Shown here: positions 1-64,000 of the stretch, piece by piece | How positions within the stretch are numbered: the first letter of the stretch is position 1 | How the letters are laid out: each line of letters begins with the position of its first letter | Assembly: GCA_020723185.1 (NCBI GenBank) | Contig: DYJI01000007.1 | Location: 59,003 to 123,002, forward strand | Direction: 5' to 3' | Source of the DNA: Sideroxydans lithotrophicus | GTDB lineage: Bacteria; Pseudomonadota; Gammaproteobacteria; Burkholderiales; Gallionellaceae | Length of the DNA: 64,000 nt | The notes under the pieces: model-generated | What the model was told of the DNA's origin: nothing | What the model saw: only the letters and a program-made list of their open reading frames with translations | Databases searched by the model: none | Made by a program: the position numbers and the translations under genes

Positions 1-1493
1 ACCCGGACGACCTGTTCGTGGACAAGGATGGCAACCCGGTGCGTCTGGACAAGGGCTTCTCATGGGAATATCCGCTGTCCGCACACGGCCTGATGCATAA
101 CGTGATCACCAATGCCTGGCGCGGCGATCCGTACAAGATCGACACGCTGCTGCTGTTCATGGCCAACATGGCATGGAACTCTTCCATGAACACCAGCGAA
201 GTGCGCAAGATGCTCACCGACAAGGATGAGAATGGCGAGTACAAGATCCCCAACATCGTGGTGTGTGATGCGTTCCATTCCGAGACCACGGCCTTCGCTG
301 ACCTGATCCTGCCGGATACGACCTACCTCGAACGCCACGACGTGATGTCCATGCTGGACCGTCCGATCTCCGAGTTCGATGGCCCGGTGGATTCGGTGCG
401 CATCCCGGTGATGCCGCGCACCGGCGAATGCCGTCCGTTCCAGGAAGTGCTGATCGAACTGGGGACACGTTTGAAGCTGCCTGCCTTCGTGACGGCGGAC
501 GGGGCACGCAAGTATCGCGATTACCCCGACTTCATCGTCAACTGGGAGACCGCGCCGGGTTCCGGCATCGGCTTCCTTTCCGGCTGGCGCGGCAAGGGCG
601 GCGAGAAGAGCATGAAGGGGGAGCCGAACCCGAACCAGTGGGAGATGTATGCCAAGAACGACTGCGTGCACCACGAGGTGCTGCCGCGTTCCTATCAGTT
701 CATGCGCAACTGGAACCAGGGTTATCTGGAGTGGTCGCAGCGCAACGGCATCACGCGCTATTCCGAGCCCATCCTCATCCACCTGTATTCCGAGGTGCTG
801 CAGAAATTCCGTCTCGCAGCCCAGGGCAAGAGCATCACGCGCCAGCCGCCCAAGCATCTGGCCAAACGCGTCGAGACCTATTTCGATCCGCTGCCGTTTT
901 ACTACGAGCCGCTGGAGACGCAGGCCAGTGACAAGCAGAAGTATCCGCTGTCCGCCGTGACGCAGCGTCCGATGGCGATGTATCACTCGTGGGATTCGCA
1001 GAACGCCTGGTTGCGCCAGATCCACGCGCACAACTATCTGTATGTGAACGCACAGACCGCGAAGAACGCCGGCATCGCCGATGGCGACTGGATCTGGTGC
1101 GAATCGCAATGGGGCAAGGTGCGCTGCATGGCGCGTTACAGCGAGTCGGTGGAGCCGGGCACGGTATGGACCTGGAACGCCATCGGCAAGGCCGCCGGTG
1201 CGTGGAACCTGACGCCCGACGCGAACGAATCGCAGCAGGGCTTCCTGCTCAATCACGTGATCTCGGAAGAGTTGCCGGCGCAAGCCGACGGCAAGCGCTT
1301 CTCCAACTCCGACCCGATCACCGGTCAGGCGGCGTGGTATGACGTGCGCGTGCGCATCTACAAGGCGGAAGATGGCGAGCCGCATCACACCTCACCGCAG
1401 TTCCCTCCCATGAAGGTCTATCCAGGAATGAAACAGCGTCCGAACTGGCTGGCTTACTTTTCCGGCCTCAAGAAGAAAGGCGGTGCGAAATGA
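1..1493 (+). CDS. soeA: Molybdopterin oxidoreductase catalytic subunit, SoeA-like sulfite:quinone oxidoreductase (5'-partial)
   Basis: Frame is open from nt 3. Has DMSO-reductase-family motifs (ADLILPDTTYLERHD; C-terminal TQRPMAMYHSWDSQNAWLRQI) and is followed by SoeB/SoeC-like genes. Confidence 0.85.
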   Translation, partial: PDDLFVDKDGNPVRLDKGFSWEYPLSAHGLMHNVITNAWRGDPYKIDTLLLFMANMAWNSSMNTSEVRKMLTDKDENGEYKIPNIVVCDAFHSETTAFADLILPDTTYLERHDVMSMLDRPISEFDGPVDSVRIPVMPRTGECRPFQEVLIELGTRLKLPAFVTADGARKYRDYPDFIVNWETAPGSGIGFLSGWRGKGGEKSMKGEPNPNQWEMYAKNDCVHHEVLPRSYQFMRNWNQGYLEWSQRNGITRYSEPILIHLYSEVLQKFRLAAQGKSITRQPPKHLAKRVETYFDPLPFYYEPLETQASDKQKYPLSAVTQRPMAMYHSWDSQNAWLRQIHAHNYLYVNAQTAKNAGIADGDWIWCESQWGKVRCMARYSESVEPGTVWTWNAIGKAAGAWNLTPDANESQQGFLLNHVISEELPAQADGKRFSNSDPITGQAAWYDVRVRIYKAEDGEPHHTSPQFPPMKVYPGMKQRPNWLAYFSGLKKKGGAK

Positions 1494-2221
1494 CCCAACT
1501 CGCTCTCGTCATCGATCTGAATGTCTGCGTGGGCTGCAGTGCCTGCGTGACCAGTTGCAAGGAATGGAACACCTCCGGCTCCGCGGGTCCACTGGTGGAT
1601 GAGCGTCCCTACGGCGAGAACCCGACCGGTACGTTCTTCAATCGCGTTCAGACTTACGAAATGGGCACGTTCCCGAACAGCGAGACCATGCACTTCCCGA
1701 AATCCTGTCTGCACTGCGAAGACCCGGCCTGCGTGCCAGTGTGCCCGACCGGCGCTTCCTACAAGCGCAAGGAAGACGGCATCGTGCTGGTGGACTACGA
1801 CAAGTGCATCGGCTGCAAGTACTGCTCGTGGGCATGTCCGTACGGTGTACGCGAGTTCGATGAGCAGCAGAAGGTGATGAAGAAGTGCACCCTGTGCGTG
1901 GACCGCATCTACGACATGAGCATGCCGGAAGCAGACCGCAAGCCTTCCTGCGTGAAGGCTTGCCCGACCAGTGCGCGTCTGTTCGGCGACATCCACGACC
2001 CGGAGTCGGCAGTGTCGGTGGCGATCCGCGAAGAGGGGGGCTATGCGCTGATGCCGGAGTGGGGCACACATCCTTCCAATCACTACCTGCCGCGCCGCAA
2101 GGTGAAGATGAAGATCCATGCGGATGAACTGGAGCGTGCGGACAATCCGCTCAAGCTCGACCATCAGCTGCCCATGCCGGACAAGGACGCGTCTACGATG
2201 GACGACGCGTCGGCCTGGTAA
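1490..2221 (+). CDS. soeB: 4Fe-4S ferredoxin subunit SoeB
   Basis: Four Cys clusters (CVGCSAC, CLHCEDPAC, CIGCKYCSWACP, CTLC...CVKACP); ATGA overlap with soeA. Confidence 0.85.
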   Translation: MTQLALVIDLNVCVGCSACVTSCKEWNTSGSAGPLVDERPYGENPTGTFFNRVQTYEMGTFPNSETMHFPKSCLHCEDPACVPVCPTGASYKRKEDGIVLVDYDKCIGCKYCSWACPYGVREFDEQQKVMKKCTLCVDRIYDMSMPEADRKPSCVKACPTSARLFGDIHDPESAVSVAIREEGGYALMPEWGTHPSNHYLPRRKVKMKIHADELERADNPLKLDHQLPMPDKDASTMDDASAW

Positions 2222-2241
2222 CCAGAACAAAGCGAGACATC

Positions 2242-3225
2242 ATGAAACCAGCATTCTCTGTGATCTTTTTGACGACCCTGATCGGGGCAGGGCAAGGCCT
2301 GTTCCTGGCCCTGTTCACGCATCAGTCCTATGCGCTGTTCGGTCTGCTGCCGATGCAGTCGGATGCGTTCTACGGCTATGGCAGCGCGCTTGCGCTGCTT
2401 CTGCTGTGCGCGGGCCTGTTTGCGGCTGTGTTCCACTTGGGCAAACCCAGCTACATGTTCACGCGCGCCTGGCGCGGCATATTGCAGTGGCGCACCTCCT
2501 GGATGTCGCGCGAACTGATCGCCTTGCCGGCGTTCATGGCCGGTGTGTTCGTGTTCGGCCTGATCCATCTGACCGGTTTCCGTCCGGTCATGGTGACATT
2601 GCCCAGCGGTTTGCCCATCGACCTGTCGGTGGTCGCGGGGGTGGTGGTGACGCTGCTGGCGTTCGCGCTGTTCATCTGCACCGCGATGATCTATGCCTGC
2701 CTGCGCTTCCTGCGCGAGTGGCACACCCCGCTGACGGTCATCAACTACACCCTGATGGGCGGTTCGTCCGGCTTCATCCTGGCGGCGTTCTATGCGGCTT
2801 CGGCAGCACCGGATCAGGCGGACTTCTTCGCCGGCTGGGCCATCATCATCACCGTGCTGGCCCTGATCGGTCGTGTGGCATCGCTGATCCGCAACGCGCG
2901 CCTGAAGCCGACCTCGACCATCCAGACCGCCATCGGTGTGAAGCATCCCAAGATCACGCAGCGCTCCATGGGCGCGATGGGCGGCACATTCAACACGCGC
3001 GAGTTCTTCCACGGCAAGAGCGATGCGTTCCTGCGCGCGATCAAACCGGCTTTCCTGTTGCTGGCTTTCGTGCTGCCGCTGCTGTTGCTGGTGCTCAGCC
3101 TGTCCACGCACGCTCTGCTGGGGTTGGCGTTTATACTGCAATACATCGGGTTGTTGGCCGAGCGCTGGTTCTTCTTCGCGCAGGCCAACCATCCGCAGAA
3201 TCTCTATTACCAGACCGTAGGCTGA
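2242..3225 (+). CDS. soeC: DmsC-like membrane anchor SoeC
   Basis: Polytopic; N-terminus MKPAFSVIFLTTLIGAGQG, FHLG and SWMSRE motifs, C-terminal ERWFFFAQANHPQNLYYQ. Confidence 0.85.
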   Translation: MKPAFSVIFLTTLIGAGQGLFLALFTHQSYALFGLLPMQSDAFYGYGSALALLLLCAGLFAAVFHLGKPSYMFTRAWRGILQWRTSWMSRELIALPAFMAGVFVFGLIHLTGFRPVMVTLPSGLPIDLSVVAGVVVTLLAFALFICTAMIYACLRFLREWHTPLTVINYTLMGGSSGFILAAFYAASAAPDQADFFAGWAIIITVLALIGRVASLIRNARLKPTSTIQTAIGVKHPKITQRSMGAMGGTFNTREFFHGKSDAFLRAIKPAFLLLAFVLPLLLLVLSLSTHALLGLAFILQYIGLLAERWFFFAQANHPQNLYYQTVG

Positions 3226-3235
3226 AGCGACCCTG

Positions 3236-5032
3236 ATGGCAACTCAAACTCGTACGCGCATCTGTAAAGACTGGTTGTGCAAGATGTTTCCGTTCATGCA
3301 ATGGAAGCATCTGGTAGACAAACAATCCACCCGTGCCGACCTGATCGCGGGCCTGACGGGCGCGATGATCGTGTTGCCGCAAGGCGTCGCGTTCGCCACC
3401 ATCGCCGGTATGCCGCCGGAATACGGTCTGTATGCCGCCATGGTGCCGGCGATCATCGCCGCCCTGTTCGGTTCGAGCTGGCATCTGGTATCCGGACCGA
3501 CCACCGCCATCTCGATCGCGGTGTTCGCGGCCATGAGCCCGCTGGCCGATCCGGGTTCGCCCGAGTTCATCCGCATGGTGCTGACGCTGACCTTCCTGGT
3601 CGGTCTGTTCCAGTTGATCCTCGGGCTGGCGCGCATGGGGGTGCTGGTCAACTTCATCTCGCATACGGTGGTGATCGGTTTCACGGCCGGGGCGGCGGTG
3701 CTGATCGCGGCCAGCCAAGTGAAACATTTCTTCGGTATCGCCATCGAGCGCGGCGCGCATTTCCATGTGGTGATCGAACAACTGGTCCTGCAGCTCGGCG
3801 ACGTCAATCTGTATGTGACGTTCATCGGGGTGGTGACACTGTTGTCGGGCATATTGACCAAGCGTTTCTGGCCCAAGATGCCTTACATGATCGTGGCCAT
3901 GGTGGTCGGCAGTGTGCTGGCATGGCTGGTCAACCTCGAGTTCGGCGTGGATGCCACCCAGATCAAGACGGTCGGGGCCCTGCCTTCGCACCTGCCCCCA
4001 CTCTCCCTGCCGGATTTCTCTTACGATACGATCCGGCAAGTGCTTTTCCCGGCGCTGGTGGTGACCATGCTGGCGCTGACCGAGGCGGTCTCCATCTCGC
4101 GTGCCATCGCGGTGAAATCGGAACAGCGTATCGACGGCAACCAGGAATTCATCGGTCAGGGTCTGTCCAACCTCTTCGGCAGCTTCTTCTCCAGCTATGC
4201 ATCGTGCGGTTCGTTCAACCGTAGCGGCGTGAACTACGCGGCCGGTGCACGCACGCCGCTGGCGACGGTGTACGCCTCGATCTTCCTGCTGCTGATCCTG
4301 TTGCTGGTCGCGCCGCTGGCCGCCTTTCTGCCGACGGCGGCGATGGCGGGCATCCTGTTCCTGGTGGCCTGGGGCTTGATCGACTTCCACCACATCTCCA
4401 GCATCATGAAGACCAGCAGGAGCGAGACCGTCATCCTGTGGGTGACGCTGGTGGGGACCTTGATCGACCTGGAGAAGGGCATCTTCTTCGGCATCCTGCT
4501 GTCTTTGGCGATCTACCTGTATCGCGTGTCGAAGCCCGGCATGCGGCCAGTCGTGCCGGCCAAGGAGGAGGGTGCCTACCACTTCGTGGGCGCCGAGGAC
4601 CATGCACAATGTCCGCAGCTCTCCATCATGCGCATCAACGGCGCATTGTTCTTCGGCGCGGTCGACAACGTACGCGACCGTTTGCACCAGATCGACGAGG
4701 AGAACCCGCAGCAGAAATCGGTGCTGCTGACGGTGCGCGGTCTGACCTTCGTGGACGTGGCCGGTGCCGAGATGCTGGCCCAGGAGGCGCGCCGCCGCAA
4801 GAAAATGGGCGGCAAGGTGTATTTCTATTCGTGCAAGGAAGCGACGAAGGATTTCCTGCGAAAATCCGGTGCGATGAAAGACATCGGTGAAGAGAACTTC
4901 TTCCCGGTGATGTCGAACTGGGTCAAGCCGATCTATGCGACGCTGGACCCAGAGGTCTGCCGCAATTGCAAGGCACGCATCTTCGCAGAGTGCCACATTG
5001 CATTACCAAACGGCGAAGCAAGGAAGAATTGA
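3236..5032 (+). CDS. sulP: SulP/SLC26 sulfate-type anion permease with STAS domain
   Basis: DLIAGLTGAMIVLPQGVAFA...GLY...SGPT signature, NQEFIGQG, STAS motif LFFGA...DVAGAEML. Confidence 0.9.
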   Translation: MATQTRTRICKDWLCKMFPFMQWKHLVDKQSTRADLIAGLTGAMIVLPQGVAFATIAGMPPEYGLYAAMVPAIIAALFGSSWHLVSGPTTAISIAVFAAMSPLADPGSPEFIRMVLTLTFLVGLFQLILGLARMGVLVNFISHTVVIGFTAGAAVLIAASQVKHFFGIAIERGAHFHVVIEQLVLQLGDVNLYVTFIGVVTLLSGILTKRFWPKMPYMIVAMVVGSVLAWLVNLEFGVDATQIKTVGALPSHLPPLSLPDFSYDTIRQVLFPALVVTMLALTEAVSISRAIAVKSEQRIDGNQEFIGQGLSNLFGSFFSSYASCGSFNRSGVNYAAGARTPLATVYASIFLLLILLLVAPLAAFLPTAAMAGILFLVAWGLIDFHHISSIMKTSRSETVILWVTLVGTLIDLEKGIFFGILLSLAIYLYRVSKPGMRPVVPAKEEGAYHFVGAEDHAQCPQLSIMRINGALFFGAVDNVRDRLHQIDEENPQQKSVLLTVRGLTFVDVAGAEMLAQEARRRKKMGGKVYFYSCKEATKDFLRKSGAMKDIGEENFFPVMSNWVKPIYATLDPEVCRNCKARIFAECHIALPNGEARKN

Positions 5033-5056
5033 CGGATCATTGATGCAGGAGGCCGG

Positions 5057-7000
5057 ATGAGCAGCGAAACCAGTCATACCCGAACCATCGTTGCTGCCTT
5101 CATCTTCCTCGCCATCGGCATTTCCGCCTTCCTGCTAGCGCCCAGTCGGGAGATCGCAGTTGTTCTGAATCTGCTGCTGCTGACGGTGTTCCTGTTCGCC
5201 TTCGAGGTGGTCGGCGTGGATGTGGCGGCGGTCACCATCATGGTGTTGCTGGGGTTGATCAGTCATTTCAGTCCATCGCTCGGTCTGGCACATCCCCTTG
5301 TGGCAGGGCGCGAACTGTTCCTCGGATTCTCCGGTAACGCGGTGATCTCCATCATCGCCGTGATGATAGTCGGCGCGGGGCTGGACAAGACCGGCCTGAT
5401 GAACAAGGTCGCCGGTTTCATCCTGCGCGTGGCGGGCAGGACCGAGGCGCGCATCATCCCGGCGGTCTCCAGCAGCGTGGGTTTCATATCCAGCTTCATG
5501 CAGAACGTCGGGGCGGCCGCGTTGTTCCTGCCGGTGGTCGGTCGCGTCTCGGCGCGCACCGGCCTGCCCATGTCGCGCCTGCTGATGCCTATGGGCTTCT
5601 GCGCCATCCTCGGCGGCACCATCACCATGGTCGGTTCCAGCCCCTTGATCTTGCTCAACGACCTGATCCTGGCGACCAACAAAGGCCTGGCCCCCGAACA
5701 GCAGATGCAGACCTGGTCGCTGTTCTCGGTCACGCCGGTAGGTCTGGCATTGCTTGCTTCCGGCATCGCCTACTTCGTGCTGGCCGGACGCTATGTGTTG
5801 CCTGGTGGCGACAAGGCGAACATGAGCGGCGGCACCAATGCCATGGATTACTTCCGCCAGCTCTACGGTCTGGATTATGCGATGTACGAGGTGGAGGTGC
5901 CGATGGGCAGCCCGCTGGTCGGCCGCGTCATCAACGACATCGAACAGCCGAACCGCCTGCGGGTGATCGCCATCATGCGCGGCAGCGATGATCTGCGCAT
6001 CGGCCCGGCGCGCGACATCGAGATCGTGTCCGGTAGCGTGCTGGGGATACTCGGTGCGCCGGAACGGTTGCGGGATTTCGCGGCGGCGAACGGGTTGCAG
6101 TTGCGCGAGGAACTGGAAACCTTTGTCGAGCAATTGTCGGCGGCCAAGTCTGGTATCGCCGAGCTGGTCATCCCGCCACGATCGGAGCTGATCGGCAAGA
6201 GTGCGCGCGACCTGTGGCTGCGCAAGAAATACGGGGTCTCGCTGATGGCCCTGCATCGCGGCGGCAAGACACTGCGCGAAGGGGAAGGGGTGCGCGACAT
6301 CCCGTTCCAGTCGGGCGATGCACTGGTGGTGCACACTTCATGGGAGACGCTGGCGCACCTGCAGAAGGACAGGAACTTCGTGATCATCACTACCGAGTTC
6401 CCGCGCGAGGAGCTGCGTCCGCACAAGGTGAAAGCGGCGTTGGGCAGTTTCCTGCTGGCATTGGTGCTGATCTTGTTCACCGATATCACCCTCTCCGTCG
6501 CGTTGATGACGGGTGCCATCGGCATGATCCTGTTGCGCGTGCTCAGTATCGATGAGGCGTATCGGGCGGTGAGCTGGAAATCAGTGTTCCTGCTGGCCAG
6601 CCTGATCCCGCTCGGCCTCGCGGTCGAGACCAGCGGCACGGCAAGATGGATCGCCGAGCAGACCTTGTCCGTTCTGGGCGACATGCCGATCTGGACGATC
6701 CAGCTGGCGATCGTCATTCTGGCTACGTTCTTCACGCTGGTGATGTCGAACGTGGGTGCCACGGTGCTGCTGGTGCCGCTGGCGGTGAACATCGCGATCG
6801 GTGCTGGTGCCGATCCGGCGGTGTTCGCGCTGACCGTGGCGCTGGCGACTTCCAATTCTTTCTTCCTGCCGACGCATCAGGTCAACGCGCTGCTGATGGG
6901 GCCGGGCGGTTACCGTGTGGTGGACTACATGCGCGCCGGCGGGGTGATGACGATACTGTTCATCGTCGTGCTGATGGTCATGTTGAATTTGATCTTCTGA
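5057..7000 (+). CDS. SLC13/CitT-family anion permease with two TrkA-C domains
   Basis: SSFMQNVGAA, GGTITMVGSSPLI and MSNVGA...PTHQVNALLMGPGGY motifs; central soluble TrkA-C-like region. Confidence 0.85.
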   Translation: MSSETSHTRTIVAAFIFLAIGISAFLLAPSREIAVVLNLLLLTVFLFAFEVVGVDVAAVTIMVLLGLISHFSPSLGLAHPLVAGRELFLGFSGNAVISIIAVMIVGAGLDKTGLMNKVAGFILRVAGRTEARIIPAVSSSVGFISSFMQNVGAAALFLPVVGRVSARTGLPMSRLLMPMGFCAILGGTITMVGSSPLILLNDLILATNKGLAPEQQMQTWSLFSVTPVGLALLASGIAYFVLAGRYVLPGGDKANMSGGTNAMDYFRQLYGLDYAMYEVEVPMGSPLVGRVINDIEQPNRLRVIAIMRGSDDLRIGPARDIEIVSGSVLGILGAPERLRDFAAANGLQLREELETFVEQLSAAKSGIAELVIPPRSELIGKSARDLWLRKKYGVSLMALHRGGKTLREGEGVRDIPFQSGDALVVHTSWETLAHLQKDRNFVIITTEFPREELRPHKVKAALGSFLLALVLILFTDITLSVALMTGAIGMILLRVLSIDEAYRAVSWKSVFLLASLIPLGLAVETSGTARWIAEQTLSVLGDMPIWTIQLAIVILATFFTLVMSNVGATVLLVPLAVNIAIGAGADPAVFALTVALATSNSFFLPTHQVNALLMGPGGYRVVDYMRAGGVMTILFIVVLMVMLNLIF

Positions 7001-7020
7001 ATTCGGACGATCAGGGAGGG

Positions 7021-7039
7021 ATAGCCCGAAAGGGTTATT
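7021..7039 (+). terminator. Possible hairpin terminator after the transporter genes
   Basis: ATAGCCC-GAAA-GGGTTAT stem-loop; U tract weak. Confidence 0.4.
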
Positions 7040-7132
7040 AATGGCGACACTTGCTGGTTATGGACGCGATTTGGGGGCTGGTATCAAATGGCCCTTCGAT
7101 CAGTAGTCCTTATTTTGTCAACAGGGGGCTGG

Positions 7133-7609
7133 ATGCATAGCTGTAAGGATGTGGATAGCGGACGTCGACAGGCACTCAAAACCGGCGGTGGTCTGGGCGT
7201 ACTGGGGCTGTTCGCCATGCTCGGTCTGTTGCCTCCCTCAGCATTCGCCGGGGCCGATCGCAAGGCGTTCGAGCACAAGACGCTGAACGAGGCGCTCGAT
7301 GCATTGGGTGGCCAGATCGCCGGAGAGAATCCACTCATCACGCTGACTGCGCCCGATGTCGCCGAGAACGGTGCGCTGGTGCCGGTGACCGTCGAGAGCA
7401 CTCTGGCCGATGTCGAGCAGATCTCCATCCTGGCCGACCGCAATCCCACCATGCTGATCGCGCACTACACCCTGCCCAAGGGCACCGATCCCTATCTCTC
7501 CACTCGCATCCGCATGGCCGAGACGTCGAATGTGATCGTGCTGGTCAAGGCGGGCGGGCGTTTCTATCGCGCATCCAAACAAGTCAAAGTCACGGCGGGG
7601 GGGTGCTGA
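7133..7609 (+). CDS. soxY: Sulfur carrier SoxY (Tat signal; C-terminus ends GGC)
   Basis: SGRRQALK Tat motif, APDVAENGALVPV, TRIRMAETSNV, KVTAGGC-stop. Start placed at ATG 7133 (GTG 7151 is an alternative). Confidence 0.85.
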   Translation: MHSCKDVDSGRRQALKTGGGLGVLGLFAMLGLLPPSAFAGADRKAFEHKTLNEALDALGGQIAGENPLITLTAPDVAENGALVPVTVESTLADVEQISILADRNPTMLIAHYTLPKGTDPYLSTRIRMAETSNVIVLVKAGGRFYRASKQVKVTAGGC

Positions 7610-7923
7610 TGTCTACACCTTCCAAAATGCGCGCATCGCTCAAGGACGGCGGTTACGTCGAAGTCAGGATGTTGATGTACCACGAAATGGAGAACGGCCG
7701 TCGCAAGGATGAAGCCGGCAATATCGTGCCAGCCTGGCATATCACTGAATTCAGGGTGCAACATCTGGGACGGACCGTGCTGGAAGGACAGTTCGGTACC
7801 TCCGTGTCGAAGAATCCGTATCTGGTCTTCCGCTTCCGGGGCGGGAACAAAGGGGACAAGCTGTCCCTTTGGTGGCAGGACAACCGGGGTGACAGTCGCG
7901 TGGATGACGCGGTCATCGATTGA
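7609..7923 (+). CDS. soxZ: Sulfur carrier SoxZ
   Basis: HEMENGRRKD, SVSKNPYLVFRFRG, WQDNRG motifs; TGATG overlap with the soxY stop. Confidence 0.88.
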   Translation: MSTPSKMRASLKDGGYVEVRMLMYHEMENGRRKDEAGNIVPAWHITEFRVQHLGRTVLEGQFGTSVSKNPYLVFRFRGGNKGDKLSLWWQDNRGDSRVDDAVID

Positions 7924-7994
7924 CCAGGGCAGGTGCCGCCGCCGGGCGGGGAATGCAGTGATTGTCGTTCAATTCAATTCAGGGAGGTTTGACT

Positions 7995-8303
7995 ATGATT
8001 TCGCTACGAATGCTATTGGTCGTCATCGGGCTGGGCTTGTGCTCCGTCGCGCAGGCGGCAGGGGTCGATAATCACGCGCGCAACATGGCGGCATCCTGTT
8101 CCGCCTGCCACGGAACGGATGGCTACAGCGAAGGTGGCATGCCCGTGATCGCGGGTATGGATAAAAAGCTGTTCGTTACCACAATGAAGGACTTCAAGTC
8201 CGGTGCGCGTCCGGCCACTGTCATGCACCAGCACGCCAAGGGTTATTCCGACGAGCAGATCGAGATGCTCGCGAAGTTCTTCGCCGCGCAGAAGCGCAAG
8301 TGA
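7995..8303 (+). CDS. fccA: Monoheme cytochrome c subunit of flavocytochrome c sulfide dehydrogenase
   Basis: Signal peptide, CSACH heme motif, TVMHQHAKGY; GGAGG RBS upstream; adjacent to fccB. Confidence 0.8.
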   Translation: MISLRMLLVVIGLGLCSVAQAAGVDNHARNMAASCSACHGTDGYSEGGMPVIAGMDKKLFVTTMKDFKSGARPATVMHQHAKGYSDEQIEMLAKFFAAQKRK

Positions 8304-8338
8304 TGCTGTGCCAACCAGACCGATAGAGGGAGAACAAT

Positions 8339-9616
8339 ATGTCATTCAGTCGTCGTGATTTTCTGAAGGCCGGTGTCGCCGGTATCGCAATCGGATCGTT
8401 CCCTGGACTGGCTTTTGCATCCAGCGAACTGGTCAAGAAGAAAGGCCAGCGTGTGGTGGTGGTGGGTGGCGGTTTCGGCGGTGCTACCGCTGCCAAGTAC
8501 ATCCGCAAATGGAGCAAGAACAAGATCGAGGTGGTGTTGGTCGAGCGTAATGCCAATTTCATCTCCTGCCCGATGAGCAACACCGTGCTCGGCGGCACCC
8601 GCAAGATCGAAGACCTGACCATGAGCTATGGTACGCTGCAGAAGAAGTACGGCGTGAAGCTGATCAAGGGCGAGGTCACTGCCATCGATCCGGAGAAGAA
8701 GAAAGTCATGCTGGCGGACGGCCATCTCAGCTATGACCGCCTGATCGTTTCGCCCGGTGTCGACTTCATGTTCGACAAGGTCGAGGGGCTGGATGCCAAG
8801 GTGGCGAGCGAGAGCATCCCGCACGCCTGGAAGGCCGGGGCGCAGACCGTCCTGTTGCGCAAGCAACTGGAACAGATGGCGGACGGCGGCGTGTTCGCCC
8901 TCGCCATCCCGAAAGGTCCCTATCGTTGCCCGCCGGGACCGTATGAGCGGGCCTGCCAGGTGGCGAGCTACCTGAAGGAGCACAAGCCCAAGTCCAAGGT
9001 GCTGGTGCTGGATGCCAATCCGGACATCGTCTCCAAGAAGGGGCTGTTCATGGCGGCGTGGAACGAGCTGTATCCGGGCATGGTGGAATACCGTCCGAAC
9101 TCCATGGTGCTGGGTGTCGATGTGGCGACCAAGACGGCCAAGACCGAATTCGATGATGTGAAGGCGGACGTGCTGAACGTCATTCCGCCGATGCGTTCGG
9201 GTGTGGTGGCGGACATGGCAGGGTTGGCCAATGTCGATGCGCGCTGGTGCGGGGTGGATTTTCTGAGCTATGAATCCAAGGTGCACCAGAACATCCACGT
9301 CATTGGTGATGCTGTGTCGGCCGCGTTGCCGAAGTCGGGACATATGGCGACCTCGCAGGCCAAGATCTGTGCGGCGGCGGTGATCGAGATGATGAGCGGC
9401 AAGCCGGTCGATCAAGCACCCGTCATCGCCAACACCTGCTACAGCATGGTCAGCGGCGAAGAGGCGATGCATGTGGCGAACGTGTACCACTTCAACGCCG
9501 AGAAGATGGCGATGGTGCCGGCGGAGGGCGGTGGGGTGTCGGCCACGCGCTCTGAAATGGAGGGCGCATTCGCCGGTTACTGGCTGAAGAACATCCTCAA
9601 CGACGTATTGCTCTGA
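8339..9616 (+). CDS. fccB: Flavocytochrome c sulfide dehydrogenase flavoprotein (FccB/SoxF)
   Basis: Tat signal SRRDFLK, VVVVGGGFGG FAD motif, CPMSN, CPPGPYERA, NTCYS. Confidence 0.9.
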   Translation: MSFSRRDFLKAGVAGIAIGSFPGLAFASSELVKKKGQRVVVVGGGFGGATAAKYIRKWSKNKIEVVLVERNANFISCPMSNTVLGGTRKIEDLTMSYGTLQKKYGVKLIKGEVTAIDPEKKKVMLADGHLSYDRLIVSPGVDFMFDKVEGLDAKVASESIPHAWKAGAQTVLLRKQLEQMADGGVFALAIPKGPYRCPPGPYERACQVASYLKEHKPKSKVLVLDANPDIVSKKGLFMAAWNELYPGMVEYRPNSMVLGVDVATKTAKTEFDDVKADVLNVIPPMRSGVVADMAGLANVDARWCGVDFLSYESKVHQNIHVIGDAVSAALPKSGHMATSQAKICAAAVIEMMSGKPVDQAPVIANTCYSMVSGEEAMHVANVYHFNAEKMAMVPAEGGGVSATRSEMEGAFAGYWLKNILNDVLL

Positions 9617-9625
9617 TGTTCCATT

Positions 9626-9675
9626 ACGCCCCCGCCGCGACGGCTTGCCGCGCGTGGCGGGGGCGTTTCTTTTTT
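9626..9675 (+). terminator. Rho-independent terminator after fccB
   Basis: ACGCCCCCGCCGCG...CGTGGCGGGGGCGT stem followed by TTCTTTTTT. Confidence 0.75.
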
Positions 9676-9735
9676 GCCTCGAGGGTGTGTCCCAATCATA
9701 ACTCCTACGGGTTACCTGTTTCACCCGTCGTGGCT

Positions 9736-9767
9736 ATGGACGTCCATGCAAGGTATATCCCTATAAT
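9736..9767 (+). promoter_or_regulatory. Candidate tusA-dsrE2 promoter: TATAAT -10 with a 12-bp palindrome at the -35 position
   Basis: ATGGACGTCCAT (9736-9747) is a perfect palindrome; TATAAT at 9762-9767. Confidence 0.5.
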
Positions 9768-9827
9768 GCAAGTCAGGTTTTGTGCGGCGACGCACTATTT
9801 TCGTAAACAACGAGTAGGAGAGAAACA

Positions 9828-10055
9828 ATGAATTTCGATAAAGAGCTGAACGCACGTGGCCTGTCCTGTCCTTTGCCTATCGTCAAGACCAAGAAGGCAC
9901 TGGTCGATATGACCTCCGGCCAGATCCTCAAGGTCATCTCGACCGACACCGGCTCCGTCAAAGACATGGCCGCGTTCGCCGAGCAGACCGGCAATGCGCT
10001 GGTAGCGCAGGAAGAAGTCGGCGGCGAATTCGTCTTCTACATGAAAAAGGGCTAA
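9828..10055 (+). CDS. tusA: Sulfurtransferase TusA
   Basis: 75 aa; LNARGLSCPLP motif. Confidence 0.9.
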   Translation: MNFDKELNARGLSCPLPIVKTKKALVDMTSGQILKVISTDTGSVKDMAAFAEQTGNALVAQEEVGGEFVFYMKKG

Positions 10056-10090
10056 GGCCCTTTTCCAACTCACTCACAGGGAGCACGCAC

Positions 10091-10558
10091 ATGGCAAAGA
10101 AAATGGCGATCATCGCTACCAAAGGCACGCTGGATATGGCCTATCCGCCGTTCATCCTCGGCTCGACCGCTGCCGCACTCGGTTATGACGTCCAGATATT
10201 CTTCACTTTCTACGGTCTGCAACTGCTGCGCAAGGATTTGTCCGACGTGAAGATCAGCCCGCTGGCGAACCCGGCCATGCCGATGCCGGTGCCGATGCCG
10301 GTGATGGTGCAGATGCTGCCGGGTATGGAAAGCATGGCGACCATGATGATGAAGCAGAAGCTGGCCAAGCATGGCGTCGCTTCTCTGGAAGAATTGCGCG
10401 ACCTGTGCCTGGAAGCCGATGTGAAGTTCGTCGCCTGCCAGATGACCGTGGACCTGTTCGAGTTCGACAAGAGCGAATTCATCGACAACGTCGAATACGG
10501 TGGCGCCGCGACGTTCATGAGTTTCGCCGGCGATACCGACATCTGTCTGTTCGTTTAA
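10091..10558 (+). CDS. dsrE2: DsrE2-type sulfur relay protein
   Basis: IIATKGTLDMAYPPFILGSTAAALG, FFTFYGL, ACQMTVDLF; follows tusA as in known rhd-tusA-dsrE2 clusters. Confidence 0.8.
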   Translation: MAKKMAIIATKGTLDMAYPPFILGSTAAALGYDVQIFFTFYGLQLLRKDLSDVKISPLANPAMPMPVPMPVMVQMLPGMESMATMMMKQKLAKHGVASLEELRDLCLEADVKFVACQMTVDLFEFDKSEFIDNVEYGGAATFMSFAGDTDICLFV

Positions 10559-10640
10559 GGGGATTGCAGTAGGAAACATAAGCTGTTGCTGTTTGTAGCA
10601 TTTGTCGCACTTGTGTACACATCAATCAGGGAGAGAACAA

Positions 10641-11879
10641 ATGAAATTCAGTAGATCGGCAGTCGCAGTATTGGTACTTGCAGCACTTTCGTCGCAACAA
10701 GCATTGGCAACCAACGGCGCAGCGATGATGGCCGTCGGTTCACAGAACACCGCGCTGGGCGGGACAGGCGTCGCCAACTTCACCGGTGCCGACAGCGCCT
10801 TCGCCAACCCGGCGATGCTGGCAAAATCCCAAGGCAATGAAGTCACCGGCGGTATCGTGCTGTTCAAGCCGGATGTCACCAACAACGGCATGGGTGGATC
10901 GGTTGCCAGCAGTTCTGCCAATACCAGCTACATCCCTGATGTCTCCTATTCGAATCGCATGAGCGACAGCCTGACCTTTGGCGTGGCGATGGCAGGTATC
11001 GCGGGTATGGGTGTGGATTACACAGGAGCGTCCGCATCAACACACATCAAGGCCAAAACAGAACTCAGCATCTTGCACATCGTTCCGACCATCGCCTATA
11101 ACCAGGCGAACTACGGTGTCGGTTTCTCGCCTGTGGTGCAGTATGGATCGCTGATGATCTCCTACAATAACTACAATCCATCCACACTTCAGGGCATGGA
11201 CAACAATCCATCCCATAAGGCTGACAGCAAGACCAGCATGGGTTATGCATTCGGTGGTTACTTCGATGTGAGTCCGGTGTTGACTTTGGCCGCGTCCTAC
11301 AGTTCCGAGATCAAAGCCAAGTATGGTACGCAGTTGTCTGTTGCTGGTCAGGGTTTTGGGCTGACAGGTGCTGCTGGCACGGCCATGGCGGCTTTTGGTG
11401 ATGATTTGAATCAACCTGCACAGATCAAGTTCGGTGCGGCATTCGCGATGAGTGATGCCGTCAAGTTGACGGCAGATTACAAGTCCATCCAGTATGGCAG
11501 TGCAGGGGGCTGGAAGGATTTCAACTGGAAGAACCAGACTGTTGTTTCTGTCGGTGCGAAGTACTCTACCGGTAGCTACTGGATCGGAGCGGGCTATAAC
11601 CACGCCGATAATCCTATCGCTGTCTTGGGCGACACCACATACCGCAATGCGGTGGTGGATTTCTTCAACAACATGATGTTCCCCGGTATCGTGAAAAGTT
11701 CCTACACTTTCGGTGGCGGCTACACGTTGTCAAAAGAGATGGATATCGAAGCTGCGGCCGTCATCACGCCCAAGGTCAACACTTCGGTGAATGTAACGAA
11801 GATCAATGCAATGCTGCCAGCGAACGCCACTTCGCATGCCCAGAGTTCCTACTCGGTCTCTCTGCGCTACAAGTTCTAA
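10641..11879 (+). CDS. FadL/TodX/OmpP1-family outer-membrane channel
   Basis: Signal peptide, ALGGTGVA...NPA hatch motif, C-terminal YKF; amphipathic beta-strand pattern. Confidence 0.8.
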   Translation: MKFSRSAVAVLVLAALSSQQALATNGAAMMAVGSQNTALGGTGVANFTGADSAFANPAMLAKSQGNEVTGGIVLFKPDVTNNGMGGSVASSSANTSYIPDVSYSNRMSDSLTFGVAMAGIAGMGVDYTGASASTHIKAKTELSILHIVPTIAYNQANYGVGFSPVVQYGSLMISYNNYNPSTLQGMDNNPSHKADSKTSMGYAFGGYFDVSPVLTLAASYSSEIKAKYGTQLSVAGQGFGLTGAAGTAMAAFGDDLNQPAQIKFGAAFAMSDAVKLTADYKSIQYGSAGGWKDFNWKNQTVVSVGAKYSTGSYWIGAGYNHADNPIAVLGDTTYRNAVVDFFNNMMFPGIVKSSYTFGGGYTLSKEMDIEAAAVITPKVNTSVNVTKINAMLPANATSHAQSSYSVSLRYKF

Positions 11880-11903
11880 CGGACTGGCAGTTTGTACCTA
11901 ACG

Positions 11904-11929
11904 ACGGCACCCTTCGGGGTGCCGTTTTT
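11904..11929 (+). terminator. Rho-independent terminator after the FadL-like gene
   Basis: ACGGCACCC-TTCG-GGGTGCCGT followed by TTTT. Confidence 0.85.
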
Positions 11930-11965
11930 ATTGCATCAGATTGCAAGAAAGTGATAGGGCGTATG

Positions 11966-11982
11966 TGCTAGAATGCGCGCCC
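11966..11982 (+). promoter_or_regulatory. typA promoter (extended -10 with GC-rich discriminator)
   Basis: TG-C-TAGAAT followed by GCGCGCCC, the same discriminator seen at rpsB. Confidence 0.55.
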
Positions 11983-12008
11983 TTTGAATTCCATTCAGGT
12001 AGTAGATC

Positions 12009-13838
12009 ATGTCCCGCGCGCTCCGCAATATCGCCATCATCGCCCACGTTGACCACGGCAAGACCACTCTCGTCGACCAGCTTCTGAAGCAGTCCGGCAC
12101 CTTCCGCGACAACCAGAAGGTGGATGAACGCGTGATGGACAGCAACGACCTTGAAAAAGAACGCGGCATCACCATCCTGGCCAAGAACACCGCCATCAAG
12201 TACGGCGAGTATCACATCAACATCGTCGACACACCGGGACACGCCGACTTCGGTGGTGAAGTAGAGCGCGTGCTGGGTATGGTGGACGGCGTGCTGCTGC
12301 TGGTGGATGCGGTGGAAGGCCCGATGCCGCAGACCCGTTTCGTGACAAAAAAAGCGCTTGCGCTCGGTTTGCGTCCTATCGTGGTGATCAACAAGGTGGA
12401 TCGTCCGGGTTCGCGTCCCGACTGGGTGCTGGATCAGACCTTCGATCTGTTCGACAAGCTGGGCGCGAATGATGAGCAACTGGATTTCCCCGTGATCTAC
12501 GCGTCCGGCCTGAATGGCTGGGCTTGCATGAACCTGAACGATGCGCCTTCCAAGGGCGGCTCGGCTTCCGACATGAAGGCTCTGTTCGAGCTCGTGCTCA
12601 AGCACGTGCCGACCCCTCCAGGCAATTCGGATGCGCCTTTGCAATTCCAGATCGCCGCGCTGGATTACTCGACCTTCACCGGCCGTCTGGGCGTCGGCAA
12701 AGTTTTGAACGGCCGCATCAAGCCCGGCCAGCAAGTGGTGGTGATGAACCATGAAGAGCAGGTCGGCTCCGGTCGCATCAATCAGGTGTTGGGATTCCAG
12801 GGTTTGGACCGCGTGCCGGTGGAGAGCGCCGAAGCGGGCGACATCATCATCATCTCCGGCCTGGAAGACATCGGCATCGGTGTCACCGTTTGTGACAAGG
12901 AGAATCCGGTCGGTCTGCCGGTGATGGGCGTGGACGAGCCGACGCTGACCATGGACTTCATGGTGAACAGCTCCCCGCTGGCCGGTACCGAAGGCAAGTT
13001 CGTGACCAGCCGCCAGATCCGCGACCGCCTGACCAAGGAATTGCTGACCAACGTGGCGCTGCGCGTGGAAGATACCGAGGACGCAGACGTGTTCCGCGTT
13101 TCCGGTCGTGGCGAGTTGCACCTGACCATCCTGCTGGAGAACATGCGCCGCGAAGGTTTCGAGATGGCCGTGGCCAAGCCGCGTGTGGTGTACAAGGAGA
13201 TCAACGGCGAGAAGTGTGAACCGTACGAGAATCTGACCATCGATCTGGAAGACGACCACCAGGGCGCTATCATGGAGGAGATCGGCCGCCGTCGCGGCGA
13301 GCTGACCAACATGGAGTCCGATGGTCATGGCCGTACCCGCCTGGAGTATCACATCCCGGCGCGCGGTCTGATCGGCTTCCAGTCCGACTTCATGACCATG
13401 ACACGCGGTTCCGGCCTGATGAGCCATGTGTTCGACGACTACGGCCCGGTCAAGGCCGATCTGCCGGGCCGCCACAACGGCGTGCTGATCTCGCAGGAAG
13501 ACGGTGAGGCCGTGGCCTATGCCTTGTGGAACCTGGAAGACCGCGGTCGTATGTTCGTGTCGCCCGGCGACAAGCTGTATGAAGGCATGGTCATCGGTAT
13601 CCATAGCCGCGACAACGACCTGGTGGTGAACCCGATCAAGGGCAAGAAGCTGACCAACGTGCGCGCCTCCGGTACTGATGAGGCGGTGCGTTTGACCACA
13701 CCGATCAAGATGACGCTGGAATCCGCCGTCGAGTTCATCGACGACGACGAGCTGGTGGAACTGACGCCCAAGTCGATCCGCATCCGCAAGCGCTACCTGA
13801 AGGAGCATGAACGCAAGCGTGCAGGCAAGGCCGACTGA
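12009..13838 (+). CDS. typA: Translational GTPase TypA/BipA
   Basis: [28 protein letters not shown]-terminal [12 protein letters not shown]. Confidence 0.97.
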
Positions 13839-13858
13839 CCGGTTTTTTGCATCAAGGC

Positions 13859-13880
13859 AAGGGGCGCGCAAGCGCCCTTT
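13859..13880 (+). terminator. Terminator-like hairpin after typA
   Basis: AAGGGGCGC-GCAA-GCGCCCTTT. Confidence 0.6.
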
Positions 13881-13919
13881 GTCATTTATACTTCGGCCAT
13901 TCATCCCGACTGGCCATAC

Positions 13920-15164
13920 ATGCTGGAAACCCTCTTCTTTGTTGCCGTGCTGCTGTTGCTTGTCGCGATGCTGGCGCTGCAACTCAGGCAACCTACTCGT
14001 ATCGCGCAGATGCTGGAACAGCAGCATCGCGCCATGCTCACCGACCTGGCTGACGGCCTGAACAAGCAGGGTGACCGCATGATCGCCGCGCAGGCTGCCG
14101 AGTCGGAGCGGCTGCGTGCCGCAGTGGGCGAAGAGTTGCGCGCCACGCGCGATGCCATCGGCGCGTTGCGTACCGAGATGCTGGCGCAGATGCTGGAGAA
14201 GATGGCGGAGCAGGGGCGCGCCGACCAGAAGCTGATCCAGGACTCCTTCAACAACGCCTCGCAACACCTGCGCACCAGTATCGAGACGCTGAGCAAGACC
14301 GTGGACGGCCGTCTGGAACAGATCGGCGGCAAGGTGAACGAGCGTCTGGACGAAGGCTTCAAGAAGACCAATGAGACCTTCGTCAGCGTGATGGCACGCC
14401 TGGCGACCATAGACGAGGCGCAGAAGAAGATCGATGGGCTCACCACCAACGTCGTCAGCCTGCAGGAGCTGCTGGGCGACAAGCGTTCGCGCGGCGCGTT
14501 CGGCGAGGTGCAGCTGGAAGGGTTGGTGCGCAACATCCTGCCGGTGCAGGCTTTCGAGATGCAGTACACACTGCCCAACGGTACGCGCGCCGACTGCGTG
14601 CTCAAACTGCCGGAACCGACCGGTATGGTGGCGGTGGATTCCAAGTTCCCGCTGGAGAACTATCGCCGCATGCTGGACGGTGAAACGGGTGCGGAGAGGC
14701 AGTTCAAGGCCGACCTGAAGAAACATGTCGACGACATCGGCGGCAAGTACATCATCCCCGACGTGACCTCGGACGGCGCGGTGATGTTCATCCCGGCCGA
14801 GGCGGTATTCGCCGAGATCCATGCGCATCATCCCGACCTGATCGAATACGCCATGCAAAGACGGGTGTGGGTGGTGTCTCCGACCACGCTGATGGCGGTG
14901 CTCAACACCGCGCGCGCGGTGATGAAGGACGTTGAGACGCGCAAGCAGGTGCACATCATCAAGGACGAGCTGGGCAAACTGGGCAAGGAGTTCGGCCGTT
15001 TCGACGAGCGTATGAAGAAACTGGCCGACCACATCCGCCAGGCGCACGAGGATGCGCAAAGCGTACGCACCACCAGCGAGAAGATCTCGAAACGCTTCAT
15101 CAGCATCGAGCAGGTCGATCTGGATCATGCACGGACTTTGCCCGGTCCCGCATCTGATGATTGA
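13920..15164 (+). CDS. rmuC: DNA recombination protein RmuC
   Basis: N-terminal TM and coiled coil; RGAFGEVQLE, VDSKFP, VMFIPAEAVF, SPTTL motifs. Confidence 0.92.
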   Translation: MLETLFFVAVLLLLVAMLALQLRQPTRIAQMLEQQHRAMLTDLADGLNKQGDRMIAAQAAESERLRAAVGEELRATRDAIGALRTEMLAQMLEKMAEQGRADQKLIQDSFNNASQHLRTSIETLSKTVDGRLEQIGGKVNERLDEGFKKTNETFVSVMARLATIDEAQKKIDGLTTNVVSLQELLGDKRSRGAFGEVQLEGLVRNILPVQAFEMQYTLPNGTRADCVLKLPEPTGMVAVDSKFPLENYRRMLDGETGAERQFKADLKKHVDDIGGKYIIPDVTSDGAVMFIPAEAVFAEIHAHHPDLIEYAMQRRVWVVSPTTLMAVLNTARAVMKDVETRKQVHIIKDELGKLGKEFGRFDERMKKLADHIRQAHEDAQSVRTTSEKISKRFISIEQVDLDHARTLPGPASDD

Positions 15165-15186
15165 AACCAAGCACTGGAGGGAATAG

Positions 15187-17298
15187 ATGATGGCCACGAC
15201 TCATACCTGGAGATTCTTCCGTGCAGGCGGTTTCGACCAGGTGCAGCTGGACAGCGGTGCCGACCTGTTGGCGCTGAAAGAACTGGACCAGAAACTGTGG
15301 GTGGCGTTGAGCTGTCCGGTGCATGGCATCGAGTTCGATGGCCGCACGCTGGAGATGATCGACACGGATGGAGACGGTCAGGTACGCGCCAACGAGGTGT
15401 TGGCGGCGATCGCCTGGGCAGGGACGCTGCTGAAAGACGCCGACCTGCTGACCAGGGGGGCGGACAGGCTGATGTTGGCGGATATCAACGACACCACGGC
15501 GGAGGGGCGGCAGGTGCTGGCATCTGCGCGCCTCATCCTGAGCGCGCTCGGCATGCAGGATGCCACCCATATCTCGCTGGCAGATCTGACGGACATCAAT
15601 AACTTCGTGGCCGGTCTGCAGTTCAACGGTGACGGTGTGGTCTGTGCCAAACAGGTCGACGATGCTGGTGTGCGTGCGACGGTTGAGGATATCGTCAAGA
15701 CTGCAGGCTCCTTAGCGGATGCGAGTGGCGAGCAAGGTATCGACCAGGCGATAAGCGACAGATTCTTCGCCGAAGCTGCGGCATATGCCGACTGGTATGC
15801 CCGCGGCGAGGCGGATGCGGGCATTTTGCCGTTGGGGGCGGGCAGCGATGCAGCAGCACAAGCTTTGCAGGCGGTGCGGGGCAAGGTCGATGATCATTTC
15901 GTCCGCTGCCAGTTGGCAGCATACGACGCGCGTGCGGCTGCACCACTGAGTCGCGCGGTAGAGGATTACCAGCACCTGGCGGCGCAGTGTCTGTCCGTAC
16001 AGAACGAGGAGGTGGAAGCTTTCCCGCTGGCGACCGTTGCAGCAGGCGAGCCGCTGGCCCTGCAGGCGGGCATCAATCCGGCGTGGCAGGACAGGATCGA
16101 CGCACTGAGCCAGCTCGTGTTGTTGCCGCTGTTGGGTGAACGAAAAAGTCTGTCAATAGGTGAGTGGCGGGCGCTGTGTGCCCGCTTCGATGCATTCTCC
16201 GACTGGCGGAAGTCGAACCCGGCCCCGCAACTGGACGGGCTGGGCATCGCCCGTGTGCGCGAGATATTGTCATCTGGGCAGCAGGAGCGGATCGATGCGC
16301 TGATCGCGCAAGACAAGGCGCTTGCCCCGGAGATCGAGGCGGTCCACTCGGTAGAGCGTCTGATCCGATATCAGCGAGACTTGTTCAAGCTGGTGAACAA
16401 TTTCGTGTCTTTCCGTGAGTTCTACTCCGGCAGGGGTAAGGCCGTATTCCAGGTCGGCACACTGTATCTGGACGGGCGCAGTTGCGAGCTGTGCGTCAAG
16501 GTGGAGGATGTGAATGCCCATGCGACGTTCGCCAACAGCAGCGGCGTGTGTCTGGTCTATTGCGCACTGGTGCGCAAAGGCGGCGGCGAGAAGATGAACA
16601 TCGCCGCCGCGTTCACGGCAGGCGATTCCGATTTCCTGGCAGTGGGTCGGCACGGGATATTCTATGACCGCAATGGAGACGACTGGAACGCTACCATCCT
16701 GCGCATCAATGACCACCCGATCAGCATCCGCCAGGCTTTCTGGTCGCCATACAAGAAACTTTCCAGGACCATCGCCGAGCAATTGCAGAAGTTCGCCGCC
16801 ACCAAGGCGGGCAAGGTGCAGGACGTGATGGGCAAGACGGTGGCCGGCTCGGTCGAGCCTGCCGCCAAGCCTGCGTTCGATGTCGCCAAGTTCGCCGGTA
16901 TCTTTGCCGCGATCGGGTTGGCCATCGGTGCCATCGGCGGCATCCTGGCATCCGTGGTAGGCGGCATCCTGAGCCTGAAATTCTGGCAGATACCGTTGGC
17001 CGTCCTTGGTCTGATGCTTGCGATCTCGCTGCCTTCGATGACCCTGGCCTGGCTCAAGCTGAAGAAGCGCAATCTCGGCCCCATCCTCGATGCCTGCGGC
17101 TGGGCGATCAACGCGCGCGCATTGATCAACATCCCGTTCGGCACTTCGCTCACCGGGCTGCCCAGGCTGCCGGAGGGCGCGCAGCGCGCGTTGTTCGATC
17201 CTTACGCCGAGCAGCGCCACGCATGGCCGTATCTGCTCGGCCTTTTCTTGCTGACTGCCATGCTGGCCTGGGCGTGGTACGCCGGATATTTTGAATGA
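15187..17298 (+). CDS. Conserved hypothetical 703-aa protein with an EF-hand-like loop and C-terminal TM helices
   Basis: Long ORF with host codon bias and GGAGG RBS; DTDGDGQVRANE 12-residue loop; hydrophobic segments near the C-terminus. Confidence 0.75.
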   Translation: MMATTHTWRFFRAGGFDQVQLDSGADLLALKELDQKLWVALSCPVHGIEFDGRTLEMIDTDGDGQVRANEVLAAIAWAGTLLKDADLLTRGADRLMLADINDTTAEGRQVLASARLILSALGMQDATHISLADLTDINNFVAGLQFNGDGVVCAKQVDDAGVRATVEDIVKTAGSLADASGEQGIDQAISDRFFAEAAAYADWYARGEADAGILPLGAGSDAAAQALQAVRGKVDDHFVRCQLAAYDARAAAPLSRAVEDYQHLAAQCLSVQNEEVEAFPLATVAAGEPLALQAGINPAWQDRIDALSQLVLLPLLGERKSLSIGEWRALCARFDAFSDWRKSNPAPQLDGLGIARVREILSSGQQERIDALIAQDKALAPEIEAVHSVERLIRYQRDLFKLVNNFVSFREFYSGRGKAVFQVGTLYLDGRSCELCVKVEDVNAHATFANSSGVCLVYCALVRKGGGEKMNIAAAFTAGDSDFLAVGRHGIFYDRNGDDWNATILRINDHPISIRQAFWSPYKKLSRTIAEQLQKFAATKAGKVQDVMGKTVAGSVEPAAKPAFDVAKFAGIFAAIGLAIGAIGGILASVVGGILSLKFWQIPLAVLGLMLAISLPSMTLAWLKLKKRNLGPILDACGWAINARALINIPFGTSLTGLPRLPEGAQRALFDPYAEQRHAWPYLLGLFLLTAMLAWAWYAGYFE

Positions 17299-17311
17299 AA
17301 GACCATCGCAA

Positions 17312-18916
17312 ATGAAGATCGCCATCGCGCAAATCAATTGCCTGCTGGGTGATCTGGCGGGCAATGCCGCCAAGATCGCCGACTACGCGGCGCGCGCACG
17401 GGAACAGGGAGCCGGCATCCTGCTCACGCCGGAGATGAGTCTGTGCGGCTATCCGCCGGAAGACCTGCTGCTGCGCGACGGTTTCTACCATGCCTGCCAG
17501 GAGGCGCTGCACAGTCTGGCGCAACAGTTGCAGGGCATCACGGTCGTGGTCGGGCATCCGCACCAGCATGGCGGAGAATGCTACAACGCGGCCTCGGTGC
17601 TGCGTGACGGCGAGATCGTCGCGACCTATCACAAACACGAGTTGCCGAACCACAGTGTGTTCGACGAAGTGCGATACTTCACGCCGGGTTCCCTGCCATG
17701 CGTGTTCGAACTGGAAGGGATCAACTTCGGTATCAATATCTGCGCGGACGTATGGGAACCGCATGCGGCACGGCGTGCCCGTGACGCTGGCGCGCAAGTA
17801 TTGCTGGTGCTGAATGCCTCGCCTTATCACATCGCCAAGGTCGATTCCCGCCACGATGTCGTGCGCGAGCGTATCGCCGCGACCGGCATGCCGGTCGTCT
17901 ACGCCAATCTGGTCGGCGGACAGGACGAGCTGGTGTTCGACGGCGCTTCGTTCGCGATGGACGGCGAGGGCAACATCACCCATCAATTGCCCGCGTTCGA
18001 AGAGCGGCTGGGGCTGGTGGCACTGCAGGATGGACGACCCGCTCCGGGTGAACAGGCCGAGGTGTTGCGCGAGGAAGCCAGCATCTACCGGGCGCTGTGT
18101 CTCGGCGTGCGCGACTACATCACCAAGAACCGTTTCCCAGGCGTGTTGCTGGGGCTATCCGGCGGTATCGATTCCGCGCTGACTCTGGCCGTGGCGGTGG
18201 ATGCGCTGGGGGCGGACAAGGTGCGTGCGGTGATGATGCCGTCACCCTACACGGCGCAGATCAGCATCGACGACTCGCGGGAGATGGTGGGATTGCTCGG
18301 CGTACAGTATGAAGAGCTGGACATCGTGCCGACCTTCGATGCCTTGCAGGATACATTGGCACCATTGTTCAAGGGCTTGCCGCCGGATACCACCGAAGAG
18401 AACCTGCAGGCCCGTATCCGTGGCGTGCTGTTGATGGCGTTGTCCAACAAGACCGGGTCGCTGGTGCTGACCACCGGCAACAAGTCGGAGATGACCGTGG
18501 GCTATGCGACCTTGTACGGCGACATGGCGGGTGGTTTCGCGGTGCTCAAGGATGTGAGCAAGACCTGGGTCTATCGTCTGTCCAACTGGCGCAACGAGCA
18601 GAGTCGCACCATCCCGGAACGCATCATCACCCGTCCGCCCAGCGCGGAGCTGAGGCCGGACCAGACCGATCAGGACAGCCTGCCGCCCTACGATGTGCTG
18701 GACGCCATCATGGCCAGCTATGTGGAGCGTAACGAGTCGATCGCGCAGATCGTGGCTCAGGGTTATGCCGAGGAGGATGTACGCCGTGTGGTGAAGCTGA
18801 TACGCATCGCGGAATACAAGCGACGCCAGGCACCGGTCGGCATCCGCATCACCGACCGCAGCTTCGGCAAGGATTGGCGCTATCCCATCACCGCGCGTTA
18901 TCAGGATGGTTTCTGA
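17312..18916 (+). CDS. nadE: Glutamine-dependent NAD+ synthetase
   Basis: Nitrilase domain (TPEMSLCGYPPEDL, ICADVW) plus LGLSGGIDSAL, NKSE, SAEL...DQD. Confidence 0.95.
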   Translation: MKIAIAQINCLLGDLAGNAAKIADYAARAREQGAGILLTPEMSLCGYPPEDLLLRDGFYHACQEALHSLAQQLQGITVVVGHPHQHGGECYNAASVLRDGEIVATYHKHELPNHSVFDEVRYFTPGSLPCVFELEGINFGINICADVWEPHAARRARDAGAQVLLVLNASPYHIAKVDSRHDVVRERIAATGMPVVYANLVGGQDELVFDGASFAMDGEGNITHQLPAFEERLGLVALQDGRPAPGEQAEVLREEASIYRALCLGVRDYITKNRFPGVLLGLSGGIDSALTLAVAVDALGADKVRAVMMPSPYTAQISIDDSREMVGLLGVQYEELDIVPTFDALQDTLAPLFKGLPPDTTEENLQARIRGVLLMALSNKTGSLVLTTGNKSEMTVGYATLYGDMAGGFAVLKDVSKTWVYRLSNWRNEQSRTIPERIITRPPSAELRPDQTDQDSLPPYDVLDAIMASYVERNESIAQIVAQGYAEEDVRRVVKLIRIAEYKRRQAPVGIRITDRSFGKDWRYPITARYQDGF

Positions 18917-19352
18917 GTCTGCGTAACGTGCTGGCGGCCAGCAGGTGAAAAGGCAGCAGCAGTGCCAACGCGATGCCTAGCCCCTGGTGCCACTGGCTGA
19001 TGGACTCTCGCCAGTCTTCATGCGGCGGGTAATACAGGCAAAGCCCGCTGATGGCCAGTAGCGCCAGTACTGCAGTCAGTAGTAGTCCGTTGCCGCGATT
19101 GCGATGCGCCCGCCAGTTCCCCTGCTGGTGCAGGTTGGACAATCTGCCGACCATCCACACCATCACATACGCAGCGATACCGTGCAGGACCAGCATGCGG
19201 TGCCGCAGCGTATGCAGCGGATCGGTGTAGTCCTGTTCATCCGCCTGCCAGCCCAGCACCATCCACGCCATACCGCTCGCGATCACGACCAGGCTGCATA
19301 TCAGCACCGTATTGCGCGCGAACGGACTCAAGCGTACGCCCCAACTGTTCAT
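18888..19352 (-). CDS. Small polytopic membrane protein with His residues in TM helices (cytochrome b-like)
   Basis: Four hydrophobic segments with LHG, WHQG and FHLL His residues; overlaps the end of the upstream FMN-binding gene. Confidence 0.6.
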   Translation of the reverse strand: MNSWGVRLSPFARNTVLICSLVVIASGMAWMVLGWQADEQDYTDPLHTLRHRMLVLHGIAAYVMVWMVGRLSNLHQQGNWRAHRNRGNGLLLTAVLALLAISGLCLYYPPHEDWRESISQWHQGLGIALALLLPFHLLAASTLRRLRNHPDNAR

Positions 19353-19864
19353 GGCTTTCCCTCCGTTATGGTCTGCTGGTGCAGCAGCAGGGCGAGTCGC
19401 GTCAGCTTCTGCAGCGCGCGGACGGACAAGGTGGCCCCGGAGATGCCGTCGATGTCGCGATCAAGTTGCGTGCCATCAGCCAGCCGGGCACCCGAGAATT
19501 GTGCAGTGAAAGCGGGACTCTTCACTTCCCAGCCGCGACTTTCGCGGTAGACCAGCACGCTTACCTTTTCGACCCTGTCATGGTCAATCACGACGCCGAC
19601 CGTGATCGGCCGTTCCTTGCCGATCTCGTCCAGCACCCAGGCGGTCCGGCTGCCGCTGCGCCAGTATTGCACCCGTACCTGCGGATAGTCGTGCCGCAGG
19701 ATGTCGCGCGCGCGGGTGCGCAGATCGCCGGTGAGCCAGATGTCTCGCGCTTCAGGAGCTTCCTGGAAGGTGGTGGCCAAGAAGGTCGAGACTTCCGCAG
19801 GGGGTTGATCGGCACCAGCGGGGAGCGCCAGACCGAGTAGGATGAGCAAACTGAGCCAGGCCAT
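19349..19864 (-). CDS. Secreted FMN-binding domain protein (flavinylation substrate)
   Basis: Signal peptide MAWLSLLILLGLALPAGA; YRESRGWEV and DGISGATLS ([ST]GA[ST] flavinylation motif). Confidence 0.8.
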   Translation of the reverse strand: MAWLSLLILLGLALPAGADQPPAEVSTFLATTFQEAPEARDIWLTGDLRTRARDILRHDYPQVRVQYWRSGSRTAWVLDEIGKERPITVGVVIDHDRVEKVSVLVYRESRGWEVKSPAFTAQFSGARLADGTQLDRDIDGISGATLSVRALQKLTRLALLLHQQTITEGKP

Positions 19865-19865
19865 A

Positions 19866-20975
19866 TCAGAACTGGTAACCCAGACCGAGGTTGAATCCGT
19901 CATACTCGCTCTGTCCGGCGGGGGCGCGTTGATGTTGATAGTCGATCTTCACCACAACATCGGGGTGTGGCCAGAAGTTCATACCAAGATCGGTCTGATG
20001 ATAACGGCTGTCGCCGACATCTCCTGCGCGGTTGTCCCAACGGCTGTGGCGTGCGAACAATCCCCAGCGCTCAGAAAGTCGCCATGAGGGTTCTGCGTAC
20101 CAGCCGTTCTGTCTGTCCGCACCTGCCGATGCGGGGCCGCTTCCCGCCAGTGCCCATCCCGCATACAGCAGGCGCAAACCGAACGAGCCGCGCGTGAGCA
20201 CCGCATGGGTCTCGTACAGGGTCGCCGCACCGGCTGTGGCATCAGCACCCTGAGTGATGTCCGATTGGCGATGCAGTGTGGCGGTCAGTTCCAGTCCGGG
20301 CATACCCGTCCATTTCAGACGGCCTGTATATGCGGCTTCGACAGCCGTGGCCTTGGACATGTTCTGGCGGCCGGCACGTACCGCGTAGTTCGCGGCGGCG
20401 GTCGTGGACAGGCCGCTGGTCAGTGCCGCTTCGAGGGTGATGCCGTTCTGGTAATGCTGGGACAGCATCACGCCGCCTTCGCTCCAGGTGGTGGGGATGA
20501 TGTTCGTCTCTACCGGATTGCGCTCCACACCATAGAAGGTCGGCGGTTCATGCGTCTCGCTGAGGATGCCGACCGGCATGAGCAGCATGCCTGCCTTGAG
20601 GCTCATCGCTTCATTCAGCGTGTATTCGATGTAAGCCTGTTCCAGTACCACGACCCCCGAACTTCCAGTATCGCTATGTTCAACTTCAAGTTCGGAGAAG
20701 AGTCGTGTCCGCTCGTCGAAATCATGCGATACGAACAGGACGAGACGGTGGATATCGATCTCGTCCTTGTCTCTGCCGTTCCGATCCTTGAGTTTGTTCA
20801 GGTGCAGTTCGCCGTAGCTGCCGAAGCGGGTCCGTTGATCGTCATGGTATTGAGTGCTGCTCAGCATGGCTTCCAGCCTTTCGATTCGCTGTTCCAGCAT
20901 TGCATCCGCAGCGGATGCGGTCAGCGGAATCATCATGACAAACTTGGCGATGTGTTGATGGATGGTGATGTTCAT
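19866..20975 (-). CDS. Outer-membrane porin (OprO/P-like beta-barrel), Fur-boxed
   Basis: SYGELH...IHRLVLFVSHDF...SELEVEH, HEPPTFYGVERN, C-terminal LGLGYQF. Confidence 0.75.
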   Translation of the reverse strand: MNITIHQHIAKFVMMIPLTASAADAMLEQRIERLEAMLSSTQYHDDQRTRFGSYGELHLNKLKDRNGRDKDEIDIHRLVLFVSHDFDERTRLFSELEVEHSDTGSSGVVVLEQAYIEYTLNEAMSLKAGMLLMPVGILSETHEPPTFYGVERNPVETNIIPTTWSEGGVMLSQHYQNGITLEAALTSGLSTTAAANYAVRAGRQNMSKATAVEAAYTGRLKWTGMPGLELTATLHRQSDITQGADATAGAATLYETHAVLTRGSFGLRLLYAGWALAGSGPASAGADRQNGWYAEPSWRLSERWGLFARHSRWDNRAGDVGDSRYHQTDLGMNFWPHPDVVVKIDYQHQRAPAGQSEYDGFNLGLGYQF

Positions 20976-21020
20976 GGAAACTCCTGTGTTGGTTAGTGAT
21001 CTGTTTTGCAGTATTCAAAC

Positions 21021-21057
21021 GATAATGATTCTCAATATAGATGATAATGATTATCAT
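21021..21057. promoter_or_regulatory. Two Fur boxes between the divergent porin operon and fur
   Basis: Perfect 7-1-7 TGATAAT-G-ATTATCA at 21042-21056; degenerate GATAATGATTCTCAA at 21021-21035. Confidence 0.85.
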
Positions 21058-21127
21058 GTGCAAGAGAAATTTGTTAGACTGTGCAAAAGCCGGATCGGAT
21101 TGTCCGGTTTGGAAAAAGGAGGGAGAT

Positions 21128-21553
21128 ATGGACAGCGAAGAGTTGCGCAATGCAGGCTTGAAGGTGACGACACCCCGTCTCAAGATATTGACCCTGCTGG
21201 AAAAATCCGCCGAGCGTCACATGACGGCCGACACCATCTACCGGCTGCTGGTGGAAGGCGGCGAAGTGATCGGACTGGCGACGGTATATCGGGCGCTGGC
21301 TCAATTCGAGGCGGCCGGCCTCATTACGCGTCATCACTTCGACAGCGGCCAGACGGTATACGAGCTGGAACGCGGTCCGCACCACGACCACATCGTTTGC
21401 ATCCGCTGCGGCCGGGTGGAGGAGTTCTATGACAAGGTGATCGAAGAACGCCAGCGCGAGATCGCTGCTTCACTCGGGTTCACGCTGAGCGATCATGCGT
21501 TGACGCTGTACGGCGAGTGCAACAGTCAGGACTGTCCGGGACGTCAGGGTTAA
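21128..21553 (+). CDS. fur: Ferric uptake regulator (Fur family)
   Basis: GLKVTTPR, GLATVYR, HHDHIVCIRCG...EF; ATG after GGGAG. Confidence 0.9.
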   Translation: MDSEELRNAGLKVTTPRLKILTLLEKSAERHMTADTIYRLLVEGGEVIGLATVYRALAQFEAAGLITRHHFDSGQTVYELERGPHHDHIVCIRCGRVEEFYDKVIEERQREIAASLGFTLSDHALTLYGECNSQDCPGRQG

Positions 21554-21612
21554 GGCGTATTCGTGCCGTGCCTGTTGGGCTATACTTCCGCAAGTCGTCA
21601 AACTACAGTTGA

Positions 21613-21972
<360 letters not shown>

Positions 21973-22005
21973 TCGTCCGGGCGGGGGCCTAGCGGACGTG
22001 ATCTG

Positions 22006-23706
22006 ATGTCCATGATCGCCAACTGGTGGTACGGCTTGAGCATGCGTCTCAAGCTATCCCTGCTGATCCAGGTGGGGCTGCTCATCGTCCTCGTTTTCAC
22101 CCAGCGCTGGCTGATGGCCAGCTTCGAAGCCAAGATCCTGCAGTCGGCACAAGTGCGTGCGGAGGAGGTGGCCGACGGCATCATCAACGGTATGAACATG
22201 CTGATGTTGACCGGGCAGATATCCGATCCCGCCAACCGGACGCTGTTCATCGACAAGATGAGCAAGTCTCGCGGCATACGCGAACTGCGCATCATCCGTT
22301 CCGAGCTGGTGGACCGACAGTTCGGCCCCGGACTGCCGGAGGAACGGGTGCGGGATGAGATCGACCAGCGAGTGTTGCAGACCGGAAAGCCGTATTTCGA
22401 GCGGCGAGATGCCGAGAAGCAGTCATTGCGCGCGGTCTTCCCCTTCATCGCCAGCCACAACTACAAGGGTACCGATTGCCTGGCCTGCCACCATGTGCCG
22501 GATGGTACGGTGAACGGCGCGGCGAGCATCGTGCTCGACCTTACCGAAGAATTCTCCTTGATTGACTCCATCAATGCCTGGCTGTGGATGGGGCAGTTGT
22601 TGTTGCAGCTGGTGCTGTTCTTCATGATTGATGTGCTGATCCGTTCTTTCACCGATCCGCTCAACAAATTGCAGCACGTCATGTCTGCCATTCAGGAGGA
22701 CGGAGACCTTTCACGGCGGGTCGACCTCAAGTCGCGCGACGAGATCGGCAGGATGGGCGATGCGTTCAATGCACTGGCAGACAGCCTGCAGGCGAGCGTG
22801 GAGCAGGTGAGGGCCGGGCAGGAGCAACTGCGTTTGGCGGCGGAAGTGTTCGTCAGCAGTGCGGAGGCCATCGTGATCACCGATGTGGACAACAACATCA
22901 TGCAAGTGAATCGGGCCTTCACCCAGATCACGGGATATTCTGCCGAAGAAGTGATCGGCAAGAATCCGCGCATCCTGAAGTCGGGCGAGCAGGGGCCGGA
23001 GTTCTACAAGGAGATGTGGGAGACCCTGCTTTCGACCGGCGCATGGCAAGGCGAGGTGATGGACCGACGCAAGAGCGGCGAGGTCTACCCGAAGTGGTTG
23101 TCGATCGCCGTGGTGCGGAACGAGCAGGGCGAGATCACCAATTACATCGCACTGTTCACGGACATCACTGAGCGCAGGGCATCCTTCGAGCGGATACAGC
23201 AGTTGGCGCATTTCGATGCCCTGACCGAGCTGCCCAACCGCACGTTGTTGAACCAGCACATCGAGCAATCCATACTGACCGCCAAACGCAACCGGAACAG
23301 GATGGCCTTGCTGTTCCTCGATCTTGATGGCTTCAAGGGTGTGAACGACACGATGGGCCACCATGCGGGAGATATGTTGCTGCGCGAAGTATCCGTTCGG
23401 CTGAAAGGCTGCGTCCGCGAGACGGATATGGTGTCACGACTGGGTGGGGATGAGTTCGTCGTCGTGATGTCCGCTATCAACAGATCAGAGGATGCCGCGA
23501 AGGTGGCACAAAAGATCATCGATTCTCTGGGCGAACCATTCCAGATCGAAGGGTATGCGGTGAACATCGGTACCAGCATAGGCATCAGCATCTACCCGGA
23601 CGATGCGGACGAAAGCGATGCCTTGAAGAAGTTCGCCGATGCTGCGATGTACGAGGTCAAGCAGGCGGGTAAGAACCATTACCGTTTTCACGGCCGCCTG
23701 TTTTAA
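22006..23706 (+). CDS. Diguanylate cyclase with periplasmic c-type heme motif, HAMP and PAS domains
   Basis: Two TM segments flank a CLACH motif; PAS (VNRAFTQITGY); RETD I-site and GGDEF. Confidence 0.88.
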   Translation: MSMIANWWYGLSMRLKLSLLIQVGLLIVLVFTQRWLMASFEAKILQSAQVRAEEVADGIINGMNMLMLTGQISDPANRTLFIDKMSKSRGIRELRIIRSELVDRQFGPGLPEERVRDEIDQRVLQTGKPYFERRDAEKQSLRAVFPFIASHNYKGTDCLACHHVPDGTVNGAASIVLDLTEEFSLIDSINAWLWMGQLLLQLVLFFMIDVLIRSFTDPLNKLQHVMSAIQEDGDLSRRVDLKSRDEIGRMGDAFNALADSLQASVEQVRAGQEQLRLAAEVFVSSAEAIVITDVDNNIMQVNRAFTQITGYSAEEVIGKNPRILKSGEQGPEFYKEMWETLLSTGAWQGEVMDRRKSGEVYPKWLSIAVVRNEQGEITNYIALFTDITERRASFERIQQLAHFDALTELPNRTLLNQHIEQSILTAKRNRNRMALLFLDLDGFKGVNDTMGHHAGDMLLREVSVRLKGCVRETDMVSRLGGDEFVVVMSAINRSEDAAKVAQKIIDSLGEPFQIEGYAVNIGTSIGISIYPDDADESDALKKFADAAMYEVKQAGKNHYRFHGRLF

Positions 23707-24213
23707 GCAACACCCTGGCTGCGCCGCTTCCGCCCGCATTCAGCGGCGCATCGCAAAAGGCCAGTACCTGCGGATGCTGGGCCAGCCAGTGTCTGGACAA
23801 GCGTTTCAACAAACCCTCCCCGTGCTCGCTGTGCCAGCCTTTGCCGTGGATCACGTGCACGCAGCGCACGCCCTGCCGCGTAGCCTGGTACAGGAACGCG
23901 GTCAGCAGCTTTCTCGCCTCATCGCTGTTTAAGCCATGCAGATCCAGTTCGTCCTGCACCGGCCACTCGCCGTGCCGCAGTTTGCGCAGGGTCATGCGGT
24001 TAAGTCCGTTGCCCAGGTATTCGGTGGGGGCGATATCGTCCGCACCATGATCGGAGAGCGTGTCGGCGACTTCTGTTTCGGTAAGGCGGCTTTGTGGGCG
24101 CGGTTTGCGGGGAGAGGGGGGGGAAGGTGGGCGACGGTCATTGGGCTTGAGCGGCGTCACGTCGTCCAGCAGTTGCCGGAACAAGTCTGCATCCTGTCCC
24201 GGCGTGTCTTTCA

Positions 24214-24214
<1 letters not shown>
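23657..24214 (-). CDS. Smr/MutS2 domain protein
   Basis: LDLHG, VIHGKG, GGSGA motifs; start overlaps the trxB stop (TGATG). Confidence 0.88.
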
Positions 24215-25212
<998 letters not shown>

Positions 25213-25253
25213 TTAACAGTAGGGGGGAGAGCTGTCGAGTAAAATGCTCGGCC

Positions 25254-26207
25254 ATGAGATTGATCAGCCTGTTTGTCCTGTTGTTGTCGAGCCTGCCCGC
25301 CTTTGCGGCCAATCTGCCCGGTATCCCCCAATTCATCGATGAGATGGTCGAGCGCCATCATTTCAAGCGAGCAGACCTGGAGCGCGTGTTCCGCCGCGCG
25401 GAGCGCCGTCCCGACGTGATCGAGGCGATCGAGAAACCGGCGACATTGAAGCCCTGGGCCGAGTATCGCGCCAATTTCGTCAACCCGCAGCGCATCAAGG
25501 ACGGACTCGGGTTCTGGAAGCGGCACGAGACCTACCTGCAACGCGCTCAACAGCAGTTCGGCGTGCCGGCCGAATACATCGTCGCCATCATCGGCGTGGA
25601 GACCATGTACGGCAAGCAGACCGGACGTTTTCGCACGCTGGATGCGCTGACCACACTGGCATTCGACTACCCGCGTCGTGCGCCGTATTTCCGGGCGGAG
25701 CTAGAACAGTATCTGCTGCTGTCGAGTGAACAGGATTTCAATCTGCTGGCCATCAATTCATCCTACGCCGGTGCCCTGGGCATCCCGCAGTTCATGCCCA
25801 GCAACTACCGCAAGTATGCGCTGGACTACAACGGCAACGGGCACATAGACATCCTGCATGAGCCGGCCGATGCCATCGGTAGCGTGGCGAACTACTTCAA
25901 GCACTACGGTTGGCGCAGCGGCGAGCCGGTCGCAAGCAGGGTCAATGTCGCCGAACCCGGGAAGCTGGGCGATCTGCTGGTGGCGAGGCCGGTCAAGGGG
26001 TGGACGACCGATGCGGGGGTGTCGTTCGGAGCCGGTGAGCAGGCGGGATTGCCCCCGGCCTGGCTGCTGGATCTGACGCTGGAGAACGGCAAGGAATACT
26101 GGCTGGTGTTCGAGAACTTCGACGTCATCATGCGTTACAACATCAGCAGCTACTACGCGATGTCGGTGCACCAACTGGCGCAGGCACTGCGCGCGGCGCG
26201 ACCCTAG
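25254..26207 (+). CDS. mltB: Lytic murein transglycosylase B
   Basis: IIGVETMYG, SSYAGALGIPQFMPSNY, YNISSYYAMSV. Confidence 0.92.
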   Translation: MRLISLFVLLLSSLPAFAANLPGIPQFIDEMVERHHFKRADLERVFRRAERRPDVIEAIEKPATLKPWAEYRANFVNPQRIKDGLGFWKRHETYLQRAQQQFGVPAEYIVAIIGVETMYGKQTGRFRTLDALTTLAFDYPRRAPYFRAELEQYLLLSSEQDFNLLAINSSYAGALGIPQFMPSNYRKYALDYNGNGHIDILHEPADAIGSVANYFKHYGWRSGEPVASRVNVAEPGKLGDLLVARPVKGWTTDAGVSFGAGEQAGLPPAWLLDLTLENGKEYWLVFENFDVIMRYNISSYYAMSVHQLAQALRAARP

Positions 26208-26208
26208 G

Positions 26209-26667
26209 TCAATAGATGCGTCGTGCGCCGTTGTAACGAGACTTCCAGTAGTCGACCTCCATGCTTTCCACCCGGATGCGGCTGCCGGTCTTGGGTGAAT
26301 GCACGAACTTCCTTTCTCCGACGTAGATGCCCACATGCGAGTAAGGTCGGCGCTGGGTGTCGAAGAACACCAGGTCGCCGGGACGCAAGTCGCTCTGACG
26401 CAAGGGGTCGCCGACCCGGCTGATCTCCCCGCTTGTGCGCGGCAGCGAGACATCCAGCACTTCCCGGTAGACGTGTCCGACATAACCGCTGCAATCGAAA
26501 CCGCTGCGCGCATCGTTGCCGCCATACTGGTATGGCGTCTCGGCCAGGCTCATGGCGTACATCACCAGATCGTTCATGCGCTCGTTGTGCGCGACATCCC
26601 GATGTGCCGGGGTCGAGCCGCAGGCGGTGAGCAGGATGGTCAGAAAGAGCAGGGAGAGTTTTTGCAT
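26209..26667 (-). CDS. NlpC/P60 lipoprotein peptidase
   Basis: LLTAC lipobox, GFDCSG, HVGIY...HSP. Confidence 0.9.
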   Translation of the reverse strand: MQKLSLLFLTILLTACGSTPAHRDVAHNERMNDLVMYAMSLAETPYQYGGNDARSGFDCSGYVGHVYREVLDVSLPRTSGEISRVGDPLRQSDLRPGDLVFFDTQRRPYSHVGIYVGERKFVHSPKTGSRIRVESMEVDYWKSRYNGARRIY

Positions 26668-26792
26668 GCGGGCCTCGTGTTCGTTCACCGGATTATAACG
26701 GCAAGCACGCGCAGTTGCGGGAGGTGCAAAACCCGGTCCCGCAGATCATGCTTCTCAAGTAGAATCGGGGCATCAATCAACTGGAGTATGAG

Positions 26793-27884
26793 ATGAGTTT
26801 TTCCGAAGCCGATGTACAGAATGCACTGAAGGGGCTGATCGATCCGAATACCAAAAAGGATTTCGTCAGCGGCAGATCCGTCAAGAACGTGAAGGTCAGT
26901 GGCAGCGATGTGGCTCTGGACATTCTGCTGGGGTATCCCGCGCAGAGTGTCCTGGGGGAGATCAAGGCGCAGGTCGAGACCCATCTGAAAGGAGCTTTGT
27001 CCGGTGCGGGCAAGGTCGAAGCCAATGTCAGCAGCAAGGTGGTGCCGCATGCGGTGCAGCGTGGTGTGAAACTGGTGGATGGGGTGAAGAACATCATCGC
27101 CGTGGCTTCCGGCAAAGGCGGCGTGGGCAAGAGCACCACCGCGGTCAACCTGGCGCTGGCGCTGGCGGCCGAGGGCGCGCGCGTCGGCATGCTGGATGCG
27201 GACATCTACGGCCCTTCGCAACCTACGATGCTGGGTCTTAGCGGGAACCCCGATTCCGAGGACGGCAAGACCATGAAGCCGCTCATCAACCACGGCCTGC
27301 AAGTGATGTCCATCGGCTTCCTCATCGATGCCGATACACCGATGATCTGGCGCGGCCCGATGGTGACGCAGGCGCTGGACCAGCTGTTGCACCAGACGAA
27401 GTGGGACAACCTCGATTATCTGGTGATCGACCTGCCGCCCGGCACCGGCGACATCCAGCTCACGCTGGCGCAGAAGGTGCCGGTCACCGGTGCGGTGATC
27501 GTCACCACGCCGCAGGACATCGCGCTGATGGACGCGCGCAAGGGACTCAAGATGTTCGAGAAGGTCGACGTCAAGATCATCGGCATCGTGGAGAACATGA
27601 GCACACATATCTGCTCGAAATGCGGCCACGAGGAGCATATCTTCGGTGCCGGTGGCGGCGAGAAGATGTGTGCCGATTACAACACCGAGTTCCTCGGCAG
27701 TCTGCCGCTGGACATCCGCATCCGCGAGCAGGCCGATTCCGGCACGCCGACCGTGGTCGCCGATCCGGATGGCAACATCGCCAGGGTGTACAGGCAGATC
27801 GCCCGCCGCGTGGCGGTGAAGATCGCCGACATGGCGCAGGACCATAGCGCCGCGTTCCCGAAGATCGTGGTGCAGAACACCTGA
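26793..27884 (+). CDS. apbC: Fe-S cluster carrier ATPase ApbC/Mrp
   Basis: [31 protein letters not shown]. Confidence 0.95.
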
Positions 27885-27891
27885 AGCTTCC

Positions 27892-28641
27892 ATGCGCATC
27901 CTGATCAGCAACGACGACGGCTATTTCGCGCCGGGTCTGGCCTGCCTGGCGCAGCACCTTTCCGCCATCGCCGAAGTGACTGTGGTCGCCCCCGAGCGAG
28001 ACCGCAGCGGGGCCAGCAATTCGCTCACCCTGAACCGGCCGCTCAACCTGCGCAAGGCGTCCAGCGGTTTCCATTATGTGGACGGTACGCCGACTGACTG
28101 CGTGCACCTCGCAGTGACCGGCATGCTGGATGTGCAACCGGACATCATCGTGTCCGGCATCAACGCCGGGGCGAACATGGGTGACGACACCATCTATTCC
28201 GGAACGGTGGCGGCTGCGACGGAGGGGTTCCTGCTGGGCATCCCTGCCATCGCCATTTCCATGGCGAAGCACGACCCCGCGCATTACGAGACGGCAGGCA
28301 GGGTCGCAGTCGAACTTGTGCAGCGTTTCATGCGCGAAAGCCGGCCGCATCCCTGGTTGCTCAATGTGAACGTGCCGGACATCCCTTACGAACAATTGCA
28401 AGGGACGGAAGTCACCCGTCTGGGCAAGCGTCACAAGGCCGAGCCGGTGGTCAAGGCCAGCAATCCGCACGGGCAACCCATCTATTGGGTCGGGCCTGCG
28501 GGCAAGGCGCAGGATGCGGGCGAGGGCACGGATTTCAACGCGATCAACCATGGCCGAGTCTCCATCACGCCGCTGCAGATCGATCTGACGCAATACAGCC
28601 AGCTCGATGCTGTGCGCGCCTGGATGGGGGCGCTTGCATGA
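27892..28641 (+). CDS. surE: 5'/3'-nucleotidase SurE
   Basis: [31 protein letters not shown]. Confidence 0.96.
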
Positions 28642-29294
28642 ATCTGCAGCATGCGGGCATCGGCATGACCTCGCCGCGCACGCGCGCGCGCATGATCGAG
28701 CGCTTGCGCACCCAGGGCATACGCGACGAGACCGTGCTGGCGGCGATGAACAGCGTGCCGCGTCACCTGTTCGTGGATGAGGCACTGGCGGGGCGCGCCT
28801 ACGACGATGTCTCGCTGCCGATCAACTATGGTCAGACCATCTCGCAACCCTACATCGTGGCGCGCATGACCGAGGTGTTGCGCAACGGCAAGCAACTGGG
28901 CAAGGTGCTGGAGGTCGGTACCGGCTGCGGCTACCAGGCGGCGGTGCTGGCGCAGGTGGCACAACAGGTCTACAGCGTGGAACGCATCCTGCCCTTGCAT
29001 GAACGCGCCAGAAAACTCCTGCGCGAATTGAAGATCAGGAATGTGGTCTTGCGTCACGCGGATGGTTCAAGCGGCTTGAGTGAAGGGGCGCCGTTCGACG
29101 GCATCATCATGGCTTGCGCCGCGCCGGCATTGTCCGAGGCGCTGAAATCCCAGCTGGCAGTGGGTGGTAGAATGGTGCTGCCGGTCGGTACACAGGAACA
29201 ATTCCTCTATCTGGTCGAGCGTACCGAGAGCGGTTTCAAGGAGACACGTCTGGAGGCGGTTAAGTTCGTACCGCTGCTGGCAGGGATGGCATGA
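28638..29294 (+). CDS. pcm: Protein-L-isoaspartate O-methyltransferase
   Basis: [25 protein letters not shown]. Confidence 0.95.
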
Positions 29295-30181
29295 CTGGCC
29301 TCATTTCGAAAACACGACATACGATTCCATTTCTTATCGTCTGGCTGGCGGCTGCGCTGCTGAGCGCCTGCGCGGGGCCGGCAGCCAGCGGCAAGCGCGC
29401 GCCTATCGTGGAATATGGGGCGGGTCCTGTCCCCTACGTCGCCGAGAAGGCCGCCGAGACCACTACGATGTATGTGGTACAGGCGGGTGACACCCTGTAC
29501 AGCATCGCCTTCCAGAACGGTTTGGACTATATGGAAGTGGCGCAGCAGAATGGTCTCAAGGATCCGACCTCCATACAGATCGGGCAGAAGCTGCGTTTGA
29601 TCGTGCCAGCCGAAGAAGTGGTTTCCGATCAGCCTGTGCAGACTGTGACGCGCATCCCGCGTGCGGGCGAGGTCAAGAACCAGCCCAAGGTGGGGCGTTT
29701 GCTCTATTCCGAGCAGGCATTGGCCAAAGCGCAACGCATGCAGGAAGATGAACCTTCCGCTTCGACTGTCGCGAGTACCACGCCCGCGCCGACTGTGGTG
29801 GAAGAGGGCGTTGAATGGGGGATGCCGACACGCGGCAAGGTCATCGCGGGTTATTCGAAAGGCTCCAATCGCAAGGGGGTGGACATCGCCGGTTCGAAAG
29901 GACAGCCGATCCTCGCCAGTGCATCAGGGAAGGTTGTGTACAGTGGTAGCGGCCTGCGCGGCTACGGCAAGTTGATCATCATCAAGCACAACGCCACTTA
30001 CCTCAGTGCCTATGCCCACAACGAGCGCCTGCTGGTGAAGGAAGGGCAGAGCGTGCGCAAGGGGCAGAAGATCGCCGAGATGGGCAGCACCGATGCGGAT
30101 CAGGTCAAGCTGCATTTCGAGATCCGGCGCATGGGCAAGCCGGTCGATCCTGCCAAGTATCTGCCGCTGATCAAGTCTTGA
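29291..30181 (+). CDS. nlpD: LysM/M23 lipoprotein NlpD
   Basis: LLSAC lipobox, LysM (VQAGDTLYSIA), M23 (KGVDIAG, YAHN, LHFEIR). Confidence 0.92.
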   Translation: MTGLISKTRHTIPFLIVWLAAALLSACAGPAASGKRAPIVEYGAGPVPYVAEKAAETTTMYVVQAGDTLYSIAFQNGLDYMEVAQQNGLKDPTSIQIGQKLRLIVPAEEVVSDQPVQTVTRIPRAGEVKNQPKVGRLLYSEQALAKAQRMQEDEPSASTVASTTPAPTVVEEGVEWGMPTRGKVIAGYSKGSNRKGVDIAGSKGQPILASASGKVVYSGSGLRGYGKLIIIKHNATYLSAYAHNERLLVKEGQSVRKGQKIAEMGSTDADQVKLHFEIRRMGKPVDPAKYLPLIKS

Positions 30182-31017
30182 GCGACAACTCATTAAACGT
30201 AAACGACCATGACCGGTCCAGTGCCGGTCTGCGCTATGTCTATCCTGTCGTATCGCGCCGCGCGGGCGGCGTTTCCATCGGCATCAATCTCAACACCGAT
30301 AACGCCTGCAACTGGCGCTGCATCTATTGCCAGGTGCCCGATCTGAAACTCGGAACGGCCCCGCCGGTCGATTTGGCATTGCTGGAACGGGAGTTGAGCG
30401 GTTTCCTGCAAGAACTGCAGCAGGGCGATTTCATGCAGCGTGTGCCACCCGGAATGCGGCGCATCAACGATATCGCACTCTCCGGCAATGGCGAACCTAC
30501 CAGTGCACGGGAGTTCGCCGAAGTCATCGAACTGATCGGCAGGTTGAAGCCGGCCGACATCAAGCTGGTGCTGATCACCAACGGTAGTTTGATGCAGCGC
30601 GACTCTGTGCAACAGGGGCTGCGCCGCATGGCGCAACTGGAAGGTGAGGTATGGTTCAAGCTGGATCGAGCCAGCGAGGAAGGCATGCAGCGCGTGAACG
30701 ACACCAGGGCCACGATGGATACCGTCCTCAGGAATCTGGCGACCGCCGCGAGCTGCTGCCCCAATACCTGGTTGCAGACCTGCTGGTTCGCGCTGGATGG
30801 TGAGGCTCCCGGCAAGCAGGATGAGGAGGACTATCTTGAACTCCTGGCTGCTTGCAAGGAGAAGGGCATCCGCCTGCAAGGGGTGCTGCTGTACGGTCTG
30901 GCGCGCCCGTCCTTGCAAGTCGAAGCGCCACGTCTTTCGGCCTTGTCCGCGGCACAGATGGAAGCGTTCGCTGCCCGTATCCGGGTGGCTGGCTACCCGG
31001 TCAAGTTGGCGATTTAA
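30178..31017 (+). CDS. Radical SAM protein of unknown function
   Basis: CNWRCIYC triad, ALSGNGEPT, LITNGS; TTGA overlap with nlpD. Confidence 0.85.
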   Translation: MSDNSLNVNDHDRSSAGLRYVYPVVSRRAGGVSIGINLNTDNACNWRCIYCQVPDLKLGTAPPVDLALLERELSGFLQELQQGDFMQRVPPGMRRINDIALSGNGEPTSAREFAEVIELIGRLKPADIKLVLITNGSLMQRDSVQQGLRRMAQLEGEVWFKLDRASEEGMQRVNDTRATMDTVLRNLATAASCCPNTWLQTCWFALDGEAPGKQDEEDYLELLAACKEKGIRLQGVLLYGLARPSLQVEAPRLSALSAAQMEAFAARIRVAGYPVKLAI

Positions 31018-32504
31018 TCGCCCTGTTCCTCCAGCGCGCGCGGTCGTGATATGCCGAATCCTTGGGCGTAGTCGATACCCAATTCCCCCAGCTTGGAGAT
31101 CAGTTCATCGCTTTCCACCAGTTCGGCCACGGTGCGCACGCCGATCTTTTTCGCGACGCGATCTATGGAGCTCACCTTGGCGAGATTGACCGGGTCACGT
31201 AGCAGGCCGAGGATGAGACTGCCGTCTATCTTGATGAAATCCACCTGAAAGCCGCGTATGCGGTCGAACGAGACGTTGTCGCGTCCGAATCCGCTCAAGG
31301 CGACCCGGCACCCGCAAGTTCTGACCTGTCGGATGAATTCGGCTGCATTCTCGCCGCGTTGAGCCAGTTCGGCATCGGTCACTTCAAAACACAGGCTGCC
31401 TGCTGCCGCGTCGTATTCCTGCAATATGCTTCTCAGGAACTCGGGGAATTCCGGGTCGCCCAGCGTGGCAGGGGCGAGATTGACGAAGAACATCGAGCCT
31501 TTGCGACTGTGGCCGGCCGACCATGCCAGCACATGCTGGATCACCCAGCGATCCAGATATGGCATCAGGCCGTGCCGTTCTGCCAGTGGGAAGAATGCCC
31601 CCGGCGGCAATAGTCCTTCTTCCTCTTCCTGCAGCCGGACAAGGATCTCGTAGTGTTCGGCCCTGCCGCTATCGAGCGGGAGCGGGGCGATCAACTGGCA
31701 GAAGAGTCGGAACTCGCCATGCTCGATGGCGGCGATGATGCGCTTGCCCGCGTCCTTTTGACCGGTGAGCTGTTCCGAAAAGACGTCGATGTATAGTTCC
31801 TGTCCCGCCAAGGCTTCGTTCGTTGTAGCGGGCTGCGCGCCGGGAGTGCTTTGCATCGGTAGCAGGTCGCTGCGGCCGGTGATGTCGTCCGCGAGGAAGT
31901 AGAAGCCGGTGACCTTGCCTGCCTCGTCGTATTGCGGGACATGGGTGATCGAGAGGTGATAGAGCGCGCCGCCCTGCATCGCCTGAGTGCGCTCGTAGTG
32001 GACTTCCTGGCCATCCAGTGACTGCCGCACCGCAGTGGCGATCTCCGTACTGACCTTGGGGCCGAGTATCTCGCGAATATGGTGTCCGTCCACTTGCTCG
32101 GGTCGCATGCCCAGCCAATCATGGAAAGCGCGATTATGGTAATGGCACAGACCTTTGGCATCGAACAGCGCGACCATGGTCGACAGGGATACGTCCATAA
32201 GTTGCAGGCGGGGGCGGTCGGTCGCGTTCTTTTGTTCGGCGTGCTTGCGCAGGAGCGTCTCCCGTTCCAGTTTGCTTTTCACGGCGGCCAGTTGTGCCGA
32301 GCGGCGCATCAGCAGCCATTCCGAGCGGGAGGCGCGCACGGCTTCTGCCAGGATGGCGGCGACCAGCACACCAGTCAGGAATGCTGTCCAGAGCAGGTTC
32401 GATTCGGTGAATGTGATGGCGAACACTAAAGCTGACGCAGTGGCGATCACGGCCAGTGCGGCAACATAGTTGCGTAAAGTACGGAGCAGTGTCCGTTTTT
32501 GCAT
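31014..32504 (-). CDS. Membrane-anchored PAS + degenerate EAL domain protein
   Basis: Two N-terminal TM segments, PAS, EILVRL, FIKIDGS, DYAQGF; DDFG is replaced by SGFG. Confidence 0.85.
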   Translation of the reverse strand: MQKRTLLRTLRNYVAALAVIATASALVFAITFTESNLLWTAFLTGVLVAAILAEAVRASRSEWLLMRRSAQLAAVKSKLERETLLRKHAEQKNATDRPRLQLMDVSLSTMVALFDAKGLCHYHNRAFHDWLGMRPEQVDGHHIREILGPKVSTEIATAVRQSLDGQEVHYERTQAMQGGALYHLSITHVPQYDEAGKVTGFYFLADDITGRSDLLPMQSTPGAQPATTNEALAGQELYIDVFSEQLTGQKDAGKRIIAAIEHGEFRLFCQLIAPLPLDSGRAEHYEILVRLQEEEEGLLPPGAFFPLAERHGLMPYLDRWVIQHVLAWSAGHSRKGSMFFVNLAPATLGDPEFPEFLRSILQEYDAAAGSLCFEVTDAELAQRGENAAEFIRQVRTCGCRVALSGFGRDNVSFDRIRGFQVDFIKIDGSLILGLLRDPVNLAKVSSIDRVAKKIGVRTVAELVESDELISKLGELGIDYAQGFGISRPRALEEQGD

Positions 32505-32623
32505 CGACCCCTCCCTGGTGCAGCCTCGATGTGCGCTTTGGTCCGATTATGGCACCAAGTCGCTACGGCCCGCACCCCTTCCGTTCCAGTCGATCGCGCG
32601 ATGCGCAGAAGGGCTGCAACAAC

Positions 32624-32660
32624 TTGAGTCGGCAGGGGAGTTCGGTTACAATGCGCGCCC
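32624..32660 (+). promoter_or_regulatory. rpsB sigma70 promoter
   Basis: TTGAGT-N17-TACAAT followed by GC-rich discriminator GCGCGCCC. Confidence 0.7.
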
Positions 32661-32760
32661 CGTTTATCCGGCAACCGCCGGTGGACGGTAATTCACACAC
32701 TCGTTCATGTTGGGGTGTCCTTACGGGATCAGGCTGGCGAGTGGAAGAACTTAACCCTTA
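32661..32760 (+). ncRNA. rpsB leader (t44 / S2 autoregulatory RNA)
   Basis: Conserved leader elements ACACAC, GGGGTG, GTGGA and TAACCC occur in order upstream of rpsB. Confidence 0.7.
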
Positions 32761-32775
32761 ACATTGGAGTAGATC

Positions 32776-33504
32776 ATGGCAGCAGTCACAATGCGTCAAA
32801 TGCTGGAAGCGGGTGTCCATTTCGGTCACCAGACACGTTTCTGGAATCCCAAGATGGCCCCTTATATCTTCGGTCATCGCAACAAGATCCATATCGTCAA
32901 CCTGGAAAAGACCGTCGTGATGTTCAACGACGCGCTGAAGGAAGTGCGCAAGATCGCATCGAAGAAGGGCAATGTCCTGTTCGTGGCGACCAAGCGCCAA
33001 GCGCGCGAGATCATCCGCGAGGAAGCGATGCGCGCCGGTTCACCTTTCGTTGACTACCGCTGGTTGGGCGGCATGCTCACCAATTTCAAGACCGTTCAGC
33101 TGTCGATCAAGCGCCTGAAGGAACTGGAAGCCATGATCGAGGACGGCAGCATCGACAAGGTCTCCAAGAAGGAAGGCCTGATGTTCCGCCGCGAACTGGA
33201 AAAGCTGGAGCGCAGCCTGGGCGGTATCAAGGACATGCAAGGCCTGCCTTCCGCGATCTTCGTGATCGACGTCGGCTACCAGAAGGGCACCGTCACCGAA
33301 GCGCAGAAGCTGGGCATCCCGGTCATCGGCGTGGTCGATACCAACCACAGCCCGGAGGGGGTGGACTTCGTGATTCCTGGTAACGACGATTCCAGCCAGG
33401 CGATCCGTCTGTACGCACGCGGCGTGGCCGATGCGATCTTGGAAGGTCGCGAGCAAGCGACCACCGATCTTGTCGAACAGATCGCGGAAAAAGAAGCTGC
33501 TTAA
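32776..33504 (+). CDS. rpsB: 30S ribosomal protein S2
   Basis: [32 protein letters not shown]. Confidence 0.98.
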
Positions 33505-33520
33505 GCGGCCTCTCCGTAAC

Positions 33521-33544
33521 AAGGGGGCGCAAGCCCCCTTTTTT
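33521..33544 (+). terminator. Terminator/attenuator between rpsB and tsf
   Basis: AAGGGGGC-GCAA-GCCCCCTT followed by TTTT. Confidence 0.8.
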
Positions 33545-33580
33545 GTAAGCTGAATTCTGTTGAAAAATTAGGAGTGTGAC

Positions 33581-34480
33581 ATGGCGGAAATCACCGCAAG
33601 CATGGTTAAGGATCTGCGCGAGGCGACCGGCCTCGGAATGATGGAGTGCAAGAAGGCGCTGGTGGAGACGAACGGCGATGCAAAAGCTGCTGAAGAGCTG
33701 CTGCGCATCAAGAGCGGTGCAAAGGCCAGCAAGGCTGCGTCCCGCGTGACAGCAGAAGGCGTCATCGGTTCCTATCTGTCTGCTGACGGCAAGATCGGTG
33801 CCGTGGCCGAAGTGAATTGTGAGACCGACTTCGTGGCCAAGAACGACGACTTCATGGCGTTCGCCAAGAACGTTGCCGAGACCGTGGCGAAGAACGACCC
33901 GTCCGACATCGATGCGTTGCTGGGCATGAAGCTGGCGAACGGCACGGGTACGGTGGAAGAAGACCGCAAGGCGCTGGTGATGAAGCTGGGTGAGAACCTG
34001 AGCGTGCGCCGTATCGAGCGTTATCAGACATCCACTGGCAGCCTGGCGACCTATCTGCACGGCAACAAGATCGGCGTGATGGTCAATTACGAGGGCGGCG
34101 ACGAGGCGCTGGGCAAGGATCTGGCGATGCATATCGCGGCTTCCAAGCCTAAGTCGGTGGATGCCTCCGGCGTGAATCCGGAAGACATCGAGACCGAGCG
34201 CCGTATCGCGATCGAGAAGGCCAAGGAATCCGGCAAGCCGGAAGCCATGCTGGAAAAGATCGCCGAAGGTACCGTGCAGAAGTTCCTCAAGGAAGTGACG
34301 CTGCTGGGCCAGGTGTTCGTCAAGGCTGAAGACGGCAAGCAGACCATCGAGCAACTGCTGAAGAGCAAGGGCGCCTCGGTCACCGCTTTCCAGATGTTCG
34401 TCGTCGGCGAGGGTATCGAGAAGAAGGTCGAGGACTACGCGGCTGAAGTCGCCGCCGCCGCCGCTGCAGCACAGAAGTAA
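33581..34480 (+). CDS. tsf: Elongation factor Ts
   Basis: [28 protein letters not shown]. Confidence 0.98.
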
Positions 34481-34493
34481 ACGAAAGGACGCC

Positions 34494-35213
34494 ATGACCG
34501 CACCCGCCTACAAACGCATCCTGCTCAAGCTCTCCGGCGAAGCCCTGATGGGCGATGACAGCTACGGTATCAACCGTGCCGTCATCGAGCGCATCGTGGC
34601 CGAGATCAAAGAGGTGGTGGAGCTGGGTGTGGAGGTGGCGATGGTGGTCGGCGGCGGCAACATCTTCCGTGGTGTCGCACCTGCCGCTGCGGGGATGGAC
34701 AGGGCGACCGCCGATTACATGGGCATGCTGGCTACCGTGATGAACTCGATGGCGTTGCAGGACGCGATGACGCGCGGCGGGTTGGAGTGCCGCGTGCAAT
34801 CGGCGCTGAGCCTGGAGCAGGTCGCCGAGCCGTTCATCCGCGGCAAGGCGCTGCGCTATCTGGAAGACGGCAAGGTGGTGATATTCGCTGCGGGTATCGG
34901 TAGCCCATTCTTCACTACCGATACGGCGGCCGCGCTGCGTGGCGTGGAAATGTCCGCCAATGTGGTGATCAAGGCTACCAAGGTCGACGGGATATATACC
35001 GACGATCCGAAGAAGAACCCTGATGCGATCCGCTATCAGAGCCTGAGCTTCGATGAGGCGATCAGCAAGAATCTCAAGGTGATGGATGCGACGGCGCTGA
35101 CCCTGTGTCGCGACCAGAAGCTGCCCATCATCGTATTCAGCATCTTCAAGCCGGGCGCGCTCAAGCGCGTGGTGTTCGGCGAAGGTGAGGGAACATTGGT
35201 AAGAGTGGATTAG
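34494..35213 (+). CDS. pyrH: UMP kinase
   Basis: [28 protein letters not shown]. Confidence 0.97.
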
Positions 35214-35222
35214 GAGCGCAAC

Positions 35223-35780
35223 ATGATCTCTGATATCAAGAAGAACGTAGAACAAAAGATGCAAAAGTCGCTGGAAGCGCTGAAGACCGACTTGAGCAAG
35301 ATCCGTACGGGCCGTGCGCACACCGGCATCCTGGATCATGTGATGGTGGAGTATTACGGCAGCCCCACCGCGATCAACATGGTGGCCAACATCACTTTGA
35401 CCGACGCGCGCACCATCGGTGTGCAACCTTACGAAAAGAACATGATCGGTCCGGTCGAAAAGGCGATCCGCGATTCCGATCTGGGGCTGAACCCGGCCAC
35501 CAACGGCGACCTGATCCGCGTGCCGATGCCGATGCTGACCGAAGAACGCCGCCGCGACCTGATCAAGGTGGTGAAGAGCGAAGGCGAGGACGCCAAGATC
35601 GCGGTACGCAACATCCGCCGCGAAGCCAACGAGCAACTCAAGAAACTGCTCAAGGACAAGGAAGTCGGCGAGGATGAGGAGCGCCGCGCGCAGGACGATG
35701 TACAGAAACTGACCGACCGCTACGTCGCCGAGATCGACAAGGCATTGCAAGCCAAAGAAGTGGATCTGATGGCAGTCTAA
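35223..35780 (+). CDS. frr: Ribosome recycling factor
   Basis: [22 protein letters not shown]. Confidence 0.97.
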
Positions 35781-35854
35781 TCAGGATTCGGGATGCAGGA
35801 TACGGCAACACCGGCTGCCTCGACTGAATCCCGCATCCTGTACCTGAATCCTGA
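35781..35854. repeat. Heptamer-based inverted repeat (REP-like hairpin) between frr and uppS
   Basis: Left arm CAGGATT-CGGGATG-CAGGATA; right arm AATCCCG-CATCCTG-TACCTG-AATCCTG. Confidence 0.6.
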
Positions 35855-35855
35855 A

Positions 35856-36617
35856 ATGGCCATCTTCAAAAGCTCAACCCGCACCATCCCCGAGACTGCC
35901 GCAGTCCCGCGCCATATCGCCATCATCATGGACGGCAACGGACGCTGGGCCAGAAAACGTTTGATGCCGCGCGTGATGGGGCATCAGCGCGGGGTGGAGA
36001 CGGTACGCGAAGTGGTCAAAGCCTGTCGCCAGAAGGGGGTGGAATACCTGACGCTGTTCGCATTCAGCAGTGAGAACTGGCGCCGGCCCGCCGATGAGGT
36101 CTCCTTCCTGATGCAGCTGTTCCTGAAGATGCTGGAACGCGAAGTCTCAAAACTGCACGAGAACAATATCCGTCTCAAGATCATCGGCGACCGTAGCCGT
36201 TTCGATGCGCCACTGGTGCAGCATATCGAAGAAGCGGAGAGGCTGACCGCCGCCAACTCCGGACTCACCCTCACCATCGCCGCCAACTATGGCGGTCGCT
36301 GGGACATCATGCAGGCCATGCATGCGCTGAGCCAGGCGCATCCCGAGCGCGCCACGGCGTTCGGGGAAGAGGAACTCACTCCCTATCTTTCCATGCATTA
36401 CGCACCGGAACCGGATCTGTTCATCCGTACCGGTGGCGAGCAGCGCATCAGCAATTTCCTGTTGTGGCAGCTGGCATATACCGAACTGTATTTCACCGAT
36501 ACGCTGTGGCCCGCTTTCGACCGCAAGGCATTGGAGGAAGCGATCCAGTCCTATCAAAAACGCGAGCGCCGATTCGGTCGCACCAGCGAACAACTCAAGG
36601 GAAGTGAAGATGCTTAG
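35856..36617 (+). CDS. uppS: Undecaprenyl diphosphate synthase
   Basis: [37 protein letters not shown]. Confidence 0.96.
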
Positions 36618-37440
36618 AGCGCGTGTTATCACTGCAGTCGTAATGCTGCTGCTGCTGCTGGCCGCGCTGTTCCTGTTGCCCGCGCTGGGCTGGTCCTTGC
36701 TGGTGATCGCCATGGTGATGCAGGGCACTTCGGAGTGGGCGCGTCTGTCCGGGCTGCAAGGCACGGCGGCCAAGATGTACTGGGGCGGTACGCTGCTGCT
36801 GATGCTGGGCCTGCTGTGGATGGATATGGGCCTCGCAGAAGGTGCGACCAACTATCCGCATCTGACTGCCTATCTGCTCTCCGCCGTGCTGTGGCTGATC
36901 GTGGTGCCGGCCTGGTTGATGAGCGGCGTGAAGGTGACGCACAAGGGGCTGATGATGCTGGTCGGCTGGGCGGTGCTGGTACCGACCGGGCTGGCCATGA
37001 TAGACCTGCGTGCTTGGGCACCCAGCCCGTGGATGCTGTTGTTCGTGATGGGCATCGTGTGGGTGGCGGACAGCGCAGCCTATTTCGCCGGGCGCAAGTA
37101 TGGCAAGACCAAGCTGGCACCCAGCATCAGTCCGGGCAAGACCTGGGAAGGCGTGGCCGGTGCGATCCTGGGCGTCTCCATCTATGTGGCACTGGTGTGG
37201 ACCTTCAGCGAGGAATTCTCACGCTTGCAGGTGCTGCCGGCGTTGATGCTCACCGCCTGGTGGTGGGTGGTATTGGCCGTGCTGGGCGACCTGTTCGAGT
37301 CGGCCATCAAGCGTCAGGCCGGCGTCAAGGATAGCGGGGCGTTGCTGCCCGGTCATGGCGGACTGCTGGATCGCATCGATGCGCTGACCTCCACTTTGCC
37401 GCTAGCCATGCTGGCGCTGCTCTTTCATGGGCTGAACTAG
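36610..37440 (+). CDS. cdsA: Phosphatidate cytidylyltransferase
   Basis: [26 protein letters not shown]...[11 protein letters not shown]. Confidence 0.95.
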
Positions 37441-38621
37441 TGCAGAACATCACCGTTCTCGGCTCCACGGGGAGTATAGGCAAGAGCACGCTGGACGTCG
37501 TTGCACGCCATCCGGACCGATACCGCATCATCGCGCTCACTGCGAACCGGCAGGACGAGTTGCTGTTCGAACAATGCCGCCAGTTCCGCCCGCACTTTGC
37601 CGTTCTTCTTGATGAGGCGGCGGCGGAGCGTCTGCGCAAGCGTATCGCCGCTACGGGGCTGGATGTAGAAGTGTCGTGCGGCAATGATGCGTTGGTAAAG
37701 GTCGCCACCTTGCCGGAGGTGGATGCCGTGATGGCCGCTATCGTTGGTGCGGCGGGGATGCGCCCAACCTTGGCGGCAGCGGAAGCCGGCAAGAAGGTGC
37801 TGCTGGCGAACAAGGAGACGCTGGTGCTGGCCGGTCACCTGTTCATGGATGCGGTGCGCCGCAGCGGTGCGGTGCTGTTGCCCATCGACAGCGAGCACAA
37901 CGCCATCTTCCAGTCCTTGCCGCACGATTACGCAGGGAACATGATGAGCAGCGGCGTCAGCAAGATATTACTCACGGCTTCCGGCGGCCCGTTCCGCAAC
38001 ACGCCTGCCCCGGAGTTGCAGAACGTCACGCCGGAGCAGGCCTGCGCCCATCCCAACTGGAGCATGGGGCGCAAGATATCGGTCGATTCCGCCAGCATGA
38101 TGAACAAGGGGCTGGAGGTGATCGAGGCGCACTGGCTGTTCAATGCCGCGGCCGACGATATCCAGGTGGTGGTGCACCCGCAGAGCGTGATCCATTCCAT
38201 GGTGCAATATGTCGACGGTTCGGTGATCGCGCAACTCGGCAATCCCGATATGCGCACGCCTATTGCCTATGCACTGGCCTGGCCGGAGCGCATTGTTTCC
38301 GGCGTCGCGCCGCTCGATCTGTTCGCCATCGCCAAACTGGATTTCGTCGCGCCCGACCTCGACCGTTTCCCCTGCCTCACGCTGGCGTATCAAGCCCTGC
38401 GTGCCGGCGGTACCGTGCCGGCGCTGCTCAATGCCGCGAACGAAGTGGCGGTGGATGCCTTCCTGAATCGCCGCATCGCATTCCTCGATATCCCGCGCCT
38501 GATCGCGTCCGTGATGGAGGCGGTGCCGCGTGCCGAGGTGCGCAGGTTGCAGGATGTGCTGGATGCCGATGCCGCAGCCCGCATCGCCGCGCAGGCGTGG
38601 GTGGGGCAAAACACAAAGTGA
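37440..38621 (+). CDS. dxr: 1-deoxy-D-xylulose 5-phosphate reductoisomerase
   Basis: [34 protein letters not shown]. Confidence 0.97.
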
Positions 38622-38697
38622 GATCCCGGCCGGCAATGAACCTCTGTTTGCCGATTCGGTCACTACGCATATCACTGACTGTTTCCGGGAAGGACAC

Positions 38698-40053
38698 ATG
38701 ATCACGCTACTTGCCTTCGTCGTCGCCATCGTCGTGCTGGTCGTGTTTCACGAATACGGCCATTATCTGGTGGCGCGCTGGTGTGATGTGAAGGTGCTGC
38801 GTTTCTCGGTCGGATTCGGCAATGTCATCTTTTCGCGCCGCATCGGCAAGGACGGCACCGAATGGGCGTTGTCCGCCATCCCGCTGGGTGGCTACGTGAA
38901 GATGCTTGACGAGCGCGAGGGCGAGGTCGCACCGAACGAATTGCGCCGCGCCTTCAACCGCAAACCGGTGTTGCAGCGCATGGCCATCGTGGCGGCGGGG
39001 CCGCTGGCCAATCTGCTGTTGGCCGTCGTCCTTTATTGGTTGCTGTTCATGGTTGGTGTGCCCGGAATCAAACCGGTACTGGGTGAGATCGCACCGGGTA
39101 CCCCGGCAGCCGTCGCCGCCTTGCAGACGCAGAGCACCATCGTCAGTATCAATGGACAAGCCACGCAGAGTTGGCAGGAAGTCCGCTGGACTTTGCTCGA
39201 CTTGATCCTGCAACAGCGTTCCGCCACGTTGCAACTGCGCGACCGAACAGACGCCATCGTGGAACGGGAACTGGATATGTCCGGTTTGACGGCAGCGGAT
39301 CTGGACGGCGACTTCATGCACAAGCTGGGGCTGTTACCCTATCAGCCGCCGGTATATCCGGTCATCGGCCAGTTGACGGAAGACGGCGCGGCGGCACAAG
39401 CTGGTATGAAGACCGGTGACCGCGTGTTGTCGGTGAATGGCGAGCCTGTGGCGTTGTGGGAAGACTGGGTCAAGGTGATCCGCGCACATCCCGAGCAGAG
39501 GTTGCAGCTCGAGATAGTGCGTGACGGTGCGCGCATCGGGCTGTCCATCGTTCCAGCGGCAGTGATGGAGGACGGCCAGCGCATCGGCCGCATCGGTGCG
39601 GGTGCACAGATCGACCAGCAGGCTTTTGACGCATTGCTTACCGATGTGCGGTATCCCCCGCTGCAGGCACTGTCTGAAGGGATGCGAAAGACCTGGGAGA
39701 CTGCGCTGATCAGCGTGAAGATGATGGGCAAGATGGTGCTGGGCGAAGTGTCGCTGAAGAACCTGTCCGGTCCCATCACCATCGCCGATTATGCCGGCCA
39801 GTCCGCACAGATGGGACTTGGGGCCTATGTGGGATTCCTCGCGCTGATCAGCATCAGTCTGGGAATATTGAATCTGCTGCCGATCCCGTTATTGGATGGC
39901 GGCCATTTGCTGTATTATTCGGTCGAATTTTTCAAGGGCAGTCCGGTCTCTGATGATCTGTGGGAAGCAGGACAGAAAGTCGGTATCGCACTCTTGGTGA
40001 CCATGATGGCTTTCGCGTTGTACAACGACGTGAGCCGCCTGATTTTGGGTTGA
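38698..40053 (+). CDS. rseP: Intramembrane metalloprotease RseP
   Basis: HEYGH, two PDZ domains, NLLPIPLLDGG. Confidence 0.95.
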   Translation: MITLLAFVVAIVVLVVFHEYGHYLVARWCDVKVLRFSVGFGNVIFSRRIGKDGTEWALSAIPLGGYVKMLDEREGEVAPNELRRAFNRKPVLQRMAIVAAGPLANLLLAVVLYWLLFMVGVPGIKPVLGEIAPGTPAAVAALQTQSTIVSINGQATQSWQEVRWTLLDLILQQRSATLQLRDRTDAIVERELDMSGLTAADLDGDFMHKLGLLPYQPPVYPVIGQLTEDGAAAQAGMKTGDRVLSVNGEPVALWEDWVKVIRAHPEQRLQLEIVRDGARIGLSIVPAAVMEDGQRIGRIGAGAQIDQQAFDALLTDVRYPPLQALSEGMRKTWETALISVKMMGKMVLGEVSLKNLSGPITIADYAGQSAQMGLGAYVGFLALISISLGILNLLPIPLLDGGHLLYYSVEFFKGSPVSDDLWEAGQKVGIALLVTMMAFALYNDVSRLILG

Positions 40054-40059
40054 TAAACA

Positions 40060-42342
40060 ATGGATTTGAGAAAACTAGCGGGCGTGATCGCGCTTGTATA
40101 CGGCGCATCTGCCTGGGCGGGGCAGTCTTTTGTGGTTAAAGACATCCGCATCGAAGGCATCCAGCGCACCGAAGCCGGCACCGTGTTCAGCTATCTGCCG
40201 GTCAAGGTCGGGGACACGCTGGACGACAGCCGTGCAACGGCGGCCCTGCATGCCTTGTTTTCCACCGGTTTCTTCAAGGATGTGGAACTGCTGGCCGAGC
40301 AGGATGTGCTGGTGGTGCGCGTGCAGGAGCGTCCCACCATCGCCAGCGTCGAGCTGGACGGCGTCAAGGACTTCCCCAAACCACAATTGCTGGAGAACCT
40401 GAAACTGGTCGGACTGGCCGAAGGGCGCATCTTCGACAAATCGGCCCTGGAGAAATCCGAGAACGAATTGAAGCGGCAGTACATCGCGCGTGGCAAGTAC
40501 GGGGTATCCGTCAAAACGACCGTGACGGATCTGGAACGCAACCGTGTCGCGGTCAGTATGATCGTGTCGGAGGGCAAGCCTTCCAAGATCCGCCAGATCA
40601 ACCTCATCGGCAACCAGCATTTCAGTGATGACGACCTGCTGGACGAGATGAAACTGACCACGCCGGGCTGGTTCACCTGGCTCAGCAGCAACGATCAATA
40701 CTCCAAGCCCAAACTGTCCGCCGACATCGAGACCCTGCGCAGTCTGTATCTGAACTCGGGTTATATGGACTTCTCCATCGACTCCACCAATGTAACGATC
40801 TCCGCCGACAAGAAGGATATCTACATCACGCTCAACCTGACTGAGGGCGAGCAGTACACGATCTCGGATATCAAGGTGGCAGGTTCGAGGAACGTGTTCA
40901 GCAACGAAGCGCTACGCGCCATGATCGATGTGCAGCCGGGCCAGGTGTTCTCGCGCGAAGCGCTGACCGCTGCCTCGGACAAGATCCGCGAGAATCTGGG
41001 CGAGGAAGGCTATGCCTTCGCCAACGTGAACATCGTGCCGGATATCGACAAGGAGAAGCACCAGGCCGCCTTCACCTTCGTGGTGGACCCCATGCAGCGC
41101 GCCTACGTGCGCAACATCAACGTCTCCGGCAACGACAAGACCAAGGACGAGGTCGTACGGCGCGAGTTCCGCCAGATGGAAGGCGGCTGGTTCGCCACAT
41201 CCAAGATCAAGAAATCCAAGCAGCGCATCGACCGCCTCGGTTTCTTCGAGAGCGTGAACATCGAGACGCATCAAGTGCCGGGCAGTACCGACCAGCTCGA
41301 TCTGGACCTGACGGTGACCGAGAAGTCGACCGGCAACTTCAATATCGGCATGGGATACAGCAACGGCGAGGGACTTACCTTCATGGGCGGCATCACCCAG
41401 TCCAACCTGTTCGGTACTGGCAACTATCTGTCCACCCAGATCAATACCAGCAAGGTCAACCAGGTGTATTCGGTCTCCTATACCAACCCGTATTACACGG
41501 ACGACGGTATCAGTCGCGGCTTCGACCTCTACAAGCGCCGCTCGGACGTCACCTCGACCACCATCAGCCAGTACACCTCCGAGACCTACGGTGGCGGCAT
41601 CCGTTATGCGGTGCCGATCAGCGATGAGGAGATGTTCCATTACGGACTGGCGCTGGAGAACACCACGATCGGCCTGACCAGCAGCAGCCCGCAGCGTTTC
41701 ATCGATTACATCGACACCTTCGGCAAGACCAACCAGAACGTGCTGGGCACCATAGGCTGGTCGCGCGATACGCGCGATAACGCCCTGTTCCCGAGTGAAG
41801 GGGCGACGCAGCGTGCCAACATCGAAGCCTCGCTGCCGGTATCCGGCCAGCGCTTCTACAAGGTCACCTACACCCAGCAGTGGTATCAGCCGCTGACGGA
41901 GAACCTGATCCTGCATCTGAACGGCGATCTGGGGCTGGCGGATGGTTACAGCGGCATGACGTTGCCGTTCTTCAAGAGCCTGTATGCGGGCGGATCGGGC
42001 AGCGTTCGCGGATACGACTACAACTCGCTGGGCCCGCGCGATGCCAGCGGCTATTCGCTGGGCGGCAACCGTCGCGTGGTGGGCAATGCCGAGATATTGT
42101 TCCCCATGCCGGGCATGGAGAAGAGCAAGTCTTTGCGCATGAGCCTGTTCCTTGACGGCGGCGCGGTCTACGGCGATGCTACGCAGACTGCGGCATCGGA
42201 GGGGATGCGTTATGCTGGCGGCCTGGGACTGACATGGTACTCGCCGGCCGGGCCGATCCAGATCAGCTGGGCCAAGGCATTGAATTCGCAACCGCAGGAC
42301 AAGCTGCAATTCTTCCAGTTCACCATGGGTGGCATGTTCTAG
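40060..42342 (+). CDS. bamA: Outer membrane assembly factor BamA
   Basis: POTRA repeats, VRGYD motif, C-terminal Phe. Confidence 0.95.
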   Translation: MDLRKLAGVIALVYGASAWAGQSFVVKDIRIEGIQRTEAGTVFSYLPVKVGDTLDDSRATAALHALFSTGFFKDVELLAEQDVLVVRVQERPTIASVELDGVKDFPKPQLLENLKLVGLAEGRIFDKSALEKSENELKRQYIARGKYGVSVKTTVTDLERNRVAVSMIVSEGKPSKIRQINLIGNQHFSDDDLLDEMKLTTPGWFTWLSSNDQYSKPKLSADIETLRSLYLNSGYMDFSIDSTNVTISADKKDIYITLNLTEGEQYTISDIKVAGSRNVFSNEALRAMIDVQPGQVFSREALTAASDKIRENLGEEGYAFANVNIVPDIDKEKHQAAFTFVVDPMQRAYVRNINVSGNDKTKDEVVRREFRQMEGGWFATSKIKKSKQRIDRLGFFESVNIETHQVPGSTDQLDLDLTVTEKSTGNFNIGMGYSNGEGLTFMGGITQSNLFGTGNYLSTQINTSKVNQVYSVSYTNPYYTDDGISRGFDLYKRRSDVTSTTISQYTSETYGGGIRYAVPISDEEMFHYGLALENTTIGLTSSSPQRFIDYIDTFGKTNQNVLGTIGWSRDTRDNALFPSEGATQRANIEASLPVSGQRFYKVTYTQQWYQPLTENLILHLNGDLGLADGYSGMTLPFFKSLYAGGSGSVRGYDYNSLGPRDASGYSLGGNRRVVGNAEILFPMPGMEKSKSLRMSLFLDGGAVYGDATQTAASEGMRYAGGLGLTWYSPAGPIQISWAKALNSQPQDKLQFFQFTMGGMF

Positions 42343-42387
42343 CGGCCGGTATCTTCGCGGGTCTGGTGTGTCAGACAAGGAGCAATC

Positions 42388-42903
42388 ATGAAGAGCATAT
42401 TCTTGGCATTGGTATTCGGTGCGGTCCTCGCATCCCAGGCGCAGGCTGCCGACTTCCGTATCGGCATCGTCGATACGGAGCGCATCCTGCGCGAATCGGC
42501 ACAGGCGCTCGCCGCCCAGAAGAAGATCGACAAGGAGTTCTCGGTGCGCGACCAGGAGATCAAGCAGCTGGCCGGCGAACTGAAGGATGCACAAGAGGAA
42601 CTGGACAAGGATCGCAGCAAACTGTCGGACTCCTCGCGCCGTATCAAGGAGCGCGAGATCGCCAACCTCAATCTGCAATTGCAGACCAGGCAGCGCGAGT
42701 TCCGCGAGGATCTGAGCCTGCGCCAGAACGAAGAGCTGGCACAGATCCTCGCCAAGGCAGACAAGGCGATCCGCGCCATCGCCGAGAGCGAACAGTACGA
42801 TGTCATCCTGCAGGAGGCGGTCTATCGCAACCCGCGTGTGGACATCACGGACAAGGTGCTCAAATACCTGGAAGGCGAACCGCTATCCGGGGCTGGCAAG
42901 TGA
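42388..42903 (+). CDS. skp: Periplasmic chaperone Skp/OmpH
   Basis: IGIVD...coiled coil...YDVIL...DITDKVL; canonical position after bamA. Confidence 0.92.
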   Translation: MKSIFLALVFGAVLASQAQAADFRIGIVDTERILRESAQALAAQKKIDKEFSVRDQEIKQLAGELKDAQEELDKDRSKLSDSSRRIKEREIANLNLQLQTRQREFREDLSLRQNEELAQILAKADKAIRAIAESEQYDVILQEAVYRNPRVDITDKVLKYLEGEPLSGAGK

Positions 42904-42924
42904 CTTCCAGTCGGGACTGAACGA

Positions 42925-43965
42925 ATGGATCGACCGATCTACAGTCTGGCCGACATCGCGGCCCGTTTCGGCGGGGAGGTGCTCGGTGACGCGCAAACCG
43001 CCGTGTCGCAGATCGCCACGCTGGAGAAGGCCGGGCCTGGGAATATCGCATTCCTCGCCAATGGCAAATACCGCAAGCAGCTGGAAGACAGCCATGCTTC
43101 CGCGGTGATACTCGGTGCCGCCGATGCCGACCTGACGCAGCGTCCGCGCATCGTCGCCGCAAATCCGTATTCCTATTTCGCCAGGCTGTCGGCCTTCCTC
43201 AATCCCCTGCGCGAGTATGCGCCCGGTATACATGCCAGCGCGGTGATCGAACCAGGCGCGCATGTCTCACCGGATGCGCACATTGGTGCCAACGTGTGGG
43301 TGGGCGAGGGGGCACGCATCGGTGCCCGTTGCGTGGTGATGGCCGGTTGCACCGTCGGCGAACAGGTGGCACTGGGGGAGCACGTGCGGCTGTATCCCAA
43401 TGCCAGCATCTATCACGGCTGCGTGCTGGGCGACCATGTCATCGTGCATTCCGGAGCCATCATAGGCGCGGACGGATTCGGCATCGCCATGGACGAAGGT
43501 CGCTGGCTGAAGATCCCGCAGATCGGCCGCGTCATCATCGGCGACCATGTCGAGATCGGTGCCAACACCACCATCGACCGTGGCGCGCTGGACGACACGG
43601 TGATCGAGGAGGGCGTGAAGCTGGACAACCAGATCCAGGTCGCGCACAACGTGCGCATCGGCGCGCATACCGCCATCGCTGGTTGCGTCGGTATCGCCGG
43701 AAGCGCGCGCATCGGGCGCTACTGCCGCATTGGCGGCGGGGCCATCATCCTCGGCCATCTGCAGGTCGCGGACGAGGTGGAGGTCTCTGCAGGTACGGTG
43801 ATCACCAAAAGCATAGACAAGGGCAGCTACACCGGCACCTACCCGTTCAGCGACAACCAGGCGTGGCGCCGCAACGCCGCGCAGCTGCGCCATCTGGACG
43901 AGATGGCGAAACGTATCCGACAACTTGAACACGACATAGCAACATTGAAGGGGAGAGAAGCATGA
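42925..43965 (+). CDS. lpxD: UDP-3-O-acyl-glucosamine N-acyltransferase
   Basis: Hexapeptide repeats, [27 protein letters not shown]. Confidence 0.96.
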
Positions 43966-44408
43966 GCATCACCATGGACATACATGAAGTACTGGAACAC
44001 CTGCCGCACCGTTACCCGTTCCTGTTGATCGACCGCGTGCTCGACGTGGTGCCCAACGAGCGCATCGTGGCACTCAAGAACGTGACCATGAACGAGCCGT
44101 TCTTCCCCGGTCACTACCCGCATCATCCGGTGATGCCCGGCGTGCTGATCATCGAGGCGATGGCGCAGGCTTCGGCCCTGCTGTCGTTCAAAAGCATGGG
44201 TACCAAGCCGGACGAGAATTCCGTGTACTACTTCGTGGGCATCGACAACGCGCGCTTCAAGCGTCCCGTCAGTCCCGGCGACCAGTTGATCTTCCGCATG
44301 GAGCTGACCATGAACCGTCGCGGCATGTTCAAGTTCAAGGGCACGGCCGAAGTGGACGGCCAGATCGCCGCAGAAGCGGAACTGATCTGCGCGATCAAGG
44401 AAAAATAA
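43962..44408 (+). CDS. fabZ: 3-hydroxyacyl-ACP dehydratase
   Basis: [16 protein letters not shown]...[12 protein letters not shown]. Confidence 0.97.
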
Positions 44409-45187
44409 TGAGCGAATTGCGCCACCCGACCGCGATCATCCATCCGGGCGCGAAACTGGCCGACGATGTCAGCGTCGGCCCTTATACCATCATCGGCGAG
44501 CATGTCGAGATCGGGGCGGGTACGACGGTCGGCCCGCATGTGGTGATCAACGGCCACACCACCATCGGCAAGAACAACCGCATCTTCCAGTTCTCCTCGC
44601 TGGGCGAGATCCCGCAGGACAAGAAGTACGCCAACGAACCGACGCGGCTGGAGATCGGCGACAACAACATGATCCGCGAATTCTGCACCTTCAACCTGGG
44701 CACCGCGCAGGACAAGGGCGTGACGCGCGTCGGCAACAACAACTGGATCATGGCCTATGTGCATCTGGCGCATGATTGTCAGGTCGGCAACAACACCATC
44801 TTCGCCAACAACGCGCAACTGGCCGGCCACGTGATCGTGGATGACTACGCCATCCTCGGCGGCTTTACCGTGGTGCACCAGTTCGTGCAGATCGGCGCGC
44901 ATGTCATCACCGGCATGGGCAGCATCCTCTTCCAGGACATCCCGACCTATGTCACCGTGTCCGGCAATCCGGCCGCGCCGCACGGCACCAATTCCGAAGG
45001 CCTGAAACGTCGCGGTTTCTCCAGTGCGGCGGTGATGGCGATCAAGCGCGCCTACAAGACGCTGTACAAATCCGGCATGACGCTGGAAGAAGCGAAGGCC
45101 GCCATCGCCGCGCAGGCAGCTGAGCATCCGGAGCTGCAAGCCATGCTCGAATTCCTCGGACGCACCCAGCGCGGCATCGTCCGTTGA
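44408..45187 (+). CDS. lpxA: UDP-N-acetylglucosamine acyltransferase
   Basis: Hexapeptide repeats, PQDKKY, HLAHDC, NSEGLKRRGF. Confidence 0.96.
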   Translation: MSELRHPTAIIHPGAKLADDVSVGPYTIIGEHVEIGAGTTVGPHVVINGHTTIGKNNRIFQFSSLGEIPQDKKYANEPTRLEIGDNNMIREFCTFNLGTAQDKGVTRVGNNNWIMAYVHLAHDCQVGNNTIFANNAQLAGHVIVDDYAILGGFTVVHQFVQIGAHVITGMGSILFQDIPTYVTVSGNPAAPHGTNSEGLKRRGFSSAAVMAIKRAYKTLYKSGMTLEEAKAAIAAQAAEHPELQAMLEFLGRTQRGIVR

Positions 45188-45189
45188 TC

Positions 45190-46353
45190 ATGACAATTCC
45201 GGTCAAGACTATCGCCATCGTGGCGGGCGAGGCGTCGGGCGACATGCTCGCCAGCATGCTGATGCAGGCCATCAGGCAGGCTTATCCCGAAGTGCGCTTC
45301 GTCGGCATCGGTGGTCCCAAGATGCAAGCGGTCGGCATGGAGATACTGTTCCCGCTGGAAAAGCTTGCAGTGCGCGGCTATGTGGAGGTATTGCGTCATT
45401 ACCGCGAGATCGTCGGCATCCGCGACCAGTTGCGCAAACGTTTCATCGCGCACAAGCCAGACCTGTTCATCGGTGTCGACGCACCCGATTTCAATCTCGA
45501 CCTCGAAGTGGCATTGAAGTCGCACGGCATCCCCACCGTGCACTATGTCAGTCCCTCCATCTGGGCCTGGCGCGGCGAACGCATCCACAAGATCAAGCAG
45601 GCTGTGTCCCATATGCTGTGCCTGTTCCCGTTCGAGGCACCGATGTATGAGAAGGCGGGTGTGCCGGCCACCTATGTCGGCCATCCGCTGGCAGACTTCC
45701 TGCCAGAGCAACCGAAGCGCACCGAGATGCGCGAGCAGATGCGCATCCTGCCCAGGACGGCTAAAGTGTTCGCGCTGCTACCCGGCAGTCGCCAGAGCGA
45801 GGTGCGCCAGCTCGCCGAGACTTATATAGAGACGGCCAGACTCATCTGGCAGCGATGTCCCGACGCCCAGTTCCTGGTGCCGCTGGCCACGCGCGAGACG
45901 CGGAACATCTTCGAGCAGGTGCGCTGGAAACTGAATGCGCAGGAATTGCCGATGACGCTGCTGTTCGGTCATGCGCACGATGCGATGATTGCCGCCGACG
46001 GCGTGCTGGTCGCATCCGGTACCGCCACACTGGAAGCCGCATTGCTCAAACGCCCCATGGTCATCACTTACAAGATGCCGGCGCTGTCCTGGTGGTTGCA
46101 CAAGCGCAAGATGTACCAGCGCTGGGTCGGTTTGCCGAACATCCTCGCCGGACGCTTCGTGGTGCCCGAGATATTGCAGGACGATGCGACGCCGCAGAAT
46201 CTGGCACAGGCGTTACTCAATCTGGTGAACAACAAGGCTGCGGTCGAAGAGCTGGAACAGACCTTCACCGCGATGCATCACAGCTTGCGCCAGAATACGG
46301 CGCAGAAAGCAGCGGCAGCCATCCTGCCGTTGCTGGTGAGAGATGCAGACTGA
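45190..46353 (+). CDS. lpxB: Lipid-A-disaccharide synthase
   Basis: [38 protein letters not shown]. Confidence 0.96.
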
Positions 46354-46939
46354 GCTGCTCATCTGCGGGGTGGACGAAGCGGGTCGCGGCCCGCTGGCCG
46401 GACCGGTGAGTGCGGCAGCGGTGATCCTCGATCCCAAGCGCCCCATCGCAGGACTGGCCGATTCCAAAAAACTATCCGAGAAGCAACGTGATCGACTCGC
46501 GCCCATCATCCGCGAGCAGGCATTGGCCTGGTGTGTCGCCTATGCCGAACCGGGCGAGATCGATGAGCACAACATCCTGCAAGCGACCCTGCTGGCGATG
46601 AAACGCGCCGTGTATGGCTTGTCCATCCGGCCGCAGCAGGTGCTGGTGGACGGCCTGTATTGCCCGGATACTGGCATTCCCAGCGAGGCCATCGTCAAGG
46701 GCGACAGCAAGGTGGCGGCGATCTCTGCTGCATCGATACTGGCGAAAACCGCACGCGACAAGATCATGCTGCAGATGCACGCGCGTTATCCGCAATATGG
46801 ATTCGACGCACACAAGGGTTATCCTACGGCAGTGCATCTGGCCGCCTTGCGTACCCACGGCGTGCTGGACATCCATCGACTATCATTCAAACCGGTGCGG
46901 GAAGCGATCGCACCCATTACACAGGAGCGAACATGCTGA
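46343..46939 (+). CDS. rnhB: Ribonuclease HII
   Basis: [31 protein letters not shown]. Confidence 0.96.
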
Positions 46940-47391
46940 CATTTCTGAAACTGCTGCATCTGTTGGGCGTCGTGGTCTGGGTGGGCGGCATGTTCTTCGC
47001 CTACATGGTGTTGCGTCCGGTCGCGGCCGATGTGCTGCAACCGCCTGAACGACTGCGGCTGTGGAACGGCGTGTTCGCCCGCTTCTTCAACTGGGTATGG
47101 CTCGCCATCGGCGCCATCCTGCTCAGCGGCCTGTATCTGATCTATCTGTACGGCGGCATGGGGAATGTGGGCCATTACGTGCATGTCATGCTGCTGCTCG
47201 GGCTGGTGATGGTCGGTATCTACGTCTATGTGTTCTTCGGCTGCTTCGTACCGTTCAGTCTGCATGTGGAGAAGGAACGCTGGAAGGAGGCGGGGGCCCT
47301 GCTGGGCAAGATACGCCAACTGGTCGCCATCAATCTTTCATTGGGATTACTGACCATGGCCGTCGCTACCATCGGCATCCTGTTCGGTTAA
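46933..47391 (+). CDS. CopD/DUF2269-like membrane protein
   Basis: [17 protein letters not shown]-terminal motif; four TM segments. Confidence 0.7.
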
Positions 47392-47401
47392 GGAGAAGGA
47401 T

Positions 47402-47644
47402 ATGCAAAAGCTCGTATTCATCCTGATCTGCGCAGTGATCGGCATGGCCATCGGCTACGGCATCTTCGGCAAGATCGCCGGTCATTACGTCAGTGTGAGC
47501 AGTCTGCTCTCGTTCGGCGGCAACGCCTTGCAGAACGCCTGGAACTCCGTGTCCGGTCTGGCCGAGATGCGCAACAAGATTTTGCTGTGCGGCGCGGGCG
47601 GTGCGGTGGTCGGTTTCCTGTTGTCGACGCGGCTGAAGAAATGA
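47402..47644 (+). CDS. Small hypothetical membrane protein
   Basis: AGGA RBS, two hydrophobic segments, host codon bias. Confidence 0.6.
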
Positions 47645-47675
47645 GCGGGCAGGGTGCAGCCTGTCCCCGCGACCC

Positions 47676-49700
<2,025 letters not shown>

Positions 49701-49708
49701 GTCGAACC

Positions 49709-49750
49709 ATGAAAGTTAGCGTCCTCTTTGTCTGCATGGGCAATATCTGA
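49709..49750 (+). pseudogene. 5' stub of a low-molecular-weight protein-tyrosine phosphatase gene, interrupted at attL
   Basis: Translates MKVSVLFVCMGNI-stop. This is the VLFVCxGNICRS P-loop with the second Cys codon read as TGA, and integrase lies 52 nt downstream. Confidence 0.85.
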
Positions 49751-49769
49751 AACGCCCGCAGGCAATGGA

Positions 49770-49802
49770 CTTGTAAAACTTTAGTAAAATCCTTGTAAAG
49801 TC
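49770..49802 (+). repeat. Three 11-bp-period direct repeats, candidate integrase arm-type sites
   Basis: CTTGTAAAACT / TTAGTAAAATC / CTTGTAAAGTC between the junction and the int stop. Confidence 0.6.
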
Positions 49803-50912
49803 TTACCCGACTTTTACCCACTCGTCACCACGCACGTCGCGGTAAATTGCGGTGGTGGCAGCATCTTTGTGGCCAGCGATTGCTTGGGCATAATCCCCGC
49901 CTTGGCTCTCGGTGTAGAGTCGGATCGACAGGCTGCGGATTTCGTGGAAAGAGGGCGGGGTTTTGCCGTTCTCCCCCTTGATGCCGGCTAGGTCTCGTGC
50001 ACGGGCGAAACCCTTGGAGATGGTATCCACCCATACCTGATCACCAGGCTTGGATAGCGACCTAGGACGGGTGTGGTGAACAAGCCAGCGGCTGACGATG
50101 TTATCTCGGCATGCTTTGACGGTGGACGACAAGGAGAAACCAGCTATGCAGGTGTCGAGAGGGATGCTGACCTTGTTTTTGGTCTTACCTTGAATGACGT
50201 AGAGCCGATCATCAATCCATGCGGTCGAGTCTTTTCCACGCCGGAATTCGAGGGCTGCGATATCCTCCCTGCGCTGAGAGGTGAGCAAGGCCAGCTCCAT
50301 GGCTCGCGATATCCATGCATCAAGCTTCAAAGCCTGTTCGTAGATAAGCATGAAGTCTGGCAGTGTTAGGCGAGATCGATTGACTACGACTGTGGGCGCT
50401 CGTGTTTTTGCTGCAAGATTGTCTTCAGCCCAGCCTTCCTCAACGGCATCTTTCCAAATGTCCACTGCAGCTGAACGCATTGCTAGAGCCATGCGGGGGC
50501 GATCTTCGTAGCTATCCAGCACCTCTACCAATTGTCGCACCTTGATTTCTGAAAGATGGGTACCGGCCCCCAATGCCTTCTCCCATGCGCGGCCAGTGCT
50601 AGCTTTGTTTTTCAGAGTGTTCGCGGCAAGCTTGCGCTTCTTCTCACACAATTCAAGATGGCGCGACAGTACGCGACCAAATGTTGGAGAGCTTGGTTTG
50701 TTCTCGACGATGGTAGATAGACGCGTTGTGGCAATACTTGCATAGATAGCGCTGTTCAGTGCCATCGTGTCTGCTATTGCCTGCTCTTTGTTGGATCCGA
50801 GACCATGGCGCTTTCCGGAGCGAGGATCGCGATAGGCGTAATACACCTTGCCAGAGGTTTTATCCTCGGTGCGGTATAGATTCATTGGCAAATTGTGACG
50901 ACGTGGCCTCAT
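49803..50912 (-). CDS. int: Lambda-type tyrosine integrase with N-terminal arm-binding domain
   Basis: N-terminal RPRRHNLPMNLY..YYAYRDPRSGK; catalytic R (SQRRED), K, HxxR (FHEIRSL), GH and Y (YRDVRG). Confidence 0.95.
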   Translation of the reverse strand: MRPRRHNLPMNLYRTEDKTSGKVYYAYRDPRSGKRHGLGSNKEQAIADTMALNSAIYASIATTRLSTIVENKPSSPTFGRVLSRHLELCEKKRKLAANTLKNKASTGRAWEKALGAGTHLSEIKVRQLVEVLDSYEDRPRMALAMRSAAVDIWKDAVEEGWAEDNLAAKTRAPTVVVNRSRLTLPDFMLIYEQALKLDAWISRAMELALLTSQRREDIAALEFRRGKDSTAWIDDRLYVIQGKTKNKVSIPLDTCIAGFSLSSTVKACRDNIVSRWLVHHTRPRSLSKPGDQVWVDTISKGFARARDLAGIKGENGKTPPSFHEIRSLSIRLYTESQGGDYAQAIAGHKDAATTAIYRDVRGDEWVKVG

Positions 50913-51127
50913 GCCGCGTGGAGTATTTGCAGTGCGCGTGGTGACATTTCCATATTAGTGCATTGTACAACCACTGGAGTGCGGACCGCATTCTCGTCCA
51001 CCATGTAGCAGGTACCAACTTTTTCGGCGCCTGCAATCTGTCCTGTGGCCGCCCACGAGCGCAATATTCTGATTGATGGAGAGGGGCTATAGTGGCGGCG
51101 CCCCCAGTCTTGAAGGGTGACTTTCAT
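50909..51127 (-). CDS. xis: Excisionase (lambda Xis-like)
   Basis: 72 aa; TLQDWGRRHYSPSPSIRILRSWAATGQI; GGAG RBS; ATGA coupling to int. Confidence 0.85.
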   Translation of the reverse strand: MKVTLQDWGRRHYSPSPSIRILRSWAATGQIAGAEKVGTCYMVDENAVRTPVVVQCTNMEMSPRALQILHAA

Positions 51128-51155
51128 GGCGTTTACTCCAGAATTAACGCCGATG

Positions 51156-51196
51156 AGTGTAGAGCACTAAACCCTTAAAGGTCAAGAAGACTAAAC
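51156..51196 (-). promoter_or_regulatory. xis-int promoter overlapped by two 16-bp operators
   Basis: Minus strand TTGACC-N18-TACACT; operators at 51157-51172 and 51181-51196 match those at 52256-52318. Confidence 0.8.
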
Positions 51197-51209
51197 CCGC
51201 AAGGCAAAA

Positions 51210-51497
51210 TTAAGTAGATTTTCCAGAATTTCTAGCGAGTCGATCGGCTTGTCGGTCCAGACTTCTGGACGTGGCGGCCAAGCTGGTGGCGGTTGCCCGG
51301 ATGAGTTCAAGCACGTCATCTGCTGTGTCGACAGGCTGCCAATCTTCCGGCTTTGTGTGGCCAGATACCACCAAAGGATCTTCCATCATGCGCGTGCGGA
51401 AATCCTCATATGCCACCTGAGCCAATCTCTTGGCGCGTCTGTTGATGCGCGCAATCTGGCTATTGGTGAGCTGTGGCTGAATGGGAGTGTTCGCCAT
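51210..51497 (-). CDS. Hypothetical 95-aa protein downstream of the antisense RNA (candidate antirepressor/effector)
   Basis: AGGA RBS and ATG 51497; no family recognised; position matches that of C4-controlled genes. Confidence 0.65.
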   Translation of the reverse strand: MANTPIQPQLTNSQIARINRRAKRLAQVAYEDFRTRMMEDPLVVSGHTKPEDWQPVDTADDVLELIRATATSLAATSRSLDRQADRLARNSGKST

Positions 51498-51549
51498 GAT
51501 GGCTATCCTGGGCCTGGTTGGTTTTCACCGTCACTGATTGGAATGAGGA

Positions 51550-51620
51550 GGGTGGCAATACGGGTTGACAGACCGGAACCAAGGAACCGGCAGAGCTTTC
51601 GCTCTCCCACACTGCCACCC
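51550..51620 (-). ncRNA. C4 (P1/P7) / CI (P4)-like antisense RNA
   Basis: Three-way junction: 15-bp closing stem GGGTGGCAGTGTGGG/CCCGTATTGCCACCC, AGAGC-GAAA-GCTCT hairpin, (G)CCGG-loop-CCGG(T) hairpin and single-stranded CTGTCAA. The loop and bulge are complementary to an upstream site. Confidence 0.82.
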
Positions 51621-51644
51621 AATAGGGGGCGTGTTTACGGACAT

Positions 51645-51668
51645 AAAAAAGCCGCGGTGCAGGCGGCT
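51645..51668 (-). terminator. Rho-independent terminator between the antisense target and the antisense RNA
   Basis: Minus strand AGCCGC-CTGCACC-GCGGCT followed by TTTTT. Confidence 0.75.
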
Positions 51669-51674
51669 GATCCG

Positions 51675-51693
51675 CTTGGTTCCGAGCTGTCAA
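51675..51693 (-). promoter_or_regulatory. Antisense target site (a1/b1- or seqA-like)
   Basis: TTGACAG-CTC-GGAACCAAG pairs with CTTGGTTCC-GGT-CTGTCAA of the RNA (18 of 19 positions, including one G-U). Confidence 0.8.
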
Positions 51694-51723
51694 ACTCGAC
51701 CGGCAATTTGTGCTGGCCCGCGC

Positions 51724-51752
51724 AGTATGCCTATCAGCGAATTTTGTGTCAA
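51724..51752 (-). promoter_or_regulatory. Near-consensus sigma70 promoter driving the antisense-RNA transcript
   Basis: TTGACA-N17-CATACT; no GTTTAG operator overlaps it. Confidence 0.8.
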
Positions 51753-51886
51753 AAGTGGAAAGGCTCTATCAGGCAACCAATTTGAGGGTAATTTTGGCGG
51801 TAACTCTGATTGCGGTTTTGCTTGCGAGGTAACTGTGTGCGAGCAGCACAGAGAATAGCTTCAGTTGAATTTGAAGCTGAATAACG

Positions 51887-52255
51887 TTATTGGGTCGCCT
51901 GCTTTCTTTGGGTTTGGGGAGCGCCACTATCTCCGTCTGGTTCAGCGAGCGGAGTAATGATTTTGACAGCATCTTTCCGACGGCTTTCGCTCATTGCCTC
52001 CATGATCTTCATTGCCTGGCGAATACTTGGATCAAGCTTCATAGGGCCATCTCCAAGCATCATCCAGCGAGCACTAAACCCAGTGGTTTCCTCGAGCTTG
52101 TATGCATAACGGGGGGCGAAAGACTTAATCAGCCCGGACTGGAGCTGATTCGCAACTGACTTGGACATCCCGCAAAGCTTGCCGAACTCGGTGTCCTCAT
52201 CGATTCCGAGCTCTTGTTTGACGATGGCAATGCGCTCGGGGATTGTTGTTTTCAT
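51887..52255 (-). CDS. CI-like XRE repressor without an S24 peptidase domain
   Basis: 122 aa; N-terminal HTH pattern and FSARWMMLGDG motif; divergent from the cro-like gene. Confidence 0.8.
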   Translation of the reverse strand: MKTTIPERIAIVKQELGIDEDTEFGKLCGMSKSVANQLQSGLIKSFAPRYAYKLEETTGFSARWMMLGDGPMKLDPSIRQAMKIMEAMSESRRKDAVKIITPLAEPDGDSGAPQTQRKQATQ

Positions 52256-52319
52256 GTTTAGACATTAAAACAATTCAAGTTTAGAAGGATTGACTGTCGC
52301 AGGTTTAGTGTTCTACACT
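52256..52319. promoter_or_regulatory. OR-like region with three 16-bp operators and divergent promoters
   Basis: GTTTAG-N4-TAAAAC (52256), GTTTAG-N4-ATTGAC (52279), GTTTAG-N4-CTACAC (52303); rightward promoter TTGACT-N18-TACACT. Confidence 0.8.
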
Positions 52320-52325
52320 GAAAAC

Positions 52326-52547
52326 ATGGACAGCGAGGAACTCAAAAAACATCGGGCACTAATCGAGCAGATAGGCACCGTGCCCCTCATGGTGATGTTC
52401 GACATCAGCAAGGGGGCGATATCTCAATGGCGCAGCAATGGCATCCCAAAGGCTCGCCTGATGTATCTGGAATTGAGTCATCCAGAATTGTTTTCTGACT
52501 CTCCAAAGTCCAAATCGTCAAAAAAGCCACGCAAGGAAACACTATGA
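52326..52547 (+). CDS. Cro-like HTH protein
   Basis: 73 aa; FDISKGAISQWRSNGIPKARLMYL is a typical Cro/transcriptional regulator pattern. Confidence 0.8.
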   Translation: MDSEELKKHRALIEQIGTVPLMVMFDISKGAISQWRSNGIPKARLMYLELSHPELFSDSPKSKSSKKPRKETL

Positions 52548-52783
52548 GTGGCAGCAATACCAGTTTGAACGCGCGCAAATCAGGTGACGGTTGTTTGCTC
52601 AGGTGTCTCCTTCACACGTTATCTGAGTCGCTGCGAGGGGTATGGGTGCCCCGGGCAGTAACACTGCTGCGCGTTCCCCTTTCTAGGTTCGCTCGGAATA
52701 CACAGAGCGAATCACAACCTCAAGACTACAACAAATCATCTCACTGGGTGCTGGTCGCCTCACCATCGAAGGATCATCGATGA
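52544..52783 (+). CDS. Hypothetical 79-aa protein at the cII-equivalent position
   Basis: ATGA overlaps with both cro and rep; no family recognised. Confidence 0.45.
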   Translation: MSGSNTSLNARKSGDGCLLRCLLHTLSESLRGVWVPRAVTLLRVPLSRFARNTQSESQPQDYNKSSHWVLVASPSKDHR

Positions 52784-53874
52784 GGCAAAGGACTATCAGT
52801 GACGACTTCTGGCGCGACTCACAAATATGGGGATTGAGCCAAGAGGATACTGCGACCCTGCTGTATCTACTCACCAGCCCATCCTCCAACATCATCGGCT
52901 GTTACCGCGTGGTGTGGCGGATAGCTGCCGCAGAGATGGGCTGGACCGCCGATCAAATGCTAGTTGTGGTCAAGCGCCTGCAGGAGAAAGACCTCATTGA
53001 ATACACAGATTCAGGCTGGGTCTGGGTGAAGATCTGGTGGCGGCATAACTCCACGGCCGTTGCCCTGAATCCCAAGTCGAAGCTCATCAAGCATGCGCGG
53101 AATCAGTTTGCCGACATCCCAAGAGATTGGCTGGACGCCTTCGGGAAGAGCCTGGAAGCGCTTGGGATCAACACGCGCGAAATCGGGTTTCCAAGCCCCA
53201 TCAAGGCGGCACCAGATGCCCCATCTAATACCCCATCTAATACCCCATCTAATACCCCTTCTGATGCCTCATCACATGCCTCATCAGATGCCTCATCAGA
53301 TGCCTCATCAGATGCCTCATCAGATGCCCCATCGGAAAACGTGAAAACCCATCAACAACGGGGTTTGGATGCCCCATCAGATGCGGCACCAGATGCCCCA
53401 GGGGATGGGGCCGGGGGTAACAGGTATCTGGTATCTGGTAACACCACCACCACAAGCTCCTCCTCCCAAGATGGCAAACCCGTGGTGGTGGTGCCAGATT
53501 TATTTTTTCCACCCCCAACCCCCCAACCCGAGCGTGACTCGATCCAGGCGGTATTGGTCAGCAGCGGTGTCGCCGAGGAATTCTGGCAGATGCTCGTTGA
53601 TGAGCTGTACGGCGCTCGCATGCATCGAGAAATCAGCAATCCGGTGGGCTACATCCGCGGGATGGCCGAACGGGCGATCAGCGGCACCTTTACCCCGGAA
53701 CGCGGCATCAATGTGGCGAAGAAGCGGGAAGAGGCTGCCGCTCAGGCACGGCAAGACGAGGCACAAAACAAGGCATTTCTGGACAGCCAACGCCCAGCAG
53801 ACGAAGTGCTGAGCCGCCTACCAGCTCGCACAAGCGCTTTCTTGGAAAAGATGACGGGAGGACATTCGAAATGA
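52780..53874 (+). CDS. Phage-type replication initiator-like protein
   Basis: N-terminal ISDDFWRD...LLYLLTSPSSNIIGCY...AAAEMG winged-helix pattern; central repeat tract; C-terminal ISNPVGYIRGM. Confidence 0.7.
   Translation: MRQRTISDDFWRDSQIWGLSQEDTATLLYLLTSPSSNIIGCYRVVWRIAAAEMGWTADQMLVVVKRLQEKDLIEYTDSGWVWVKIWWRHNSTAVALNPKSKLIKHARNQFADIPRDWLDAFGKSLEALGINTREIGFPSPIKAAPDAPSNTPSNTPSNTPSDASSHASSDASSDASSDASSDAPSENVKTHQQRGLDAPSDAAPDAPGDGAGGNRYLVSGNTTTTSSSSQDGKPVVVVPDLFFPPPTPQPERDSIQAVLVSSGVAEEFWQMLVDELYGARMHREISNPVGYIRGMAERAISGTFTPERGINVAKKREEAAAQARQDEAQNKAFLDSQRPADEVLSRLPARTSAFLEKMTGGHSK
53215..53400 (+). repeat. Intragenic 12-bp tandem repeats (iteron-like) plus a small inverted repeat
   Basis: Ten in-register units at 53215-53334 (AATACCCCATCT x2-3, GATGCCTCATCA x4-5), then AAACCC...GGGTTT, then further GATGCCCCATCA-like copies from 53368. 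Confidence 0.85.
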
Positions 53875-54179
53875 GCACCACCAATTCCTTGCAAAAGGAC
53901 ATCGTGACGCTGAATCGGCGATTCCTGTTGGTTGTCCAGCAGATGGCCAACGCAAAGCATCCTCTCTTGGCCCCCTGTGTTCCTGGCTGGCTGATGCAGA
54001 AAGTGCGCAACATGACGCTTGAGGAGATCGATGCACTTGCAGAAGACATGATCGCACCTTGCTTCCATCTGAATCTTCAGGAGGGGCACTTCGACCAGAT
54101 GAAAGAGATCCCTCAAGGATCTCGACGCAAGGCGTATTTGGCCAATGTGGTCGCCACTCACTCGGCTTCCCATGCTTAA
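53871..54179 (+). CDS. FlhD-like activator subunit (SetD/AcaD analogue)
   Basis: DIVTLNRRFLLVVQQMA...MTLEEIDALA...CFHL pattern; precedes the FlhC-like gene. Confidence 0.72.
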   Translation: MSTTNSLQKDIVTLNRRFLLVVQQMANAKHPLLAPCVPGWLMQKVRNMTLEEIDALAEDMIAPCFHLNLQEGHFDQMKEIPQGSRRKAYLANVVATHSASHA

Positions 54180-54675
54180 CGAGACCATTGCACAAACGCA
54201 GGCTTTTGCCACGACCCTGATCAGGGATGGCATGCGCATAGCGCTTGTGCACTCCATTACCGGAATTGCCCGGCACCATCTGCTGGATTTGCGCAAATCG
54301 ATACATGGGGACGATGCGCCGATGCAGGGGCGGATGCCGAACGACACCATGGCGTACATCAAGAGCGGCCAGTCCACAGTTGCGCTCGCGACGGTGGTTG
54401 CGGTGTACGTTGGGGCAGAGAAAAAACACAAGTCGCCGGTTGAAGCGTTTATGGACGCATGGGCGGTGGCAAAGTTGTTTGCAGATGGCGCGACTCCGCT
54501 GGACATCAATGCCGCTTGGTATGCGGTGCGCGATGTCAAAGCCGGCCTGATTACATGGGCCTACTGCAAAAACTGCAAGGCAGGGTATCTACTCGATACC
54601 AAGCAAACAAAAAAGACAGACATCTGTCCTTACTGCGGCGCTCAGAAACAAAAGCAGATCGAGGTGGCCCAGTGA
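54172..54675 (+). CDS. FlhC-like activator subunit (SetC/AcaC analogue)
   Basis: GMRIALVHSITG N-terminus, LDINAAWY, C-terminal Zn site CKNC...CPYC. Confidence 0.8.
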   Translation: MLNETIAQTQAFATTLIRDGMRIALVHSITGIARHHLLDLRKSIHGDDAPMQGRMPNDTMAYIKSGQSTVALATVVAVYVGAEKKHKSPVEAFMDAWAVAKLFADGATPLDINAAWYAVRDVKAGLITWAYCKNCKAGYLLDTKQTKKTDICPYCGAQKQKQIEVAQ

Positions 54676-55130
54676 GCGCGCTCAACTCTTTCAGACTGCT
54701 GGCCATAGCCATGTGCTTCTTCAGCGCTGGCGCATTCGCAGACGACCCAATGTGCTTCGAGAAGGCCTCCGAGCGTTATGGGGTGCCAGCAGAACTGCTA
54801 CGGGCAATCTCTCATGTGGAATCGCGTGGCAATCCTCACGCGAGAAACGAAAACAAGAACGGCTCAACCGACATCGGCCATATGCAGATCAATTCGTCCT
54901 GGCTGCCGACTCTCTCCAAGTATGGGATTTCCAAAGCTCAATTGATTGAGGCATGCACCAATACATTTGTTGGTGCATGGATCTTGGCCGACAACATTTT
55001 CCGCATGGGATATCGGTGGGAAGCCATCGGCGCATACAACGCAAGGAACCCAGCCAAGGCCGCCCGCTATGCAAGGAAGGTGGCTGCGGCATTGCATGCA
55101 CAAACCAGACAAACAGGGGCTCTGAAGTGA
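54672..55130 (+). CDS. Soluble lytic transglycosylase (LtgX-like)
   Basis: LLRAISHVESRG, DIGHMQINS, AIGAYN. Confidence 0.92.
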   Translation: MSALNSFRLLAIAMCFFSAGAFADDPMCFEKASERYGVPAELLRAISHVESRGNPHARNENKNGSTDIGHMQINSSWLPTLSKYGISKAQLIEACTNTFVGAWILADNIFRMGYRWEAIGAYNARNPAKAARYARKVAAALHAQTRQTGALK

Positions 55131-55780
55131 ACTGCCGGCACATATCAATTCCAATGCTCATTGTCGCGCTTTCGGGGTGCGCAAGTAGCCTCGAAACCAT
55201 TACCCCAGCTGAACCAGCACGCATTGGGTATCTGGATGGGAAGTTCAGGGTGTGTCGGGAGGACTGTCCAGTTCCCACACCCAAAGAGTTGGACGATTCA
55301 ACTCCAATGGAACACATGGTCGCCGAGATGGTTAAGAAGTCCATGAGCGCGCCCACCCCTCCAACTATCGATGCTCAGAAAGTGCAAGGCGTTTCGGAAA
55401 AGCGCACAGAGCCAACAACCGCAGCTCAGCAGTATGAGATTTATTTCGACTTTGGCATGAGTCGGCCCAACGCAGAGGGCGAAAACGAGCTCAGAAGATT
55501 CGAGGAGAGTATTCGAGGGTTGAATGACCTGAAGATCGAGCTTGTCGGCAGAACAGACGACATCGGAACAAGCAAATTCAATCGACGGCTTGCAAGAAAG
55601 CGAGCCTTAAACATTGCCGACTGGATCAAAGCGCACGGCATCAAGGCGCGGATCGCACTTTCCACCAAAGCCGAGTGTTGCCGCGCAGCGCCGTATGACA
55701 AGCGCGAGCCGACCTTCAAAGAAAAAAGAAGGGTAACGATCATTTCTCGGCAGATAGGGGAGGGGCAAATGAACAAGTGA
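55127..55780 (+). CDS. OmpA-domain lipoprotein (Yag-like)
   Basis: GTG start, LSGC lipobox, IYFDFG, GRTDDIG..FN..LARKRA, RRV. Confidence 0.85.
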   Translation: MNCRHISIPMLIVALSGCASSLETITPAEPARIGYLDGKFRVCREDCPVPTPKELDDSTPMEHMVAEMVKKSMSAPTPPTIDAQKVQGVSEKRTEPTTAAQQYEIYFDFGMSRPNAEGENELRRFEESIRGLNDLKIELVGRTDDIGTSKFNRRLARKRALNIADWIKAHGIKARIALSTKAECCRAAPYDKREPTFKEKRRVTIISRQIGEGQMNK

Positions 55781-55830
55781 AAACCGCTCCTGGCAATACC
55801 AAGTTTTCTAACCACACAAGGAATTACACG

Positions 55831-56121
55831 ATGAAATCGCAACAACTGAAAAAGCAACTTCTTCTGGCGCTGGCCATGCTCGTTCCGTTCTCCGCATTCG
55901 CGGGCACGACCGGCGCCGAGTTCCTGGCTCTCTACAACTGGATCTTGGGCATCGCAACAGGCTATGCCGCACGCGCAATCTCGATTGCGGCCATCGTGAT
56001 CGGTGCACTCATGTCCCTCGGCCGCGGTAGCCCGATGCCGATTCTGGCCGGTATCGGATTCGCAGTGTTCCTGGCATATCTACCGGGCGTTGTGAACGGC
56101 TTGCTGACCGCAACGATTTAA
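55831..56121 (+). CDS. traA: Conjugative pilin TraA
   Basis: Leader ending AFA-GTTGAEF followed by two hydrophobic helices; AAGGA RBS. Confidence 0.85.
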   Translation: MKSQQLKKQLLLALAMLVPFSAFAGTTGAEFLALYNWILGIATGYAARAISIAAIVIGALMSLGRGSPMPILAGIGFAVFLAYLPGVVNGLLTATI

Positions 56122-56125
56122 CTTT

Positions 56126-56159
56126 GCCCGACCGACCCGTTAGCCACGGGTCGGCGGGC
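56126..56159 (+). terminator. Strong hairpin after the pilin gene (no U tract)
   Basis: GCCCG-A-CCGACCCGT / ACGGGTCGG-CGGGC. Confidence 0.55.
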
Positions 56160-56185
56160 TGCATATATCTAAAAGGAGAATCACA

Positions 56186-56392
56186 ATGCTGTCGAACAAG
56201 GATTACATCAAGAACCTCATCATCGCGGCAACTTTCATTGCGCTCGGGATATTGCTTCCCGGATCGACGATAACCGATCAAGCCGCATTCACTGCAAACA
56301 TCACCGGCATTTCTATGGGCATCGGCATCGGCTGGCTCATCAAGACGGTCTTTGAGCAAAAGCCGGTGAAGCAGGAAAAGCAAGAAGCATAA
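56186..56392 (+). CDS. Small two-TM hypothetical protein
   Basis: AAGGAG RBS; two hydrophobic segments and a charged tail. Confidence 0.7.
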   Translation: MLSNKDYIKNLIIAATFIALGILLPGSTITDQAAFTANITGISMGIGIGWLIKTVFEQKPVKQEKQEA

Positions 56393-56405
56393 GGGGCTCG
56401 GCAAA

Positions 56406-56693
56406 ATGGAACCTGGTTACATTCCTCGAACACTTGACCATCAAGAGAAGTTCTTCTTCTGGGAAGCGGACCAATTCATTCTTGCCGTGCTGATTATCGG
56501 TCTTGGCGTGTCACTCGGAATGATGCTGTCCGGAATCATCGGCGGAGGGCTGGTGGCTTATGCCTACGGGCGGCTGAAGTCTGGAAAACATCCCAAATTC
56601 GCCGCCCATCTTATGTACTGGTGGCTGCCAAGCGCCATATCTACCAAGACCCAGATAACGCCACCATCTGATTGTCGTTATTACCTAGGCTAA
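56406..56693 (+). CDS. traL: F-type conjugal transfer protein TraL
   Basis: IPRTLD..EKFFFWEAD, HLMYWWLP, PPS..RYYLG. Confidence 0.9.
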   Translation: MEPGYIPRTLDHQEKFFFWEADQFILAVLIIGLGVSLGMMLSGIIGGGLVAYAYGRLKSGKHPKFAAHLMYWWLPSAISTKTQITPPSDCRYYLG

Positions 56694-56695
56694 CC

Positions 56696-57286
56696 ATGAC
56701 ACCTAATCACATCGCTTCGACGCATCAAAAGAAGGCCGCCGAGATTTCATTCCTGCGGCTGGTTGTGGGCGGGCTGCTCGTTTTGAGCATCGTGGAGGGA
56801 TTCCTGATCTCCAAAACACTCGGCATGGAAAAGATTGTCGTCACTCCACCTCACATCGAGAAGAGCTTCTGGGTGTCAGCTGAGGGTGTATCGAAGAGCT
56901 ATCTTGAGCAGATGGCTTACTGGTATGCAGGGCTGGCGCTGACCGCAACCAGATCGACCGGCGAATACCAGAAAAAACTATTCCTGCAATACGCAAGCCC
57001 GCAGAAAGCCGGTCAGCTTGCAACTGAAATGACGGCTCGGTTGGAGTTCATGGAAAAGAACTCAGCATCGACCATGTTCACTGTGCGCGCAGTTAAGGCG
57101 GATGAAAAGCTGATGCGGGTGGCGATTTACGGCGACCTTGAGACTTACGTGCAAGACAAGCGCATATCCATCAAGCCAGTCATTTATGTGATCGCCTTCC
57201 AGAATCTCAACGGAAGAATTTTTGTTACTGAGTTCAAGGAAACAAATGAAAAAGATATTTTTGGTATCGGCGCTACTCCTCAATAG
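56696..57286 (+). CDS. traE: F-type conjugal transfer protein TraE
   Basis: N-terminal TM, VVTPP..EKSFWVS...SKSYLEQMA. Confidence 0.9.
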   Translation: MTPNHIASTHQKKAAEISFLRLVVGGLLVLSIVEGFLISKTLGMEKIVVTPPHIEKSFWVSAEGVSKSYLEQMAYWYAGLALTATRSTGEYQKKLFLQYASPQKAGQLATEMTARLEFMEKNSASTMFTVRAVKADEKLMRVAIYGDLETYVQDKRISIKPVIYVIAFQNLNGRIFVTEFKETNEKDIFGIGATPQ

Positions 57287-57920
57287 CCTACAGGTTCAAG
57301 CGGCCCAAATGGTGTTCCAAGGGTCACCAACAGATGCTACGACCGCGCTGGTCTCTCGGCACGAGCCGAATCTGATCACGGTCGATGGGAAAAAGATTCG
57401 GCGCATCCACGGTGCGCAGGGATTGTTCACCATCACCCCGGAACCCGACACCGGCTCGGCCTGGCTCAAGCCAACGTCTGACAAGCCGATGATGAGTGCC
57501 TACATCACGGACGAAGATGGGCAGCACTACAAGTTGCTGCTGAAGGTCGAGGACATTCCGGCAGAAACGATCATCGTCAAAGGGCGAGGATTGAAGGGGC
57601 TGTCAACGTCTGCAAGCGGCAAAAATGAACCGAGAAACGACGATATCATCAATGCCACTGTCGCTCTGTTCAATGGCCACGGGGATCGAAAGAGCGAAGT
57701 CATCCCGCTTTGGAAAGGGACGAGATTTGAGCTCGTGAGAACCATAGATCTTCGCGGACTGCGCGGCGAGGCATATGTCCTGACCAATACATCCAACAAA
57801 CGAATCGTCATGGATGAGCGCGAATTCTACCGTGCTGGTATCCAGTCGGTGTCCCTTGAAAAGCCAACTCTGGAAGCTGGTCAATCCACTCGCGTCATCG
57901 TCATCAGCGAGGTTGAATGA
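57246..57920 (+). CDS. traK: F-type secretin-like TraK
   Basis: Signal peptide, VSRHEPNLITV; located between traE and traB. Confidence 0.85.
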   Translation: MKKIFLVSALLLNSLQVQAAQMVFQGSPTDATTALVSRHEPNLITVDGKKIRRIHGAQGLFTITPEPDTGSAWLKPTSDKPMMSAYITDEDGQHYKLLLKVEDIPAETIIVKGRGLKGLSTSASGKNEPRNDDIINATVALFNGHGDRKSEVIPLWKGTRFELVRTIDLRGLRGEAYVLTNTSNKRIVMDEREFYRAGIQSVSLEKPTLEAGQSTRVIVISEVE

Positions 57921-59131
57921 TGTCCATTTCCGCAAAACTGGCCAGCATGAGCCCCAAGAACCGCCAGTATCTGCTCTTGGGTGGGGGCGCAGCTGCGATA
58001 TTGGTTCTCTCGTTTATATCCGCATCCCTGATGGGCGACCCAACACCGCCTGCGGCGACAGCCTCCAACCAAGATGCTGAGCCAACGAATATCGCCACTC
58101 CGGGTGCTGCTGCCGATCCAAAGGATATTTGGATGGAGCAGTCATCAATGCAGATGCAGCAGATGAACGATGTCATCAAGGGGCTGAAGGAGCAGATGGC
58201 CAACATGGAGGCACCGAAACCAGCGGCAACGCCTGCTGAATCGCTGTTGCCGCCACTGCCCCCACTTGTGCCACCTCAACAAGTTCAGGCAACTGCTGTG
58301 CCTGAAATCGAACCGCTGCCACCAGTGCCGGCACCAGAACCTGGGATTGCATCCTTCGAGGTGAGCCAAGCCCCGACCGCGCCGAAAGCCGAAGAGGTCC
58401 AAGACACCAAGATGGGATATATCCCTGCGGGCACATTTGTTCGTGTCGCACTCTTGGGAGGCCTTGATGCACCCACTGGGGGGCAGGCGCAGAACAACCC
58501 CCACCCGATCCTGATGCGCGCACAAGATAACGCCTTCCTGCCCAACAGGTACCGGTTTGAGATCAAGGAATGCTTTCTGCTGGCGTCTGCCTATGGCGAC
58601 ATCAGTTCAGAAAGGGCCATTGCCCGGCTGGAGAACATTTCCTGCATCCGCAATGATGGGACGGCAGTGGATGTCAATGTGAAGGGCTATGTGGTTGGCG
58701 AAGACGGGAAGGCCGGAATGCGCGGCAGGCTCATCAGCAAACAGGGCCAAGTGCTGGCCAACGCACTCCTTGCCGGAATTGGCTCAGGCATCGGGCAAGC
58801 ATTCCAGGCAGGCACGACTACGCAATCGGTGAGTGCGCTTGGGTCTACCTCAACCGCCAACACTGGGCAGCAAATTCAGAACGGTGTTGGCGCTGGGGTG
58901 GGTAAGGCGCTGGACCGGCTAAGTCAATACTACATTGGTCTTGCAGAGAAGCTTTTCCCAATCATCGAGGTTGATGCAGGAAGAACCGTGGAGGTCGTAT
59001 TCACAAAAGGCTTCTCGTTGGAGACCAACCAACAGGAGCAGACCGGAACCTACAGTGATCTGTGGAAGCGCGCGAAATCTGTAATGGGCGACTCTGTGCC
59101 TTTAAATGATGCCAACCCGGTCAACCCATAA
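57917..59131 (+). CDS. traB: VirB10-like TraB
   Basis: N-terminal TM, Pro-rich linker, IPAGTFV..LLGGLDAP, GDISSERA, GKAGMRGRL. Confidence 0.92.
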   Translation: MMSISAKLASMSPKNRQYLLLGGGAAAILVLSFISASLMGDPTPPAATASNQDAEPTNIATPGAAADPKDIWMEQSSMQMQQMNDVIKGLKEQMANMEAPKPAATPAESLLPPLPPLVPPQQVQATAVPEIEPLPPVPAPEPGIASFEVSQAPTAPKAEEVQDTKMGYIPAGTFVRVALLGGLDAPTGGQAQNNPHPILMRAQDNAFLPNRYRFEIKECFLLASAYGDISSERAIARLENISCIRNDGTAVDVNVKGYVVGEDGKAGMRGRLISKQGQVLANALLAGIGSGIGQAFQAGTTTQSVSALGSTSTANTGQQIQNGVGAGVGKALDRLSQYYIGLAEKLFPIIEVDAGRTVEVVFTKGFSLETNQQEQTGTYSDLWKRAKSVMGDSVPLNDANPVNP

Positions 59132-59144
59132 CAAAGGAATTTTG

Positions 59145-59870
59145 ATGAAACTGAATGTGAAAATTATCGCTGCATTTCTGATGGCGCTTGTAACTACGGT
59201 TCATGCGGAGCAGGGCGACCTGTCTGCAATCGCCACCAAGCTGAGTGCGCTTTATCCGGCCACCCAGTTCAATGAGATTCGCCCATCGAAGTTTGATGGG
59301 CTGTATGAAGTCGTGATGGGGAAGAACATTGGCTACACAGACAGCGAGGGTCGATATTTCCTGTTTGGTCACGTATTTGACATGCAGACGCGACAGGACC
59401 TGACGCAGCAACGCATCGATGAGCTGAACAAGGTGAACTTCTCCGAGTTGCCCCTGAAGGATGCCATCAAAGAGGTGCGTGGCAATGGGCAACGCAAACT
59501 GGTTGTGTTCTCTGACCCGGACTGTCCTTTCTGCAAGAAGCTGGAGCGCGAGTTGCCCCAACTGGATAACGTCACGATCTACACATTCCCGCTACCACTC
59601 GAAGGATTGCATCCGGATGCGCCTCGAAAAGCAAAATCGATCTGGTGTTCAGGCAAGAGGCAGGCTGCCTGGCATGACTATTTGGTGAGCGACAAGCAGC
59701 CGACCGCGAACACGGACTGCGCCAACCCGATTGACCGAAACATTCAGCTGGGACAGAGGCTGGGCATCAACGGCACGCCGACCCTTGTGGCAGAAGATGG
59801 CCGTGTCATGCCTGGCGCAGCTTCTGCCGCTCAAATCGAAAACTGGTTGAACCAAAAAGGGAGTAACTGA
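59145..59870 (+). CDS. dsbC: DsbC-like thiol:disulfide isomerase
   Basis: FSDPDCPFC, GINGTPT. Confidence 0.92.
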   Translation: MKLNVKIIAAFLMALVTTVHAEQGDLSAIATKLSALYPATQFNEIRPSKFDGLYEVVMGKNIGYTDSEGRYFLFGHVFDMQTRQDLTQQRIDELNKVNFSELPLKDAIKEVRGNGQRKLVVFSDPDCPFCKKLERELPQLDNVTIYTFPLPLEGLHPDAPRKAKSIWCSGKRQAAWHDYLVSDKQPTANTDCANPIDRNIQLGQRLGINGTPTLVAEDGRVMPGAASAAQIENWLNQKGSN

Positions 59871-60373
59871 TGCGCAAATTCCTACCACTCGTCTGCTTGT
59901 TGATGGCCGGATGCGCCGGAATCGACAGCGATAGCCACTTCAAGTGCAAGGCACCGGAAGGAATCGGGTGCTCCTCGTTGTCCGGCACCTATGCCAATGC
60001 GATCGAAGATAACTTGCCCGGCTCTCCTGTCACGAAGTCAGCCACCTACGATAGCGGCGAAGAAAAGGAGCGCTCCATTACTGGAGTTGCCCCGAGCACC
60101 GGCATGCCAGTCTTGAGCGAACCTGTTGTGCTACGCATCTGGGTCGCCCCTTGGGAGGATAGCCGGAAGGTATTGCACGATCAGGCATATCTGTATGCGG
60201 TCGTCGATCCTGGACACTGGCAAATCGAGCACAACAAAAAACGCATATCTGAACAGTATCGCGTGCTTACTCCGGCGCAGCGGAAAGAGACCGCTCCCCA
60301 AGAGCCCAGACCTCGGCCCCAGTCATTTCAACCGAGCGGCGCCGAATCTCAACAGCCCAATGGTGTGAACTAA
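59870..60373 (+). CDS. traV: Lipoprotein TraV
   Basis: MAGC lipobox, FKC...C, VLRIWVAPWED. Confidence 0.9.
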   Translation: MRKFLPLVCLLMAGCAGIDSDSHFKCKAPEGIGCSSLSGTYANAIEDNLPGSPVTKSATYDSGEEKERSITGVAPSTGMPVLSEPVVLRIWVAPWEDSRKVLHDQAYLYAVVDPGHWQIEHNKKRISEQYRVLTPAQRKETAPQEPRPRPQSFQPSGAESQQPNGVN

Positions 60374-60374
60374 A

Positions 60375-62963
60375 GTGTCTTTCGTCAAAACACTCAAAGA
60401 GATCTTTCTTCACGAAAGATACGGCCGGCCGGATGCGATACCGTTGAATTTGATTCAGCAGTTCGCCTGTTTCCCGAAGCTTACTGGAATCCTTCCATAC
60501 TACGGCTGGCTGGAGAACGAGCGCATGTTCATTCTGGACCAAGGTGGTTTTGGCGAGAAAGAGCAGTTCTCCATTGGATTCTCCATCGAGATTGATCCTC
60601 AGACCGGCGCGACGGACGAGATGGAGAAGATCCTGACAGGACTCTTTGACTCCTGCATGCCTGACGCCGGCATTCAGATATCGCTCTACGCCTCGCCAGA
60701 CATTCGGCCAATGCTTGAGCGGCAGGCCGCTACGGTCAAAGTTGCAGAGCTGGCCGAGATAGCAAGCCGCCGCAGCAAGTTCTATATGGGTGGTACAGCA
60801 AAATCCCTTTTCAATAACCGCACCTACCTGTTGCGTAACTACAGGTGCGTGGTGTCCGTTGCCTTGCCTCTATCCCCATTCGAGCAGGGAGATATTGAAA
60901 GCGCAATCAGGGTGCGGGAGAGCATCCACGCAACCCTGCGATCCGCTTACCTCGGGGGATTTGACTGGACGCCCGACCACCTGCTTGAGTTCGTAGGTGA
61001 CTTCTTCGATCACGAGCGCGTGTTCGCGCCGGAGAAGCGAGGGGAGTTGGACGTTAGCTACAACCCTGAACGGATACTCCGAGAGCAACTGTCGAACCGG
61101 GAGATTGCATCTTGTTTGAGCGATGAGGGGATTCGTTTCAGCAAGAGCGGCAGCAATGAAACCGTCATGCAATTGTTCTCAGTCAAGAATTACCCAAAGT
61201 ATTGCCGGCTCAGCCACATGGGAAGCCTGATCGGTGACCAATACCAGGCGGCTCTGTCGATGCCATGCCCGTTCCTTATCACCATGGGGGCGATTGTTCA
61301 GGACCATGAGTCAGCCCGAACATATGCCCAGATCAAGTCTGCACGTGCCACGCAAAGCGCTTCGTCGTACATGGCGCACTTCCAGCCTGAGTTGCACGAC
61401 AAGAAGCGCGACTGGGGCGTGGTGGTCAATGCCTTCGATAACGGCAAGGGCACGGTACGGCTCTATCACCAATTGCTGTTGCTCACCACCAAAGAGGATG
61501 CCTCTCGTGCAGAGTATGCGGCTCGATCTGTTTGGAGGGCGCGAGGCTTCGATCTGGCGCGAGACTATTACTTGCAACACCAAGCGTTTGCCGCATCAAT
61601 GCCCATGACGCTAGGCAGGCCACTGCAAGCCGACCTGAAAGCGTTTGGAAGGGCTTATACCAAGACTCTCGACAATGCCGTGATGACTTCCCCGCTGATC
61701 GGCGAATGGAAGGGCACAAAGAATCCTCTGATCACCCTGTTTGGTCGACGCGGCCAGCCGATGGGGTTTGACCTCTTTGACAACACTGGCGGCAACTACA
61801 ACTTTGCCGTTGCCGCTTTGTCTGGCTCGGGTAAATCCGTGTTCGTGAACGAAATGGCCTACCGGTACCGCGCCGCCAATACCAAGGTGTGGATCATCGA
61901 CGTGGGTCGCTCATACAAGAATCTGTGTGAGCTGATGGACGGTGAGTTCATCGAGTTCGCCGATGAGCGTCAGAATTCGCTCTGCCTCAACCCATTCTCC
62001 ATGGTGCAGGACATCAACAACGACATGGAGATGTTGCTTCCCCTGCTCGCAGAAATGGCCAGCCCACGTGAACCACTGAACAACTACTGCTACTCGGCGC
62101 TGGCCAGTGCGATCAAGCAAGTGTGGGAAGTCAGCGGCTCAGAATCAACCATCACGAGCATCTACGACTTGCTCCGAACCGGAAAGCTAAACGAGGATTC
62201 CGAAAGGGAGCAGGAGCTCACAAAGATGGCAATCGCCCTTGAGCCATTCACCAAGTATGGCGCTTACGCCAGCTACTTTGAGGGGGAGGCCAATATCCAG
62301 TTCACAAAGGACTTCGTGGTTCTTGAGCTGGAAGAGTTGAAGAGCAAGAAAGACCTTCAGGCCGTGGTGATGCAAATCATCATGTACCGCATCACCCAGG
62401 AAATGTACCTCGACCGCTCGCGCCGAAAGATCGTGATCATCGACGAAGCATGGGATCTGATGGGTAGCGGTAGCAGCGGGCACTTTATTGAGGCTGGATA
62501 TCGACGTGCGCGGAAGTACGGCGGTGCATTCGGCACGATCACGCAGTCCATCGAGGACTACTACAAGTCCGAATCGACCAAGGCCGCTATCAACAATGCC
62601 GACTGGCTGTTCCTGCTACGCCAGAAGCCGGAGAACATCGACCGGCTGGGGAAGGAGGGCAAGCTCACGATTGATGAATGGATGAAGCGCCAACTGTCAT
62701 CAATCACCACAGACCACGGCAATTACTCTGAGATCTTCGTGCATAGCCCGATGGGCTCCGGAATCGGCCGACTCATACTCGATCCATATTCGATGATGCT
62801 GTTCTCGACGCATGCGGACGACTTCGAGCGGATCAAGACAATGCGACAGAAGCACGGCATGACCGCCAACCAGGCGATTGCAAAACTGCTGGGAGAGGAG
62901 AAGAAAAGGACTGTCCACCGTCGCAGGGCATCCGATCTTGCTGTTTATAACGAAACCAACTGA
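60375..62963 (+). CDS. traC: VirB4-like ATPase TraC
   Basis: Walker A ALSGSGKS, IIDVGRSY, IDEAWDL, RRARKYGG. Confidence 0.95.
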   Translation: MSFVKTLKEIFLHERYGRPDAIPLNLIQQFACFPKLTGILPYYGWLENERMFILDQGGFGEKEQFSIGFSIEIDPQTGATDEMEKILTGLFDSCMPDAGIQISLYASPDIRPMLERQAATVKVAELAEIASRRSKFYMGGTAKSLFNNRTYLLRNYRCVVSVALPLSPFEQGDIESAIRVRESIHATLRSAYLGGFDWTPDHLLEFVGDFFDHERVFAPEKRGELDVSYNPERILREQLSNREIASCLSDEGIRFSKSGSNETVMQLFSVKNYPKYCRLSHMGSLIGDQYQAALSMPCPFLITMGAIVQDHESARTYAQIKSARATQSASSYMAHFQPELHDKKRDWGVVVNAFDNGKGTVRLYHQLLLLTTKEDASRAEYAARSVWRARGFDLARDYYLQHQAFAASMPMTLGRPLQADLKAFGRAYTKTLDNAVMTSPLIGEWKGTKNPLITLFGRRGQPMGFDLFDNTGGNYNFAVAALSGSGKSVFVNEMAYRYRAANTKVWIIDVGRSYKNLCELMDGEFIEFADERQNSLCLNPFSMVQDINNDMEMLLPLLAEMASPREPLNNYCYSALASAIKQVWEVSGSESTITSIYDLLRTGKLNEDSEREQELTKMAIALEPFTKYGAYASYFEGEANIQFTKDFVVLELEELKSKKDLQAVVMQIIMYRITQEMYLDRSRRKIVIIDEAWDLMGSGSSGHFIEAGYRRARKYGGAFGTITQSIEDYYKSESTKAAINNADWLFLLRQKPENIDRLGKEGKLTIDEWMKRQLSSITTDHGNYSEIFVHSPMGSGIGRLILDPYSMMLFSTHADDFERIKTMRQKHGMTANQAIAKLLGEEKKRTVHRRRASDLAVYNETN

Positions 62964-62975
62964 ATGGAGCCTGCT

Positions 62976-63179
62976 ATGAGCACAAATAAATCAAACTTGA
63001 AGCGCAAGGTGGTGCAGAACATCGTCCAGCGGTGCAAGGCAGAAGGAAAGCGAGCTAAGGAGATCGCAGCTGAACTGAAGGTCGCGGGCTACAAGGTATT
63101 CGTCGCCTCCTTCTGTTTTTGCGAAGAGATTGCATTTTTCGACACGACGCACGGTCTGCAGATCCGTGTTGTCGCCTGA
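62976..63179 (+). CDS. Small hypothetical protein after traC
   Basis: GGAG RBS; fills the traC-trbI gap. Confidence 0.5.
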   Translation: MSTNKSNLKRKVVQNIVQRCKAEGKRAKEIAAELKVAGYKVFVASFCFCEEIAFFDTTHGLQIRVVA

Positions 63180-63191
63180 TAAGGAATAGAA

Positions 63192-63557
63192 ATGTCAGTG
63201 TTTGCACATATAACCACGGGAGCCATCGCCGCTTCGCTTGCAATCGCCTCGATCGCTGGATGGCTCCATTTCCATCCATCGGGCCCAGTCGCTAAGGTGG
63301 ACATCATTGGGATTGTCACTGCGCAGCAAAAAAGCTTGGCCGCAAAGCTCAAGCCCGGCATGGATGAAAAGGCGCAATCTGAACTGATCAATCAAGCCTC
63401 CCGCTTTGGGAAACAACTCGATTCGGCACTTGCACAGGTCGCTGACGAGTGCCGATGCACACTCCTTAACTCTGCAGCCGTTGTCAGGGATGCTCCATCG
63501 GGGGCATTGCGAGACTACACGCAGCGGGTTGCTGAACTAGCTCAGGACAATAAGTAA
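63192..63557 (+). CDS. trbI: F-type TrbI-like protein
   Basis: N-terminal TM, VAKVDI..., LLNSAAVV..AP...DYT pattern of F-plasmid TrbI. Confidence 0.65.
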   Translation: MSVFAHITTGAIAASLAIASIAGWLHFHPSGPVAKVDIIGIVTAQQKSLAAKLKPGMDEKAQSELINQASRFGKQLDSALAQVADECRCTLLNSAAVVRDAPSGALRDYTQRVAELAQDNK

Positions 63558-63559
63558 TC

Positions 63560-64000
63560 ATGAGTTTTGCACGATCCTTGATGTGCATCTTCCTTGCGGC
63601 AACATTGCCGGCGGCAGCGCATGCTGTCGAGGGAAGGGATTACCCTTCGAGCATCGGATACTCATCCGAATGGAAGTGCACTGGGCAAGGGAAGTTCAGC
63701 TGGTACTGCGACGAAGAACCGGAAGTGGATGCCAGTTCACCTCAAGCACCATCGAGGAAGGCTGAGACGCGCGAAGAAATCGCAGTCAGGGAGCTAAAGC
63801 AAATCCGAAAGGATCTTGATGCAAAGCGCGCCCTTGCGGTAGTGCATCCAACCCCGGAAAACATTAAAGCCTATATGGCTGCACAACAAGTCGAGATCGA
63901 GCGCGCAGCCTACTTTGCGGACGTGTGGCGCCGGGTGCTGTGGCAGAACGCCGAGCTGAATCTCGGGGTTAAAAACCCGATGAACAATTCAGCTATCAAG
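63560..64000 (+). CDS. traF: F-type TraF (3'-partial; absent from the ORF track)
   Basis: Manual translation: signal peptide, FSWYCDEE, PTPENIKAYMAAQ...AAYFADVWRRVLWQNAEL; open to the window end. Confidence 0.8.
   Translation, partial: MSFARSLMCIFLAATLPAAAHAVEGRDYPSSIGYSSEWKCTGQGKFSWYCDEEPEVDASSPQAPSRKAETREEIAVRELKQIRKDLDAKRALAVVHPTPENIKAYMAAQQVEIERAAYFADVWRRVLWQNAELNLGVKNPMNNSAIK

Follow-up and report, generated by a model that had tools for sequence, protein, structure and literature searches.

A bounded tusA-dsrE2-fadL unit in a sulfur-oxidation neighbourhood

The window, a 64,000-nucleotide stretch from a Sideroxydans lithotrophicus assembly, carries three consecutive genes for a TusA-type sulfur carrier, a DsrE2-type sulfurtransferase and a FadL-type protein, immediately downstream of a soxYZ-fccAB operon. 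The genes and their boundaries are:

7088-9616, + strand: soxY-soxZ-fccA-fccB, the preceding operon (Pfam SoxY, SoxZ, cytochrome c and FCSD domains)
9626-9675, + strand: intrinsic terminator after fccB, a hairpin (-35.5 kcal/mol, z -4.65) followed by a U-run
9828-10055, + strand: tusA, cytoplasmic sulfur carrier, 75 aa, CPxP motif (CPLP) (Pfam PF01206, E 1.8e-24)
10091-10558, + strand: dsrE2, DsrE2-type sulfurtransferase, 155 aa, Cys106/116/152 (Pfam DrsE_2 PF13686, E 1.4e-51)
10559-10640, + strand: dsrE2-fadL spacer, 82 bp, with RBS GGGAGAG at 10629-10635
10641-11879, + strand: fadL-type channel gene, 412 aa (Pfam Toluene_X/FadL PF03349, E 2.8e-19)
11903-11931, + strand: intrinsic terminator after fadL (-29.2 kcal/mol, z -4.28)

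Domain assignment identifies soxYZ as a periplasmic sulfur carrier and fccAB as a flavocytochrome c sulfide dehydrogenase, and the window neighbours further include soeABC, SulP, a CitMHS permease, bipA, rmuC and nadE. The same contig holds dsrAB and dsrC, and independent gene calls returned the order soeABC-TauE-Usp-tusA-dsrE2-fadL, adjoining dsrC and dsrAB. No beta-oxidation or aromatic-catabolism gene was annotated by Pfam within about 10 kb of fadL, so that an earlier sequence-only reading, which had reported none nearby, holds over this distance.

With the start of fadL at the ATG at 10641, 3' of the RBS GGGAGAG, the signal peptide ends in ALA ahead of TNG and the gap to dsrE2 is exactly 82 bp, as that reading had stated. 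The spacer, which it took to be free of terminators, indeed contains no terminator-like site and folds no better than shuffled sequences (z +1.1). An internal promoter in this spacer was considered and rejected, there being no consensus match and, among orthologues, nothing conserved beyond the RBS. The strong terminator reported 3' of fadL is likewise present, as a 10-bp G+C-rich hairpin followed by a T-run. Strong terminators after both fccB and fadL thus delimit tusA-dsrE2-fadL as a three-gene unit, which, judging by gene order, spacer and flanking terminators, is apparently transcribed as one. Codon usage in fadL is, as had been noticed, more A/T-rich than that of its neighbours (GC3 0.649 vs 0.71-0.85), and also lower in GC3 than the genome's other, canonical fadL (0.757). 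No Rfam family was found in 9600-12000.

A predicted FadL/TodX-fold outer-membrane channel

Outer-membrane channels of the FadL kind let hydrophobic solutes through. The protein encoded by the third gene matches PF03349 with 69.3 bits against a curated cut-off of 29.7, over profile positions 5-421 of 421. This score is weak by comparison with the 382 bits of the canonical FadL encoded elsewhere in the genome, and the operon copy is a divergent paralogue of that ordinary FadL. FadL-family barrels have 14 strands and are plugged by an N-terminal hatch of about 40 residues. The AlphaFold2 model of the operon copy (pLDDT 86.7, pTM 0.86) likewise has 14 long strands, preceded by a helical stretch at residues 24-66 as the predicted hatch, and the best Foldseek matches to this model are TodX (3bs0) and FadL (3pf1), with E 1e-23 and TM about 0.7. 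A phmmer search against PDB sequences found nothing; the link to FadL and TodX among PDB entries comes from the fold search only.

Several family hallmarks accompany the predicted fold. The NPA hatch motif N56-P57-A58 is retained, with N56 and P57 invariant and A58 at least 90% conserved among 34 sulfur-linked homologues. The N-terminus, MKFSRSAVAVLVLAALSSQQALA followed by TNG, is a Sec signal peptide (10641-10709), while the C-terminus (...SLRYKF) ends in Phe, the terminal aromatic residue of an outer-membrane barrel. DSSP places strand 3 of the model at 111-126, with a break at 121-123 around the invariant G122, which may correspond to the S3 kink that forms the lateral opening in this family. 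As modelled, the product of the third gene is a genuine outer-membrane channel of the FadL/TodX fold. Since the protein lacks any cysteine, any conduction would be passive.

Linkage to dsrE2 across genomes and metagenomes

Seven of eight reference-genome loci carry the tusA-dsrE2-fadL triplet, with variable flanks. Across 151 Gallionellaceae genomes, 51 of 63 FadL matches lie directly 3' of dsrE2, as do 30 of the 33 informative type-A orthologue loci in this family; the remaining three orthologues are outside the dsrE2 locus, so that orthologues are not mostly found away from sulfur clusters. At all 20 dsrE2 loci without a FadL match, the next same-strand ORF has a FadL-type signal peptide and a TNG/TDG N-terminus, although at one of them (L020) the FadL-like ORF is second after dsrE2, behind an sqr-like gene. 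All nine of these substitute ORFs that were scanned with Pfam match PF03349. The FadL-family genes after dsrE2 in Gallionellaceae fall into three deep subtypes with 21-27% identity among them, and subtypes are swapped beside DsrE2 proteins that are 97-98% identical. Some relatives have sqr between dsrE2 and fadL.

A FadL gene also accompanies 17 of 40 dsrE2 loci from at least nine other families of the order. Among 400 Gammaproteobacteria, 116 genomes gave a strong match to the FadL clade, and 101 of these also have DsrE2, compared to a base rate of 151/400; 32 of 149 top FadL matches in this set lie within 3 kb of dsrE2. Co-occurrence of the FadL clade with tusA/dsrE, which the sequence-only reading had put forward as a check, is thus strongly positive, although the genomes in these tallies are related, so that Fisher tests overstate the evidence.

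Metagenomes were searched with FadL as the anchor, using a type-C alignment, as a mixed alignment was too diverse. FadL was found beside dsrE2/tusA in 35 of 61 informative loci, and in 13 more beside PF04143/DUF6691 (YeeE-like) sulfur-transport proteins or a persulfide-dioxygenase-rhodanese fusion. The other 13 type-C loci, about a fifth, have no recognisable sulfur neighbour, and the same is true of most type-B-like relatives (about 480-500 aa, same superclade). Beside annotated dsrE2-linked relatives, no beta-oxidation or aromatic-degradation genes were recognised, but sulfur genes instead. The earlier suggestion of a candidate uptake route for hydrophobic sulfur is partly supported: the sulfur linkage is borne out by co-occurrence, synteny and the shared promoter design described below, but part of the wider clade lacks recognisable sulfur neighbours.

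A promoter design shared by three sulfur units

The region upstream of tusA contains conserved elements, some of which recur upstream of soxYZ-fccAB:

7022-7066, + strand: second promoter copy, 5' of soxYZ-fccAB, with palindrome TAGCCCGAAAGGGTTA (7022-7037) and box GGTTATGGACG
9699-9714, + strand: distal palindrome TAACTCCTACGGGTTA, 7-2-7-like, about 67 bp 5' of the inferred transcription start
9719-9742, + strand: proximal conserved box TTTCACCCGTCGTGGCTATGGACG, overlapping the -35 position
9762-9767, + strand: -10 hexamer TATAAT of the putative tusA promoter
9782-9795, + strand: hairpin GTGCG-N4-CGCAC and T-run in the tusA leader, short

The distal palindrome is kept before tusA in 24 related loci. 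The leader hairpin is conserved in sequence, and no covariation was found in it. Together, the palindrome and a GGyTATGGACG box form a promoter design common to tusA-dsrE2-fadL, soxYZ-fccAB and sqr. When a weight matrix made from the relatives' tusA promoter sites was run over the whole source genome, the sqr promoter ranked 2nd and the soxY promoter 5th. A GAF-kinase/NarL-type regulator pair adjoins sqr, with the NarL-type gene at 26972-27631 of contig C8, and this pair and the shared promoter design are the new elements here. We consider the pair a candidate regulator, and the palindrome a candidate operator, in Gallionellaceae. Similar-looking operators are read by CsoR/CstR-type repressors, a reader that we rejected for the source organism because PF02583 was not found in its 99.98%-complete genome.

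A possible outer-membrane route for zero-valent sulfur

Elemental sulfur and long polysulfanes are barely water-soluble, and how they pass the outer membrane is a gap in the account of the microbial sulfur cycle: among acidophilic and neutrophilic sulfur oxidisers, experimental confirmation is lacking for any outer-membrane S0 transporter (PMC10045233). On the basis of the fold, gene order, bounding terminators, conserved synteny, genome-level co-occurrence and shared promoter design observed here, we tentatively favour a scheme in which the unit belongs to a sulfide/zero-valent-sulfur regulon and its FadL passively passes S8 or long neutral polysulfanes, although we would put this somewhat short of probable. 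Both the substrate and the direction are inferred. In a Sideroxydans-like host with a reverse-Dsr pathway, tusA-dsrE2-fadL would be expressed as one regulated transcription unit, and zero-valent sulfur (S8, long neutral polysulfanes) would cross the LPS barrier through FadL by a passive, thiol-independent route. SQR and FccAB are a periplasmic source of such sulfur. In the cytoplasm, TusA and DsrE2 relay sulfane sulfur towards DsrEFH/DsrC/DsrAB and SoeABC. The channel would then connect extracellular or outer-membrane sulfur with the cytoplasmic pathway, with uptake or re-uptake the favoured direction.

The inner-membrane step is missing from this scheme, since no YeeE-like inner-membrane partner was found in the source genome and no transmembrane segment in the window's DsrE2 (highest 19-residue Kyte-Doolittle mean 1.23). 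Lacking any stretch of transmembrane-grade hydrophobicity, DsrE2 was ruled out as the inner-membrane link, and it does not fit the membrane-anchored DsrE2A type with two predicted transmembrane helices, a prediction that is itself doubted for DsrE2A (PMC11094781). A periplasmic DUF302 partner was also considered and set aside, the genome's two DUF302 genes lying on other contigs, outside tusA-dsrE2-fadL. The cultured relative S. lithotrophicus ES-1 converted thiosulfate to tetrathionate only, with no S0 detected (PMC8788666), and use of S0 in Sideroxydans is therefore unproven. For expression of the ES-1 homologues, nothing on these genes was found in the PMC8788666 supplement or the magnetite preprint.

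A wider form of the proposal is more doubtful still. Here the whole FadL superclade (A+B+C) would be an outer-membrane conduit for zero-valent sulfur, leading to an inner-membrane step (YeeE/PmpAB-like where present), then to DsrE2/TusA, and on to Dsr or sHdr. In Gallionellaceae, the GAF-kinase/NarL pair would act as a sulfide- or polysulfide-responsive two-component system that switches on the conduit together with sqr and soxYZ-fccAB through the 7-2-7-like palindrome.

Among the alternatives, the substrate might be a hydrophobic organic compound, either organosulfur (methanethiol, dimethyl di- or polysulfides, organic persulfides) or a sulfur-co-regulated apolar metabolite. All characterised substrates of FadL, TodX and CymD are organic hydrophobics (PMC7728783), fold and hatch are conventional, and some relatives adjoin persulfide-dioxygenase-rhodanese and YeeE-like genes of the kind with which heterotrophs typically detoxify reactive sulfur. 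We nevertheless consider this unlikely, as organosulfur catabolism genes are absent from the window and the conserved neighbourhoods, and the partners (dsrE2, tusA, soxYZ, fccAB, sqr, soeABC, dsrAB) are inorganic-sulfur genes.

Somewhat less likely again is that the channel imports nothing, and serves as a valve through which S8 or polysulfanes made in the periplasm or membrane by SQR and FccAB leave for extracellular deposition, sparing the envelope. The gradient would set the direction, since FadL channels are passive, and both the promoter design in common with sqr and fccAB, the two sulfide oxidases that yield zero-valent sulfur, and the insertion of sqr into the dsrE2-fadL gap of some relatives would suit such an exit. 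Against this, the closest and most ancient association is with dsrE2, together with tusA, both of which act in the cytoplasm on sulfur being consumed, and no FadL hatch has yet been seen to let solutes flow backwards.

The database name, long-chain fatty acid transport protein, implies an ordinary transporter of fatty acids or outer-membrane lipids parked behind dsrE2 with no tie to sulfur, and the low GC3 and subtype swapping do suggest a mobile, replaceable gene. However, a canonical FadL is encoded elsewhere in the genome, the slot 3' of dsrE2 is FadL-filled in nearly every Gallionellaceae genome examined despite the change of subtype, and the pairing recurs in many families and metagenomes, where a neutral passenger would not be so kept, making this improbable. 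A surface role, such as contact with or adhesion to sulfur particles, with subtype turnover driven by phage or predator exposure, seems barely credible: replacement of subtypes beside a near-identical DsrE2 does resemble diversifying selection on surface proteins, but the hatch, NPA, strand-3-break glycine and mature TNG/TDG N-terminus are kept across all three subtypes, which argues for a conserved channel function.

Passive passage of zero-valent sulfur is our preferred reading. It names a specific, widely conserved candidate gene whose product, as a channel that hydrophobic solutes cross passively, would suit the task, along with its fixed genomic partners and, in Gallionellaceae, a candidate regulator and operator, which together make the outer-membrane S0 question testable. 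If true, it would correct a widespread annotation and allow S0 use to be recognised in metagenomes by a marker gene.

Comparison with known systems

Escherichia coli FadL (1t16, 3pf1) and the operon FadL share PF03349, a 14-strand barrel (predicted here), the NPA hatch, a signal peptide and the C-terminal Phe, at 13-14% identity in structural alignment, and the model's break in strand 3 may be a further point in common. Unlike E. coli FadL, the operon protein has no fad genes nearby, and is encoded in a sulfur operon of a genome with a separate canonical FadL. TodX, which heads the Foldseek matches (E 1.3e-23, 18% identity), and its relatives TbuX and CymD (3bs0, 3bry, 6z34; PMC7728783) offer a parallel in genetic organisation, their genes likewise lying inside the operon of the pathway to be served, but with aromatic-degradation enzymes as partners where the operon FadL has sulfur carriers.

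Other outer-membrane candidates for S0 entry are the OprD-like porins of Campylobacterota and the Omp40-type proteins of Acidithiobacillus, proposed from expression data and all unconfirmed (PMC10045233). Their folds and families are unrelated to the operon FadL, and the Omp40-type model needs thiol groups, whereas the operon FadL has no cysteine. On the cytoplasmic side, the rhd-tusA-dsrE2 cluster of Allochromatium vinosum (Stockdreher et al. 2014, as described in PMC11094781) has in common the tusA-dsrE2 pair and a reverse-Dsr sulfur oxidiser as host. In that account, the role of DsrE2 is called unclear; going by the cluster as described there, the present unit differs in lacking a rhodanese and in having an outer-membrane channel gene appended. 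Mention of a channel gene beside tusA-dsrE2 was not found in the literature searched.

The only published precedent that we found for linking FadL to sulfur is a speculation on CT2230 of Chlorobaculum tepidum, a FadL-family protein proposed to move hydrophobic sulfur chains, which is in the sulfide-repressed PSOS-2 regulon and whose expression on thiosulfate or S0 exceeds that on sulfide (bioRxiv 10.1101/172254). CT2230 and the operon FadL are alike in family and in that their link to sulfur is regulatory. They differ in phylum, and dsrE2/tusA linkage is not reported for CT2230; moreover, the CT2230 regulon is repressed by sulfide, whereas the operon FadL shares its promoter design with sulfide oxidases.

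A bounded tusA-dsrE2-fadL unit

The plus strand of the window carries a sulfur-oxidation island, whose genes and promoter elements are listed here together with related sites elsewhere in the genome.

18-3225, +: soeA (partial), soeB and soeC
Between soeC and fccA, +: SulP permease, CitMHS/TrkA-C permease and soxY-soxZ
7022-7066: copy of the tusA promoter design ahead of soxY
7962-9616, +: fccA-fccB
9699-9714: palindrome TAACTCCTACGGGTTA, upstream of tusA
9719-9742: box …CACCCGTCGTGGCTATGGACG, about 20 nt beyond the palindrome
9762-9767: TATAAT, 19 nt after the box
9828-10055, +: tusA
10091-10558, +: dsrE2
From ATG 10641, +: fadL (PF03349, FadL/TodX)
Downstream of fadL, +: bipA and rmuC
Contig C8:26919-26960, outside the window: copy of the promoter design ahead of sqr
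Contig C8:25545-28844 (L114:6546-9845 in locus coordinates): histidine kinase, response regulator and sqr

Strong hairpin-plus-U terminators follow both fccB (-35.5 kcal/mol, z -4.65) and fadL (-29.2 kcal/mol, z -4.28), and the spacer of exactly 82 bp between dsrE2 and fadL contains neither a terminator-like site nor structure above shuffled controls (z +1.1), so that tusA, dsrE2 and fadL together make up a bounded unit, ahead of which lie 170 bp that belong to it alone. A 71-aa ORF at 9616-9831 is probably not a gene, since it is overlaid by the fccB terminator and the tusA promoter. The ATG at 10641 is the true fadL start, with GGGAGAG ahead of it and a Sec signal peptide (…QQALA, followed by TNG) at the N-terminus of the product, which ends in a C-terminal Phe. 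Codon usage of fadL is A/T-richer (GC3 0.649) than that of its neighbours (0.71-0.85); the second fadL of this genome has a GC3 of 0.757. The features observed in the sequence-only reading of the locus (an 82-bp gap without a terminator, a strong terminator after fadL, no beta-oxidation or aromatic catabolism genes nearby and A/T-richer codons) were all borne out. Further downstream, a 703-aa ORF between rmuC and nadE (15187-17298) had no Pfam match.

A conserved position after dsrE2 with replaceable occupants

Searching reference genomes with the window protein gave eight loci, seven of which kept the tusA-dsrE2-fadL order despite variable flanks: soeABC, SulP or fccAB stood upstream, and bipA, soxYZ or other genes followed. 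Across 151 Gallionellaceae genomes, 51 of 63 FadL matches, a count that takes in matches with only 26-39% identity, came immediately after dsrE2 in the same orientation, most of them 60-160 bp away. Another 45 dsrE2 loci in the family had no FadL match; in all 20 of these that were sampled, the ORF that follows dsrE2 in its orientation was FadL-like, with a signal peptide and a TNG/TDG N-terminus (in L020 the second ORF, an sqr-like gene at L020:5585-6856 standing between), and PF03349 was matched in all nine such ORFs scanned. Genes for sulfide:quinone-oxidoreductase-like flavoproteins also stand between dsrE2 and fadL in two other genomes, G120 and G037 (gaps of about 1.4 kb).

Three deep subtypes, with only 21-27% identity to the window protein, occupy this position: A, that of the window protein (about 410 aa), B (435-510 aa) and C (408-445 aa). 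The subtype differs even among genomes with 97-98% identical DsrE2, e.g., G042, G080, G101 and G130, and across these genomes, the window and loci L009-L028 the FadL occupants after near-identical DsrE2 are only 21-39% identical. The slot is kept but its FadL occupant is replaceable, and the channel looks to have been repeatedly replaced at a fixed position. The low GC3 (0.65) of the window fadL stands beside this replacement. Subtype A followed dsrE2 in 30 of 33 informative family loci, and one of the three exceptions adjoins YeeE-like sulfur-transport genes.

Linkage across Gammaproteobacteria and metagenomes

At the order level, a FadL-family gene lay alongside dsrE2 in 17 of 40 sampled loci, from at least nine other families. 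The co-occurrence with dsrE by which the sequence-only reading was to be checked was found in a search of 400 Gammaproteobacteria, with no more than 3 taken from any family: DsrE2 was present in 101 of 116 genomes with a strong match (E <= 1e-80 to the profile of the mixed homologue alignment) vs. 151 of 400 overall, an odds ratio of about 31, although these genomes are related and the p-value thus overstates the evidence. These tallies hold no score for G788 and include G836, a DsrE2-negative genome flagged as unpublished, with a weak FadL match, without which nothing changes. The distance from the best FadL place to a listed dsrE2 was at most 3 kb in 32 of 149 cases in the class and 3-20 kb in a further 13, and the arrangement was upheld in 20 sampled examples; in six of these, another FadL gene, canonical-like, flanked dsrE2 on its other side. 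In L094, L096, L098, L099, L106 and L107, from several other gammaproteobacterial families, dsrE2 lies between two FadL-family genes, the canonical-like copy on the opposite strand and the other copy belonging to the sulfur-linked clade. The best 20 FadL places without dsrE2 on their contig included three next to tusA and soxYZ; the other 17 had no recognisable sulfur gene, and many encode type-B-like proteins of about 480-500 aa.

In an independent metagenome sample anchored on type-C FadL, 35 of 61 informative loci adjoined dsrE2/tusA, 13 more adjoined PF04143/DUF6691 "sulphur transport" membrane proteins or a persulfide-dioxygenase fusion, and 13 had neither kind of neighbour. In metagenome loci L183 (1914-7259) and L137 (4947-7176), paired YeeE-like membrane proteins (PF04143/DUF6691) are encoded after type-C FadL; in L183 the gene before fadL encodes a 969-aa protein that joins a flavoprotein, a persulfide-dioxygenase-like metallo-beta-lactamase domain and two rhodanese domains. 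Here the channel has another sulfur setting, one that lacks dsrE2. The order soeABC-TauE-Usp-tusA-dsrE2-fadL beside dsrC and dsrAB was also seen in independent gene calls that carried precomputed Pfam annotation. Subtypes A, B and C formed one well-supported superclade apart from canonical FadLs (FastTree), with dsrE2-linked members in all three; sampling by way of dsrE2 supplied many of the rows, which inflates the linked fraction on the tree.

A promoter design shared with sulfide oxidation genes

The tusA promoter design, a 7-2-7-like palindrome with a GGyTAT(G/A)GACG box, is conserved ahead of tusA in 24 related loci from Gallionellaceae and two sister families. This genome has only two further copies, ahead of soxY and sqr, and when all its positions were scored with a weight matrix made solely from the tusA sites of relatives, the sqr promoter came 2nd and that of soxY 5th. 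Since sqr, soxYZ-fccAB and tusA-dsrE2-fadL have this design in common, fadL and both sulfide oxidases appear to be members of one regulon.

Directly upstream of sqr are genes for a GAF/HisKA_3 histidine kinase and a NarL/GerE-type response regulator, and NarL-type regulators bind 7-2-7-like palindromes. Regulator orthologues and DsrE2 occurred together in 91 of 151 family genomes (regulator only, 4; DsrE2 only, 6; neither, 50), often 9-18 kb apart on the same contig. The regulator may bind these promoters in response to a signal; together, the promoter design and the kinase-regulator pair form a candidate sulfide-responsive two-component regulon. CsoR/CstR was rejected as a candidate, as no homologue was found in this genome.

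The tusA leader also contains a short hairpin (GTGCG-N4-CGCAC, then a T-run; 9782-9795), conserved in nine aligned relatives, among which it showed no covariation. Rfam gave no match, and the hairpin may act as an attenuator or a protein site. A second soxYZ pair (contig C2:157731-163152), 47-55% identical to that of the window, has one of the two DUF302 genes of the genome about 4.5 kb away.

Predicted structure and putative role of the channel

This 2.6-Mb genome, Sideroxydans-like judged by its nearest public relatives, has two PF03349 genes, a canonical one on contig C1 (382 bits) and the divergent window copy (69 bits). The latter had no PDB match by sequence alone. Its AlphaFold2 model, with 34 homologues as input (pLDDT 86.7, pTM 0.86), predicts 14 long strands, a helical N-terminal segment (residues 24-66) and a strand 3 broken at 121-123, and its top Foldseek matches were TodX, FadL, a Pseudomonas aeruginosa FadL homologue, TbuX and CymD (E about 1e-23, TM about 0.7, 13-18% identity). 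Residues invariant across the aligned homologues are N56 and P57 (hatch NPA motif), the T-(N/D)-G that starts the mature protein, and G122, where strand 3 breaks; A58 is at least 90% conserved.

SQR and FccAB oxidize sulfide to zero-valent sulfur outside the cytoplasm. Cytoplasmic TusA and DsrE-type proteins carry sulfane sulfur to DsrEFH, DsrC and DsrAB (PMC11094781), and dsrAB and dsrC are on the same contig as tusA-dsrE2-fadL. FadL-family channels let hydrophobic solutes pass by lateral diffusion (PMC7728783); the window channel may likewise carry S8 or long neutral polysulfanes across the LPS barrier. It would most likely serve to take up, or take back, external S0, with export through the same channel as the alternative direction. 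For the step across the inner membrane, no YeeE-like gene was found in the genome, and no transmembrane segment in the window DsrE2. Two observations count against a sulfur channel: part of the superclade is without sulfur neighbours, and the cultured relative ES-1 made only tetrathionate from thiosulfate (PMC8788666). The proposal that fadL provides a route for hydrophobic-sulfur uptake is partly supported: the linkage to sulfur genes is strong, and the function, that of a FadL-family channel dedicated to a sulfur regulon, is a candidate one.

Comparison with known systems

Public annotation names these proteins long-chain fatty-acid transporters. Among the papers listed, those naming FadL with tusA or dsrE2 mostly concerned tRNA modification, with none on sulfur oxidation; those on sulfur globules, polysulfide or sulfur oxidation made no mention of FadL, and none paired it with persulfide dioxygenase or YeeE. 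No outer-membrane S0 transporter has been confirmed (PMC10045233), and the role of DsrE2A has been termed unclear (PMC11094781). The only precedent that we found is a suggestion made in a single sentence about Chlorobaculum tepidum CT2230 (bioRxiv 10.1101/172254). New here are the subtype replacement at a fixed slot after dsrE2, the promoter design common to three sulfur units with its candidate two-component regulator, and the YeeE/PDO-linked branch of the FadL clade. Thiol-based sulfur "activation" has been proposed for outer-membrane proteins of Acidithiobacillus; in contrast, the window FadL has 17 methionines but no cysteine, which rules out such a mechanism, so that any conduction through it would be passive.

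Follow-up and report, generated by a model that had tools for sequence, protein, structure and literature searches.

Between nadE and glnB of a Sideroxydans-like, iron-oxidizer-type bacterium with a genome of 2.6 Mb, an operon of three minus-strand genes, encoding a porin, an FMN-binding (FMN_bind) protein and a small protein with four transmembrane helices (4-TM), diverges from a fur gene across two Fur boxes. On sequence and gene context, the cassette would be a Fur-repressed periplasmic ferric-reductase module, induced by iron starvation and feeding FeoB, a reading to which we assign a probability of roughly 0.55. The window, which is the whole stretch of 64,000 nucleotides that was analyzed, contains the following features.

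17291-18916, plus strand: flanking nadE
about 18917-21584: inserted block (cassette and fur), from junction comparison with cassette-less genomes
18888-19352, minus strand: 4-TM protein gene, 154 aa, Ni_hydr_CYTB and DUF4405 matches
19349-19864 (open frame to 19903), minus strand: FMN_bind gene, 171 aa, PF04205
19866-20975, minus strand: porin gene, 369 aa, Porin_O_P
21020-21034: Fur box 1, CGATAATGATTCTCA, one mismatch to the 7-1-7 motif
21029-21077: divergent promoter-like hexamers overlapping the Fur boxes, predicted by consensus scan
21042-21056: Fur box 2, TGATAATGATTATCA, perfect 7-1-7 palindrome
21128-21553, plus strand: fur, 141 aa, PF01475, PRK09462
21634-21972, plus strand: flanking glnB

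The cassette is a compact operon inserted between nadE and glnB

The genes, their order and the two Fur boxes reported in a preliminary description of this DNA were all found where it had placed them. A single base separates the porin stop codon from the FMN_bind ATG, and the stop codon of FMN_bind and the start codon of the 4-TM gene share the sequence ATGA, preceded by GGAGGG. Read from this spacing, the three genes are translationally coupled and form one tight operon. Profile searches of the window genes detected no ApbE, permease or TonB-dependent receptor within the cassette, which bears out their claimed absence, and an Rfam scan returned no RNA families in 17000-24000.

Where the cassette is missing, nadE and glnB are separated by only 36-50 bp (three genomes of the same genus, two other genera and two other families). 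Relatives without the cassette and outgroup families thus share the direct nadE-glnB adjacency, which marks the cassette-fur block as derived and not ancestral, in agreement with the earlier proposal that it had been inserted. The block is bounded by the nadE stop codon and by a conserved CTATACTT element upstream of glnB; a TATACT element lies 3′ of the nadE stop in Gallionellaceae genomes. A repeat scan returned only the two Fur boxes and detected neither terminal repeats nor a target duplication flanking the insert, and the block carries no foreign GC signature (0.592 vs. 0.589 for the window).

Two strong Fur boxes overlap predicted divergent promoters

The Fur boxes are 22 bp apart. No other site in the 2.6 Mb searched matches TGAKAATNATTMTCA with zero or one mismatch; chance would predict 0.006 perfect and 0.29 one-mismatch 7-1-7 matches. 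They are also the two best 19-mer matches genome-wide. With a Fur PWM built partly from these same boxes, box 2 obtained the top score (26 bits) and the best site outside the intergenic region reached 17.8 bits; the remaining matches (≤17.8 bits) adjoin genes with no evident link to iron, and no Fur box was detected near feoB. Orthologous loci keep the boxes as 2-3 tandem copies. A hexamer consensus scan predicted four promoter sites vs. 1.1 expected, including TGCACA-17-TATATT and CTAACA-16-GATAAT on the minus strand and the pair TTCTCA-17-TATCAT on the plus strand. As is typical for members of a Fur regulon, the putative operator overlaps predicted −10/−35 hexamers on both strands.

A single Fur of a separate lineage accompanies the cassette

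The fur product matches PF01475 (E = 3.9e-42) and scores 180 bits against the NCBIfam Fur equivalog PRK09462 (cut-off 146). It was the single match in a genome-wide Fur search and is thus the sole Fur-family gene of this genome; the second fur suggested to lie next to bamE is not there. Cassette-linked fur genes form a separate clade with 100/100 support and, as judged from the gene tree, this clade travels with the cassette. Hence, the idea of a self-regulated cassette with its own fur holds insofar as the predicted boxes overlap promoter-like hexamers on both strands, are conserved, and belong with a distinct Fur clade, but this fur is not an extra copy.

A genome has at most one Fur, always adjoining an accessory iron-uptake module, and high-quality genomes of the same genus that lack both the cassette and an FTR1 module are devoid of Fur-family genes. 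From these distributions, fur comes and goes with accessory iron-uptake modules in the Fe(II)-oxidizing Gallionellaceae, which bears on how essential and how global Fur is in iron-rich niches.

Relatives keep the FMN_bind and 4-TM genes together, often among iron genes

Among 23 Gallionellaceae loci, at least two of the three cassette genes occur in the same order in 21, the contigs of the other two being cut; fur is directly upstream and divergent in 16, and apbE is present in none. In other families of the order, FMN_bind adjoins the 4-TM gene in 20/20 loci, and the module includes apbE in 14 and a porin in nine of them. The FMN_bind and 4-TM genes are linked in every locus examined. As this cassette illustrates, apbE can drop out of the module, which would then depend on an ApbE acting in trans.

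The other-family loci hold 14 Fur 7-1-7 matches in 296 kb, compared with ~0.6 expected at the rate of our genome, and six of the 14 are upstream of the operon. A hemP-bfd-bfr set stands at the operon head in two loci, exbB adjoins the operon in one, and in L074 and L083 the cassette is next to OprB-cupredoxin-FTR1-polyferredoxin or P19 genes. Together, the Fur boxes and these neighbors provide genomic support for reductive iron uptake. In two sister genomes (G019 and G005), Ftr-type P19/OprB/FTR1 clusters occupy the fur-divergent slot in place of the cassette. This genome has no FTR1, P19, cupredoxin partner or Ftr genes, and FTR1 is absent from nine of the 11 cassette-bearing genomes of the genus; mutual exclusion of cassette and FTR1 within the genus was not significant (counts 2/9/7/7, Fisher p = 0.21). 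FeoB, encoded away from the cassette, is present in 25/25 genomes of the genus.

The porin shares the OprP fold and differs in its conserved residues

The porin scores 36.6 bits against Porin_O_P (cut-off 20.9) and consists of a signal peptide, a short coiled coil and a 16-strand barrel. A sequence search against the PDB returned nothing. The AF2 model contains 16 strands, and its Foldseek matches were OmpC, OprP, OprO and PorB at E about 1e-13. The outer-membrane part is therefore an ordinary 16-strand porin fold and not an electron carrier, leaving no support for the alternative of trans-envelope electron transfer offered in the preliminary description.

The porin shares its Pfam family with OprP and OprO, and the modeled barrel superposes on OprP with a TM score of 0.66. 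In contrast to OprP, which has an Arg ladder and a Lys cluster, the cassette porin has invariant columns dominated by Asp, Glu and His (10 Asp/Glu plus 4 His vs. 4 Arg/Lys). The inward loop (residues 133-168) is highly conserved, and the invariant motifs SELEVEH, THEPP and VERNPVE are rich in acids and His. This bias argues against an OprP-like anion path and suggests that the porin has a different selectivity, possibly for cations or metal.

The FMN_bind protein is a predicted target for flavinylation in trans

The FMN_bind reading frame is open to 19903, and translation probably starts at M14 (19864), giving 171 aa, the length of most homologues. The protein scores 37.9 bits against PF04205, above the cut-off, and starts with a signal peptide, MAWLSLLILLGLALPAGA, followed by DQ (AGA/DQ). 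Like flavinylated extracytosolic FMN_bind proteins, it combines this signal peptide with an [S/T]GA[S/T] motif, here the ApbE-type flavinylation motif DGISGATLS, with Thr145 as the residue predicted to carry covalent FMN. Among 17 homologues, neither T145 nor S147 varies, and conservation is at least 90% at G143 and A144. Flavinylation clusters typically include apbE, but none is found in the cassette or in the 23 Gallionellaceae loci. The single apbE of the genome is on another contig (C9), between gshA and ptsP, and its product carries a lipobox. This lone lipoprotein ApbE is a candidate that can act in trans on the FMN_bind protein.

Compared with solved RnfG structures, the FMN_bind profile aligns over nearly the full length (E = 1.2e-10), with SGAT opposite the TGST of RnfG. 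The protein thus has the FMN_bind fold of RnfG and NqrC and the same Thr for covalent FMN, but where RnfG and NqrC have a membrane anchor, the cassette protein carries a signal peptide that can be cleaved off. It was rejected as a member of Rnf or Nqr: NCBIfam RnfG models gave 17-25 bits where their cut-offs are 102-230, the surroundings of the cassette contain no further rnf or nqr genes, and the three true rnfG genes of the genome are at other loci.

The 4-TM protein is probably a di-heme cytochrome b

Residues 77-142 of the 4-TM protein match Ni_hydr_CYTB (PF01292; 37.2 bits, cut-off 30.1), a match that spans just TM3-TM4, and residues 90-138 give a marginal match to DUF4405 (PF14358; 28.5 bits, cut-off 26.7). 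Among 81 close homologues, 77 carry PF01292 without PF14358; in Sulfuriferula and Thiobacillus, nearly all of the 120 matches listed have no Pfam domain. The AF2 model is a four-helix bundle (pLDDT 82.8). Four histidines are invariant in 17 homologues and 99-100% conserved among 143 representatives with at most 50% mutual identity. Two of them, H57 and H122, are located toward the periplasm and the other two, H75 and H136, toward the cytoplasm, with spacings of 18 residues on helix 2 and 14 residues on helix 4. As in cytochrome b561/Ni_hydr_CYTB proteins, an above-cut-off family score goes together with predicted bis-His pairs on TM helices, and the protein is probably an inner-membrane di-heme cytochrome b.

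A profile sequence search of the 4-TM protein against the PDB returned nothing, and a fold search with the model found generic helical bundles (best E = 0.18). HyaC, NarI and NOX5 were among the weak matches, and the likeness to HyaC and NarI is not significant. Because these fold matches are weak and generic, they are unusable as evidence.

Relation to known flavinylation and iron-uptake systems

DUF4405-type proteins encoded beside apbE bind heme b (Huang, Meheust, Barquera and Light, 2024, doi 10.1101/2024.03.13.584918). The members described there are paired with a flavinylated flavodoxin and a flavin transporter and have six TM helices. The cassette resembles them in having a small inner-membrane protein with four conserved central His, genetically tied to ApbE and to an extracytosolic partner that is predicted to be flavinylated. 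However, the modeled cassette protein retains the four His on four helices in place of six, an RnfG-like FMN_bind protein serves as its partner, and a porin and Fur control are added. A connection between flavinylated systems and assimilatory iron reduction has also been drawn (Meheust et al., 2021, PMC8238504). The MsrQ-like and PepSY-like systems in that work likewise involve ApbE, a secreted flavinylated protein, a heme-type membrane protein and iron-transport neighbors, but the cassette membrane protein is not PF01794, PF03929 or PF16357, and the cassette lacks an NAD-binding domain, DUF2271, DUF4198 and VIT1. Meheust et al., 2021 (PMC8238504) never use the word ‘porin’. Our literature searches found no description of a Fur-regulated porin, FMN_bind and cytochrome b set as a unit, no transcriptome paper covering the locus and nothing on DUF6662. 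The cassette is a new variant among the flavinylation-associated cytochrome systems of Meheust et al., 2021 and Huang et al., 2024.

The FtrABCD and P19-FTR1 systems take the same fur-divergent position in sister genomes and are sometimes found beside the cassette. Both they and, as proposed here, the cassette are redox-coupled iron uptake routes in the envelope, but they have no component in common.

A proposed reductive iron-uptake route and its alternatives

In the proposed mechanism, Fe2+-Fur would bind both boxes when iron is plentiful and shut off the cassette and fur, and the operon would be expressed when iron is scarce. The ApbE lipoprotein encoded on contig C9 would attach FMN to Thr145 of the periplasmic protein. 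The 4-TM protein would bind two b hemes, via H57/H122 and H75/H136, and, drawing on the quinol pool or on a donor in the cytoplasm, pass electrons through the inner membrane to the flavoprotein. Fe(III) or a small ferric chelate would enter through the porin, with its conserved acid- and His-rich eyelet, and be reduced by the flavoprotein to Fe2+, which FeoB would then import. It is not obvious why a host lineage that lives on Fe(II) should need a ferric reductase. In addition, electron transfer from ubiquinol to FMN is thermodynamically awkward unless the potential of the flavin is tuned, which counts against the reductive direction.

Sequence does not tell which way the electrons flow, and they could instead pass from periplasmic Fe(II) via the flavoprotein and b hemes to quinone, making the module a ferroxidase for FTR1/P19-type uptake or a means of Fe(II) detoxification. 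The host family consists of Fe(II) oxidizers, the L074 and L083 cassettes sit beside just such uptake genes, and the Ftr-type clusters of G019 and G005 use the same fur-adjacent slot, all of which favor this direction. Nevertheless, we think reverse flow quite improbable: neither the FTR1 and P19 genes nor a cupredoxin partner exists in this genome, most cassette-bearing genomes of the genus likewise lack FTR1, and the Fur boxes point to induction at low iron, a pattern at odds with both Fe(II) detoxification and energy metabolism. It is also unlikely that the module serves iron sparing or general periplasmic reduction, with a flavin carrier and a small cytochrome b replacing iron-rich carriers or reducing a non-iron substrate such as oxidized proteins, peroxide-related species, free flavins or another metal. 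Flavin-for-iron substitutions are common in Fur regulons, the architecture parallels MsrPQ, in which a membrane heme b protein feeds a periplasmic partner, and a di-heme cytochrome c peroxidase gene heads the operon in one locus (L028). Yet little iron would be spared by a flavoprotein whose 4-TM partner would itself need two hemes, a dedicated and highly conserved porin points to a substrate taken in from outside, and the recurring neighbors (hemP, bfd, bfr, exbB, P19 and FTR1) handle iron.

A role in releasing iron from heme or from ferric siderophores delivered by other transporters, as opposed to reducing free or weakly chelated Fe(III), appears very unlikely. The genome encodes nine TonB-dependent receptors, and the operons headed by hemP would agree with this role, but hemP commonly marks Fur regulons in general and none of the 23 Gallionellaceae loci has a TonB-dependent receptor or binding protein linked to the cassette. 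A 16-strand porin is too narrow for most siderophores, which also counts against this role. In related systems, PepSY-type FoxB/VciB proteins do act in this way (Meheust et al., 2021, PMC8238504).

The ferric-reductase reading has a more far-reaching version, which is possible but on balance doubtful: the cassette would be a self-contained, TonB-independent reductive iron route across two membranes, and a mobile unit with its own Fur lineage, in which Fur is a dedicated and not a global regulator. Its parts may be a metal-selective porin with a Glu/His eyelet, an ApbE-flavinylated ferric reductase, and a new family of 4-TM di-heme cytochromes b. A dedicated Fur would fit the finding that the only strong Fur operators are at the cassette promoter, that the lone Fur is always beside a module, and that high-quality genomes of the genus without such a module have no Fur. 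Accounts of iron uptake in Gram-negative bacteria usually invoke TonB-dependent receptors, or else Feo and a ready supply of Fe(II). If our reading is correct, a porin, a covalent flavoprotein and a small cytochrome b under Fur control would constitute a distinct, unstudied reductive route, and the flavinylation systems of the Light laboratory would be extended to a new membrane partner and an outer-membrane component. A function would also be assigned to a large family mostly annotated as ‘hypothetical’: the 4-TM family comprises ~1,000 clusters at 50% identity with E < 1e-10 and is found in 49 of 301 genomes of the order.

Gene content and operator of the nadE-glnB locus

The cassette is part of contig C8 in a genome of 2.6 Mb that is 99.98% complete; close relatives of this genome bear the label Sideroxydans, Sideroxyarcus or Gallionella. 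An ORF list and profile searches bore out the gene calls of the preliminary description, in which three minus-strand genes, for a porin, an FMN_bind protein and a small membrane protein with four transmembrane helices (4-TM protein), diverge from fur between nadE and glnB.

Features of the nadE-glnB locus (window coordinates)
17291-18916, plus strand: nadE (ORF list and profile searches)
18888-19352, minus strand: 4-TM protein, 154 aa (Ni_hydr_CYTB and DUF4405, each just over cut-off)
19349-19903, minus strand: FMN_bind protein (profile search)
19866-20975, minus strand: porin, Porin_O_P type (profile search)
21020-21034: Fur box 1, CGATAATGATTCTCA, one mismatch to the 7-1-7 motif
21042-21056: Fur box 2, TGATAATGATTATCA, perfect 7-1-7 match
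21128-21553, plus strand: fur (Fur equivalog, 180 bits vs. a cut-off of 146)
21634-21972, plus strand: glnB (ORF list and profile searches)

The three cassette genes are translationally coupled. Stop and start overlap as ATGA at the FMN_bind/4-TM junction, preceded by GGAGGG, and a single base separates the porin stop from the FMN_bind ATG, provided that the latter gene starts at M14, which matches most 171-aa homologues. The nadE and 4-TM genes converge with a 29-nt overlap of their 3' ends (18888-18916), where no terminator-like hairpin was found.

The two Fur boxes, in the 152-bp region between the porin gene and fur, are spaced 22 bp apart and overlap predicted promoter-like hexamers on both strands. 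Across the whole genome, box 2 is the sole perfect match to the 7-1-7 motif TGAKAATNATTMTCA (chance expectation 0.006) and box 1 the sole match with one mismatch (0.29); the pair are also the top two 19-mer matches. Scored with a PWM derived in part from these very boxes, they reached 26.0 and 21.9 bits, and the next genomic site 17.8. No Fur site of comparable quality was found near feoB or other iron genes of this genome. The operator is conserved: orthologous loci have, in the same intergenic region, two or three boxes in tandem that follow the form GAGAATNATTCTCA.

Insertion of the cassette and the history of fur

The cassette is present in 11 of the 25 genomes of the genus and, in every contig spanning both flanks, sits between nadE and fur-glnB. 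In the cassette-less genomes G005, G015 and G022 of the genus, glnB directly follows nadE (gap of 36-50 bp), and the same neighbourhood recurs outside the genus, in two further genera (G201, G285) and in two further families (G025, G036); the junctions compared include loci L136, L140 and L141. The Gallionellaceae genomes among these carry a TATACT element behind the nadE stop, and in the window the same element (CTATACTT) is found immediately left of glnB. Because nadE and glnB adjoin in cassette-less genomes and this element is shared, the 2.67 kb block that comprises the cassette and fur (about 18917-21584) represents the derived state, and the synteny within the genus and in other genera and families upholds the earlier proposal of an insertion between nadE and glnB. 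Neither a compositional signature in the block nor terminal repeats around it were found.

The genome holds exactly one Fur-family gene, the fur of this locus. A Fur tree resolved two clades (100/100 support): a cassette-linked clade, and a clade of fur genes from cassette-less genomes, including that of G005, which diverges from cupredoxin-FTR1. Identity between the clades is 52-59%, vs. about 80% for nadE. Fur genes of these two clades never exceed one per genome; a second, weak Fur-family match appears in G108 and in G285. The cassette-linked clade includes the fur of G019, in which the nadE...fur-glnB slot is occupied, in place of the cassette (L036 2500-8460; G019:C33:122881-133441), by P19 (Iron_transport), an OprB porin, FTR1 and a NapH-like polyferredoxin, divergent from fur. 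No Fur-family gene was detectable in G010, G015 and G022 of the same genus or G201 of the same family (three at 99% completeness, G010 at 83%). A search of the first three found neither the cassette nor FTR1, and nadE adjoins glnB directly in G015, G022 and G201. The preliminary description had given the cassette 'its own fur'. This holds in an evolutionary sense, since the Fur clade is cassette-linked and Fur, cassette and FTR1 are absent together from those three genomes, so that regulator and module move together; it does not hold in the sense of an extra copy, the gene being the only one of its family. In Gallionellaceae, Fur seems to have been gained and lost along with accessory iron-uptake modules.

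Predicted properties of the three cassette proteins

A Sec-type signal (…LALPAGA|DQ) heads the FMN_bind protein, which also contains the motif DGISGATLS. Across 17 homologues, the most divergent of them at 23% identity, residues T145 and S147 of this motif never vary, and conservation of G143 and A144 is at least 90%. The profile of the protein matched solved RnfG over nearly the full length (E = 1.2e-10), which puts the motif Thr opposite the flavin site of RnfG. The protein scores far under the RnfG family cut-offs, and the three real rnfG genes of the genome sit at other loci. Because the only ApbE gene, on contig C9 between gshA and ptsP, encodes a protein with a lipobox (LTGC), flavinylation of the FMN_bind protein in trans is plausible. 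The same ApbE serves all three separate rnf clusters (rnfD-rnfG pairs) of this 2.6 Mb genome, on contigs C2, C3 and C9 (L003, L004, L005).

In the 4-TM protein, H57, H75, H122 and H136 are invariant among 17 homologues and 99-100% conserved in 143 representatives with pairwise identity of at most 50%. The AF2 model is a four-helix bundle (pLDDT 82.8), with which a PDB fold search returned nothing significant. The charge distribution would place both termini, together with the RNR loop, on the cytoplasmic side. H57/H122 would then pair towards the periplasm and H75/H136 towards the cytoplasm, a layout like that of a di-haem transmembrane wire. The closest precedent is a DUF4405 protein linked to apbE, in which haem b has been shown (Huang et al. 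2024, doi 10.1101/2024.03.13.584918), although that protein has six transmembrane helices rather than the four of our model.

The AF2 model of the porin has 16 strands and retrieved OmpC, OprP, OprO and PorB with Foldseek (E about 1e-13). Its most conserved stretch is an inward loop, MPVGILSETHEPPTFYGVERNPVETNIIPTTW, and strand 90-101 has alternating Glu (SELEVEH). Its invariant columns (10 Asp/Glu and 4 His vs. 4 Arg/Lys) seem unlike the anion ladder of OprP and suggest a possible selectivity for cations or metal.

Linkage to apbE and iron genes

The 4-TM family was found in 49 of 301 genomes of the order. At 20 loci from other families, FMN_bind always adjoins the 4-TM gene (20/20), accompanied by apbE (14/20), a porin (9/20), a DUF6662 outer-membrane barrel (6/20; no literature mentioning this domain was found), bacterioferritin (4/20) or exbB (1/20). 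Operons at L120 (3451-10135, a Sulfuriferula MAG contig) and L134 (5671-10967) run in the order Fur box, hemP, bfd, bfr, DUF6662, FMN_bind, apbE, 4-TM and porin; the former has an extra DUF2325 gene ahead of the porin. The other-family loci contain 14 matches to the 7-1-7 motif vs. about 0.6 expected (about 25-fold enrichment), six of them upstream of the operon. Within Gallionellaceae, the cassette abuts Ftr/P19 genes at L074 and L083. Duplications also occur: L125 (7495-10533) has two apbE and two FMN_bind genes, arranged as a tandem repeat of the ApbE-FMN_bind pair, and L116 (7043-8087) has two FMN_bind genes behind the 4-TM gene.

Proposed function

The analysis establishes which genes are present and that they are coupled, how good and how well conserved the operator is, and that the linkage to apbE and iron genes is conserved; from these features we infer the regulation, cofactors, electron direction and substrate of the cassette. 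In the best-supported reading, to which we give a probability of roughly 55%, the cassette encodes a periplasmic ferric reductase that is repressed by Fur. Electrons from quinol, or from a donor in the cytoplasm, would reach two haems b of the 4-TM protein and thence the covalent FMN of the FMN_bind protein, which would reduce Fe(III) entering through the dedicated porin. FeoB, present here and in 25/25 genomes of the genus, would take in the resulting Fe(II); the genome also encodes nine TonB-dependent receptors, and neither FTR1 nor P19 was found in it. The same components could instead form an iron-sparing or general periplasmic reductase, which we consider unlikely. Electron flow through haems and flavin might also run in reverse, making the cassette a ferroxidase, a rather improbable arrangement. 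That the module reduces complexes of haem or siderophores in place of Fe(III) is more doubtful still.

We rate this putative ferric reductase as a variant of known flavinylation-associated cytochrome systems. A unit of porin, FMN_bind and 4-TM proteins is not described in the literature that could be searched, and Meheust 2021 (PMC8238504) makes no mention of a porin. New in this instance are the loss of ApbE from the module, a coupling to a Fur lineage that is both physical and phylogenetic, the polarity of its insertion between nadE and glnB, and same-genus genomes without any Fur-family gene.

Flanking genes

Between rmuC and nadE, a gene at 15187-17298 (plus strand) encodes a 703-aa protein for which no Pfam or NCBIfam match was found. 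Its sequence includes a DTDGDGQ motif resembling an EF hand and, towards the C terminus, membrane segments. Close relatives differ in this gene, which is present at L019, L023 and L025 and absent at L020 and L026. Just downstream of glnB, at 22006-23706 (plus strand), lies a gene for a 566-aa PAS-GGDEF protein with a CXXCH motif (DCLACHH) in an apparently periplasmic N-terminal region; the protein is a candidate haem-c sensing diguanylate cyclase.

Follow-up and report, generated by a model that had tools for sequence, protein, structure and literature searches.

In SXT/R391 elements, a lambda-like repressor gene faces away from an operon that starts with cro and has an FlhDC-like activator at its end; SetC, and AcaC of the IncA/C plasmids, have no match to the Pfam models (PMC4542580). 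GGI-like T4SSs of beta-proteobacteria often come with FlhC homologues (Pachulec 2014, PMC4207684). On the phn island of Delftia, FlhC, a CI/LexA-like repressor, a MOBH TraI and an F-type T4SS are found together with a P4-type integrase (Hickey 2012, PMC3318190). Among phages, the isrK locus of Gifsy-1 (PMC4825925) has the same layout as the leader-C4 region described below. The isrK-C4 tandem is present in Xylella too.

The window is the whole stretch of 64,000 nucleotides that was analysed; its host is an uncultured, Gallionellaceae-like beta-proteobacterium of the iron-oxidiser type, with roughly 60% GC. The 14 kb of the window that follow uvrB are probably the left end of an integrative and conjugative element, with a phage-like switch placed ahead of a T4SS. 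Gene identities from Pfam, PHROGs, NCBIfam and Rfam confirmed the order read in an earlier note on this DNA, i.e. int-xis, orf95, C4 and a cI-like gene, then, divergently, cro, rep, flhD/flhC-like genes, slt, ompA and F-type tra genes, and the lambda-type Int/Xis, divergent cI/cro pair, C4 RNA and F-type T4SS which that note had joined in one element are all real.

Extent and integrity of the element

47676-49700, plus strand: uvrB, host gene (Pfam call on the copy in related locus L004; the uvrB flank is common to L004 and L033)
49701-49802, no strand: attL region (TRF and pattern matches; kept in L004 and L033)

The element begins immediately 3' of the uvrB stop codon, past which GC drops from 0.60 to 0.53. 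Two relatives, L004 and L033, occupy the same uvrB insertion site. More widely, about 20 loci, most of them from Gallionellaceae metagenome genomes, keep the stretch orf79-rep-flhD-flhC-slt-ompA-traA..traC in synteny, and among these loci there are at least six different left-end modules.

From cro to ompA each gene overlaps the next, by 4 bp (ATGA) at cro/orf79, orf79/rep and rep/flhD, by 8 bp at flhD/flhC and by 4 bp (GTGA) at flhC/slt and slt/ompA; the start of traA is most likely 55831, so that the chain stops at ompA, in agreement with the earlier reading. The cro-to-ompA genes are translationally coupled, and a single transcript would run from cro into tra. The absence of capsid, tail and terminase genes observed in the earlier note was borne out, as no virion genes were found in the element, in its continuation (up to 20 kb), in the family loci examined or among 10 large ORFs sampled from positions 1-47000, which belong to the host (BamA, FCSD and a sulfate permease, for example).

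These observations bear on whether the genes from int to rep are a defective lambdoid prophage remnant that came by chance to lie beside a tra island of separate origin, across a hidden junction. The int-xis-orf95-C4 module at the left is indeed phage-like and exchanged between relatives, and Rep has phage homologues. However, the codon-to-codon overlaps from cro to ompA, the persistence of rep-flhDC-slt-ompA-tra in the same 20 or so loci whatever the integrase or site, the uniform GC over 49.8-64 kb and the lack of virion genes in these loci make such a junction improbable in the extreme, and the coupling and synteny in particular all but count out the prophage-beside-tra alternative that the earlier note had named as a possible refutation. 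One integrated conjugative element is supported by the sequence comparisons, since coupling and synteny are kept despite differing integrases and insertion sites.

Left end and the C4 antisense module

49803-50912, minus strand: int, lambda-type tyrosine integrase (PF09003, Arm-DNA-bind_1, and PF00589, Phage_integrase)
50909-51127, minus strand: xis, excisionase (PF07825 Exc, phrog_629)
51210-51497, minus strand: orf95, the gene 3' of C4 (69-71% conserved, in L004 and L033 only)
51550-51627, minus strand: C4-family antisense RNA (RF01695, 51 bits against a gathering score of 45)
51645-51717, minus strand: isrK-like leader (RF01394, 37 bits, under the gathering score of 50; kept in L004 and L033)
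51724-51752, minus strand: promoter-like site ahead of the isrK-like leader (TTGACA-17-CATACT, 10 of 12 consensus positions)

Full-length alignment puts Int at 36% identity with lambda Int (36-39% when Pseudomonas phage integrases are included), and xis overlaps int by 4 bp. The attL region contains three tandem CTTGTAAAA-like repeats with 11-bp spacing, at 49770, 49781 and 49792, which are candidate arm-type Int sites (P' arm) given the Arm-DNA-bind_1 domain of Int and the attL layout of lambda.

An intrinsic terminator at 51668-51650, detected by terminator scan, closes the isrK-like leader, and a loop and single-stranded segment of C4 are complementary both to this upstream leader and to the Shine-Dalgarno region of orf95. 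Pairing with the leader reached -34.9 kcal/mol, compared with -21.3 +/- 3.0 for shuffled sequences, a value that none of 2000 shuffles equalled. For the Shine-Dalgarno region, the pairing was matched by 0 of 1000 shuffles in L004 and 36 of 1000 in L033, and was not significant in the window, where 272 of 2000 shuffles were as strong. C4 exceeds the gathering score in L004 and L033 also, both promoter hexamers (TTGACA and CATACT) are invariant across the three loci and the terminator is conserved in all of them. The layout of promoter, isrK-like leader with terminator, C4 and target is of the P1/Gifsy-1 type.

The int-xis-orf95-C4 module occurs in three family loci, namely the window, L004 and L033, and the C4 layer, as far as locus comparison indicates, is not a family trait and travels with the exchangeable int-xis-orf95 module. 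The P1/P4-like antisense layer proposed earlier is thus a genuine C4 RNA and not a family-wide feature; in the co-occurrence of Int, C4, Rep, FlhDC-like genes and TraC that the earlier note proposed to search for, the backbone holds for about 20 loci and the C4 module for only 3.

The product of orf95 has no match in Pfam, NCBIfam, PHROGs or phage genomes and resembles no known antirepressor; an AF2 model has two long helices at a pLDDT of 70. It is a candidate antirepressor or excision co-factor. The architecture of the module is read directly from the sequence, and its function is a proposal. The exchangeable phage module, i.e. promoter, isrK-like leader with terminator, C4, orf95, xis and int, would run excision, with C4 pairing to the leader and to the orf95 ribosome-binding region keeping orf95-xis-int silent despite transcription entering from cI. 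As orf95 lies in the same place as the antirepressor genes of P1 (icd/ant) and Gifsy-1 (orf45/anrP), its product may be the trigger that inactivates a non-cleavable repressor.

A possible, though less likely, explanation is that the C4/isrK-like unit is just an insulator, or a relic that arrived with the phage-derived int module, with no role in the transfer decision, induction coming from elsewhere, for example from Rha/Bro-type antirepressor-like genes. C4 is missing from most family members, other relatives bear Bro-N-like or Phage_pRha genes in its place, and pairing with the Shine-Dalgarno region is weak in the window. Against this, promoter, terminator, C4 and leader complementarity have all been kept in three loci although orf95 is only about 70% identical between them.

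The proposed repressor switch and the structured element ahead of rep

51887-52255, minus strand: cI-like HTH repressor, 122 aa (PHROG repressor families only; no Pfam hit)
52256-52325, no strand: switch region (sequence and promoter scan; conserved in L004, partly in L033)
52326-52547, plus strand: cro-like small HTH (phrog_8008 at 2e-8; weak P22_Cro match)
52565-52679, plus strand: conserved structured element inside orf79 (52544-52783), with a closing stem, two hairpins and an invariant CUCCUU loop

No S24 peptidase or autocleavage domain was found in the cI-like repressor with Pfam or PHROGs, and the corresponding repressors of relatives are 120-155 aa in length. The switch region contains three GTTTAG(A/T) repeats, starting at 52257, 52280 and 52304, and a promoter-like TTGACT-18-TACACT at 52290-52319 facing cro. 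The cro reading frame opens at a TTG at 52290, with ATG 52326 the likely start (the L004 version was called at 73 aa). While repressor gene, repeats and promoter-like site are all present, their roles are assigned by inference: the repeats would act as operators, on which the short, non-autocleavable repressor would shut the rightward promoter. Once repression was lifted, one long coupled operon would be expressed, comprising cro, a structured leader RNA, Rep, the FlhD/FlhC-like pair, slt-ompA-traA and the remaining T4SS genes, and by analogy Cro would lock the switch.

In the cII position, for which the earlier note had suggested a protein-coding gene, orf79 shows neither a coding signature nor codon-position bias, and a conserved structured element is found instead. 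Its model has 38 pairs, with 97.6% of cells paired and 5 compensatory pairs, a folding z-score of -3.1 and 12 copies recovered by a covariance model. On this comparative evidence orf79 is probably a structured RNA rather than cII.

RNA evidence was available as unstranded, low-depth Logan contigs. In metatranscriptome X25, contigs with 100% identity lie at 51679-52319 (depth 12.7), at 51313-51535 and at 49993-50150, and positions 52320-64000 are without any; X28 gave only a cI contig. This pattern, in which the cI region is covered and cro-tra has no contigs, fits a repressed state. Two further RNA-labelled runs, X26 and X27, had thin coverage over the whole element, which could represent DNA carry-over or real expression.

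Replication gene and putative activator

52780-53874, plus strand: rep, replisome-organiser type (N-terminus phrog_1701 DnaD-like loader; weak STY4528 family and RP-C_C matches)
53871-54179, plus strand: flhD-like activator subunit (family profile and hhalign)
54172-54675, plus strand: flhC-like activator subunit (PF05280, 45 bits against a cut-off of 27)

The rep gene and its 12-bp tandem repeats (53213-53333) are present as proposed, and in relatives of all clades repeats occupy the same interdomain-linker position of rep, with clade-specific units. Their role as iterons is plausible but unproven, as the same stretch codes for a low-complexity linker (PSNT/DASS), which may be all that the repeats amount to. 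A homologue 33% identical to Rep is found in a tailed phage. By analogy with lambda O, Rep would start replication of the excised circle at the repeats in its own gene.

The three best PDB matches of the flhD-like family profile are all FlhD (E 0.004-0.012), and hhalign against E. coli FlhD gave an E of 1e-4 at 54% probability, a weaker but specific sequence-based assignment; flhC also has a match to NF009365 under its cut-off. By analogy with SetCD/AcaCD, FlhDC would switch on distant transfer operons, which would be the RPA-mobI-traD-dtrJ operon and the relaxase-traWU-trbC-traN block seen in relatives. As the first tra genes would be co-transcribed with flhDC on the predicted single transcript, they would not require the master activator.

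Transfer genes and relatives

54672-55130, plus strand: slt, lytic transglycosylase, LtgX-like (PF01464)
55127-55780, plus strand: ompA, OmpA-domain lipoprotein (PF00691)
55831-56121, plus strand: traA pilin (NF041281, 53 bits against a cut-off of 50; PF04956 just under cut-off)
56186-56392, plus strand: orf68, small membrane ORF (family-conserved by tblastn; codon bias fits coding)
56406-59131, plus strand: traL, traE, traK and traB (PF07178, PF05309, PF06586/PF23536, PF03743)
59145-59870, plus strand: dsbC, DsbC-type disulfide isomerase (PF10411 and PF13098)
59870-62963, plus strand: traV and traC (PF09676, PF11130, PF19044)
62976-64000, plus strand: two small conserved ORFs (62976-63179, 63192-63557), then traF, 5' part only (gene table of L001)

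The window end cuts traF. The L001 TraC is identical to that of the window, and contigs bearing identical TraC carry traF, traH and traG. Elements with 90-99% identical TraC carry RPA, MobI (PF19456), TraD, a DtrJ-like protein and YdjM, and the more distant L061 and L068 have an S26 peptidase, MobH, traW, traU, trbC and traN beside an RPA-MobI-TraD-type block. For the remainder of the element, which the earlier note had left for annotation, traF/H/G, TraD, MobH and traW/U/N are found in relatives; the relaxase, coupling protein, traW/U/N, attR and right end of the window copy itself are presumed from these relatives. Toxin-antitoxin cargo is present as well.

A conjugative plasmid caught integrated, or alternating between states, with Rep and RPA as maintenance replicons and the switch controlling copy number or replication instead of transfer, is an unlikely reading. 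It would accommodate the two initiator-type genes of relatives, DnaD-like Rep and a second, plasmid-type RPA (PF10134), the cargo noted above and the fact that the nearest annotated T4SS relative is plasmid pSTJ2. However, all of the approximately 25 family loci with a flank lie in chromosomes, by tRNA genes, guaA or uvrB, and each includes an integrase; contig depth of the element is close to that of uvrB (runs X1 and X3), corresponding to a single integrated copy; the parts covered contained no par genes; and the rep family has no member among 72,556 plasmid records.

It is less probable still that the island has been domesticated and that its T4SS secretes DNA or protein, like that of the gonococcal genetic island, and does not serve self-transfer. 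GGI-like systems (PMC4207684) show the same order of ltgX-like, ompA/yag-like, traA, traL..dsbC-traV-traC, but the intact int/xis and repressor switch, the MobI and TraD of relatives, the differing chromosomal sites in related hosts and the near-identical element copies in at least 20 metagenomes from 13 studies favour active mobility.

Comparison with known systems

The lambda early region (cI | cro-cII-O-P, with the origin in O) resembles the element in its divergent repressor/cro pair with three spaced repeats, its replication organiser gene with tandem repeats in the interdomain region and its Int/Xis, where an arm-binding domain and three tandem repeats beside int are again found. It differs in that here the repressor has no S24 domain, an RNA element takes the place of cII, no N, Q or P homologues were seen in the element, Rep falls outside the Pfam lambda O family and a T4SS stands in place of late genes. 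With P1/P7 immI (c4-icd-ant), Gifsy-1 isrK-orf45-anrP and P4 CI RNA immunity the element shares a C4-family RNA in an operon leader, boxes complementary to it both upstream and at the ribosome-binding site downstream, and an isrK-like leader with a leaky terminator directly upstream of C4; however, orf95-xis-int lies downstream, compared with icd/ant or anrP in P1/P7 and Gifsy-1, and the carrier is a conjugative element, not a phage.

The logic of a repressor divergent from a cro-led operon with an FlhDC-like activator is the same as in SXT/R391 and IncA/C (AcaCD), as are the F-type T4SS with dsbC and the tyrosine integrase with Xis, and relatives add MobI, an SXT-type TraD, a TraJ/DtrJ-like protein and a MobH relaxase to the likeness with SXT/R391. 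In contrast, insertion is at uvrB, tRNA genes or guaA rather than prfC, the repressor lacks the S24 autocleavage domain, and the regulatory module adjoins int/xis and is fused to the first tra operon. Matches to Pfam FlhC and to flagellar FlhC were obtained with the FlhC-like protein, and none to IncC AcaC. Further differences are the phage-type Rep with internal repeats (and RPA in relatives), the C4/isrK-like RNA module in one variant and the Gallionellaceae hosts.

GGI-like and phn islands share the order ltgX, yag-like, traA, traL, E, K, B, dsbC, V, C and, through relatives, MOBH TraI and TraD. Here, however, traF-H-G directly follows traC, with the S26-relaxase-traWU-trbC-N block elsewhere, flhD and flhC are both present and translationally coupled to slt, a conserved cI/cro-RNA-rep flank is found where PMC4207684 and PMC3318190 have no conserved flanks, and the window TraC is only about 37-42% identical to most beta-proteobacterial plasmid systems of this group. 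The nearest annotated T4SS, on pSTJ2 of Sulfuricystis multivorans (NZ_AP018720.1), has TraC 66% and TraD 65% identical and shares slt-ompA-traA-traL..traG, an FlhC-family gene, S26-MobH-traW-U-trbC-N and traD with a DUF4400 gene; it differs in being a plasmid with ParAB, without the cI/cro-rep module, a rep homologue or the adjacent flhD-flhC-slt fusion.

No published description of the family was found in the literature, consistent with the earlier note's view that the combination was undescribed, with the Delftia phn island sharing part of the parts list. Of the distinct ICE type claimed there, a single element of an undescribed family stands, whereas a kind apart does not: given the MobI, SXT-type TraD, DtrJ-like protein and MobH relaxase of relatives and the GGI-like T4SS order, the family shares the MOBH/F-type kit and belongs within the MOBH / F-type (MPF_F) superfamily with SXT/R391, IncA/C and GGI-like islands.

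Conservation and distribution of the element

The gene string that the earlier note had read from the sequence, running from int and xis through to the tra genes, was borne out by ORF listing and family searches, as was its account of overlapping genes from cro to ompA, the overlaps being, in order, ATGA, ATGA, ATGA, 8 bp, GTGA and GTGA. A Rep-profile scan of species-representative genomes returned 29 loci, and when the window proteins were mapped onto these, the string orf79-rep-flhD-flhC-slt-ompA-traA-orf68-traL-E-K-B-dsbC-V-C-orf71-orf121 was found to be kept in approximately 20 of them, with the genes on its left varying among loci. The alternative of a dead prophage lying next to an independent tra island, which the same note had set against its own reading, is excluded, because the backbone is kept with varying left ends and its genes are coupled codon to codon.

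The element represents an undescribed ICE family that occurs in many environments. The 29 loci were nearly all from MAGs of the Gallionellaceae (Sideroxydans, Gallionella) or from other Nitrosomonadales, and a protein search with Rep returned approximately 80 relatives, nearly all metagenomic. Among public sequencing runs, 20 DNA runs from 13 studies (X1-X20) contained at least 50% of the 31-mers sampled from the regulatory region (window positions 50900-55200), with all sampled 31-mers present in four; their sources were groundwater, subsurface, mine drainage, hot-spring, wastewater and landfill metagenomes. A megablast search of plasmids with the island gave only 40-59-bp SLT-motif matches in Burkholderia plasmids, and the Burkholderia plasmid match H1 was rejected as unrelated, carrying an MPF_T/T4P system.

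Integration site and left end

The last host gene before the island is uvrB (47676-49700), and GC content falls from approximately 0.60 in the host part to 0.51-0.575 from 49.8 kb to the window end. The integrase and excisionase genes adjoin uvrB at this step, i.e. the recombinase and excisionase by which an ICE is recognised are both present.

Features of the integration module
49803-50912, minus strand: integrase with lambda-type arm-binding and catalytic domains
Overlapping int: excisionase with a match to the Exc family

Over its full length, the integrase shares 36% identity with lambda Int, and it shares 39% with the integrase of Pseudomonas phage LESphi3. The attL junction was placed approximately, near 49701, and the right end lies beyond the window. 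In the metagenome contigs, the depth of the island was approximately that of the chromosome, and 10 large ORFs taken as a sample of the remaining window were ordinary host genes. Insertion beside uvrB, together with the lambda-type set of int, xis, orf95 (the gene between xis and the C4 RNA) and C4, was seen only in the window and in two related loci, L004 and L033. Other relatives lie beside tRNA genes or guaA, with different integrases, AlpA-like excisionases and Bro-N-type antirepressor-like genes.

In contigs of other populations, matches to uvrB stop at 49685 or 49701 and then diverge, in one case with a GC-rich hairpin directly after the stop codon. These contigs could be empty insertion sites or simply the uvrB of other species, and their ends were set aside as a definition of attB because the second explanation accounts for them equally well. 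Elsewhere in the window, a local GC dip (0.52-0.56) at 10000-15200 holds a FadL/TodX-type outer-membrane gene (10602-11879) and a 1089-aa ORF on the minus strand (11928-15197) with low GC3 (0.64), and this segment may also have been acquired.

The putative cI/cro switch

The cI-like repressor, of 122 aa, matched PHROG repressor families only. Since no match to the S24 (PF00717) peptidase domain was found in it, the repressor cannot be of the RecA-cleaved SetR/lambda type. A cI-like gene of 120-155 aa, divergent from rep, was present in every relative examined, and a cro-like gene lies between it and rep in several.

Features between cI and cro
52255: cI ATG, on the strand opposite cro
52326: likely ATG of the cro-like gene, on the strand opposite cI
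52257, 52280 and 52304 (starts): three GTTTAG(A/T) repeats at 23-24 bp spacing
52290-52319: promoter-like site TTGACT-18-TACACT, facing cro

These intergenic repeats and the promoter-like site are kept in L004 and mostly in L033. As a pattern in sequence, the divergent cI/cro pair with multiple putative operators fits the lambdoid arrangement.

Metatranscriptome evidence, in the form of unstranded assembler contigs at low depth, is suggestive of a repressed state of the region from cro to tra. In RNA run X25, across the 15 kb compared, contigs were confined to 51679-52319 (depth 12.7; cI with flanking sequence), 51313-51535 and 49993-50150, the smaller pieces falling in orf95 and int; all were 100% identical to the window and none lay within 52320-64000 (cro to tra). 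The single contig of RNA run X28 lies inside cI (51899-52197), and two other RNA-labelled runs showed thin coverage across the whole region. The contig end at 51679 carries Illumina adapter.

A structured element upstream of rep

The earlier note had proposed a lambdoid cI-cro-(cII)-O layout, of which the divergent cI/cro pair was confirmed as a sequence pattern; the cII position shows no coding signature in a codon test and Rep has no match to Pfam's lambda O family. The ORF at 52544-52783 (orf79, between cro and rep) is conserved, but its differences are spread evenly across codon positions, third-position changes being 1.3 times as many as the average for the first two positions, compared with 2.6-4.0 times for rep, flhD, flhC and orf68. 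It shows no coding signature, and the ORF reading was mistaken.

What is conserved there is a 115-nt core on the plus strand (52565-52679), which keeps 82-94% identity to its homologues even where Rep identity is 44%. The core folds into a closing stem with two hairpins (MFE -49.3 kcal/mol, z-score -3.1), with 38 predicted pairs, 97.6% of cells paired and five pairs with compensatory changes. This degree of pairing was reached by 0 of 500 shuffles, slid controls were 32-49% paired, and the G-U pairs speak for the plus strand. An invariant CUCCUU forms the apical loop, where it could base-pair with the Shine-Dalgarno sequence of rep. A covariance-model search yielded 12 copies: nine directly before rep, and three at another place, past traG and a Rha-like gene and ahead of the RPA-mobI-traD block (RPA being an initiator-type gene); in some relatives a second copy lies upstream of that block.

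Structured-element copies in relatives
L036: 15331-15441
L045: 2092-2203
L048: 24-135

An Rfam scan gave no match at 52565-52679. The element may be a leader that acts on translation, an antisense RNA released by processing, an antiterminator or a signal in single-stranded DNA, and it may represent a new cis-regulatory RNA of mobile elements.

Rep and its internal repeats

Rep has 364 aa and its N-terminus matches PHROG families of DnaD-like loaders and replisome organisers; there was no match to Pfam's lambda O family. In an alignment of 31 Rep proteins, conservation was high in the N-terminal domain and also present in the C-terminal domain, the part between them being variable and of low complexity. 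Every clade has tandem repeats in the DNA that encodes this middle part, which in the window copy are 12-bp repeats at 53213-53333; the window's clade has the unit GATGCC(C/T)CATCA, and another clade has units of the GGGTAT/ATACCC type. That the repeats are a mere TRF artefact was rejected, as they occupy the same place in all clades. Assemblies break within them (locus L001 starts at window position 53299 and the contig of L033 ends early in rep), and run X27 holds a repeat-number variant with a joint from 53220 to 53276, at which 55 bases are skipped and seven others inserted; the repeat array is therefore polymorphic in nature. By analogy with lambda O, an origin inside the initiator gene is a fair reading, and the origin is kept as a putative one because the repeats also encode a linker (PSNT/DASS).

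A full-length Rep homologue with 33% identity is present in a temperate tailed phage, L035 (IMGVR_UViG_2808606380_000009, 1-11295), which carries tail fibre, baseplate and integrase genes, and this homologue shows rep to be of phage ancestry. A scan of IMG/VR with the Rep profile returned that single phage, and the family is therefore not filed there as virus. Among plasmids, tblastn with Rep gave one weak DnaD match, in Brevibacillus. Some relatives have a second initiator-type gene, RPA, just upstream of mobI (L036 16747-17613, L038 16063-16956, L039 20404-21282); the family may possess two separate functions for replication, or the role of RPA may be in transfer.

FlhDC-like putative activators and the transfer genes

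The FlhC-like protein has a Pfam match of 45 bits against a cut-off of 27. For the FlhD-like protein, a profile of 11 members returned FlhD as its top three PDB matches (E 0.004-0.012) and hhalign to E. coli FlhD gave E 1e-4, so that the FlhD assignment, although weaker than that of FlhC, appears specific. Downstream of flhC follow a lytic transglycosylase, an OmpA-domain lipoprotein and the tra genes, which in the window are the TraA pilin, TraL, E, K, B, DsbC, TraV and TraC. Directly after traA there is a GC-rich hairpin, GACCGACCCGTTAGCCACGGGTCGG (56122-56185), which may be an attenuator or mRNA stabiliser that sets pilin excess.

Beyond the window, contigs with TraC identical to the window's continue from traC through two small ORFs to traF-H-G. 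Where TraC is 90-99% identical, the next conserved block consists of RPA (PF10134), MobI (PF19456), a 130-aa ORF, TraD, a DtrJ-like protein and YdjM. In the more distant loci L061 and L068 (TraD approximately 75% identical), an S26 signal peptidase, the MobH relaxase, traW, traU, trbC and traN come after this block, and the MobH relaxase, TraW/U/N and TrbC were seen among the relatives only in these two. The relaxase, TraD and traW/U/N are known from relatives' contigs and are putative for the window copy. With the MobH relaxase of pSTJ2, a Sulfuricystis multivorans plasmid, as query, none of the 120 matches listed was closer than approximately 50% to the relaxases of L061 and L068, and a metagenome scan with TraD extended the close relative L042 into further cargo only.

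On contigs with identical TraC, the cargo past traG consists of MazE/PIN, a Sel1 protein, and a type ISP restriction enzyme or a UvrD/methylase set. Two cargo hot spots, after traG and after ydjM, were observed, at which defence and addiction genes differ in otherwise near-identical elements. They hold MazE/PIN, the type ISP restriction enzyme, UvrD-PDDEXK with a methylase and a TnsA-like protein, an Eco57I/BsuBI-PstI restriction-modification pair, DUF3800, and a secreted nuclease with a 1160-aa ATPase-like protein.

Cargo regions in relatives
L001: 16326-19665
L037: 13795-23455
L039: 15563-20118
L042: 12900-21764

The C4 and isrK-like RNA module

Between cI and orf95, the window, L004 and L033 carry a C4 antisense RNA preceded by an isrK-like sequence.

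Features of the RNA module
51752-51724, minus strand: promoter-like TTGACA-17-CATACT, conserved, preceding the isrK-like sequence
51668-51650: clean intrinsic terminator at the end of the isrK-like sequence
51550-51627, minus strand: C4 antisense RNA (RF01695 model, 51 bits against a gathering score of 45)

The C4 covariance-model scores of L004 (50.8 bits) and L033 (46.4 bits) also reach the gathering score; the isrK-like sequence, at 37 bits, lies below its own. C4 lies 18 nt beyond the isrK-like match, and orf95 begins 52 nt beyond C4. The second hairpin loop of C4 and the single strand that follows it (51589-51562) are complementary to the leader at 51720-51668, with a duplex energy of -34.9 kcal/mol against -21.3 +/- 3.0 for shuffled sequences. 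Pairing was measured with a loop-only probe, full-length C4/target duplex folding having been uninformative as C4 becomes unfolded. Upstream box pairing was reached by 0 of 2000 shuffles in the window and by 0 and 10 of 1000 in L004 and L033. Two boxes around the Shine-Dalgarno sequence of orf95 are also complementary to this C4 segment, and for them the corresponding counts were 0/1000 in L004, 36/1000 in L033 (weaker) and 272/2000 in the window (not significant). The boxes of the module named for this pairing are CUGUCAA and UUCCUUGG.

This pattern resembles the a1b1 / a'b' / a2b2 logic of P1 immI, and an isrK-C4 tandem like the one here is annotated in Xylella. In Gifsy-1, the isrK locus runs from a promoter through IsrK, whose terminator is leaky, and a short ORF to the antirepressor AnrP, a layout shared by the promoter/isrK-like/C4/orf95 region here (PMC4825925). 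Downstream of C4, however, the P1 immI type has the icd/ant antirepressor, whereas here there are orf95, xis and int. The orf95 product had no match in any family of Pfam, NCBIfam or PHROGs, nor among the phage genomes searched, and its single-sequence AF2 model is just a two-helix hairpin (pLDDT 70). It is a candidate antirepressor by position; nothing in its sequence indicates as much. The P1/P4-type antisense layer of the earlier note holds for C4 itself and the upstream box, but not for an icd/ant counterpart, and the set is confined to the window, L004 and L033. As cI is transcribed towards orf95-xis-int, the RNA module would at least shield excision from read-through.

Joint reading and comparison with known systems

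A joint reading, possible but rather doubtful, is that the transfer programme would be a phage early operon, in which a non-cleavable cI and cro gate one coupled transcript by way of a leader RNA, a lambda-O-like Rep with an internal origin, FlhDC as master activator and the T4SS, while in one variant an isrK-like/C4 circuit would set excision through orf95 (antirepressor-like), xis and int. If true, excision and induction of a conjugative element would for the first time be shown to be under the control of a C4-family riboregulator. With this family, the SXT/IncC design, in which a phage switch is joined to an FlhDC activator, reaches uncultured beta-proteobacteria that cycle iron and sulfur in groundwater and mine drainage, where the element is near-identical in many metagenomes, with changing defence cargo. 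The family also provides a natural series, in which a single conserved transfer backbone occurs with differing integration and induction modules, including a repressor predicted to lack RecA-dependent cleavage and the C4/isrK-type circuit. This series makes the transfer decision of non-SOS conjugative elements approachable with reporters.

SXT/R391 and IncC elements have a MOBH / F-type kit of MobI, TraD, a TraJ-like protein and an FlhDC-like activator, whose parts occur among the relatives of the window element (PMC4542580); of the SXT/R391 DNA-processing set, close relatives have MobI, TraD and the DtrJ-like protein, and relatives further removed have MobH. SXT/R391 differs in its insertion at the 5' end of prfC by IntSXT (here downstream of uvrB, in relatives at tRNA genes or guaA) and in SetR with its S24 LexA-like autocleavage domain (here a 122-aa repressor without PF00717). 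The FlhD/FlhC-like pair here is a candidate counterpart of the SetCD-type activator, on a branch nearer canonical FlhC. Plasmid tblastn detected no IncC AcaC. Relative to the lambdoid early region, the cII position lacks a coding signature and Rep belongs to DnaD-like PHROGs, and no N, Q or P homologues were found in the window. Pachulec et al. described 'GGI-like' T4SSs in beta-proteobacteria, several with FlhC homologues, and the window has their order ltgX-(yag)-traA-traL-E-K-B-dsbC-V-C (PMC4207684). In those systems, a contiguous trbI-traW-U-trbC-N-F-H-G follows traC, whereas here two small ORFs are followed by traF-H-G, and the W/U/N block lies elsewhere, with the relaxase, as seen in relatives. 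The combination of FlhC, a CI/LexA-like repressor, MOBH TraI and an F-type T4SS had already been pointed out for the Delftia phn island (PMC3318190), and the closest annotated system, pSTJ2, has the same parts, with TraC 66% identical. The distinct ICE type inferred in the earlier note is best described as an undescribed family and a variant in the known MOBH/F-type, FlhDC-regulated class rather than a new kind. New in comparison with these systems are a phage-type cI/cro-Rep early operon that is fused directly to flhDC and the T4SS, a repressor that is predicted to be non-cleavable and, in one variant, a putative C4/isrK-type RNA circuit before xis-int, together with the structured element upstream of rep.

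Follow-up and report, generated by a model that had tools for sequence, protein, structure and literature searches.

Phage lambda displays the layout OL/PL - rexBA - cI - PRM/OR/PR - cro, in which PL also feeds xis/int, and its OR1-OR2-OR3 spacings are 24 and 23 bp. The ICE SXT integrates at the 5′ end of prfC by means of IntSXT. The int and xis genes of SXT are SetCD-dependent and are served by promoters of their own at the far end of the element; the four operators of the SetR repressor lie only between s086 and setR (PMC4542580). SetR is cleaved after SOS induction (PMC4542580; PMC5812530). The ICEBs1 repressor ImmR, an HTH protein that lacks a self-cleavage domain, acts directly on Pxis to repress it (PMC5812530). 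In phage P1, expression of Ant is controlled by C1, C4 RNA and Icd (PMC8201110).

The window analyzed here is a 64,000 nt stretch of DNA from Sideroxydans lithotrophicus. Positions 51156–52319 likely form the immunity region of an ICE, lambdoid in build, where two outward-facing sigma-70 promoters of one design flank a repressor gene. The predicted layout is PL/OL - repressor - OR/PR - cro, set in an F-type ICE. The original prediction held that the repressor directly co-represses excision and transfer. Every comparative test that was run supports this, with the binding itself putative, and direct repression of both promoters by the one protein is probable and well supported by comparison. The sequence and coordinates first given for the segment match on re-reading. 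The predicted operators and promoters are as follows:

52256–52271, plus strand: site O3, GTTTAGacatTAAAAC, directly beyond the repressor start codon (CAT, 52253–52255)
52279–52294, plus strand: site O2, GTTTAGaaggATTGAC, contains the PR -35 TTGACT (52290–52295)
52303–52318, plus strand: site O1, GTTTAGtgttCTACAC, overlaps the PR -10 TACACT (52314–52319)
51196–51181, minus strand: site OL2, GTTTAGtcttCTTGAC, distal, contains the PL -35 TTGACC (51185–51180)
51172–51157, minus strand: site OL1, GTTTAGtgctCTACAC, proximal, overlaps the PL -10 TACACT (51161–51156)
52279–52319, plus strand: PR/OR block, predicted transcription start 52326
51156–51196, minus strand: PL/OL block, predicted transcription start about 51149

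The promoter design, which the original prediction saw mirrored upstream of xis, is the 41-bp sequence GTTTAG-N4-NTTGAC-N8-GTTTAG-N4-CTACACT. Its full form is present at exactly two places in the 64 kb, at 52279–52319 (plus strand) directed toward cro and at 51196–51156 (minus strand) directed toward xis. With up to three mismatches allowed there are still just these two places (expected 0.00, from 100 dinucleotide-preserving shuffles). Aligned with each other, the two blocks agree at 29 of 41 positions; no other stretch of the window matches the cro block at more than 23 of 41. Both embedded promoters are also returned by a blind promoter scan of positions 49600–54200, which gave three predictions in all, two of them being TTGACT-18-TACACT (52290–52319, plus strand) and TTGACC-18-TACACT (51185–51156, minus strand).

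All five proposed 16-bp sites are located, three on the cro side, including the one placed beside the repressor ATG (O3), and two on the xis side. Start-to-start spacings are 23 and 24 bp on the cro side and 24 bp on the xis side; the 24 bp originally read for the cro-block pair and for the xis pair is correct. The sites share the consensus GTWTAG-N4-CTANAC, and at each promoter the right halves of two 16-bp sites contain the -35 and -10 hexamers. Counted from the PR start, the sites are centered at -15.5, -39.5 and -62.5. The repressor gene lies between the two clusters, which are separated by about 1.15 kb.

The proposed pseudo-palindrome GTTTAG-N4-CTAAAC describes four of the sites within two mismatches, but O2 requires three. 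At two or fewer mismatches the window shows four matches, all inside the two clusters (expected 0.45; none of 100 shuffles reaches four), and at three mismatches the count is at chance level, 9 versus 6.9 expected. O2 is supported by its position and conservation, not by its palindrome score. The half-site GTTTAG alone is not over-represented in the window (7 copies, 7.8 expected), and five of the seven copies fall in the two clusters. A weight-matrix scan of the window scores the five sites at 18–24 bits and the next best at 12.9 bits. The motif scan across the rest of the element that had been proposed as a check covered 49.7–64 kb and about 10 kb of further element and gave no additional site. 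The exception is a lone palindrome in a relative (L127, positions 14406–14421), upstream of a cargo restriction gene. A candidate LexA box, CTGaaaacatggACAG, at 52318–52333 was rejected: it departs from CTGT at position 4 and is not kept in the related loci L001, L006/L007 and L011–L015.

The genes on either side of the promoters are as follows:

49803–50912, minus strand: tyrosine integrase, lambda type, 369 aa (Pfam Arm-DNA-bind_1, 3.8e-17; Phage_integrase, 3.3e-13)
50909–51127, minus strand: excisionase Xis, 72 aa, first gene behind PL (Pfam Exc, 1.1e-07; PHROG excisionase, 2.3e-11)
51887–52255, minus strand: repressor, 122 aa, XRE/434-type HTH and two C-terminal helices
52326–52547, plus strand: cro-like gene, 73 aa (PHROG DNA-binding protein, 1.5e-08; Pfam P22_Cro, 0.0068, sub-threshold)
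52544–54675, plus strand: rest of the early operon, orf79, orf364, flhD-like gene (53871–54179) and flhC-like gene (54145–54675)

The cro ATG begins 6 nt past the -10 and has no Shine-Dalgarno sequence, and the cro mRNA is therefore predicted to be leaderless. The distance from the -10 to the cro ATG is 6–7 nt in all 14 ICE-type and close relatives. The N-terminus of orf364 is DnaD/replisome-organiser-like (PHROG DnaD-like helicase loader, 6.5e-16). The flhC-like gene matches Pfam FlhC (1.2e-11), and no plasmid-borne protein of the FlhC family exceeds 34.5% identity to its product. The flhD-like gene is directly upstream of it, and the homologue in L131 gives a weak FlhD match. The gene order is the same in L003, L007, L010, L012 and L013. 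The operon runs without sizeable gaps into genes for SLT, OmpA-like and traA/L/E/K/B/V/C products (NCBIfam F-type Tra proteins). The "transfer operon" of the original prediction does continue into tra genes, but it is really an early operon of cro, orf79, an O-like gene and the flhDC-like genes.

In the proposed switch, repressor dimers on the paired sites would exclude RNA polymerase. PR, with O1 and O2 and also O3 at the repressor start, would lead to expression of leaderless cro, orf79, the O-like gene, the flhDC-like activators and the F-type tra genes, and PL, with OL1 and OL2, would drive xis-int directly. When repressor is present, excision and the transfer cascade would both be off; when it is inactivated both would fire together, and Cro acting on the same sites would lock the switch. 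What the analysis shows is the sites with their geometry, conservation and modular behaviour, together with the protein folds and families; binding, the transcription starts, the route of induction, and cooperativity or looping between the clusters we infer. Induction is probably by an antirepressor, because the repressor is without a LexA-type cleavage domain. The candidates, which have a domain in common, are orf95, preceded by a C4 antisense RNA of the P1 type, and a Rha-family protein whose gene follows traG. The FlhDC-like activator may have an additional role at xis.

In about 20 related elements, whose repressors are 62–99% identical, the repressor gene likewise has the paired-site promoter on each side. 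In every sufficiently long related locus the block is present upstream of cro and again 620–1080 nt downstream of the repressor start. Alignment of 13 PL regions, which have a mean identity of 53%, displays the invariant columns GT.TAG, CTTGAC, G.TTAG and G.TCTA.ACT and two columns in the downstream flank. At GTTTAG-type loci the CTACAC or CTATAC state is the same at both promoters of each element. The more divergent L003/L005/L130/L131 group has a related GTMTAR half-site, also at both promoters. A distinct operator type in L003/L005 was considered and is weakened by L130/L131/L134, since all fit a degenerate GTNTAR-N4-YTANAC; the third position of the half-site accepts any base. The related elements sit beside tRNA genes and the window element beside uvrB. 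A search of the plasmid database gave no DNA match.

The exact block is also present in 40 viral contigs, in 9 of the 40 as outward-facing pairs around a repressor homologue. An open reading frame with the family HTH adjoins the block in 27 of the 40, in some fused to Peptidase_S24, and none of the 40 has FlhC or FlhD. The block thus appears to be tied to the repressor/cro pair rather than to FlhDC. A further 67 distant matches (L019–L085), which share the N-terminal HTH alone, mostly at about 55% identity, were set aside; the 19 that were inspected have another gene context and no divergent cro. L019 carries the conserved +1-frame peptide described below and is therefore a truncated member of the full-length family.

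On the leftward side, the int open reading frame overlaps the xis stop and is 103 bp from the 3′ end of uvrB (47676–49700). The xis ATG is preceded by a GGAG Shine-Dalgarno sequence, and the operator pair of PL/OL lies over the only promoter-like site directly upstream of xis-int. The sequence flanking the PL block diverges immediately past the -10. Identity between the window and L007 is 95% upstream of the block, 93% within it and 51% after it. The modules found behind the block are an Exc-type Xis with a lambda-type Int, an HTH_17 Xis with a 338-aa Int, a DUF1233-like Xis with an Arm-DNA-bind_2 Int, and phage early-left genes with RecT, and the first gene of the downstream module is always 20–120 nt past the block. 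By these comparisons the PL block and the repressor keep together, and what is exchanged directly after the -10 is the downstream module, either one of at least three unrelated xis/int sets or phage early-left genes.

Between the repressor and PL there is an accessory cassette:

51210–51497, minus strand: orf95, accessory gene with a candidate antirepressor-type domain
51550–51627, minus strand: C4 antisense RNA gene of the P1/P7 immI type (Rfam RF01695)
51645–51752, minus strand: promoter-like TTGACA-17-CATACT (51752–51724), then an isrK/c4-a1b1-like RNA segment

The orf95 sequence has no match in Pfam or PHROG. It is conserved at 67–94% in L001, L002 and L006/L007, is absent from L010–L015, and is 46–52% identical to the C-terminal half of the Rha-family (Phage_pRha, antirepressor-like) protein, which belongs to the same element family. 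The C4 RNA is full-length (model positions 1–87) and scores 51.0 bits against a gathering score of 45 (E-value = 4.5e-9); it is at or above the gathering score in L007 (51.0) and L001 (46.4). The isrK (37.4 bits) and c4-a1b1 (24.8 bits) matches are both below gathering score. The promoter-like and isrK-like segment is conserved in L001, L002 and L007, and an intrinsic terminator (51668–51650) with a U run lies within it. The C4 target, TTGACAG-CTC-GGAACCAAG, is at 51693–51675 as a single exact copy. No a2b2 target is found near the orf95 ribosome-binding site and no downstream copy of the b element at two or fewer mismatches, and the duplex of C4 with the leader that precedes orf95 is no better than shuffles. 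The weight-matrix scan shows no repressor operator at the C4/orf95 promoter. Transcription from this promoter, which lies upstream of orf95 with its C4 RNA module and has the orientation of xis-int, could reach xis-int as well.

The cassette enters into another, unlikely, explanation of the xis-side pair, namely that it is mainly a long-range partner of the OL type that loops to OR and tightens the PR/repressor promoter, with xis-int driven otherwise, either by the FlhDC-like activator as in SXT or by read-through from the orf95/C4 operon. The two clusters do flank the repressor gene at about 1.15 kb, as OL and OR flank it in lambda; the conserved promoter, C4 RNA and orf95 are upstream on the same strand with no terminator between orf95 and xis; and int and xis are SetCD-dependent in SXT. 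However, the sites form part of a complete promoter, with -35 and -10 hexamers no less invariant than the half-sites, the first downstream gene keeps its short distance of 20–120 nt from the block, and the block is retained in relatives that lack orf95/C4 (L010–L015) and in phages that lack flhDC. Looping is compatible with promoter occlusion.

The AF2 model of the 122-aa repressor has a pLDDT of 78, and Foldseek searches with it return the P22 c2 N-terminal domain (TM 0.71), 434 Cro/repressor, SinR and phage repressors. There is a PHROG match to transcriptional repressor (5.8e-06), and the family comprises 26 metagenomic proteins. Similarity at the sequence level is weak, i.e. E 0.6 with the 434 repressor profile and a non-significant E 0.073 with Pfam HTH_3. 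No match to the S24 (Peptidase_S24) cleavage domain is found in the repressor, whose C-terminus consists of two short helices. On the structural model, the repressor is a 434/P22-type HTH protein.

The repressor and cro genes are divergent and the 70-bp interval between them holds three 16-bp sites. O1 and O2 are invariant among relatives with 80–99% identical repressors. O3 is found in the window, L006–L010, L004-type relatives and phage relatives, and is lost in the close relatives L001, L002 and L011–L015. It overlaps a conserved -10-like TAATGT (52267–52262, minus strand) 6 nt before the repressor ATG, and TAWYGT-N6-ATG is kept in relatives even without the O3 half-site. If the repressor mRNA starts at its own ATG, O2 would be centered at about -31.5, which is a repressing and not a lambda-like activating position. 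Public RNA was available as Logan contigs from four metatranscriptomes. A contig from one of these (X25) spans 51679–52319 at a depth of 12.7 and covers all three OR sites, and a purely leaderless repressor mRNA would not yield such a contig. The contig end at 52319 was rejected as a mapped 5′ end, because the next position, 52320, is polymorphic among strains (g versus t in L006/L007). A second metatranscriptome (X27) was rejected as evidence for a transcription start; its even coverage of the whole region looks like DNA or background.

It is highly improbable that the sites are bound by Cro or some other factor and that the 122-aa protein is not the master repressor of PL. Cro has an HTH too, the 122-aa protein lacks a significant Pfam match and has the weak 434 similarity given above, and no covariation of recognition helix and operator is found. 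On this last point, the recognition-helix change N36G splits subgroups and was tried as an example of protein-DNA covariation, but L133 (G36) has a perfect GTTTAG-N4-CTAAAC; N36G does not follow operator type, and no clean covariation is present across the related loci. Against binding by another factor, the block co-occurs with homologues of the repressor HTH domain in ICEs and phages, beside or around the gene, and in some phages this same HTH is fused to Peptidase_S24, a hallmark of cI-type repressors. Also, a tripartite operator separates the repressor gene from the divergent cro, and the structure search returns phage repressors. That the similarity of the blocks is merely a relic of duplication or gene conversion, with no present regulatory meaning, is scarcely credible, for although 29 of 41 positions are shared and each element has the same -10 variant at both blocks, the spacers vary freely while half-sites and hexamers are invariant across repressors 62–99% identical, and the arrangement has outlasted at least three independent exchanges of the module downstream.

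The region that follows the repressor gene displays an additional conserved sequence:

51769–51886, minus strand: conserved 40-codon +1-frame reading frame (NNVIQLQIQLKLFS...LKLVA), passes over the repressor stop codon

No frame except +1 is open in all 12 relatives; the position of its stop is kept in 11 of the 12. The first dozen or so codons differ mostly by synonymous changes, and the peptide is conserved as protein in all 25 loci that carry it, of both ICE and phage type; these are all the full-length-repressor-family loci examined that extend past the repressor stop. No start codon is conserved among the relatives, and the lack of its own start suggests programmed +1 frameshifting or unusual re-initiation. 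No database protein shares words with the peptide, hence there is no in-frame fusion that proves frameshifting. The hairpin that follows the repressor stop (51878–51857) was rejected as a terminator: it falls within the conserved +1-frame coding sequence, and the RNA contig continues across it.

Tentatively, two extra layers may be added to the switch, a +1-frameshift isoform of the repressor and the C4/orf95 cassette between repressor and PL, feeding xis-int. The isoform would have a beta-strand/helix tail (NNVIQLQIQLKLFS...LKLVA) that could alter repressor oligomerisation or stability. Transcription of orf95/C4 would run into xis-int, and if this is true, release from the RNA brake could at once inactivate the repressor and provide the functions for excision. 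Neither lambda nor SXT is known to have such layers.

Compared with lambda, the locus has int/xis leftward behind PL, a repressor between two operator clusters and a divergent cro. The three OR sites are spaced by 24 and 23 bp and those of the left promoter by 24 bp, the operators overlap the -35 and -10, an accessory cassette is downstream of the repressor at the place of rexAB in lambda, and an O-like replication gene follows cro. With respect to lambdoid immunity regions in general, the divergent repressor/cro pair with a multipartite operator, the second cluster OL/PL and the 434/lambda/P22-type HTH are all present; the S24 (LexA-like) domain for RecA-stimulated autocleavage at the repressor C-terminus is not, and some phage relatives with the same operators have it. 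Unlike lambda, PL is fused directly to xis-int with no N, antitermination or intervening early-left genes; OL has two sites and not three; the repressor is 122 aa without S24 autocleavage domain; a leaderless transcript is predicted for cro and not for the repressor alone; the PR operon ends in flhDC-like activators and conjugation genes and not in Q and lysis/morphogenesis genes; and the OL-OR distance is about 1.15 kb compared with about 2.4 kb.

The cassette resembles P1/P7 immI in that the C4 RNA is behind its own promoter and before a small gene related to an antirepressor-family protein, with a perfectly complementary a/b target upstream of C4. It differs in that only the upstream a1b1-type target is present, with no a2b2 near orf95, there is no repressor operator at the C4 promoter, and orf95 is 95 aa in length and not Ant-sized. 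ICEBs1 is similar in having excision directly under a phage-like master HTH repressor at the xis promoter. However, its single Pxis drives xis and the transfer genes, whereas the window has two separate look-alike promoters; its int is in the repressor operon, whereas here int follows xis; and ImmR has an adjacent protease, ImmA, that inactivates it, whereas the window has orf95 there and no adjacent ImmA-like gene. The FlhDC-like activator tier is a further difference from ICEBs1.

SXT/R391 (with SetR, CroS and SetCD) and IncC (with AcaCD) share with the window a cI-like repressor divergent from a cro-like gene and FlhD/FlhC-like genes in the cro operon, and SXT/R391 is also an ICE with F-type conjugation genes. 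The differences are the pair of repressor-type operators at the xis-int promoter, next to the repressor gene, a repressor without the S24 cleavage domain where SetR is SOS-cleavable, and integration beside uvrB (window) or tRNA genes (relatives) and not in prfC. The contrast with SXT-type control of excision drawn in the original prediction agrees with the literature (PMC4542580). The reference model for the timing of excision and transfer is provided by FlhDC-activated ICEs (SXT/R391) and by genomic-island-mobilising IncC plasmids, and in elements of these types excision is one tier below the repressor. In this uncharacterised ICE family of Gallionellaceae-type groundwater bacteria excision would be on the same tier as the activator genes, and the family offers a natural comparison of direct and cascade control. 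With regard to the evolution of such wiring, a promoter-operator block appears to travel with the repressor while unrelated xis/int cassettes plug in at the transcription start. The relevance is chiefly to the regulation of mobile elements and no principle is overturned; as lambda PL and ICEBs1 Pxis illustrate, the co-repression design is not novel in principle and is textbook for phages, but it appears to be new for conjugative elements of this kind.

The element in the window, inserted beside uvrB, is an ICE whose mating apparatus is of the F type, as seen from the gene content of the window and of about 10 kb beyond it. Its left part is arranged as follows.

47676–49700, + strand: uvrB, left of the integrase
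49803–50912, − strand: lambda-type integrase
50909–51127, − strand: Exc-type excisionase
51196–51156, − strand: first site pair (OL1, OL2) with promoter
51210–51497, − strand: orf95, no family match
between orf95 and the repressor gene: non-coding stretch
51887–52255, − strand: repressor gene, 122 aa
52256–52319, + strand: three sites (O1, O2 and, at the repressor ATG, O3) with promoter
52326–52547, + strand: cro-like gene, followed by orf79, orf364, flhD-like and flhC-like genes
after the flhC-like gene: SLT transglycosylase, OmpA-like gene and F-type traA/L/E/K/B/V/C, with no sizeable gaps

In the same element family traF, traH, traG and then a Rha-family gene lie about 10 kb past the window end. 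The cro-side backbone (cro, orf79, orf364, flhD, flhC, SLT, OmpA, traA and onward) is common to the related metagenomic loci L003, L007, L010, L012 and L013; the prophage-type locus L004 has phage replication genes in its place. The N-terminus of orf364 is DnaD/replisome-organiser-like. Positions 53180–53330 of orf364 encode low-complexity repeats (PSNTPSNT...SDASSDASS) whose length differs among strains and whose number differs in relatives; one run is without 55 nt at 53220–53276 and has seven other letters (GCTCCCG) instead. Integration sites vary with the int module (window 49701–49802; L007 10424–10497; L003 8483–8915). The window element is 103 bp from the uvrB stop and a tRNA is absent from the window; the L007 and L003 elements adjoin tRNA genes.

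The original prediction, i.e. one operator motif and one promoter design at both the cro and xis sides, is borne out, and every element that it named was found in place. The 41-bp design GTTTAG-N4-NTTGAC-N8-GTTTAG-N4-CTACACT is present at these two places only, even at three mismatches, and shuffled sequence gives 0.00 matches. An independent promoter scan of 4.6 kb gave three matches, two of which are TTGACT-18-TACACT at cro and TTGACC-18-TACACT at xis. At both promoters the right halves of two sites contain the −35 and the −10, and the site starts are 24 bp apart. Measured from the predicted cro start, the site centres are at −15.5, −39.5 and −62.5. When two mismatches are allowed, the palindrome GTTTAG-N4-CTAAAC has four matches, all within the two clusters (0.45 expected). 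O2 has three mismatches to the palindrome, a level at which the motif by itself does not exceed chance. GTTTAG overall is not enriched (7 copies vs 7.8 expected) and five of the seven copies are inside the clusters. A five-site weight matrix scores its own sites at 18–24 bits; the next best score in 128 kb, both strands, is 12.9 bits.

Several further motifs were noted. A 13-mer, GAGCACTAAACCC, at 52069–52081 inside the repressor gene (codons G-F-S-A-R-W) is also found in the xis-proximal operator region, and GGGTTTAG within the repressor gene is retained in close relatives and not in distant ones. Coding constraint is the simplest explanation of both, and an intragenic half-site is possible. 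A lone near-perfect palindrome, GTTTAGTTATCTAAAG, is at 14406–14421 of the related locus L127, 17 nt upstream of a cargo type ISP restriction-modification gene; the scan, which covered about 24 kb of the element, found no other operator-like site beyond the immunity region. The LexA-box-like CTGaaaacatggACAG over the cro start (52318–52333) departs from CTGT at position 4, is absent in L001, L006/L007 and L011–L015, and is probably due to chance.

The repressor family consists of 26 proteins, all metagenomic. Eighteen full-length loci (L001–L018) and five more were compared, with repressors 62%–99% identical; their sources are groundwater-type metagenomes and MAGs that bear the labels Gallionellales, Gallionella and Sideroxydans. 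The cro-side design is the same in all of them. In every locus that reaches far enough, a second copy follows on the strand of the repressor gene, 620–1080 nt past the repressor start. Alignment of 13 second copies (53% mean column identity) shows invariant columns that are essentially GT.TAG, CTTGAC, G.TTAG and G.TCTA.ACT; the distal-site N4 and the N8 that separates the two sites are free to vary. The GTTTAG elements span roughly −47 to −42 and −23 to −18, positions without an RNA polymerase constraint of that kind. A protein-binding site predicts just such a pattern. Within a subgroup the two promoters have the same half-site embedded in the −10: CTACAC in one subgroup, CTATAC in another. 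A third subgroup has GTMTAR variants at both promoters.

The genes behind the xis-side block differ among loci. The window, L001 and L002 have Exc-type Xis and a lambda-type Int. An HTH_17 excisionase with a 338-aa integrase is found in L006/L007, L011, L014, L015, L003 and L005, and the L006/L007 repressor is 99% identical to that of the window. L012/L013 have a DUF1233-like excisionase with an Arm-DNA-bind_2 integrase, and the prophage-type L004 and L016 have phage early-left genes including RecT. Identity of the window with L007 is 95% before the block, 93% inside it and 51% after it, and a metatranscriptome contig contains just 51155–51197 joined to another leader and gene. The block is therefore part of the repressor module, and its transcription start is the exact point at which recombination modules have been swapped. 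The same promoter-operator block is joined to at least three unrelated xis/int modules, and to phage early-left genes as well, and similarity stops right after the −10 (junctions at window 51156/51155, L007 9099/9100 and L012 5048/5049).

When IMG/VR was scanned for the exact pattern, 40 viral contigs proved to contain the block. In nine of these an outward-facing pair, 0.8–2.8 kb apart, flanks a repressor homologue, and a third site abuts the repressor ATG, just as it does in the window. An HTH open reading frame of the family adjoins the block in 27 of the 40, with a Peptidase_S24 fusion in several. FlhC or FlhD was found in none of the 40, thus the sites go with the repressor/cro pair and not with the FlhDC-like activator. 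The design is a common immunity-region type among metagenome-recovered phage contigs, adopted by the ICE. An RT-15 RNA (Rfam RF03018, 165–170 bits) lies a few kb from the immunity region in L004 (13304–13498) and L016 (6825–7016).

The repressor is modelled as an XRE/434-type HTH of five helices with two additional helices (pLDDT 78). Structure searches match it to XRE-type regulators, SinR, the repressors of arbitrium phage and SPC32H, the P22 c2 N-terminal domain and 434 Cro/repressor (TM about 0.7 on target). Sequence evidence is weak except for the PHROG family "transcriptional repressor" (5.8e-06). Cro belongs to a PHROG DNA-binding family (1.5e-08). Its ATG is 6 nt past the −10 and has no Shine-Dalgarno sequence (52314–52328); the distance is 6–7 nt in all 14 ICE-type and close relatives, and the ICE-type relatives all lack a Shine-Dalgarno sequence too, so cro is probably leaderless. 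A leaderless mRNA is also suggested for the repressor, whose ATG is preceded at 6 nt by a conserved TAWYGT hexamer; O2 would then be at −31.5, a difference from lambda PRM. The operators, too, are spanned by the one RNA contig over the repressor gene.

A 40-codon open reading frame in the +1 frame spans the repressor stop (51769–51886, − strand), continuing from the repressor linker. It is at the same place in L001–L019 and L130–L134, and its peptide (NNVIQLQIQLKLFS...LKLVA) is conserved in every member of the family. In 12 of 12 relatives no other frame is open, and the stop position is conserved. Differences in roughly the first dozen codons are mostly synonymous, and a conserved start codon is lacking. 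The peptide shares no word with any protein in a 5.8-billion-sequence database. These features suggest a possible frameshift-generated repressor isoform or an unusual small gene.

Between the repressor gene and orf95 is a P1/P7 immI-like cassette (51550–51752, − strand), kept in L001, L002 and L007.

51752–51724, − strand: promoter-like TTGACA-17-CATACT
after this promoter-like site, − strand: isrK/c4-a1b1-like segment with intrinsic terminator
51627–51550, − strand: C4 antisense RNA (Rfam 51 bits, above the gathering score)

TTGACAG-CTC-GGAACCAAG at 51693–51675 is the exact complement of the C4 loops; a second (a2b2) C4 target was not found near orf95. In P1 the C4 RNA controls the Icd-Ant antirepressor operon (PMC8201110). 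orf95 is 46%–52% identical to the C-terminal half of a Rha-family (Phage_pRha, antirepressor-like) protein, genes for which follow traG in related loci.

L126 16401–17096: Rha-family protein gene
L128 12796–13494: Rha-family protein gene

No S24 domain was found in the repressor, which is thus unable to cleave itself, so the C4 cassette/orf95 and the Rha-family protein would be the best candidates for the inducer. In the metatranscriptome run X25, a contig at 51679–52319 has a depth above its neighbours and a sequencing adapter at 51679, in the middle of GGAAC|CAAG of the C4 RNA target. The adapter could reflect cleavage of the C4-target duplex or could be chance.

With repressor dimers on O1/O2 and OL1/OL2, polymerase would be shut out of both promoters, and xis-int and the cro-flhDC-tra operon would be kept off together. 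Joint silencing of the two by the repressor, as originally predicted, is likely. In lambda the OR1-OR2-OR3 spacings are 24 and 23 bp, equal to those of the element's sites. The PR operon order, cro, small gene, O-like gene, activator genes, is much like that of lambda (cro, cII, O, P, Q). The element shares its wiring with lambda, where transcription from PL, under repression at OL, also reaches xis and int. In SXT/R391, however, the four operators bound by SetR are all located between s086 and setR, and int and xis have two promoters that are SetCD-dependent (PMC4542580; PMC5812530); the difference from this system had been claimed and holds. ICEBs1, where ImmR represses Pxis (PMC5812530), has functionally the same wiring as the element. 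Literature searches gave nothing on this ICE family or its wiring. Because of the likeness to lambda PL and ICEBs1 Pxis, the switch is classed as a variant of a known principle, carried here by an undescribed ICE family.
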